From the NCBI RefSeq assembly GCF_001194135.2, contig NC_069003.1, positions 24,097,445 through 24,161,444 on the forward strand: a stretch of 64,000 nt of DNA, written 5' to 3'. Below are positions 1-64,000 of the stretch, one piece after another. The notes below the pieces were generated by a model that saw nothing but the letters and a program-made list of their open reading frames with translations, ran no database searches and had not been told where the DNA came from. This DNA comes from Octopus bimaculoides (taxonomy: Eukaryota). Numbering within the stretch: position 1 is the stretch's first letter; every line of letters begins with the position of its first letter. The position numbers were made by a program, and so were the translations under genes.

Positions 1-14807: not shown

Positions 14808-14983
14808 TTAAATCCAAAACTGTTCAACGAGAACACCAACATTATGAAGATTCCTCAACCATTTTTCAGTGATCTTTTGCGATTTAAACTTCTCTAACAT
14901 TCCCTCTTCTCCTAAGTGTATCAAATATGTAGTGAAACTACCTCCCGCCATTAGATACAAATATAAAAATACTCTGATCTGAC
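14808..14983 (-). CDS. Candidate exon with SAM-domain-like N-terminal helices (MAGGSFTTYLIHLGEEGMLEKFKSQKITEKWLRNL)
   Basis: Acceptor tttcag|G at 14984/14983, ATG at 14951; spacing fits SAM consensus VxxWLxxLGLxxYxxxFxxxxIxxxxLxxL; only weak donors (gttggt, gtgttc) before the TAA. Confidence 0.35.
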
Positions 14984-15625
14984 CTGAAATCACAGTTGAT
15001 TGCCTGTTTCTATTTTTATTCTATTATGCACATAGTTGCTGAAGTGAAACACTGTCTATATAGCTAAATTTCATTATGCAATATGATATCCCTGCATGTT
15101 TTCAGTTGCAGTTTAAGTTGGAGATTTAAGCAGGAAGTCAACCAGAACATTAGTTGTAGGTATCTATAAAATTACGTCATTAGAAACAATATCATCTGAT
15201 CACCCGAATCATACACACACACACTTATAGATATGTATGTGTGTGTATATATGTATATACATACATTATAATATAAATAGGGGTAGGAGTGGCTGTGTGG
15301 TAAGAAGCTTGCTTACCAACCACATGGTTCTGGGTTCATTCCCACTGCATAGCACATTAGGCAAGTGTCTTCTACTATAGCCTCGGGTCAACCAAAGCCT
15401 TGTGAGAGGATTTGGTAGACGGAAACTGAAAGAAGCCTGTTGTATATATGTATGTATATATGTGGCTTGTGTGTTTTCTGTACTCTGGTTATTATTATTT
15501 TCTTGTCTACGTTTTGTTTGCAATGTCCTGTACCCAGATATGTACCTATATATACAGGTAGACGTAGGTATGCACATACCTGTACGTATATATGCATTTT
15601 CTCATTTATTATTTGTGTTATATGT

Positions 15626-15668
<43 letters not shown>

Positions 15669-15678
15669 NNNNNNNNNN

Positions 15679-15724
<46 letters not shown>

Positions 15725-16364
15725 ATGGTAAAGAACAAATCAAGCTCCGATTAGGGAGCAAATATTTAAGAGAAAGTGGAAGTGGATTGGTAGCACAATT
15801 AGAACGGACACACCAAATGCAGCGAAAAGTGCTTTACAGTGGAATCCGGATGGATATAGAAAGAGGGGTACGCCTAAGAACTCGTGGCGTAGATCAACAC
15901 AGAAGGAACTAGAGACAGAAAATTTCTGCATTTAGCAGAGCGATGTTAACTTTAAGGTTGTACTGTGTGAAATTTATAGTTTAGCATCTGTGACATGATC
16001 CGTTCATTGCAGGTTTCTAAATAAACAGAAATATCTAATAAAATCAACATGTATTATCTTATGGTTTCTTTTGTTTCTTCATTGATTGTATGTTTTCCTT
16101 TTTCTTTTAAATTTGTTATATTAATATATATGTCTGCATGTGTTTACTTTATGTATACTTCAGTATTATGTATACCTGACATGTATTTGTGTATATCATT
16201 AATATATAAGTGCATGTGGATGTATGCATTCATATATAAGTTTATATGTACATTTATGCATTCAGGTGTGCGCGTGTGTGTGAAGGGGGCATCTGTCTTC
16301 AAAATTCCAAAGTTGAGTAACGTTTTCATGCTTGGATTTATAAACTACGATAAAAATAACATAA

Positions 16365-16570
16365 GGCGGTGAGCTGACAGAAACGTTAGCACGCCGGGCG
16401 AAATGCTTAGCGGTATTTCGTCTGCCGCTACGTTCTGAGTTCAAATTCCGCCGAGGTTGATTTTGCCTTTCATCCTTTCGGGGTCGATAAATTAAGTACC
16501 AGTTGCGCACTGGGGTCGATCTAATCGACTTAATCCCCTTGTTTGGCCCCTTGTGGGTAATAAAGAAATA
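16365..16570 (+). mobile_element. tRNA-derived SINE with Meta/MESC-like central domain; copies at about 27586-27790, 32560-32720 (-), 37280-37420 (-), 38870-39045 (-)
   Basis: ggcggtgagctg.cagaaacgttagc...gagttcaaattcc...gcctttcatcctttcggggtcgataaattaagtacc. Confidence 0.8.
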
Positions 16571-16949
16571 AGAATAACATAAATGAAATGAACAATATGT
16601 AAAAATACTAACACACAGAAGCACAGGAAAATGTCATATACTAACACAGAGAAAAATTAAAACAAAACACGCGGCTGGAGTAATTGGTTGTTTGTAATCA
16701 AAATTCAGAGTTGCATCAATACGCCAAAATAGAAAGGAATCTGCGTAAAATTAAGAGGAGGGGCTCATTTTGCGAATGAGAAAGAGTAGAGCCTGAATTT
16801 TTATAACTGGATATTTCTTTATGAGCAATGTTTATTTTTTTTTTCTCTCCTGTAAGAAGATTTTGGTCCCTAAATAGTTAATAGTCATTTAGTCGTCATC
16901 ATTGTTTTAACATGCAGTCAAGGGTGACTGAAAATCGTTGACGGAGAAA

Positions 16950-17343
16950 TGTTGTTGTTGGCACTCCGTCGCTTACGACGTCGAGGGTTCCAGTTGATCC
17001 GACGATCAACGGAACAGCCTGCTCGTGAAATTAACGTGCAAGTGGCTGAGTACTCCACAGACACGTGTACCCTTAACGTAGTTCTCGGGGATATTCAGCG
17101 TGACACAGTGTGTGACAAGGCTGACCCTTTGAATTACAGGCACAACAGAAACAGGAAGTAAGAGTGAGAGAAAGTTGTGGTGAAAGAGTACAGCAGGGTT
17201 CACCACCATCCCCTGCCGGAGCCTCGTGGAGCTTTTAGGTGTTTTCGCTGAATAAACACTCACAACGCCCGGTCTGGGAATCGAAACCGCGATCCTATGG
17301 TCGTGTGTCCGCTGCCCTAACCACTGGGCCATTGCGCCTCCAC
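16950..17343 (-). mobile_element. About 400-bp tRNA-derived SINE with (AAC)n tail; copies at 22547-22866 (-), 46138-46525 (-), about 21460-21775 (+, diverged)
   Basis: Head ggaggcgcaatggcccagtggttagggcag...gtttcgattccc has A/B boxes; copies are near-identical. Confidence 0.9.
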
Positions 17344-17939
17344 AACGGAAAAAAAATGTGATAGTTTTGGAAGTTAGTCGTGTAATCGAGCTAAGGGAGA
17401 TAACTATGAACACATTTACAACCTCCCTTGCAATGCATGTATATGTAGAGATGTGTGTGTGTCCGGAGTCAGTATGTCTGACTGGCTGTTTAGCTGTGTG
17501 TATGTGTTTGCATCTGTGCTTCTCTTTTACTTGTTTCAAGTCATTTTGACTGCGGCCATGCTGGAGCACTGCCTTTAGTCGAGCAAACCGACCCCAGGAC
17601 TTATTCTTCGTAAGCCTAGTACTTATTCTATCGGTGTCTTTTGCCGAACCGCTAAGTTACGGGGACGTAAACAGAGACTTCCTATGAGTGTAATGAGTCT
17701 AGGGGTGGGGAAAGGTAGTGACTTGTAAAATTTGGGTATATGCAGGGTGTAGGGACAACAGGATAGCAATGATAGAGTGAGGAGGGTAGGATAGGGTAGC
17801 AGGATAAGCATAGTGCATGAAAAGAGGAAATGTGAGGAAGAGGAGAGATGTAGTTTGGTTTGTTGGGGGAGGGAGAAGTTTTATTGTTGTTACATGAGGG
17901 TAGGACCCACAGCACTTCTAGAATTCAGTTTCGGTGAAG

Positions 17940-18310
17940 TGGGCAGGCTTTCTCAAGATCTTCATAATGCCAGACATCTCAGTCCGTTGTCATCTCCTCC
18001 ATGAAGCACAACATCCTGAGATCAGTCCTCACTACTTCGTCCCATGTCTCCCTGGGTTTCCCCCTCTTCCACAGATGCCATCCACTCTCAGTAACTAGCG
18101 CTTTTTTATACAGCCGTCTTCATTCATATGCATCACATGTCCAAACCAACATAGTCTTGCTGTATCTGATTCCTCTTATGCCCAACTTTACTCTCAACAC
18201 ATTTGAACCCTGTCTTACACTGATGTTGCTCATCCAACAGAGCATACTACCTTCATTCCTCTCTAGACTACACATTTTCTGCATCCAGAGTCCAGGTCTC
18301 GCTACCATGG
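17940..18310 (-). mobile_element. RTE-clade LINE ORF C-terminal fragment
   Basis: LERNEGSMLCWMSNISV..VLRVKLGIRGIR; similar fragment at about 24680-24840. Confidence 0.75.
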
Positions 18311-18749
18311 AGTATAGCCATATATATATATATANNNNNNNNNNNNNNNNNNNNNNNNNNNNNNNNNNNNNNNNNNNNNNNNNNNNNNNNNNNNNNNNNN
18401 NNNNNNNNNNNNNNNNNNNNNNNNNNNNNNNNNNNNNNNNNNNNNNNNNNNNNNNNNNNNNNNNNNNNNNNNNNNNNNNNNNNNNNNNNNNNNNNNNNNN
18501 NNNNNNNNNNNNNNNNNNNNNNNNNNTATGATAATTAATTAATAAATTAATTTGTATCCATTAGATCTCTCTGCTTTCTAACTCCATAATAATGTTTGAT
18601 ATTTCACAATATTTTATATATATTTATTAATGAATTATCTCTTCAAAATATAATATACTAAACCAGTGTATCTTGGATTAATATCCCTATAAGAGGTTTA
18701 AATAACCTCATCGTGACTATATATACATATATATATATATACACATACA

Positions 18750-19150
18750 TGGGGTGGGAAAGCAAAACTTGAAAATAATATATAAGTTACTAAATTGTTT
18801 ATATCACAACCAGCAACCTAACAGAAATATAATTTTAACACAAGTACATAGAGGTATAAAAAGATAATTTATTCAATATGTCCACCACAGCCTTCACATG
18901 CCACCTGAAGGCATTACAACTTACCATGATGAAGTACTCAGACATGTTGTCCCATTCTTTCCTTAGGATTTGCTTAAAATGATCAAAACTTGAATGCAAA
19001 GTTCTGTTGGTCGAGTGATCCTATTTTCTCCATATGGCATAGTCCAGGGAGTTCAAGTCTGGGCTGGAAGAAAGCTAGAAGTTAATCTAAATATTCCATC
19101 AGCATAAAATCTGACTGGTTTTGAAGAAACAAAGTTTTCTAGATGCATTC
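18750..19150 (-). mobile_element. Decayed maT-type transposase C-terminal fragment
   Basis: SSPDLNSLDYAIW...KQILRKEWDNM..SCNAFR on the - strand, with stops. Confidence 0.65.
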
Positions 19151-19169
19151 TGACTCCGGCTGAATTCTT

Positions 19170-19620
19170 AAATGTTTTTCCTTGCAATGAATTCTGTAGA
19201 GACAAAAACAAGTGGTATTCAGATGACACAATATCAGGAGAGTATGGCGGATGGTGTAATAGATCTCAGCCAAGTTCATGTAACTTTGTTCAGGTAGCCA
19301 AAGACACACACATGGTCAACCATAGTCTTATTGGAACACTACCCCTGTCCTGATGGCAATCTCTGGCATCAGTTCTTTGATATTTTTGGTTCAAATTAGC
19401 CAGCTGACGACAGTATACATCAGAATTAATGATCTGGTTTTGGGGGAGAGGCTCACAATAAATAATGCCTTTATGATCCCATCAAACACAAAGCATAGCG
19501 TTTTTGGCATGGATATTTGTATTTGGTTGCTATTTTGGAATCTTTTTCACACTACATTTTCAAACACAATCCATTTTTCATCTCCAGTCAAAAGTTATTT
19601 AAAAAAAAGGCATGCTTTCA
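19170..19620 (-). mobile_element. Decayed mariner (DD34D-type) transposase fragment
   Basis: LLHHPPYSPDIVSSEYHLF..LQNSLQGKTF motif on the - strand. Confidence 0.7.
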
Positions 19621-19890
19621 TTCCATTTCAAAAGCATATCACAAACGGAATACCAGTCCAAGCATGACCACATCCTAATGACTGAAACAAGTAAAAGTTA
19701 GTTTATCAAAAACTACATTTTGCAAAGTCTCCATTAAGCTTTGAATAACGTATAACGTTATTTGTGCAAGGGAGATTTACCTACCATTTCTAGCAGGTCA
19801 AGGTTTCCTAGTTGACCTCTGCTATTATGAAGTCAATCATACCAAAAATGTCAAATCATAGACCATCCTTTATTCTACAATCTTTAATTG

Positions 19891-20190
19891 TTATTGAAAG
19901 TCAACTTCATGTGAATTAGATCTCAGTCCGCAGAGTTTATGAATATAATTCTCTTGAGAACAATTAAAATAATGCCTGTAGGTCATACAATATTGACAAA
20001 GAAAAGGGATTGAGTCCATGAGCAGTCCAGCTCTTTCTTCATGTTGGCTGAGTTTATCAAGCAGGAGTATTTTCAAGGACTGGTACTTGGCAATAGCATT
20101 GGAATATCGTAGCTTCTGTTTTTCAGTTACACTTTGTTTCAATAGTTGTCTTAGATGGTTCAAAATATTCTCCAAATGAATCATCTGGTT
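19891..20190 (-). CDS. Paralog B terminal exon (NQMIHLE...EVDFQ*)
   Basis: ttttatttctag|AAC CAG ATG acceptor; stop at 19891-19893; AATAAA at about 19869-19874. Confidence 0.9.
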   Translation of the reverse strand, partial: NQMIHLENILNHLRQLLKQSVTEKQKLRYSNAIAKYQSLKILLLDKLSQHEERAGLLMDSIPFLCQYCMTYRHYFNCSQENYIHKLCGLRSNSHEVDFQ

Positions 20191-20633
20191 CTAGAAATAA
20201 AAAAAATTAAAAAATTAAGAAAGAATAAAAAGTTTTGAATGGTACAACAATGCACTATAATACAAAAAAAAAAAATGGACTATATACTCATTGTATTTTA
20301 GTTATCTATAGTCCGATGATATTTCGGAATACAATTCCTTCTTCAGATCTTAGATGGAGTCTCTGCTATAAACTGTTTACCAACAGTCTTTTTTTTGTTT
20401 TTTCTTGAAGTGACACAGTAGTGGTCTCACGAAGCTCCTTTGTTTTCTGTTTTCGTTTCTCATTCTGTCCACGTTTCTTTTTTTATGGCCTGTACCCATA
20501 TATGCATGTATGTATACATATAGATGTAGGTATGTACATATATGTATGGATATATGCATATATTTATATATTATTTATATTATTATATGATCGAATGCCA
20601 CGCATCTTTCTCCAAGTAAGTTTTATCTATCTA

Positions 20634-20676
<43 letters not shown>

Positions 20677-21360
20677 GAGAATATACAAAAAATAACAACA
20701 GACGAGGACAGGTGGTGTAAATAACAAAAGTATATATTAGTATGACGCTCGGGAATACGGAAAGTCTTTGACGTTTCGAGCTACGCTCTTCAACAGAAAG
20801 AATACGGAGACAAGGAGAAAAACACGGAGAAAAAAAATTGAAAAAAATACACACACACACACATATGTCCATCTAAATGTCCACCTACCTCTGTATCAAT
20901 CATCCATCTATTCATGTACCGTTTATATTTCAGTCAATCTTATTTTTCATCAAACTAATTAATCTCTATCAATGACATCAGCAACAAGCTATTAATCACT
21001 CGTACCTGTGGATCTTCCAAACTGAGATAAATCAGGTGTTCAAAAGCCATTGAGAAAATCTCAACCTCTGATACGCTGCTCAAAAGATTGTCACTGTTAA
21101 CATCCAATATGGACTTGAAATACTTCTTGGCGTTATCAAATTCCTCTTTCAGCAGATAGCAGTGTGCAATCAGTTGGAGGACCTTTATCTTTCCGATGTA
21201 GTTTGGGTTTATGTAGTCGTAGATGGCCAAAGCCTCATGCAATGTTGTCAGACTCTCGGAGATTTGACACCTGGAATAAGAAGATGGCAGTGGTGCTTTC
21301 ATGGGGAAATTCAGTCAGAAGAGGCAGTGGTGGTGATTGTGGCAATGGTGATAGTGATAA

Positions 21361-21394
<34 letters not shown>

Positions 21395-21769
21395 GATAAT
21401 GATGGTGGTGGTGGTGGTGGTGGTAGTGGTGAGATAAAAGGGGGATGAAAGTAATGATATAAGGCATGTGGCTTAGTGGTTAGGGATTTTTGGTTCGGGG
21501 CTATAAAGGTTGTGAGTTTGATTCCTGGAAGTGTGTCGTATGCTTGAGGAAAACCCTTTTTTTTTTCATTTTGCTCCTGTCCAAAGAAGCACCTGTAATT
21601 CAAAGGGCTAGCCTTGTCATATTCTATGTCATGCAGGATATCTCTGAGAACTACATTAAGGGTACACTTGTCTATGGAGTGCTCAGCCACTTACATGCTA
21701 ATTCCATGGGTCGGCTGTTCCACTGATTGGTTCAACTGGAACACTTGTCATTGTAATCAATGGAGTGCC

Positions 21770-21805
<36 letters not shown>

Positions 21806-24800
21806 TCATCATCATCATCATCATCATCATCGTTTAACGTCCGCTTTCCATGCTAGCATGGGTTGGACAATTTGACTGAGGACTGGTGAACCAGAAGGCT
21901 GCACCAGGCACCAATCTGATCTGGCAGAGTTTCTACAGCTGGATGCCCTTCTTAACACCAACCACTCCGAGAGTGTAGTGGGTTCTTTTATGTGCCACTG
22001 GGACGAGGGCCAGTCACGTGGTACTGGCAAAGGCCACGCTCAAAATGGTGTTTTTTTTACGTGCCACCTGCACAGGAGCCAGTCCAGCGGCACTGGCAAT
22101 GACCTCGCTCAAATGTTTTTTTTTTCATGTGCCACTGGCACAAGTACCAGTAAGGCAACATATGTGCATGTGAGTGTGTATATATATATATATATATATA
22201 TNNNNNNNNNNNNNNNNNNNNNNNNNNNNNNNNNNNNNNNNNNNNNNNNNNNNNNNNNNNNNNNNNNNNNNNNNNNNNNNNNNNNNNNNNNNNNNNNNNN
22301 NNNNNNNNNNNNNNNNNNNNNNNNNNNNNNNNNNNNNNNNNNNNNNNNNNNNNNNNNNNNNNNNNNNNNNNNNNNNNNNNNNNNNNNNNNNNNNNNNNNN
22401 NNNNNNNNNNNNNNNNNNNNNNNNNNNNNNNNNNNNNNNNNNNNNNNNNNNNNNNNNNNNNNNNNNNNNNNNNNNNNNNNNNNNNNNNNNNNNNNNNNNN
22501 NNNNNNNNNNNNNNNNNNNNNNNNNNNNNNNNNNNNNNNNNNNNNNTGTTCGTGAAATTAATGTGCAAGTGGCTGAGCACTCCACAGACACGGGTACCCT
22601 TAACGTAGTTCTCGGGGATATTCAGCGTGACACAGTGTGACAAGGCTGACCCTTTGAATTACAGGTACAACAGAAACAGGAAGTAAGAGTGAGAGAAAGT
22701 TGTGGTGAAAGAGTACAGCAGGGTTTGCCACCATCCCCTGTCGGAGCCTCGTGGAGCTTTAGGTGTTTTCGCTCAATAAACACTCAGAACGCTCGGTCTG
22801 GGAATCGAAACCGCGATCCTATGACCGCAAGTCCATTGCCCTAACCACTGGGCCATTGCGCCTCCACTATATATAGAATAGTACATACAAAATGGGGACA
22901 AAATAGTATTAGAGTAGTGGGTTTTGAGGTAAAAGAGAGATGAACATAATATTAAATTTAGAGAATTCATGGTTGGCCCATGAAACAGTGTAGTGAAATA
23001 AACAAACTTTTTGATCAGTTCAAATGACTTTAATGTTTAAACCGTTTATCTAAAGCTAACATATTTTTTTGCCTCCATAGCAAACTACTGAAAATGGTCT
23101 TTTAATAGCTCAAATATGTCCTAGATATATTTGAACTGATGGAGAAGTTTTTTTTATATATAAAGAATATTAATGTTTTAATTAATCAATTAATTAATTA
23201 ATAGCACACAGTTGGTTACAGTGATGTTAGTGCAAGTTGATCCAATCAACAGAACAGCCTGCTTGTGAAATTAATGTGCAAATGGTTGAATACTCCACAG
23301 TCATGTTTACTCTTAATGTAGTTCTCTGGGAGATTCAGCATGACACAAAATGTGACAGGCTCTTTGAATTACAGGCATGACTTATTTATGCCAGGTGAGT
23401 GGACTGGAGCAATGTGAAATAAAGAGACTTGCTCAAGAACACAATGCACCCTCTGGATTTGAATTTATGGCCTAGCTATTTTTCACAGAATATACAGGGT
23501 GTCCACAAGGTCTGGATACATGGAGTAAATAAAATCATAACATAAACAATTAAATATAAGAAATAATAATTTCTTAAAATATGTGTTGATCCCCATGTGG
23601 GTACATGGAGTAAATAAAATCACAACATAAACAATTAAATATAAGAAATAATAATTTCTTAAAATATGTGTTGATCCCCATGTGGGTACATGGAGTAAAT
23701 GAAATCACAACATAAACAATTAAATATAAGAAATAATAATTTCTTAAAATATGTGTTGATCCCCATGTGGGTANNNNNNNNNNNNNNNNNNNNNNNNNNN
23801 NNNNNNNNNNNNNNNNNNNNNNNNNNNNNNNNNNNNNNNNNNNNNNNNNAGAATATACAGGGTGTCCACAAGGTCTGGATACATGGAGTAAATAAAATCA
23901 TAACATAAACAATTAAATATAAGAAATAATAATTTCTTAAAATATGTGTTGATCCCCATGTGGGTACATGGAGTAAATAAAATTATAACATAAACAATTA
24001 AATATAAGAAATAATAATTTCTTAAAGTATGTGTTAATCCCCATGTACCCAGACTTTGTGGACACCCTGGAGAATAGGTAAAATAGAATAGATATAAAAT
24101 GGTGTTAGAGATGTAAGTATTGAGATAGGAGTGAGATCAAAGTAAACAAAAAAAGAAATTAATTTTGAAAAGTCTAGAAAACCACCATCATCATCATCAT
24201 CATCATCATCTTCATTTAACGTCCGCTTTCCATGCTGGCATGGGTTAGACAGTTTGACTGGAACTGGTAAGCCATAGAGCTGCACCAGGTTCCAGTCTGA
24301 TTTGGTATGGTTTCTATGGCTGGATGCCCTTCCTAATGCCAACCACTCCGAGAGTGTAATGGGTGCTTTTACGTGCCACCAGCACAGGTGCCATTTACAC
24401 AACACTGATAACTGCCATGACTACAACTACGATTTCACTTGGTTTGACAAGTCTTCTCAGCACAGCATCACCAAATGTCTTGGTCACATTCAAAGATCAT
24501 ACTATCAGCAACAGTCACAATTACAACTTCATGGGTGTCATTTACATGTCATTTACATGTCATTTACATGACACCGACAATGGCCGGCATGATGAGTCTT
24601 CTCAAGCACAACATATCACCGAAGGTCTCATTCACTTGTCATTGCCGCTGTGAGGTTCAACATTTGTAGATCATGCTTCGCCCTATCATCTCATGTCTTT
24701 CTGAGTCTACCTCTACCACAGATTCCCTCCACAGTTAGAGATCGGCACTTCTTCACACAGCTGTCCTCATCCATACGCATCACATGACCATGCCAGTGCA

Positions 24801-25905
24801 GTTGTCTCTCTTGCACACCGCATCTGATGCCTCTTATGCCCGAAGTGAGATGCAGGAAGAGAGAAAAGGACTACTACTTCTAAAGCCCTTTACTTCCTAT
24901 GGAGCCTGGGCAATCAACAGTTTCTCTCTATCGTTCTCAACTTTTCTGCTGCTCTGTAGTTGAATCCCTGTATTTTTACCTCTTCCTCAGGGCTTATTTT
25001 TAGGGTGTCATGTGACCACCCTCCATGCTGGCATGAGTTGGAGAGTCTGACAGGATCCAGTGAGCTGCATCAAGCTCCAAAGTCAGTCTTGGCTTGGTTT
25101 CTACAGCTGGATGCTTTTCCTAACACTAACCCCTTTACATTTTCAAATAAAACTTGAGCAGTGTGAATGGTCAAATAAAAACTACTTACATTCTCAAATA
25201 TATTTGTGCAATGTGAATCAGCACCAAACCAGTGTTCATATGGAGCCAGCCATTATTTTTTTGGATCTTCTCTGCATTGAACAAAAGTTTCAAGGCTATG
25301 TCTGGAGGTAAAATGAAAAATAACAAGTCAGAATCACCCAGATAATACAGTTCTATATTTAAGAGATGAGGAATTATTTACATTATTTACATTATTTACA
25401 TTTGACGGATATTTGTCCTCATCTTGTTTGTTGTTAACACAACGTTTCGGCTGATATACCCTCCAGCCTTCGTCAGGTGTCTTGGAGAAATTTCGAACCT
25501 GGGTTCTCCTTCCTAACGATGTTCCTATTATTATATTATTATTATTATTATTATTACTATTATTAATCAGGCCGCTGCCATGAATCGAACTCGGAACCTT
25601 GGGGTTAGTAGCCCGCACTCTTAACCACTACGCCATATGCCCGTGTTAACAACAAACAAGATGAGGACAAATATCCGTCAAATGTAAATAATGTAAATAA
25701 CCCAGATAATAGTTTAGTCAATTTTAGATTTTTCTTACAAGATTTAAAAATGTATACTTACGGTGTTTCCCACAATTTTGAGACAGGACATTTGCTACAT
25801 TGCAGTATGCTATCACAGATTTCTTAGGGTTTACATTCACTATTTTTAGTCTTTCAACAAGGGAGGCATTATAAAAATGCAATGCTCGTTCCATTTGTGC
25901 ACCAT
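19891..25905 (-). CDS. Paralog B: 3' four exons of a second NB-ARC/TPR family gene; complement join(19891..20190,21006..21270,25190..25301,25762..25905)
   Basis: Canonical splice sites, no stops or frameshifts. Internal exon sizes 144/112/265 nt and phases match gene A exons f-h; terminal exon is 300 vs 318 nt. Clear peptide homology (FYNASL, IAHC..L.E.FDNA, NCSQENY..KLCGLRS). No upstream exons found between 25905 and 30340. Confidence 0.88.
20765..20801 (-). ncRNA. Minimal hammerhead-like motif, family 3, variant core CUGUUGA (decayed copy 47634-47670, +)
   Basis: UCUUU CUGUUGA A GAGC gua GCUC GAA ACGU C AAAGA. Confidence 0.6.
21006..21270 (-). CDS. Paralog B exon h' (CQISESLTTLHEAL...LSLEDPQ)
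   Basis: ttcttattccag|G acceptor, CAG|gtacga donor. Confidence 0.88.
23495..24069. mobile_element. Mariner-type MITE with about 28-bp TIRs and an internal 85-bp tandem amplification
   Basis: ta|cagggtgtccacaaggtctggatacatg ... catgtacccagactttgtggacaccctg; 85-bp units start at 23519, 23604, 23689; the left end is repeated after the gap at about 23850. Confidence 0.8.
25190..25301 (-). CDS. Paralog B exon g' (HIALKLLFNAEKIQKNNGWLH...QIYLRM)
   Basis: ttttacctccag|AC acceptor, AT|gtaagt donor; not in the ORF track; homologous to 46628-46739. Confidence 0.88.
25348..25699 (-). mobile_element. Composite insertion: inverted tail fragment + tRNA-like head + (AAT)n + hammerhead-bearing tail
   Basis: 12-bp TSD acccagataata (25336-25347, 25700-25711); tRNA-like head 25642-25567; tail shared with 31661-31827, 41590-41753 and 50528-50773. 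Confidence 0.8.
25436..25481 (-). ncRNA. Minimal type I hammerhead ribozyme motif, family 1
   Basis: GACAC CUGACGA A GGCUG-gaggguauau-CAGCC GAA ACGU U GUGUU: 5-bp stem I, 5-bp stem II, palindromic ACGU stem III. Confidence 0.75.
25762..25905 (-). CDS. Paralog B exon f' (GAQMERALHFYNASL...CGKH)
   Basis: ctttctatag|AT acceptor, C|gtaagt donor. Confidence 0.88.
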
Positions 25906-25989
25906 CTATAGAAAGCAAAATGAAAATTATGTAAATAATACGAGTTGCACAGATGAAACAAGTCCCTGTACGTTACAATGAAGGCAACC

Positions 25990-26350
25990 TCTGTAAGAAA
26001 TCAACCGCTCCAATATAAAATTACTGAGGCTCAAGACACTGACCCTTACGAAGGAGATGACTAAGGGCTGAGATATCTGGAAGACTGCTGTACTCATGAA
26101 GACCCATTTACCATAGCAGAATTGATACTGGTGCTGGTACCACATAAAAAAGCACTTGTGCTGGTTTCGTGTTAAAAAACACCCAGTACACTCTATGGGG
26201 CCATTGGTGTTAGGAAGGGCATCCAGCTGTGGAAACCATGCCAGAACAGACAATAGAGCCTGGTGCTGCCCCTGGCTTTATCAGCTCTGGTCAAACCATC
26301 CAACCCATGCCAGCATGGAAAATGGAAATTAAATGATGATGATGATGATG
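25990..26350 (+). mobile_element. RTE-type LINE 3' end with (GAT)n tail; related tails at about 21822-22150 (-), 24205-24400 (-), 35960-36152 (+), 44100-44325 (+)
   Basis: LRLKTLTLTKEMTKG*DIWKTAVLMKT followed by the shared ggttggcattaggaagggcatccagctg...ccatgccagcatggaaa..ttaaatgatgatgat tail. Confidence 0.7.
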
Positions 26351-27082
26351 ATTAGATTGAGATGAACTTTAGTTCTGTAATACAACTCTCTGATCCTGCT
26401 AGGTGCCAGTGTCATGTAAAAAGCACTGGTGCTGGTGCCACATAAAAAGCATCCAGTCCACACTGTAAAGTGGTTGGCATTTGGAAGGGCTTTCAGCCAT
26501 AAAAACCATGCCAAAACTGACCTTGCATGTGCAGGTGCCACATAAAAAGCACTCAGTCCACCCTGCAGAGTGGTTGGTATTAGGAAGGGCAGCCAGTCAT
26601 AAAAACTCTGTCCTGCCAAAACTGACACAGTAGCCGGCTCCTGTCAACCATCCTACCCATGCATGCATGGAAGACAAATGTTAAACGATGAGGATGGTGA
26701 TGTACAGGGCTGACTGTTGGAAATATATGTATAACATGTGATGAAGTATGGTGGTGAGACTTAGACATTGTACGTGGACATTAGAAAGAAATGAGTCCAA
26801 CTTAATTCTCTGAATATGTCATATTTTTTGCATGGAAAAGTAGAATACAGGCAGAGTGAAGGAGTGGCTGGTTATTAAAGGCAACGGTTGATATATCCCA
26901 AGTACATTTATACTGGTGTGTCCTTGATGACTCACAATGAGGATTGGTGCTACTACTCTGCACTGAAACAACTCATATAACAACCAGAAACAGACATGTT
27001 CCAGCCTCTAACCCACATGTCTGTTGTCTCCTATTACAATTATTTTTCTATTGCTACTATAATGGCTTCTGATTCTCCAAGG

Positions 27083-38856: not shown

Positions 38857-41800
38857 TAATAATCCTCTCTACTATAGGCACAAGGCCTGAAATTTTGGAG
38901 GAGGGGACTAGTTGATTACATCAACTCCAGTGTTTCACTGGTACTTAATTTATCAACCCCGAAAGGATGAAAGGCAAAGTCGACTCTGGTGAAATACCAC
39001 TAAGCATTTCATCTGGTGAGCTAACGATTCTGCCAGCTCACTGCATTATTAATAATAGTAAGAATGATGATAATAATAATAATAATAATAATAAGAAGAA
39101 GAAGAAGAAGAAGAAGAATTATTATTTTTATAATGATGATGGTAAAAATGGATGAAATGTTGCTAAAGCATTTTGCTTGGTATGTTAATGATTCTGCCAG
39201 TTTGCCACCCTAACATATAATGATGATAATATTAATGATGGTGGTGGTGGTGGTGGTGGTAGCGGTGGCAGTGATGACAACGATGACAATGATGTTTTCT
39301 GCAAAAGCTTTAGTGTGTTGACCTTTATGGTTTTATTAGTATCAAGCTAATAATTACAGTGTATTTTTTTTTTTTGCAAATTCCCATTATTCTCATCCTA
39401 TAAATAACAATTCTCTACATCCTGCTGACTCAGAATATATATATATGTATATATATATATCACCCACTGATGTAGAATACGTGCTTAGACACTGAAGTAG
39501 GATCTATTCCTTCCCCACTCCGACAGGATAAATGTGTTTCCCACTGATAGGTGCAGTGACATGGCTGTGTGGTTAAGATACTTGCTTTACAACCACTTGG
39601 TTTCATGTTCAATCCATCAATTCCTGGTATTTTGACCCTCTTCTTCTCTTTTATGACCTCCACTCTTTTTTTCTCTCCTGGGACCTACTTAGTCCCAGGA
39701 GCTAAGACAACACCGTGTTTCAAATAGACGTCATCAGTGACGTCATCGTCATTGTTGTCATCATCGAGGTCATTGACATTGTCATCATTATCATCAACAT
39801 CATCGTCGTTGTTGTCATCGTCATCATCATTGTTGTCATCATCATTGTCGTCGTCATCATTGTCGTTGTCGTCGTCGCCGTCGTTGTCGTCATCATTGTC
39901 ATCGTCATCATCATTGCCGTCATTGTCGTTGTTGTCATCGTCATTGTCATCGGCGTCGTTGTCATTGTCGTCGTCATCATTGTCATTGTTGTCATCATCA
40001 TCACTATTGTCGTCGTCATCATTGTCATTGTTGTTGTTGTTGTCATCATCATCATTGTTGTCATCGTCATTGTCGTTGTCATCATTGTCATCGTCTGTCA
40101 TCGGCGTCGTTGTCATTGTCGTCGTCATCATTGTCATTGTTGTCATCATCATCACTATTGTTGTCATCGTCATTGGCGTCGTTGTCATTGTCGTCGTCAT
40201 CATTGTCATTGTTGTTGTTGTTGTCATCATCATTGTCGTCGCCGTCATTGTCGTTGTTGTCATCGTCATTGTCATCGGCGTCGTTGTCATTGTCGTTGTC
40301 ATCATCATCATCATTGTTGTCGTCGTCATTGTCGTCGCCGTCATTGTCGTTGTCGTCGCCGTCATTGTCATTGTCGTCGCCGTCATTGTCATTGTCGTTG
40401 TCAAACTTTTGTAAATTGAGAGTCCTTTGGAGAGTGACACGAGTCAACAGGTATCCTGTGGATCTGGGTCACTGAAAGATGTTCTGGTGGTCAGCGAGGG
40501 GAGAGAGAGAGAGAGAGAGAGAGAGAGGAGGAAGNNNNNNNNNNNNNNNNNNNNNNNNNNNNNNNNNNNNNNNNNNNNNNNNNNNNNNNNNNNNNNNNNN
40601 NNNNNNNNNNNNNNNNNNNNNNNNNNNNNNNNNNNNNNNNNNNNNNNNNNNNNNNNNNNNNNNNNNNNNNNNNNNNNNNNNNNNNNNNNNNNNAGAGAGG
40701 AAGAGATTCAGGGTGATGCAGAACATTGTTGCTAATAGCTGTCTCCATTACCTTAGAGATGTGATGATGATGATGATGATGATGATAAATCTGCAGATAA
40801 TAGTGGTGTAAACCAGGGGTTTTCAAACTTTTTGACTCGCGGACCCCTTTATATTTCAGGCTTTACCTTAGGGACCCGCTTATAAACGCTTATGGAATTT
40901 ATACATAAATATTTGCTTAAAATAACATATTTTTGCATTTATTTATTTAACAGTATTTAACGAATAGGTTTATTGTCAATTAAAAGATTTCGATTAAAAA
41001 ACATATATAAAATCAAATTACCCATAAAAAGTATTTGCTGTCCACGGACCCCCTGTGGTCCGCAGACCACAGTTTGAAAACCCCTGGTGTAAACAATAGT
41101 GACAAGTCTAAGAAAGCTACTGTTGTTGATGATGATGATTGTGATGATAGCAGTGGTGATGAAGATGATGATAATTTCAGTAATGATGGTGATAATAGGG
41201 TGGTGTTGGTGATGATGATGATAATGATGATGACGTTAATGATGGTGGTAATGATGGTGTCAGTGATAGTAGTAATAGTGGTGGTGATGATGATGATGAT
41301 AATGATGATGATGATGATTGTTCAATTTCTTCATCAGTTCTGCAGAAATAGGCTACAACATGGTCGTCAAAGATGTCAGTCCTCAGATGGTGCTACACGT
41401 GAAGATCAACTCTGCCTCTATCATGGCCTACAACCTCTCGCTCATTGGTAATAACTGCATTATGTTCTTTAATTGGTGGTGGTGGGCATGGTATTGTTGT
41501 CGATGGCGACAGTATTGAGGGTCTTGGTGGTGGTGGTGGTGGTGGTGGTGTTATGGCATTGTTGTCATTGTTGGTGGTGGTGGTAGTGGAATGAGAACCC
41601 AGATTTGAAATTTCCCCAAGGCACCTGAAGATGGCTGGAGGGTACATCAGTTGAAACATTGTGTTAACAACAAACAAGATGAGGACAAATATCCGTCAAA
41701 TGTAAATAATGTAAATAATATACATACTTCCTCATCTCTTAAATATAGAACTGTATAATATAAATAAATGAATTAAAACTTTGTTAATGTGATATTAATG

Positions 41801-42787
41801 GTTAACAGGAGGATTTAATTAGGTTTCATGAGCTTAATTACCTCTAGACAATCTTATGAAACCATTATGTCTTTTTTCTGTTCAGGTGGGTTTTTTTTTA
41901 TTTATCCATATAAAGGCGACATTTCTTTTTGCAGGTTATTATGATAGATGTGAAAAATTACTGTCAGAAAACTTGGGGAAAATTTCATCACATCATCCCA
42001 GTCTAGCTGTGATGTTAAATACAATGGGTATTAATTATGAAAGGAGTGAGTATAATCGTTTTTTTTTTTTATTGTTGTATTTCAGGATGGTCATTGTTTT
42101 TTTTGTTTTTTTTTGCCGCATAAACACACATACTATATATTCATTCTTCGCTCGTTTTTTACTGTTTTTATTTTAACTCGTGTCCATTGTCTGGAAATCT
42201 TTCATCACACATCTGTGACCTCTTCAGTGACACTCTCCACCCTCGTGTGCTCCTGCTCTGCTTTGTCCATTCTCTGTTTCAACACACGGTTTCACACAAG
42301 GAGTCTTGCAACACAAATTCATGAACATAAAAGTTTTTATTTATTTATTTAAAAAATATTTTGATATTTTTTGGTTAGATCCTGGGGTTGGATGGTGGTA
42401 CTGAGGCATATCTGTGTAGTAAGAAGCATGCTTCCCAACCACATGGTTCTGGGTTCAGTCCTATTGCATGGAACCTTGGGCAAGTGTCTTCTGTTATAGC
42501 TTCGGGCCAACCAAATCCTTTTGAGCAGAATGGGTTTGGTAAGATGGAAACTAAATGTCTGGCAGATGTGTGTGTGTGTCTGTCTGTCTGTCTGACCCCC
42601 ATCACCCACATTGATAACAGTGTTGGTGTGTTTACATACCTGTAACTTAGTGGTTTGGCAAAAGAAACCAATAAAATAAGTACCGGGCTTAAAAAAAAAG
42701 CACTGGGGTTGATTCTTCAAGGTGCTGCCCCAGCATGGTCCCAGTCTAATGACTGCAACAAATAAACAACAAAGGAAAAGATAACAG

Positions 42788-42824
<37 letters not shown>

Positions 42825-45528
42825 TCTTTATGTAAGTGTTTGTCACCCATTACTTCTTAGTGTTGGTTTATTTACATCCCTATGTCATAGCAGTTTGGTA
42901 GAATAAAATCCACTTACTGGGATGCACCAGGCTTAAATACATATGTACTGGGGTTGATTTATCTGACTAAACCCTTTGAAGCAGTGCTCCAGACTGGCCG
43001 CAGTCCTATAACTGAAATCAGTGAAAGATAAAAAATAAAAAGATGTCTATATATATATATATATATAAGGAAAATAGGACAAGGTAGAAAATGCTAAAAT
43101 AATTTTATCATGAAGAATATTTAGAGTAAAGCATGAAAAACAAATTAAATTGTAGAAAAATTAAATGAAATGTTTTTTTAAAAATATTTCCATAGCGTTC
43201 ACAACAGTAAGAGAACGAGAGAGAGAGAGAAAGAGAGACAGAGAAAAGGAAAATGTCCCTTGTGTTTGAAAACTAAGGAAATACTTTAAATAAAAGACAT
43301 TTCATTTAATTTTTCCACAATTTAATTGTTTTTCATGCTTTANNNNNNNNNNNNNNNNNNNNNNNNNNNNNNNNNNNNNNNNNNNNNNNNNNNNNNNNNN
43401 NNNNNNNNNNNNNNNNNNNNNNNNNNNNNNNNNNNNNNNNNNNNNNNNNNNNNNNNNNNNNNNNNNNNNNNNNNNNNNNNNNNNNNNNNNNNNNNNNNNN
43501 NNNNNNNNNNNNNNNNNNNNNNNNNNNNNNNNNNNNNNNNNNNNNNNNNNNNNNNNNNNNNNNNNNNNNNNNNNNNNNNNNNNNNNNNNNNNNNNNNNNN
43601 NNNNNNNNNNNNNNNNNNNNNNNNNNNNNNNNNNNNNNNNNNNNNNNNNNNNNNNNNNNNNNNNNNNNNNNNNNNNNNNNNNNNNNNNNNNNNNNNNNNN
43701 NNNNNNNNNNNNNNNNNNNNNNNNNNNNNNNNNNNNNNNNNNNNNNNNNNNNNNNNNNNNNNNNNNNNNNNNNNNNNNNNNNNNNNNNNNNNNNNNNNNN
43801 NNNNNNNNNNNNNNNNNNNNNNNNNNNNNNNNNNNNNNNNNNNATATACGTTGGGCTTCTTCCAGTTTACATCTACCAAATCTACTCACAAGGCTTTGGT
43901 CGGCCCGAGGCTATAGTAGAAGACACTTGCCTGAGGTGACACACAGTGGGACTGAACCCAGGACCGTGTGGTTGGTAAGCAAACTACTTACCACACAGCC
44001 ACTCCTGCGCCTATATATATATATATATGGGTCAAGAAGACCTGTACCCCACAGCAGAAATGTTAAGACTGAACCTTCTGGTTGTTTTAAGCACCTGTAG
44101 TGGTGCCATGTAAGAGTACCCATGTGGTGCTCATTCCATGCCACGTAAAAGCATCCAGCACACTTTGTAAAGTTGTTGGCATTAGGAAGGGCATCCAAGC
44201 TGAAGAAACCATGCCAAATTAGACTGGGGTCTGGTATAGCTACCCAGCCTCCCAGCTCTGGTCACATCATCCAACCCACGCCAGGATGGACAATAGACGT
44301 TATATGGTGATGATGATGATGATGGTAATAATGGAAATTCTTTTTTGTATCCTTTTTGTATTTTTTGACTTCAGTTTTAAATTTCTGATCCTGCCTCATG
44401 TGTAAGGAGATAGTTACCTCCCTTTGCATTAACTGCCATCCAGAGGTCACCACATGTGTCTTCAGGCATTTTTACCTGATATTTTCTTTTCTCTTTCTGC
44501 AGATGGCTTACAGTACGACGAAGCATTCATTTTTTATAATGCTTCTCTAAGGGAAAGAATGAAGGTTGCTGCAATAAATCCTAGACTATCTGTCGTGGCA
44601 AATTGTAATGTAGCAAAGATAATATCTCGTGATCGTGGAAACCATGGTAAGTATTCTTTTGTCAAGTCTTACTTCTAAAATCTATGAGGCGGGTGCAGGA
44701 AAGTTCCTGGCTTTAAAGATATCGCAAAAGGCCTTGCTTGGTGGATCAACTTTCTGAGTTCTTTTACAGGGCTTAGAAAAACTGAAGGACTGCTGCAATA
44801 AGTGTGTAAATCTGAGAGGGGAATATCTTGAGTAAAATCATAATTTTCTTTTACCAAAAGCCAGGAACTTTTCAGTACCCCCTCGTACATATATAATCAC
44901 ATGTTTTTTGAGAGGGTGCTGAAATAGGATATTGAAAAAGGCATGTTTGGAGGCCCAACCTCCTGAGTTCTTTTATAGGGGTTAGAAAAACTGAAGGACT
45001 GCTGCAATAAGTGTGTGAATCTGAGAGGGGAATATCTTGAATAAAATCATAATTCTCTGATCCTCCTGTATTTTCTTTTACCCAGAGCCAGGAACTTTTC
45101 AGCACCTCCTCGAACTTTTAGTACAAGCCCACAGACATTCAGTCTGCTAGAAATAGCAGCAGAATCTCATTGAACTCATGCCTAAGAGCGAACATAATTG
45201 CGTAGTGTGTGGTTAAGAGATGTTTACTTCTCAACCATGTGGTTTTGGGGTCTGTCTCACTTTGGGGGTACCTTATATTATGTCACAGACTGACAAAAGC
45301 ACGGTACCCAGAAGTGAGTGTCGGTCTGTATTCTCTTGGCTTTGTTGGAACTTCAATGATGCATTTTTAATTTGGGAAAGAATTTAAATATAAAGTCAGT
45401 CGCATTTATACATACACTAGAAATTTCTCTAATTTAATTTTTTTTACACACTGGCTTCCTGATAAAATTCTTGTAAAAGATTTTTATCCTTTTTTGAATT
45501 TATATAGATAGATAGATAGATAGATAGA

Positions 45529-45561
<33 letters not shown>

Positions 45562-45607
45562 GCATACATACATACATACATACTTACACACCACNNNNNN
45601 NNNNAGA

Positions 45608-45640
<33 letters not shown>

Positions 45641-47229
45641 GCATACATACATACATACATACTTACACACCACACACACACACACACACACACAAGCATG
45701 TATATGTATGTACATACATACATTCTCATACACACACACACAGAAGCATGCATGCATACATACATGTATATACACACACACACACACACACATGCAAGCA
45801 TGTATATGCATACATACATAATAATCTTAATAGCAGTTCTACAAGAAGTAACACTTGAGGACTACCACACATTTACACTCTCATGGTAGAGCCTCCACTT
45901 TTTATGAAATTCCTCTTGCTTGCTTTTATTGTATGATCTGGTTTTTTTTTTTTTTTCAATTAGATATCTCTCAAACACTAAGTATCTAAAATGTTTGAAT
46001 CTGAGAGTGGTTTTTAACTCATTTTATATATAAAAAATTTTGCTAATAATATTAGCAAGTCAAAGATGCCGTCAGTATATGTGTTTCTTCTCAGTCCGAA
46101 CAGAATGAGCTGTGGGTCAAGTTTCATGCTATGAACATGTTGTTGTTGGCACTCCGTCGCTTACGACGTCGAGGGTTCCAGTTGATCTGATCAACAGAAC
46201 AGCCTGCTCATGAAATTAACGTGCAAGTGGCTGAGCACTCCACAGACACGTGTACCCTTAACGTAGTTCAGGGGATATTCAGCGTGACACAGTGTGACAA
46301 GGCTGACCCTTTGAATTACAGGCACAACAAAAACAGGAAGTAAGAGTGAGAGAAAGTTGTGGTGAAAGAGTACAGCAGGGTTCACCACCATCCCCTGCCG
46401 GAGCCTTGTGGAGCTTTTAGGTGTTTTCGCTCAATAAACACTCACAACACCCGGTCTGGGAATCGAAACCGCAATCCTATGACTGCGAGTTCGCTGCCCT
46501 AACCACTGGGCCATTGCGCCTCCACTATGAACATGTATGCACTTTTCATACAGCAAATCTAAGAAGCGTTGCCAGAAGGCCTTTTTATTTATTTATTTTT
46601 TTTTTGTCATTCTTATTTTTCTTCCAGAAACAGCACTAAAATTCCTATTGAAATCAAAGGCCATCCTGAAGAAACAAAGTTGGCACCATGTGATTACTTC
46701 TGAACTGTTGAACCAGACTGGTCAAGTGTATTTGAGGATGTAAGTACTTTCATTTGGTCTGTCATATTAGTGAAGAATATTTATTTAGCCATTGGTCAAG
46801 TTATATTTGAAGATTTGTTTTTATTTGACCAACTAGATTTTTTTGGTCAAGGTCAAGAGAATTTGAGAATGTAGTTGTTTTCCTTTTTAAGTGATTGTAT
46901 TGCTCAAATCCCATTCGAAAATGTAATTACCTCCATTAGACCAACCATGCTAGTCAAGTGTGTTAACTCCACTATTCTTGTAGCACCACCACCGCCACCA
47001 CCATCACAACCACACATGACTATCACCACTACTAACTCAGTACCGTCAAACAATAAGTGCTACAAGCTGTTGCTGCTGCTGCTGCAGCTACTATGTCTTC
47101 TACTGTTTCTACTACTACTGCCGCCTCCGCCACTGCTACTACTACTATTGCTACTACTGCAACAGCTGCTACTACTACTAGTATATTACTGCCACTGTTG
47201 TTACTGCTGCTGCTGTTACTACAACAACA

Positions 47230-47269
<40 letters not shown>

Positions 47270-48024
47270 TTACTGCTGCTGCTGCTGCTGCTAACAACAT
47301 CAGTGCCAAAAAAGCTGACAGGGAAGTCTCACTGCACTTGCCTAACCTACTAAAAATAGCAGCCAAATCGCCTTCCAAACACATTTTTTATCATCACCAT
47401 CATCATTATCATTATCGTTGTAATCATATCCTCATCATCATCACCTTTATTGTCACATACTCTCACATACACACGCACGCGCACCTTCATTTTGGTATCA
47501 GCACTACTTTATTATCTCCCCTTCTTCCCAGCTCTCCTGTCTGACCACCTCTGTCTGGCCATCGCCATGATTGACTGCTAGCTACTAAAGCTTTCTTTTT
47601 TTCTTATTCTCCCTCTGTTTATTTTCTCATGTTCCTTTCTGCTGCAGAGCGTAGGCTCGAAACATAAAGGACTTTCTCACCTTCCTAATACCCCTGTTTG
47701 TTCTTTACACACCTTTTTTGTAAATTCCAACTCAATATAGTTGTCACCATCATCAACACTAGCACCAGCAGCAGCAGCAATACCACTGCCACCACTACCA
47801 CTATGACTGTTGACATCATCATCATCATCATCATTACCACCACCACCGGCACCATCACTATTATCACCACCACTCTGACAACACCATCGCTATTATTACT
47901 ATGACCATCAAAATCCCAACTATTACCACCCCAACAGCAACAACATTATCAGCTCAGTTGCTACAACCACTATCATCACTAATACTATAACAACCCTGCT
48001 GCTGTCACCACCACCACCACCACC

Positions 48025-48055
<31 letters not shown>

Positions 48056-48940
48056 CCACCACCACCAAAACCACCACCACCACCACCATCACCACCACNN
48101 NNNNNNNNNNNNNNNNNNNNNNNNNNNNNNNNNNNNNNNNNNNNNNNNNNNNNNNNNNNNNNNNNNNNNNNNNNNNNNNNNNNNNNNNNNNNNNNNNNNN
48201 NNNNNNNNNNNNNNNNNNNNNNNNNNNNNNNNNNNNNNNNNNNNNNNNNNNNNNNNNNNNNNNNNATCACCACAACTGCCACGACGACGACCACCACCAC
48301 CACCATCACCACTACTGCCGCCACTACCATCTCTATCACCATCACCACAACTGCCACGACGACGACCACCACCACCACCATCAACCCCAACCACTATGCT
48401 CTGTTACTCATTAACCTTACCTTATCATATTACAGGCATGACATGACCAATGCCCTAGCAGCATTCCTGGAGTCCTTGTATATCTACAACAAGATTGATC
48501 CCAACAACAGTGCCAAAATTGAGGTCCTTAATATGATTGCCCACTGCAATCTTCTCCAAGAGTCATTCGATAATGCCAGAGAATATTTCCAGGATGTTCT
48601 GCAAGTCAACACCAGAGCATCTATGAGCTGTGTCCTAGAAGTCGAAGGTTACGCAATAGCTATGGAACATCTTGTTTATCTCAGTTTTGAGAATTGTGAG
48701 GTATGGAAACGACTGTGCTTTATTGTTTGTTGTTTGCTGCAATAGTTGTTGTTGCTGATGATATCACTTCTATATATATATATTCATGTATATGGCTGTG
48801 TAGTAAGAAGCTTGCTTTCCAACCCCATGGTTCCAGGTTCAGTCCCACTGCTAGAACCTTGAGCAAGTGTCATTTGTTTATAGCTGTGGGCTGACTAAAG
48901 TCTTGTGAGTGGATTAGGTAGACGGAAACTGAAAGAAGCT

Positions 48941-48980
<40 letters not shown>

Positions 48981-50176
48981 ACCGTAAAAACCCATGTAAT
49001 TTGCACACCTGTGTAATTTACGCAGGTGATTTTCAGGATAAGGATTGTTAGAAAAAAAAGCTTCTACTCATGTAAAGTTTGCACCCAAAAGTTTTCAGAA
49101 TTGCCGATATGGCCAAGGGGGAAAGGGTTTCAATTTAGTTGTATTTAGCATAATTTCACTTACTTATGATTAGATTTTATTAAATTTTCATTAAATAAAA
49201 ATAATTTCTGTTTAACAGGTATCACATCAAAAGCTATCAAATTACGAAGTGTTTGTGTTGTTTATAATAAGCTTTATCTTACATTTCTTGCCCACAAGAG
49301 ATTATGTCTGATTTTTAGCCTGCTTCTGTATGTCTTCTCAAATCGTGATCACAGGAAAAGCAGTTGATAATTCTTATCGACAAAAACAAAGCTGATAAAT
49401 ACACACAAGTGTTGCAAAATAAGTTTAATTACCAATAAACATCAGCTTAGATGACACTTTACTCAACTGACAGAAGAAGTTAGCCGATCAAACTGATTAT
49501 GTAAACAGAATTCTAATTGGTCAAAAGTGCCTTCTTGTCTCAAGCTCTGATTTTCGGCCTATTCTTGTTGGAAACTTTGATACGGAGTATCGAAATTTTA
49601 ATCCCTTTCACACATATAAAATGTCAAGCAAACTTAAAAATTTGTCTTCATGTTCTGAGTTTAGATTTCACCGAGGTCAACTTTGCCCTTCATCCTTTCG
49701 GCATCGATAAAATAAACACCAGCTGAGTACCGGGGTTGATGTTATTGACTTACCCCAACCCCCGTCCCCAAAATTGCTGATCTTGTACCAAAATTTGAAA
49801 TATATATATATAAATGTTTGTTTATGAAATTTAATTCTATATATATATTTTTTTCTAGACCCAGATGGCTGCTTTGGAGACTCTTTTAGAAGAATTACGT
49901 CAGATCAATATACTTAGCGTTAATTTAGAACAAAAAATGCAATATTCAAGTGCCATTGCCAAGTACCAAGGACTGAAAATAAAACTTCTTAAAAAATTCG
50001 ACTACAACAGCAAACGAACTGGCCTCCTTATAAATTCACTTCCTGTAATTTGTGACTTCTGCCAGGATTACAAACGTTATGTAAATTGCTCACAAGAGAA
50101 TTATACTTTTAAGTTATGTGGATTGAGATCAATTATAAATGACTTTGATCTCCAAGAATTAAGTCTTCAAGATTAA
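30340..50176 (+). CDS. Gene A: 5'-incomplete STAND/NB-ARC-like NTPase + winged helix + TPR protein (NLR-like); join(30340..31365,33479..33635,36726..36873,41338..41447,41935..42045,44503..44646,46628..46739,48436..48700,49859..50176)
   Basis: Nine exons with canonical AG/GT sites and consistent phases (0,1,2,1,1,1,2,0); 2391 nt, open to TAA at 50174-50176. Walker B-like KICIFDDF, GxP motif ACGLPG, winged-helix-like LKLLSYFPGRF and VQELIR, then TPR-like helices. AATAAA at 50398-50403. Confidence 0.9.
31507..31660 (+). mobile_element. LINE ORF2 C-terminal remnant joined to the hammerhead-bearing tail
   Basis: SPFYRYFHGHCSAELSSLVPP..YQRSTR resembles C-termini of CR1/Jockey-group ORF2 (from memory; not searched). 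Confidence 0.5.
32900..33170 (-). mobile_element. RTE-clade LINE 3' fragment (related copy at 15740-15915, +)
   Basis: KWKWIGSTIRKDPPNAAKSALQWKPDGYRKRGRPKNSWHRS. Confidence 0.75.
33479..33635 (+). CDS. Gene A exon b (IATKASQILW...LTNLP)
   Basis: Polypyrimidine tract ttttcag|ATA; donor G|gtatga; phase 0 to 1. Confidence 0.88.
34030..34420 (+). mobile_element. CORE-type tRNA SINE with internal (TA/TG)n tract; other copies at about 653-860, 6320-6600, 9090-9360, 9630-10040, 12777-13012, 15284-15450, 17516-17670, 31835-32200, 42400-42780, 43845-44012, 48785-48940, 51020-51720, 60380-60625
   Basis: Shared head ggctgtgtggtaagaagcttgc...ggttcagtcccactg, CORE-like accttgggcaagt, shared tail ggcggtgctccagcatggcc...gactgaaacaagtaaaag. 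Confidence 0.85.
34560..35658. repeat. 40-bp minisatellite in an intron of gene A (spans a gap)
   Basis: Unit ttatgtggctctttctattatatgggtgtttctgtttcta repeats with a 40-bp period on both sides of the N run. Confidence 0.95.
36726..36873 (+). CDS. Gene A exon c, TPR (GLGGYTEAISYYEKAMNVL...YHMQGKYVESL)
   Basis: ctttgcag|GT acceptor, AA|gtaggt donor; TPR-like YTEAISYYEKA; not in the ORF track. Confidence 0.9.
37427..38860. repeat. (AAT/GAT)n compound microsatellite with gap
   Basis: Directly visible. Confidence 0.95.
39720..40402. repeat. Cryptic trinucleotide (GTC/ATC/GTT/ATT) repeat with higher-order blocks
   Basis: Recurrent block cattgtcatcggcgtcgttgtcattgtcgtcgtcatcattgtcattgttgtcatc; low-complexity ORFs in several frames. 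Confidence 0.9.
40814..41086. mobile_element. hAT-type MITE
   Basis: TIRs CAGGGGTTTCAAAC / GTTTGAAAACCCCTG; perfect 8-bp TSD gtgtaaac (40806-40813, 41087-41094). Confidence 0.9.
41338..41447 (+). CDS. Gene A exon d (SAEIGYNMVV...AYNLSLI)
   Basis: ttcttcatcag|T acceptor, G|gtaata donor; 110 nt bridges phase 2 to 1. Confidence 0.8.
41935..42045 (+). CDS. Gene A exon e, TPR (GYYDRCEKLL...AVMLNTMGINYER)
   Basis: tttttgcag|GT acceptor, A|gtgagt donor; HPSLAVMLNTMGINY is TPR-like. Confidence 0.9.
44503..44646 (+). CDS. Gene A exon f, TPR (GLQYDEAFIFYNASL...RGNH)
   Basis: ctttctgcag|AT acceptor, G|gtaagt donor; 144 nt, same size as paralog exon 25762-25905. Confidence 0.92.
44685..45112. mobile_element. 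Two tandem mariner-type MITE copies (44685-44885 and about 44910-45112)
   Basis: TIR-like gaggcgggtgcaggaaagttcctggc / gccaggaacttttcagtaccccctcg with TA flanks on the first copy; shared internal sequence. Confidence 0.7.
46628..46739 (+). CDS. Gene A exon g, TPR (ETALKFLLKSKAIL...GQVYLRM)
   Basis: tttcttccag|AA acceptor, AT|gtaagt donor; 112 nt, same size as paralog exon 25190-25301. Confidence 0.92.
48436..48700 (+). CDS. Gene A exon h, TPR (HDMTNALAAFLESL...LSFENCE)
   Basis: attacag|G acceptor, GAG|gtatgg donor; 265 nt, same size as paralog exon 21006-21270. Confidence 0.92.
49859..50176 (+). CDS. Gene A terminal exon with C-x2-C-x8-C-x9-C motif
   Basis: ttttctag|ACC CAG ATG acceptor; stop TAA; about 52 of 99 residues identical to the paralog terminal exon by manual count. 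Confidence 0.92.
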   Translation, partial: TQMAALETLLEELRQINILSVNLEQKMQYSSAIAKYQGLKIKLLKKFDYNSKRTGLLINSLPVICDFCQDYKRYVNCSQENYTFKLCGLRSIINDFDLQELSLQD

Positions 50177-50895
50177 ATGATTATTTTACTAACATTGTTC
50201 GGAATTTTTTCATGGAAACGGTTTATTGAAAGAGAAATGTTGAATCAGATGAGACTAAATTCTTTATTCTATTATATTCTAATATACTGTTTAGTTCACC
50301 AACTGTGCAAAATATTTTATATGTGTGGTGTATGTCTGGGACCCAATATTTATATATTACCATTTATTGCCTTTCTGCTTTCAGTTCAACTATTAAAAAT
50401 AAATTATTTCACTTTAAAGAGATTTGTTGTGTAAGGCTGCAGCGGTGCAAGAAGGTACAAAGTAAACAAAACAAAACAAAGTAGCAGTTTAACCAAATAT
50501 TTTTATGTTTTGGGGCTATGACCTCTTCAGTTCTAAACTTAAGAGATGAGGAATTATGTACATTATTTACATTATTTACATTTGACGGGTATTAGTCCTC
50601 ATCTTGTTTGTTGTTAACACGTTTCAGCTGATATACCCTCCTGCCTTCATCAGGTGAGAACCCAGGTTCGAAATTTCCCCCAAGACACCTGATGAAGGCT
50701 GGAGGGTATATCAACTGAAACGTGTTAACAACAAAGAAGATGAGAACAAATATCTGTCAAATGTAAATAATGTATGGCGTCTTCTTCAGGACATTTGGAA
50801 AAGCAAATGTTGCTTAGACGTGTGGAGGAGGAAGGAGAAAGGGAGCACCCCACATATCTGAGCAATGACTTTTTCCATCCCTCGCTTTTTCCAAA

Positions 50896-50922
50896 TTAGG
50901 GTTAGGGTTAGGGTTAGGGTTA
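50896..50922 (+). repeat. Interstitial (TTAGGG)4 TTA
   Basis: Directly visible. Confidence 0.9.
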
Positions 50923-51146
50923 TAGCCTTGAAATATAGAAATACAAGGTAAAACTGCAACTTTGTTTTGTTTTATTTTATTTTCCTTTTGTAGTTTACTA
51001 TCTACCTACTTACATGGCTTCTCAACCACATCATTGTTCTGGGTTCAGTCCCACTGCATTGCACCTTGGGCAAGAGTCTTTTACTATAGCCTCGGGCCGT
51101 CCAAAACCTTGTGAGTAGATTTGGTAGACAGAAACAGTCCATCGTA

Positions 51147-51197
<51 letters not shown>

Positions 51198-51848
51198 ATA
51201 TCTATCTATCTATCTATCTATCTCTCTCTNNNNNNNNNNNNNNNNNNNNNNNNNNNNNNNNNNNNNNNNNNNNNNNNNNNNNNNNNNNNNNNNNNNNNNN
51301 NNNNNNNNNNNNNNNNNNNNNNNNNNNNNNNNNNNNNNNNNNNNNNNNNNNNNNNNNNNNNNNNNNNNNNNNNNNNNNNNNNNNNNNNNNNNNNNNNNNN
51401 NNNNNNNNNNNNNNNNNNNNNNNNNNNNNNNNNNNNNNNNNNNNNNNNNNNNNNNNNNNNNNNTATATATATATATATTTAGGTGTGTGTCTTTGTGTCT
51501 GTGTTTGTCCTCACCCCACCATTGCTTGACAACCGATGTTGATGTGTTTATGTCCCCACAACTTAGTGGTTTGGCAAAATACACCAATAGAATAAGTACC
51601 AGGTTTACAAAGAATAAGTCCTTAGGTCGACTGCTTTAACTAAAACAAAAAAAAAAACTTTTTAAGGCGGTGCTCCAGCTTGGCCGCCGCCGTCGAAATG
51701 ACTGAAACAAGTAAAAGAATATAAGAATGTTTCACCATAACTTTGCAACCACATTGTTTCAGGTTCAGTCCCACTGTGCAGCATTTTAGATGTGCCTTCT
51801 ACTACAGCCTGGGCTAACCTATACTATGAAAACTGTGTAGAGGCCTAT

Positions 51849-54115
51849 TGTGACTGAGATCCATTTCCTATCTCTATACTGGCTTTGATCTAAAAAAAAC
51901 AAAAACAAAATATATAATACTGTGTAACAATTTTCTTTTGTCTTTAGTGAGTAAGTATCATTTCTTATTTGCTTCTATCTAGAAATCAAAGGAAACGACT
52001 ACTATCCCCTTCAAACTTTGCTTTTGTCACCTGGACATCAATGTTTTAAAACTGACCTATTTTCCATTACATCTCAGACGGATTCAGCGCTGAATTGCAG
52101 AAGCAGGAATATCGTTATAGCAAATATTCTTCTCGATACGACAGACGTGCTTGTCAGTTGCTTGACCTTAACCATTTAAGCATGTCCCTCTGATGATGGG
52201 CAGGACTAGTCGGGGAATACATTAACTATGTATTGAGAGGGATTCTTCGAGATTTAAATGAATGTAAGAAAAACAAAGTTTGAAAGAAATATTAGACGTA
52301 TTTCATACTTTCTTGGGTAAGCCAATATGAAATAACAGTTGCTACCAAAGGAAAAACATCGTGTTACACAGTGTAATTATTAGTAGTGAAATATTCTTAT
52401 TACAAGCATTTTCACAGTTACTGTGTATTTTGTTAATATTTAATTTTCTTCTTTATAGTTACTCCATATAAAACTACTTCAGTTTTGTCCAAGATTGTTT
52501 CAATTGCACATACCGGAAAGGAAACTAAATTTTAGAAGAAACCGGTTTGAAAATTTAGTTTCCTTTCCGGTATGTGCAATTGAAACAATATCTATTCAAA
52601 TAGCCACTTATATAACAGACTTCCTATATGCTCTATAAGTGCCTATTGCCGAAGGTTAGATACTGCAGTATTTTTTATTTTATATATATTTTTTTTTATG
52701 AGATAACAACTCTAAAAGACTTGATGTGTTAAAAACACAATAAATACCACAGAAAGAAATAAAAATTCGTACCAGCAGTAGTCACTAAACGCACCCAATG
52801 CATTTTGGCCTTTTGGGGGCTGTTTAGTGCCACATTCTTGTATGAGAATTTGTTGTCTCTGATATAGGAAAAAGTGCATGAAACATTCACTGATGTTGCG
52901 AAGAGCTCCCCGGCTGAATAAAACTCTGGTACATGCAATTGAGTGAGCATTTAATTAAAATAGCCTTATATGTATTATACTTAACGTATACTGTCGATAG
53001 GCCATTTTCTACAGTATTTGTTCTGTGGTAACATCCCTGACGGACTTGTGTTAAAAACACAATAAATATCCCTACAGTAGATAGCTGTCGCTGGTTTCCA
53101 GTTAGATCGGTTTCATCTTTGGTACATAAGATATGTCTGGAACCTAAACAACGGAATGATGCCACCGAGGAGATAGACACGGTAGGCAAAGTGAAATTCC
53201 TTAATATATATATTGTATCAGTGATATTTCTATCCTTTTGGGTGTTATTCACGTTTGTTTCTTTTTACTAATGATTGGACGTGATTTCTTCAGAAAAAAA
53301 GCCTCACTTCTTCCAGTGTAAATCTTTTATGAAATTCGGGAATTCCAAATTTAATTTCCAGCATATTTAATTGTTGAAGGGGGTGGTATACATTTCATTC
53401 CTTTACTGATAATATATCATGTCTATTTGCATATCGTACATCTGTTTGTATTTCAACCCATTACTGTCTATATCTATATGTGTCGATGCTCATACTTTTT
53501 GTGAAGGTTTATTTTCGGGACCTTGTGGCTGAGATCATTTTCTATCTCTATACTGGCTTTGGTAAAAAAAAAAAAAACCAAAACTAAGTAAATAGCACCG
53601 TGTAAGAAAATTTTGATTTTTTTTAGTCTTTGGTCAGTAAGTGTTATTTCCTATTTGCTTCTATCTAGAAATCAAAGGAAATGACTACTATCCCCTTCAA
53701 ACTTTGCTTTTGTCACCTGGACGTCAATGTTTTGAAACTGACCGATTCTCCATTACATTTCAGACAGATTCACCGCTGAATTGCTGAGGCAGGAATATCG
53801 TTATGGCAAATATTCTACTGAACACAGCAGGTTTGCTTGTTAGTTGCTGGGCGTAGTCCACTTGAGGATGGCCTTTAGTGGCTGCCAATACGTGTGTTTC
53901 TGACGATAAGCAGGAGTAGTGGGGCAGTATCATAGTTATGTGTTGAGAGGGATTCTGTGGGGTTTTAATAAATGTAAGAAAAACAGTTTGAAGGAAATAT
54001 TAACCATCTTTTATGCTTTCTTGGCTAAGTAAATTTGAAATAACAGTTGCGACCCAAGGACAAAAATTGTGTTACACAGTGTAATTATTAGTATGGAGAT
54101 ATCCCTATTATAAGT
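51849..54115 (+). repeat. Diverged direct duplication of about 560-590 bp (51849-52405 vs 53524-54115)
   Basis: Colinear similarity from gtgactgagatc...ctctatactggctttg to gtgtaattattagta. Confidence 0.8.
52494..52589. repeat. Perfect 40-bp inverted repeat with a 16-nt spacer
   Basis: 52494-52533 is the reverse complement of 52550-52589; the spacer contains the palindrome aaaccggttt. Confidence 0.95.
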
Positions 54116-54372
54116 CAAATTAATAGACCCCAGTGTTTATTACTTTTTAAACCGGTACTTATTCTATCGGCCTCTTTTGCCTACCGTGTCTATCTCCTCG
54201 GTGGCATCATTCCGTTGTAAACGCATCAACACAGGCTAGAAATATTAATATATATATACATATGCATTCATATATATATATATACATACTCACAAGTATT
54301 GTAGATATATAGATGTACTATAGATAGATTAATTACATGCATGTGCATGTGTGTATATGTATGTGTGTATAC

Positions 54373-54421
<49 letters not shown>

Positions 54422-54427
<6 letters not shown>

Positions 54428-55523
54428 GCGTAAGCTATTTTAGGACATGTTAGTTTTACTATACCAGCATATTTCTCAACTTAATATTTTCTATATTTCA
54501 GAATTGTCAATGGCAGACCCTATGGTTAAACAAGAAATGAAGAGGCACGCAGTGATCATGGTTATAAAGGCTGAGCTTAGCAATTTAAAAATAGCGCAAT
54601 TTTTAAAAGTTGCTAGATCCTTCGTCTACAAAATTCGCAAGGAGTTAGAGGCTAAAGATGAAAATGTATCGTCAGCATCAAATCGTAAGAAACACCGAAG
54701 ACGCACTGATACTTTTAGAACACCAAAATTTATTCAACAAGTAAAGCAGACTATTGATGAAAATTCCAGAAGATCCATGAGGTTGATTGCAAAAGAACAC
54801 CATATGTCAGAAGGAACAATCCGAAATGTTGTCCACAAAGACATCAGATACAAATCTTATGCGATGAGAAAAGGTCATTTCATATCAGAAACAGTGAAGG
54901 AAAATCACTTAATCAGATCTAAAAGACACCCGAACAAACTTAAAAACCCAGCAGAGAAAGATGTCATTTCGTTCTTCTCAGACGAGAAAAACTTTGATCA
55001 AGATCAGAAAGTGAACAGAAGAAATGACAGATGGTTATGTGCAGACCCTTCGGAAGTTCCAAGAGTAATGCGTACAAAATTTCCTGCAACTGTAATGGTT
55101 TTGGGGGTTGTCAGCAATGAAGGACATGTGATGCCTCCTCACTTCTTTCCACAAGGACTTCGAGTAAACTCTGCTGCCTACATAGATGTTCTGAATACAA
55201 AGGTTAAGCCATGGATCGATAATGTATGCAACGGAAGACCTTATGTGTTTCAACAAGACTTAGCACCATCACACAAGGCTACAGCAACGCAGGAATGGAT
55301 GGTGGAAAATTTTCATGACCACATAACCCCCAACATTTGGCCTCCTAGCTCCCCAGATCTCAATCCACAGGACTACTATGTATGGAGCGTATTTGAGAAA
55401 GAGGTTAACGAGCAACCTCATAACACCAAAGAACCCCTAAAAGCCTCCATAGTCAGAGTAATGCCCATTATGAACACAGACCACTTGATCCTAGCTTATA
55501 TAGATAAACAGACAGACAGATAG
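54422..55523 (+). mobile_element. Tc1/mariner DD37D (maT-type) transposon with uninterrupted but 3'-truncated transposase ORF (ATG about 54510)
   Basis: FFSDEKNF, YVFQQDLAPSH, WPPSSPDLNPQDY; 37 residues between the second and third D. Follows a (TA)n run; C-terminus replaced by microsatellite at about 55498 and no right TIR seen. Confidence 0.9.
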
Positions 55524-55906
55524 CTCAGTTGCGCGTGTGTGCATGTGTATGTGTGTGTGTGTTAGTGCGTTTAATCGGGCCGAAGCAGTTCTGCTAAACA
55601 CGTAGACTTCACGAGTTAAAGGAGGATATAACAAGAGATATTCTATTAAAGTGTTCGGTTTGCGGGATGTTGACTTCGCTTCCAGTAGACACCAATGGTA
55701 AAAGCTAATTGAATGCTCAACCTCACTTAATTTGTGGTCTTAGCACTTATGGAGATGGAACAGGATGTCAAAATAGAAGTATGCCTACAATGTATAAGTG
55801 TGCATGTTTCTGTATGTACATGTGTATGTGTGTGCGCGTGTGTGCTTGTATAAGTTTATGGGTGGTTATGAGTGTACGCACAGGTAGCTGTGTGTCGTGT
55901 GTGTGC

Positions 55907-55943
<37 letters not shown>

Positions 55944-56224
55944 TGTGTGTGTCTGTGAGTATGTACATATGTATGTATGTATGTATGTGTTGATTTGTGT
56001 GGACGTGGGTATTTGCATGCACATAAGTGATTGCGATTCTATGTGCGTGTGTGTGTATGTGTGTTGTGTGTGTTGTGTGTGTTGTGTGTGTTGTGTATGT
56101 TGTGTGTCTGTGTGTGTATAAGAGCGTACAAGTATTTGTCTACGTGTCTCTCCATGTGCATGCTGCACAGGTTTATGTGTATGTATGTGTATATGTATGT
56201 ATGTATGTATATGCCTATGTTTGA

Positions 56225-56830
56225 ATCTTACTATAATGGGCGTTATGTCCGTCTGTTTGTCCGTCTGTCTGTTTCCTCTTTACGGTCAAACAGCTGGACC
56301 AATGGTCATGATGTTTTTCAGGATTACGAAGGAGGTGATCAAGAAGGTTTTTAGCGAAAAATGTAAAAAAAGTATGATTATTTAGTGGATATTGAGTTTT
56401 GTATTAATAAATCACCATTGATTTTTTTGTTAAAATCCCGGCGACGCGGATTAACTCTGGATTTCTTCCCCCCCCCCACCCGTATAGTTCGTGAATTTAG
56501 AAGGTTTAGATTTGTGATACTATCCCTTTATTTCCCACCGTAGATGGGCAGATTTGCTATCTTATTATAATGGACGTTATGTCCGTCTGTCTGTTCGTCT
56601 CTTTGTCTGTTCCCTCTTCACGGCCAGACGGCTGGACCAATGGTTACGATATTTTTCGGGATTACAAAGACGGCCGTCAGGAAGGTTGTTAGCATTAAAA
56701 AAAATCCGAAAGTATGATTATTTCGTGAATATCGATTTTTGAATTGATAAACCACCTTCGCATTTTTATTAAAAATTGACCGACCACGAGTAACTCTGAA
56801 TTTTTATCGTATAGTTTCGTAGCCCCATCG
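56225..56830 (+). mobile_element. Two tandem non-autonomous Helitron-like repeats (partial third copy at about 58150-58410)
   Basis: tcttactataatgggcgttatgtccgtctg...aaacagctggaccaat 5' pattern with (GTCT)n, repeated at 56225 and 56557; family assignment from pattern only. Confidence 0.45.
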
Positions 56831-59183
56831 TAGATACGAAGGGGGTCGCGAGGACGGTTAATAGCGAAAATAACATGGTAAAAGTGTGTGTCAGTATATA
56901 GTGTGTGTGATTATTTTGTGGTAATTGAAGTGTGTCAGCTTCGAGCAGGATTCGAAACAGCTAATCGAAGCGGCTGTTGTTTCCATCTCAGTTTTGTCAA
57001 TTAAAATAACCCATGGTTCTAGAACATCCAGACATTATTCGAATAAAACAGTGAGAGGTAAGTCTTAGTTTGATTTATTGCAACCCTAAAAATTCCACTC
57101 ATGCATTCAGAGCAAACAAGGCATAGGCCCAGACTTTAGATCGTGTAGGTGTATTTTTACCCCTCCAATGTTTGCACATTGACAGTTATACGTTGCTGTG
57201 AGTAGAGCAACAGACGCCAGAATATTAGTGTCGAATAAACAGAAAATATCGTCTCCAAAGAAGTTTTGTAATCATGTTGACATTACCGAAAGGATTCATA
57301 ATTTAAATATAGAAATTTGTGGACTTTGAATGTATAAGAATATAAAATAGAGTAAACAACTAAAATAAAAGTATATCTATATAACATTTTTTTCTTAATA
57401 AATTTTATGCAGTGGTCGAAGGAAGGTCTGGCTTTCGTTAGGAGTGGTTCACATAACCATTCATGATACAGAGTTCGGGAGTAAATCGTCATCACATGTC
57501 ACAGTCGCAAACACATGTCATATAGCTGCAACAGAATGCTGCATCACCAACAATAACATGATTTCTCTAAGACATCACCCAGTAATCTGTCAAGTGCATT
57601 TACACATTTCTCAATACATACTGCTGTTATGACTTCCCCACCTCATTTTATGCCTCATTCGTAAATGCGTAGATTTGCTAGTGTGTGCAACTATGCATGT
57701 TTGTATATGCGTATGTATATATATACATATATATATTAGTGTGTGTATGTATGTGTGTGTATGTATGTATGTATGCTTTTTCTTTGCGTTTAATTCATTT
57801 TGTTCTTGAGAGAGTTTAAGCTGGTCACTAACAAAGCAACAAACATTTTGAGTTAAGAGAGTTCCTGGTGTTTGTAAATAGTGAAAGAGCCGGTTTCTAA
57901 CCCAGATCCAAGACTCCTACGCTGAAATTTCAACGTCAACAGGATATTTGTGCATGTATGTGTGAATACGTGCAGTATTTGGAGCCAGTGCATGTGCAGA
58001 TCTCTATGTTTTGTTTTATGAATGTATTCTCATACATACAATTGCACGTCTAGGCATGTACATGTATACCTAAATGGTAAACTTCAGGAAAATTTTAAAG
58101 ATTTTTACGGTTCCAGTGATGGCTGGCTTGAATCGAAAGAAGTAATCAGTAAGGTTTTTAGAAAAAAAATTGGGAAAAAGTATGATGATTTATTGGATAT
58201 TGAGTTTTGTATTAATAAATCACCATTGATTTTTTTTTTGTTAGAATCCCGGGGATGCGGATTAACTCTGGATTTCTTCCCCACCCCCGTATAGTTCGTG
58301 AATTTAGAAGGTTTAGATTTGAGATACTATCCCTTTATTTCCCATCGTAGATAGGCAGGTTTCCTGTCTAACTATAATGGGTGTTATGTCCGTCTGTCTG
58401 TCCGTCTGTTTGTCTTTTTGAATCAGCTTTCCTTTTCTGGTTTTGAGAAGCTTAATTTCTCGAAATTGGCACTCAGGCAATGTGTGTGTGTGTATGTATG
58501 TACGTATGTATGTATGTATGTATGTGTGCGTGTGTGTGTGTGTGTTGTGTGTGTGTCTGTGTGTCTGTGTTTGTGTGTGTGTTTGTGTGTGTGTGTTCCT
58601 GTAGCTGATTGTGTTCGTGAGTGAAGTGAATATGTAGAATATTATCTTGCCAATAAACGAACGAAATATTCAAGTGAAGAACTGACAAGTGTAGCAAAAA
58701 GAACTTTTTTTTTTGTAATATCAAATGACAGGGATGAAGGGGAGGGGGAATGAGGGGGCGAGAGGGAGAGGGTGAGGAGAGGGAGANNNNNNNNNNNNNN
58801 NNNNNNNNNNNNNNNNNNNNNNNNNNNNNNNNNNNNNNNNNNNNNNNNNNNNNNNNNNNNNNNNNNNNNNNNNNNNNNNNNNNNNNNNNNNNNNNNNNNN
58901 NNNNNNNNNNNNNNNNNNNNNNNNNNNNNNNNNNNNNNNNNNNNNNNNNNNNNNNNNNNNNNNNNNNNNNNNNNNNNNNNNNNNNNNNNNNNNNNNNNNN
59001 NNNNNNNNNNNNNNNNNNNNNNNNNNNNNNNNNNNNNNNNNNNNNNNNNNNNNNNNNNNNNNNNNNNNNNNNNNNNNNNNNNNNNNNNNNNNNNNNNNNC
59101 TAATATATACTTTTGTTATTTACACCACCTGTCCTCGTCTGTTGTTATTTTTTGTATATTCTCCCATATATATATATATATAT

Positions 59184-59215
59184 ACTAACTGAATAGCCCG
59201 TCGTGTTGCCGGGCA
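59184..59215 (-). mobile_element. Helitron-like 3' terminus (hairpin + TTAG)
   Basis: - strand gcccg-gcaacacga-cgggc tattcag ttag|t. Confidence 0.4.
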
Positions 59216-60375
59216 ATTTCTACAATTTAATGTCTTATATCAATTTTTGTTTATTCCATGTCATGCTATGCTTTCCTCGACAGATAGGCTTCTTGATCAG
59301 GACAGATTTGTGTAACTTTTCGCAAAAAACTTCGTTCAGGATTTTTTCCTTTTTAAATTATTTACATATCCGTTCGACCATTTGACATGATTTTATTTAT
59401 TAAAACTTCGGAAGTTCTTAGAACTTTAGTCTTTGTAATGCTTCCCTTTCGTTTGTTTAATAAAATTTCCTCTTCGTAATGATTTTGCTTTCATTTGTGT
59501 GATAGACAGCTATTATGCAGAAAATGCCAGCTTCCAAATCTTGTTTTCTGATTAGGTAAAATTGATTAAACTTTAAACAGCAGCAACATTTTTCTGCAAT
59601 TTTTTCTGGAGCAAATAAATAACAAAATCAGATTTAACGTGGAAATTATTTCAATATACCAAATTTGAAAATTTTGACGTAATTTTAAAATTTCACAATA
59701 TGTGACAGTAACAGGGAAGACCCTACAAAAGTAGAGAGACAGACGTGGCACACACATACACACACACACAGGTAATCACGAGTTTAAGATGGTGTATAGT
59801 AGACATATGTATGTATGTACGTACGTGTGTATGTGTCTGTGTGTGAGTGTTTCTTTGCGATGGACAATAGAAAAGCCACCTACCCCCTCTCTCCTTAAAG
59901 CTACGTATTCCTCACACCTACTTTTCTCTCCCTTCCTCGGCGTTTTAAAAGTTACTTGTGTATGTGCATGTGTGTGTGTGCGCATGTGTGTATGTGTGTA
60001 TGCATGTATCGATGTATTTATGAAAGTATGTAGGCAGCGTCGTGTGTATATCCCTGAATGACAGCTGTATTAACGTTATAACCCCACTGTCACTCCATAT
60101 TTGTCGCTTACACAACGCTGTCTCCTCTTCCCTGATATCAGCCACACTTACTATGCCACCGCATTTCCCTCGCACTAACACTCTTACACCCTTCTCATTC
60201 TATCAAATAACAGCCCAAACCCACTAAGGGACCCATTATAGAATTTTATTGAAATCTAATTAGCCTATAATTGAACTGGATGTTAGTTTGATATGTATGC
60301 AAAGTTTTGTAAAGATTGGTTCGCTGGTGTAGGCAGCAAGATGGTTACAGACTGATCGACAGAGAGAAATTGCCA

Positions 60376-60415
<40 letters not shown>

Positions 60416-60646
60416 AGTGTTTGAACCCCACCTCCGCTTGACAACCGGTGTTATTGTGTTTTCGACCCCCCACGTAACCTGGCGGTTCGGCAAAACAGAA
60501 CTGATACAGTAAGTAGCAGGCTTTACAGAGAAAAAAATTCCTGGGGCCCGATTCGTTCGACTGAAACTTTTTCAAGGTGGCGCTCCAGCATGGGCGCAGT
60601 CTAATGACTGAAATACGTAAAAGATAAGTGGACGGGAGAGAATGGC

Positions 60647-60728
<82 letters not shown>

Positions 60729-60962
60729 GGGAGTTCTTAATGAAATGATTTTTACACATTCCAAGCTGATTACATACGCATACTTTCACCGATGCATACA
60801 ATTACATACCACACACCTGCTTACACACATACTCAGACGCACACATACTTTACATATATATATCCTACATATATACGTCTGCACACACGCATGCATTCAC
60901 CCGCACGTACAGACGTGTGTACCTACACATGAGTGTCTTAAATGTGTTCGGTCATACACAAA

Positions 60963-60996
<34 letters not shown>

Positions 60997-62142
60997 AAAG
61001 TAAAACACACGCACATGCATGCATACATACATACATATATACATACATACGTACATGCATACATACATATACATACATATACAAACATACATACATACAT
61101 ACGTATATACGTACATACATGCATACATACATATACAAACATACGTACATACATATACATACAAACATACATACATATATATACGCACGCGCGTACATAC
61201 ATATACATACATATATACATACGTACGTACGTACGTACGTACATATATGCATATATACATACATAAATACATACATACGNNNNNNNNNNNNNNNNNNNNN
61301 NNNNNNNNNNNNNNNNNNNNNNNNNNNNNNNNNNNNNNNNNNNNNNNNNNNNNNNNNNNNNNNNNNNNNNNNNNNNNNNNNNNNNNNNNNNNNNNNNNNN
61401 NNNNNNNNNNNNNNNNNNNNNNNNNNNNNNNNNNNNNNNNNNNNNNNNNNNNNNNNNNNNNNNNNNNNNNNNNNNNNNNNNNNNNNNNNNNNNNNNNNNN
61501 NNNNNNNNNNNNNNNNNNNNNNNNNNNNNNNNNNNNNNNNNNNNNNNNNNNNNNNNNNNNNNNNNNNNNNNNNNNNNNNNNNNNNNNNNNNNNNNNNNNN
61601 NNNNNNNNNNNNNNNNNNNNNNNNNNNNNNNNNNNNNNNNNNNNNNNNNNNNNNNNNNNNNNNNNNNNNNNNNNNNNNNNNNNNNNNNNNNNNNNNNNNN
61701 NNNNNNNNNNNNNNNNNNNNNNNNNNNNNNNNNNNNNNNNNNNNNNNNNNNNNNNNNNNNNNNNNNNNNNNNNNNNNNNNNNNNNNNNNNNNNNNNNNNN
61801 NNNNNNNNNNNNNNNNNNNNNNNNNNNNNNNNNNNNNNNNNNNNNNNNNNNNNNNNNNNNNNNNNNNNNNNNNNNNNNNNNNNNNNNNNNNNNNNNNNNN
61901 NNNNNNNNNNNNNNNNNNNNNNNNNNNNNNNNNNNNNNNNNNNNNNNNNNNNNNNNNNNNNNNNNNNNNNNNNNCTACCACCTTCGCCATCACATTTAAG
62001 AACAATATAATCTAAGATTTATATTCAAACGAAAGGAATTCGTAGCATCTTAACCTATCATGTAGAAATAATGAATCATCTTTTCTATTGTTTTTCCTGA
62101 ATTAGGATCTTTCTTCGCAACCATCACGTACATTACCACCCG

Positions 62143-62184
<42 letters not shown>

Positions 62185-62362
62185 TCTCTCTCTCGCGCGC
62201 GCGGTATTTGTGTTGTTTTGCGTGTGTACTTCATTAGTGCAATACACGAAATTCTCGCCTCTTGAGTCACGTATGTCACTTTACAACCGAATAAAAAAAC
62301 AAGACAAACATATAATAATATGAATTGAGTTATCTTATTTTCTTCTGTTTGTTCCAACAACC

Positions 62363-62444
<82 letters not shown>

Positions 62445-62524
62445 ATTGTTTTCTCTATATCTCTCCTTGTGAATCTCTCTATCTATCTGTTTGTCTGCCT
62501 CTCTATCTTTCTTCTCTCTCTATT

Positions 62525-62587
<63 letters not shown>

Positions 62588-62594
62588 GTGTGTA

Positions 62595-62658
<64 letters not shown>

Positions 62659-62835
62659 TATTTATATAAAATTTGTTTTGCAAGATTCTTGATGTGAAAT
62701 CGTGTGTTGAAACAGATATTGTTGTATTTGGGGATGGTCATGTTGCCAGTTTAGCCAATAAAAACACACGCACTATATATTTGGTGTTAATTTGTTTCAG
62801 CTTTATAGTACATTACATTACATTAGTCATATATC

Positions 62836-62880
62836 GGCTAGAGTTCTTTCGCCACACTTCTGTGATCTCATCAGTGGTCC
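62836..62880 (-). ncRNA. Degenerate minimal hammerhead motif, family 2 (second copy 42188-42233, -)
   Basis: CUGAUGA G AUCACA gaag UGUGGC GAA AGAACU C and CUGAAGA G GUCACA gaug UGUGAU GAA AGAUUU C. Confidence 0.6.
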
Positions 62881-63519
62881 TTTGCTTTCAAAGGACAGGC
62901 ATAAAAAGACGAGTCATTCTTGGCTTTCTTTCATCAGTAAAGTCCCAGAAGTCACGACCATTTCGGGTTGTTACACTTGAGATAGTTCGATCTCGTTGCC
63001 TCCCAAAAAGTCTAAGCTAAAAGCATTAGTCCCTTTTGTAAGAAAGCTAGCGAATGTATACGGCAACAAAAACAAAAAACAAACAAAAAAAAACGGAGAA
63101 CATGGTACACAATTACGAATACAAACAAGGAATAACAAATATATATATTACGTTACACCCGTTTCGAGTGGCTCCATTTAATCGATCAATAAAAACATTA
63201 CTTCAACTTGAAATAAACCGCTCTCCTCAGACATAGGTGACCATATAGATTTCCAACATAAAGGATAAACCATTTTTAACTAATTTATCTCAATACCAGA
63301 AACCAAAATAATTACATTGTTTCCTTATGTTACATGTCCATGGAATCTGCTTTAATGGGGAAGTGGCCTCACAGTGACCTGTTGTGGTTGTAGTAGCAGT
63401 AGTAGTAGGGATTGTTCTAAATAAATTCGTGGGTAGCTACTGTTCTAAATATATCTATCGTGTTTAATATTTTCGTGGGTATTATTCCAAGATCTCTATA
63501 ATAGTGTCATCTGTGGTGG

Positions 63520-63890
63520 AAGCATTCAAAAGAGGTTTATATTTTGCGATAAAATATGCTTCTTTGTTGATGTGCAGATTTTAGGTTGCATTGTCCCTAA
63601 ATTTATAGAGAGGAAATATTCTTAAGTTGGGTTGTTCATTAGTGGCGCAAATGTCGATGTGTTCACTTAACGCTATTTTTCTGTATTCCTGTATTTTAAT
63701 TTGGGATCTACGTACTGTCATCCTCTGGCGTAGGCTGCTTTTAGTTTGACCAATGTATTGCTCTCGACACCCTGAGCAAGTTAACGCATATATCAGGTTT
63801 TCCGAGGCACATGTGAAGTTGTTTTTCACTGTAAAACGTTGACCCTGTTTGACCCTGTTTGTCAACGTTTTACATTCCTTGTGCACGCCC
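63520..63890 (-). mobile_element. Penelope-like element GIY-YIG endonuclease fragment
   Basis: FTCASENLIYALTCSGCREQYIGQTKSSLRQRM..R; frameshifted continuation KEAYFIAKYKPLLN; no RT seen. Confidence 0.85.
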
Positions 63891-63966
63891 TCTTATTGTT
63901 TGTTATTGTCAATCTTATTGTTCGTTTATTTGAACTGGCTATATATATCTGTGTGTGTGTGTGTGT

Positions 63967-64000
<34 letters not shown>

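What the first reader, a model, noticed from the sequence alone, without database searches (positions are those of the whole stretch)
19891..50176. NLR-like STAND NTPase-TPR gene family in a cephalopod-type genome
Seen: two paralogs share four homologous terminal exons (three of identical size, same phases) at roughly 50% protein identity in the terminal exon, both with intact frames. Gene A has NB-ARC-like motifs (Walker B, GxP, winged helix) followed by about 450 aa of mostly TPR-like sequence. Established: STAND-TPR is the sensor architecture of fungal NLRs, bacterial Avs-type proteins and expanded cnidarian/bivalve families. Inference: a locally duplicated intracellular immune or cell-death sensor family, probably annotated only as uncharacterised or TPR protein.
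Basis: partly seen in the sequence, partly recalled or inferred. Interest (0 to 1): 0.8.

Follow-up and report, generated by a model that had tools for sequence, protein, structure and literature searches.

The report
Octopus NB-ARC–TPR gene plus fragment
This stretch of an octopus genome holds one nearly complete gene and one inverted tail-end copy of a mollusc-wide, uncharacterised family of NB-ARC-type ATPase–TPR proteins; these resemble NLR-type immune sensors in architecture, but an immune role is not shown.

Summary
Gene A (+ strand) has nine GT/AG-bounded exons from 30340 to 50176, encoding 794 aa. A second set of four terminal exons lies on the − strand (25905 to 19891). Exon sizes are 144/112/265/294 nt against 144/112/265/312 nt, phases match, and identity is 39–53%.

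Every assembly gap falls in an intron. Six of the nine gaps are unresolved repeats with matching flanks.

The family call is right at profile level. The N-terminal module is homologous to NB-ARC STAND ATPases (Apaf-1, plant NLRs, PH0952, AfsR), and TPR_12 repeats follow.

Three corrections:
- The Walker A exon is missing upstream of gene A. It is expected at the gap 29307–29406. An intact copy sits on the opposite strand at 8648–8469.
- "Gene B" is only a 3′ fragment, not a full paralog.
- Neither these proteins nor their relatives carry a recognisable effector domain, there is no Avs match, and two NB-ARC switch residues are substituted. The immune or cell-death role is therefore analogy only.

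Relatives occur across molluscs and one hemichordate, all annotated as uncharacterised. Octopus vulgaris has at least three tandem copies. Exon-scale mosaicism and ω≈1 in the terminal exons point to a fast-evolving cluster.

Verdict: a new member of a known kind, of moderate interest.

The parts
30340..31365 (+). Gene A exon 2 (342 aa). It encodes most of the NOD module: Walker B KICIFDDF, LILSGG at the sensor-1 position, GLPGL (GxP), the winged-helix region with FQVQELIR at the MHD position, and a conserved helical linker.
   Evidence: AG acceptor and GTAAGT donor, phase 0/0. 87-89% aa identity to O. sinensis and O. vulgaris proteins. Family profile aligns to Apaf-1 residues 124-448.
33479..33635 (+). 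Gene A exon 3
36726..36873 (+). Gene A exon 4 (TPR region)
41338..41447 (+). Gene A exon 5 (TPR region)
41935..42045 (+). Gene A exon 6 (TPR region). The next intron contains gap 43343-43843.
44503..44646 (+). Gene A exon 7 (144 nt), the divergent A' type
   Evidence: 44-55% aa identity to other octopus loci.
46628..46739 (+). Gene A exon 8 (112 nt)
48436..48700 (+). Gene A exon 9 (265 nt), with a TPR_12 match
49865..50176 (+). Gene A exon 10 (312 nt including the stop). It encodes a helical hairpin followed by an invariant CxxC-x8-C-x9-C motif.
25762..25905 (-). Fragment B exon 7 (144 nt)
25190..25301 (-). Fragment B exon 8 (112 nt)
21006..21270 (-). Fragment B exon 9 (265 nt), with a TPR_12 match
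   Evidence: dS 0.23-0.52 against other octopus loci.
19891..20184 (-). Fragment B exon 10 (294 nt including the stop). It is 72-76% aa identical to the terminal exons of O. vulgaris genes.
8469..8648 (-). Orphan exon-1-like exon. ATG start, FVGRHDERE motif, Walker A GLPYVGKTS and a GTAAGA donor in phase 0. It sits on a 975-bp contig between two gaps.
   Evidence: 74-78% aa identity to exon 1 of the O. vulgaris, O. sinensis and O. bimaculoides genes.
27124..27581 (+). Conserved non-coding element, tandemly duplicated here. In other octopus loci it lies 1.4-4.5 kb upstream of exon 1 on the gene's strand, so it marks gene A's 5' flank.
29307..29406 (.). Assembly gap at the position where gene A's exon 1 (Walker A) is expected
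   Evidence: The e1-e2 intron is about 1.1-2.0 kb in the other loci. There is no e1 in the assembled 25906-30339.

Best explanation
The region is part of an octopus gene cluster encoding NOD-TPR proteins of the NB-ARC (AP-ATPase) branch of STAND NTPases. The family is found across molluscs and in a hemichordate.

Gene A (30340-50176, + strand) is a near-complete member. It has the NOD from Walker B onward, a helical linker, about 400 aa of TPR_12-type repeats, and a roughly 100-aa C-terminal module with four invariant cysteines. Its Walker A exon is not in the assembled sequence and is most likely hidden in, or lost at, the gap 29307-29406.

'Gene B' (25905-19891, - strand) is an inverted partial duplicate of the last four exons. 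An orphan Walker A exon lies at 8648-8469 (- strand). It is either a misplaced small contig or another remnant.

Inferred mechanism, by homology with Apaf-1, plant NLRs, MalT and AfsR. The TPR array holds the ADP-bound NOD closed. A ligand bound by the TPRs releases it, nucleotide exchange follows, and the NOD oligomerises into a signalling platform. There is no N-terminal effector domain, so output would run through partner proteins or through the C-terminal Cys4 module. An innate-immune or cell-death role is plausible from the architecture, clustering and rapid evolution, but it is not demonstrated.

The stated confidence applies mainly to the identity and anatomy. I put the immune-sensor part alone at about 0.35.
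For: Gene models and exon homology.

Family-level evidence:
- A phmmer search of the O. sinensis homolog against 1.84 billion representatives gives 55 hits. They come from molluscs and one hemichordate.
- Walker A GxxxxGK[ST] and GLP[LG] about 155 aa later recur in these hits.
- 28 of 30 members match TPR_12 and 20 of 30 match Pfam NB-ARC, best E = 2.4e-11.
- The NOD-only profile matches PH0952 (2.5e-13), ADR1-like, NRC1-4, Sr35 and ZAR1 (about 1e-10 to 1e-12), Apaf-1 residues 124-448 (2.2e-11) and AfsR.

The window's own product:
- TPR_12 scores 68 bits against a cut-off of 30.
- NB-ARC scores 22.0 against 23.5, ATPase_2 27.8, with weaker AAA_16, NPHP3_N and nSTAND6 matches.

Cluster structure:
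- O. vulgaris has three or more tandem same-strand genes, and the two loci I mapped exon by exon show the same 10 exons.
- The conserved upstream element lies in + orientation 2.76 kb before e2, matching the spacing in O. bimaculoides.

Selection and mosaicism:
- dN/dS is 0.25-0.46 for all window parts, including B.
- Per-exon dS is mosaic: e2 0.05-0.20 and B e9-e10 0.2-0.5, against 0.5-2.3 for the other exons.
- ω is 1.08 [0.68-1.87] for e7-e10 between O. vulgaris paralogs, against 0.44-0.48 for e2-e6.

Literature: NACHT/NB-ARC proteins with TPRs are described as Nod-like receptors in cnidarians (PMC7642931).
Against: - No Walker A exon lies in cis for gene A, and its e6-e7 join crosses an unverified gap.
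- The single-sequence NB-ARC score is just below Pfam's cut-off.
- The sensor-1 arginine is replaced (LILSGG), and the MHD histidine is Gln in the octopus proteins (FQVQELIR). The nucleotide switch may therefore work differently or be degenerate.
- No effector domain appears in the window's product or in the relatives scanned, and no Avs model matches.
- AlphaFold models were poor (pLDDT 44 and 55). Foldseek gave only generic AAA+/ORC/RFC hits, with CED-4 and Dark further down the list.
- No transcript or expression evidence exists for the window's genes. Exact look-ups of its products found nothing.
- All other octopus paralogs have B-type rather than A'-type 3' exons.
Confidence: 0.7

Rival explanations
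1. The scaffold misrepresents the locus. The real full-length gene would be e1 + e2-e6 + the B-type e7-e10, as in every other octopus paralog. The divergent A' exons (44503-50176) would then be the orphan fragment. This requires the block 29407-43342 to be inverted or misjoined.
For: - The block is bounded by the two gaps that lack flank continuity, 29307 and 43343.
- All O. vulgaris and O. bimaculoides genes have B-like 3' exons: 60-76% aa identity against 44-55% for A'.
- Intronic DNA flanking B e7 and e9 still aligns to the O. bimaculoides locus, while the A' flanks do not.
- If the block were flipped, e1 would be expected inside gap 43343-43843.
- e6 ends in phase 1, which is compatible with either e7.
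Against: - The conserved upstream element at 27124-27581 is in + orientation, 2.76 kb before e2(+). This is the same order and spacing as in O. bimaculoides (2.72 kb) and similar to O. vulgaris (3.7 kb). Inversion would put it antisense inside intron 6.
- The three gaps inside the block are repeat-bridged in consistent orientation, so four contigs would all have to be flipped together.
- B e7 and e8 are as far from canonical genes in dS (about 1-2) as A' e7 and e8. 'B-like' closeness therefore comes mainly from e9-e10, which fits gene conversion.
Confidence: 0.2
2. The family is a non-immune regulatory or scaffolding STAND protein, for example a ciliary or trafficking scaffold of the NPHP3 or kinesin-light-chain type, or a signalling ATPase. 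Its resemblance to NLRs would be architectural only.
For: - No death-fold, TIR or other effector domain appears in the window's product or in the relatives scanned.
- The TPRs are closest to kinesin light chain.
- There are weak NPHP3_N matches, and TPR_NPHP3 matches in 14 of 30 relatives.
- Degenerate sensor-1 and MHD residues.
Against: - The gene is not a conserved single-copy ortholog. Only 55 representatives exist, with lineage-specific tandem copies.
- The window shows fragments and exon-scale mosaicism, and ω is about 1 in the terminal exons between O. vulgaris paralogs.
- NPHP3_N scores 16 bits against a cut-off of 24.8.
Confidence: 0.2
3. The window holds only decaying remnants of the cluster. 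Gene A would have lost its P-loop exon and be non-functional. Fragment B and the orphan e1 would be dead pieces left by rearrangement.
For: - e1 is absent in cis for gene A.
- B lacks e1-e6, and the orphan e1 lacks e2 downstream.
- No product of the window is on record in the protein collection.
- Transposons and repeats are abundant in the window.
Against: - All 14 exons keep open frames and canonical splice sites across 794 + 271 + 60 codons.
- dN/dS is 0.25-0.46, and 0.37 on the B branch, rather than about 1.
- The missing e1 coincides with an assembly gap.
Confidence: 0.15

Closest known systems
Apaf-1 / CED-4 / plant NLR NB-ARC domain (AP-ATPase clade of STAND, Pfam PF00931)
   Same: - FVGR-x-E lead-in, Walker A (in exon 1), Walker B hhhhDD and the GLPL-type motif.
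- The helical and winged-helix domains are collinear with Apaf-1 residues 124-448.
- Family-profile E-values are 1e-10 to 1e-12.
   Different: - The sensor is TPR rather than WD40 or LRR.
- There is no CARD, CC or TIR effector. Only about 20 residues precede the FVGR lead-in of the NOD, and about 45 precede the P-loop.
- The sensor-1 Arg and the MHD His are substituted in the octopus proteins.
- The single-sequence Pfam score is just under threshold (22.0 against 23.5).
NB-ARC/NACHT-TPR 'Nod-like receptors' of cnidarians (Hydra, Acropora) and fungal NB-ARC-TPR NLRs
   Same: NOD + TPR architecture, lineage-specific expansion and clustering (PMC7642931, PMC4986451 and PMC3879445 for context).
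   Different: - Many of those proteins carry N-terminal Death, DED, TIR or HET-type effector domains, and this family has none.
- I did not test direct orthology.
- The phmmer hits I checked by source name were all from molluscs or the hemichordate.
Prokaryotic NOD-TPR STANDs: PH0952 (PDB 6mfv), AfsR (8k60), MalT, FxSxx-system and HaaT-type TPR proteins
   Same: - PH0952 is the best PDB match of the NOD profile (2.5e-13).
- AfsR aligns over profile positions 7-330.
- UniRef names the O. bimaculoides homolog 'MalT-like TPR region'.
- NCBIfam FxSxx_TPR and HaaT hits appear in relatives.
   Different: - There is no DNA-binding output domain.
- The gene is eukaryotic with 10 exons.
- All matches are far below the equivalog cut-offs.
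Bacterial Avs (antiviral STAND) proteins
   Same: General logic only: a STAND ATPase with a repeat-type sensor.
   Different: PADLOC found no Avs model. The only hits were a generic TPR model and two weak matches to candidate models, PDC-S27 and PDC-S01. There is no nuclease, protease or other effector domain.
Nephrocystin-3 (NPHP3) and kinesin light chain TPRs
   Same: TPR_12-type repeats. KLC is the best single-sequence PDB hit. There is a weak NPHP3_N match to the P-loop region.
   Different: NPHP3_N scores 16 bits against a cut-off of 24.8. This family is multi-copy and fast-evolving rather than a conserved single ortholog. KLC has no NTPase domain.

Membership tests
STAND NTPase, NB-ARC (AP-ATPase) clade | Walker A P-loop GxxxxGK[ST] | tested here: inconclusive
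   It is absent from gene A as assembled. There is no e1 in 25906-30339, and gap 29307-29406 lies at the expected place. An intact e1 with GLPYVGKTS exists at 8648-8469 on the - strand. The orthologous exon is present 1.1-2 kb upstream of e2 in all other octopus loci.
STAND NTPase, NB-ARC (AP-ATPase) clade | Walker B hhhhD[D/E] | tested here: met
   KICIFDDF in exon 2. It aligns with the LLILDD of Apaf-1 in the profile alignment.
STAND NTPase, NB-ARC (AP-ATPase) clade | Sensor-1 arginine after the third core strand (the TTR/RNBS-B motif) | tested here: not met
   Octopus proteins have IILILSGG, and most bivalve relatives have TSTT. Only some relatives have TSRR.
STAND NTPase, NB-ARC (AP-ATPase) clade | GxP / GLPL motif in the helical domain (ARC1) | tested here: met
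   CGLPGLL in exon 2. G and P are invariant or nearly so across 30 relatives.
STAND NTPase, NB-ARC (AP-ATPase) clade | Winged-helix domain ending in an MHD/LHD histidine that contacts ADP | tested here: not met
   The family profile aligns through Apaf-1 'RYYLHDL'. Bivalve relatives have RFNIHGILRD, but the window and other octopus proteins have NFQVQELIR, with Gln in place of His.
STAND NTPase, NB-ARC (AP-ATPase) clade | Significant sequence-profile match to NB-ARC | tested here: met
   - Single sequence: 22.0 bits against the Pfam cut-off of 23.5, which is sub-threshold.
- Family level: 20 of 30 relatives match NB-ARC, best 2.4e-11.
- The NOD profile hits plant NLRs and Apaf-1 at 1e-10 to 1e-12.
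- The window's homolog links to those relatives by phmmer at 1e-12 to 1e-54.
TPR repeat proteins (TPR_12 type) | Pfam TPR_12 above the gathering score | tested here: met
   68.3 bits against 30.1, in three stretches, for the spliced product. The isolated e9 of A and of B give 25.8 and 23.3 bits.
NLR sensu stricto (NACHT + LRR) | NACHT domain and leucine-rich repeats | tested here: not met
   There is no NACHT or LRR hit in the window's product. NACHT matches only 2 of 30 distant relatives.
NLR-like tripartite immune receptors (broad sense) | Effector or adaptor domain (CARD, PYD, Death, DED, TIR, CC, HET...) | tested here: not met
   Only about 20 residues precede the FVGR lead-in of the NOD, and about 45 precede the P-loop. 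No effector domain appears in the product or in the 30 + 7 relatives scanned. The C-terminal Cys4 module is uncharacterised.
NLR-like tripartite immune receptors (broad sense) | Immune function: induction on infection, ligand sensing, oligomerisation | not testable with these tools
   No expression or biochemical data are available here.
Bacterial Avs (AVAST) antiviral STANDs | Match to Avs family models | tested here: not met
   A PADLOC scan of three family members gave only a generic TPR model and weak PDC-S27 and PDC-S01 matches.
Nephrocystin-3 | NPHP3_N and TPR_NPHP3 above cut-off, and a single conserved ortholog | tested here: not met
   NPHP3_N scores 16 bits against 24.8. The family is multi-copy and lineage-specific.

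The most novel reading that the evidence does not exclude
Molluscs, including cephalopods, carry a distinct effector-less class of NB-ARC-TPR sensors. Its output module would be the C-terminal CxxC/Cys4 domain rather than an N-terminal death-fold or TIR domain. In octopus the nucleotide switch would be rewired (sensor-1 Arg lost, MHD His to Gln). The tandem copies would diversify their terminal TPR/Cys4 exons under positive selection, while exon 2 is homogenised by gene conversion. Together this would make a previously undescribed intracellular recognition system in an animal group whose pattern-recognition repertoire is poorly known.
Probability: 0.12. Interest if true: 0.65.

Novelty: new member of a known kind. 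Interest (0 to 1): 0.35.

Why it matters
Intracellular pattern recognition in cephalopods is little understood. One review says that PRR-mediated pathways are obscure in the group (PMC11359984). A clustered, fast-evolving NB-ARC–TPR family gives a concrete set of candidate cytosolic sensors to test in octopus hemocytes. It also adds molluscs to the lineages with TPR-type NOD proteins, alongside cnidarians, fungi and prokaryotes.

There are practical points for annotation:
- Current annotations of this family are often truncated. The O. bimaculoides LOC106871096 model loses its whole ATPase domain to an assembly gap.
- Several O. vulgaris models start at an internal Met and lack the P-loop exon.
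- Domain-based surveys will therefore under-count the family.

Nothing here changes general understanding of STAND proteins.

Tried and rejected
1. Searching the A' terminal exons (277 aa) in the 5.8-billion protein index found nothing. The tool needs shared 5-mers, so this is not evidence of absence.
2. AlphaFold of the NOD module, using the O. sinensis proxy and an 11-row alignment, gave pLDDT 44. Foldseek against the PDB returned only generic AAA+/ORC/RFC hits, with CED-4 and Dark lower in the list (TM 0.2-0.3). I use this only as weak support for a P-loop fold.
3. AlphaFold of exon 10 gave pLDDT 55. It shows a helical hairpin, but the Cys-rich part is unresolved, so a zinc-binding fold is neither shown nor excluded.
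4. The spliced window product could not be submitted to structure prediction or to contig look-up. Exact look-ups of window ORFs and of four candidate isoforms found nothing. The source species and assembly could therefore not be fixed. O. bimaculoides or a close relative is suggested by e2 dS = 0.05 and by the same gap-ridden assembly style.
5. Inversion of block 8386-29306 would bring the orphan e1 about 1.1 kb upstream of e2. I rejected this as the main model because the conserved upstream element inside that block is already in + orientation.
6. The orphan e1 as the start of a next tandem gene on the - strand: its 11.2-kb distance from B e10 resembles the 10.6-kb O. vulgaris intergenic spacing. 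However, there is no e2 downstream and no upstream element nearby. This stays unresolved.
7. Intron homology tests across gaps 29307 and 43343 hit only dispersed SINE-like repeats and were not informative.
8. PADLOC and NCBIfam gave no Avs or other defence-system membership.
9. Literature searches found no paper describing this family in cephalopods.

Full report
**What is in the sequence**

The window is AT-rich, repeat-laden and broken by 23 runs of N. Its coding matches are to Octopus proteins.

Homology to O. sinensis LOC115226970 (P0001), O. bimaculoides LOC106871096 (P0002) and O. vulgaris LOC118767588 (P0004), together with inspection of the splice sites, gives the following model for gene A on the + strand:
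- e2 30340-31365
- e3 33479-33635
- e4 36726-36873
- e5 41338-41447
- e6 41935-42045
- e7 44503-44646
- e8 46628-46739
- e9 48436-48700
- e10 49865-50176

Every boundary is AG/GT. The phases chain correctly, and the 2385-nt CDS has no internal stop (794 aa).

On the − strand there is a second set of the last four exons: 25905-25762, 25301-25190, 21270-21006 and 20184-19891. Their sizes are 144/112/265/294 nt, against 144/112/265/312 nt in gene A. The phases are identical, identity is 52/39/48/53%, and E-values run from 2e-5 to 2.6e-30 within the window.

**The gaps**

No gap touches an exon. The gap-free O. vulgaris loci have the same ten exons on one strand, so nothing internal is missing from gene A.

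Six gaps have the same repeat on both flanks in the same orientation:
- 23774: an 85-bp minisatellite
- 34791: a 40-bp minisatellite
- 37908: (TAA)n
- 40535: (GA)n
- 45595: (ATAC)n
- 48099: (CAA/CCA)n

These are unresolved intronic repeats, and the flanking contigs are correctly ordered.

Three gaps (22202, 29307, 43343) have no such support. Gap 43343-43843 sits in the e6-e7 intron of gene A, and gap 29307-29406 sits where exon 1 should be.

**The missing first exon**

In the O. sinensis, O. vulgaris and O. bimaculoides loci, a 183-bp exon 1 lies 1.1-2.0 kb upstream of e2 on the same strand. It encodes the start codon, the FVGRxxE lead-in and the Walker A loop GLPYVGKTS.

In the window nothing like it exists in the assembled 25906-30339. 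An intact copy lies at 8648-8469 on the − strand, with an ATG, an open frame and a GTAAGA donor in phase 0. It sits on a 975-bp contig bounded by two gaps.

A conserved non-coding element helps place gene A's 5′ end. It lies 1.4-4.5 kb upstream of exon 1 in the other loci. In the window it is found once, tandemly duplicated, at 27124-27581 in + orientation. That is 2.76 kb before e2, against 2.72 kb in O. bimaculoides.

Gene A's 5′ flank is therefore collinear with the canonical loci, and exon 1 is expected at or near gap 29307-29406. The orphan exon at 8648 may be that exon on a misplaced contig, since its insertion into the gap would give a roughly 1.0-kb intron. Alternatively it is a remnant of another copy. 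I could not decide between these.

**Fragment B**

No e1-e6 homologs lie upstream of B's e7. Only 1.2 kb of gap-free sequence separates B's e7 from the element that marks gene A's 5′ flank, in divergent orientation. That junction lies inside a single contig (23850-29306). The inverted juxtaposition is therefore not a scaffolding artefact, unless the contig itself is chimeric through the SINE-like repeats at 26030-26633.

B is thus a 3′ partial copy rather than a full paralog. It keeps open frames and splice sites. dN/dS is 0.29-0.46 against other loci and 0.37 on its own branch, so it is not a long-dead pseudogene.

**Which 3′ end is canonical**

All other octopus genes have B-like terminal exons, at 60-76% aa identity. 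The exons spliced into gene A (A′) reach only 44-55%.

Per-exon synonymous divergence shows a mosaic:
- A e2: 0.05-0.20
- B e9: 0.23-0.52
- B e10: 0.20
- e1, e3-e8 of either copy, and A′ e9-e10: 0.5-2.3

Exon 2 is 92-96% identical at the nucleotide level along its whole length, while neighbouring exons are about 75-80% identical.

The simplest reading is exon-scale gene conversion or recombination among clustered paralogs. An alternative cannot be excluded: the scaffold may have inverted the e2-e6 block, and the true gene may end in the B exons. The orientation of the upstream element argues against this, and I give it 0.2.

**What family it is**

On its own, the window's product plus the orphan e1 passes Pfam only for TPR_12 (68 bits). 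The ATPase matches are all just sub-threshold: ATPase_2 27.8, AAA_16 23.6, NB-ARC 22.0 against a cut-off of 23.5, plus NPHP3_N and nSTAND6.

The family-level evidence is decisive:
- An exhaustive phmmer search with P0001 found 55 representatives. Those with source names come from Octopus, Argonauta, Lottia, Haliotis, Batillaria, Pecten, Pinctada, Saccostrea, Solemya, Potamilus and the hemichordate Glandiceps. Several others are unnamed transcripts.
- These share Walker A and a GLPL-type motif about 155 residues later.
- 20 of 30 hit Pfam NB-ARC, best 2.4e-11, and 28 of 30 hit TPR_12.
- A profile of the NOD part alone matches PH0952, ADR1-like, NRC1-4, Sr35, ZAR1, Apaf-1 (residues 124-448, covering NBD-HD1-WHD) and AfsR, at 1e-8 to 1e-13.

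Membership of the NB-ARC branch of STAND ATPases is therefore well supported. Strict NLR (NACHT-LRR), Avs and NPHP3 memberships were tested and not met.

Two canonical switch residues are substituted in the octopus proteins. The sensor-1 Arg position reads LSGG, and the MHD His position reads VQE.

No relative carries a recognisable effector domain. The only extra feature is the exon-10 module. It has a predicted helical hairpin followed by CxxC-x8-C-x9-C, which is invariant in the seven octopus sequences aligned. The CxxC recurs just after the TPRs in many mollusc relatives.

**How it probably works**

Shown: the domain order NOD, helical linker, TPR array, Cys-rich tail; the tandem clustering; and the evolutionary pattern.

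Inferred from Apaf-1, plant NLRs, MalT and AfsR: this is an autoinhibited ADP-bound monomer, opened by a ligand that binds the TPRs. Nucleotide exchange and oligomerisation follow. Because no effector domain is present, signalling would need partners or the C-terminal module.

Between two O. vulgaris paralogs, ω is 0.44-0.48 for e2-e6 but 1.08 [0.68-1.87] for e7-e10. This fits either relaxed or diversifying selection on a recognition surface.

An immune or cell-death role is a reasonable guess, which I put at about 0.35. It has no direct support here.

**Comparison and novelty**

NACHT/NB-ARC proteins with TPR sensors are already described in cnidarians and fungi (PMC7642931, PMC4986451, PMC3879445). 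AP-ATPase–TPR proteins are common in prokaryotic conflict systems (PMC8195603).

I found no paper on this family in cephalopods, and database names are uninformative. This is a new member of a known kind.

The useful details are the cluster's mosaic evolution, the effector-less architecture with a Cys4 tail, and the fact that assembly gaps and annotation choices hide the ATPase domain in several public models.

Noticed in passing
window 8469-8648 (- strand): An intact exon-1-like exon (ATG, Walker A GLPYVGKTS, phase-0 GT donor) of the same gene family. It lies on the strand opposite gene A, on a 975-bp contig between two gaps. It is either a misplaced contig or an orphan remnant.
   Followed up: yes
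window 27124-27581 (+): A tandemly duplicated non-coding element of about 250 bp. It is conserved at 75-82% and single-copy per locus, 1.4-4.5 kb upstream of exon 1 in O. bimaculoides, O. sinensis and O. vulgaris paralogs. It could be a promoter, an enhancer or an untranslated first exon of the family.
   Followed up: partly
window 30340-31365 (exon 2) versus the other exons: Exon 2 is 92-96% identical in DNA to paralogs and orthologs in three Octopus species (dS 0.05-0.20), while flanking exons have dS 0.5-0.9. Fragment B's e9-e10 show the same effect (dS 0.2-0.5). This suggests exon-scale gene conversion within the cluster.
   Followed up: partly
L004 and L005 (O. vulgaris OX597836.1, 42.48-42.62 Mb): At least three same-strand tandem paralogs. 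dN/dS is about 1.08 in exons 7-10 between two of them, against 0.44-0.48 in exons 2-6. L005 also has a duplicated exon 10 (30383-30673 and 30941-31228).
   Followed up: partly
L001 9219-9978 (O. bimaculoides CM046623.1): A 760-N assembly gap removes most of exon 2 of LOC106871096. The public protein model (P0002) therefore starts at an internal Met and lacks the whole ATPase domain. Several O. vulgaris models likewise start at MYNTFTN inside exon 2 and omit the P-loop exon.
   Followed up: yes
window 49865-50176 and 19891-20184 (exon 10): Four invariant cysteines (CxxC-x8-C-x9-C) follow a predicted helical hairpin. A CxxC at the equivalent place after the TPRs recurs in gastropod and bivalve relatives. 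This may be a small zinc-binding module, but the AlphaFold model was not confident there.
   Followed up: partly
window 54447-55523 (+): An intact 358-aa ORF of a Tc1/mariner-type transposase (Pfam DDE_3, 37.8 bits, plus HTH). A copy with 77% DNA identity sits in an intron of the O. bimaculoides homolog (L001 10892-11887).
   Followed up: partly
window 63581-63886 (-): A 101-aa ORF with a weak GIY-YIG nuclease match (17 bits, below cut-off). It may be a fragment of a Penelope-like element.
   Followed up: no
window 23513-24046 and 34551-35657: An 85-bp and a 40-bp minisatellite (95-98% unit identity) each straddle an assembly gap. They explain why the assembler broke there and show that the flanking contigs are in the right order and orientation.
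   Followed up: yes
L006/L007 (Logan SRR29271470, SRR29271484): An intronless 1195-aa ORF on 4.6-4.8 kb contigs, 29% identical to the octopus protein, with the same NOD-TPR-CxxC order and a long low-complexity tail. It is probably a transcript of a distant family member, from an organism I did not identify.
   Followed up: no
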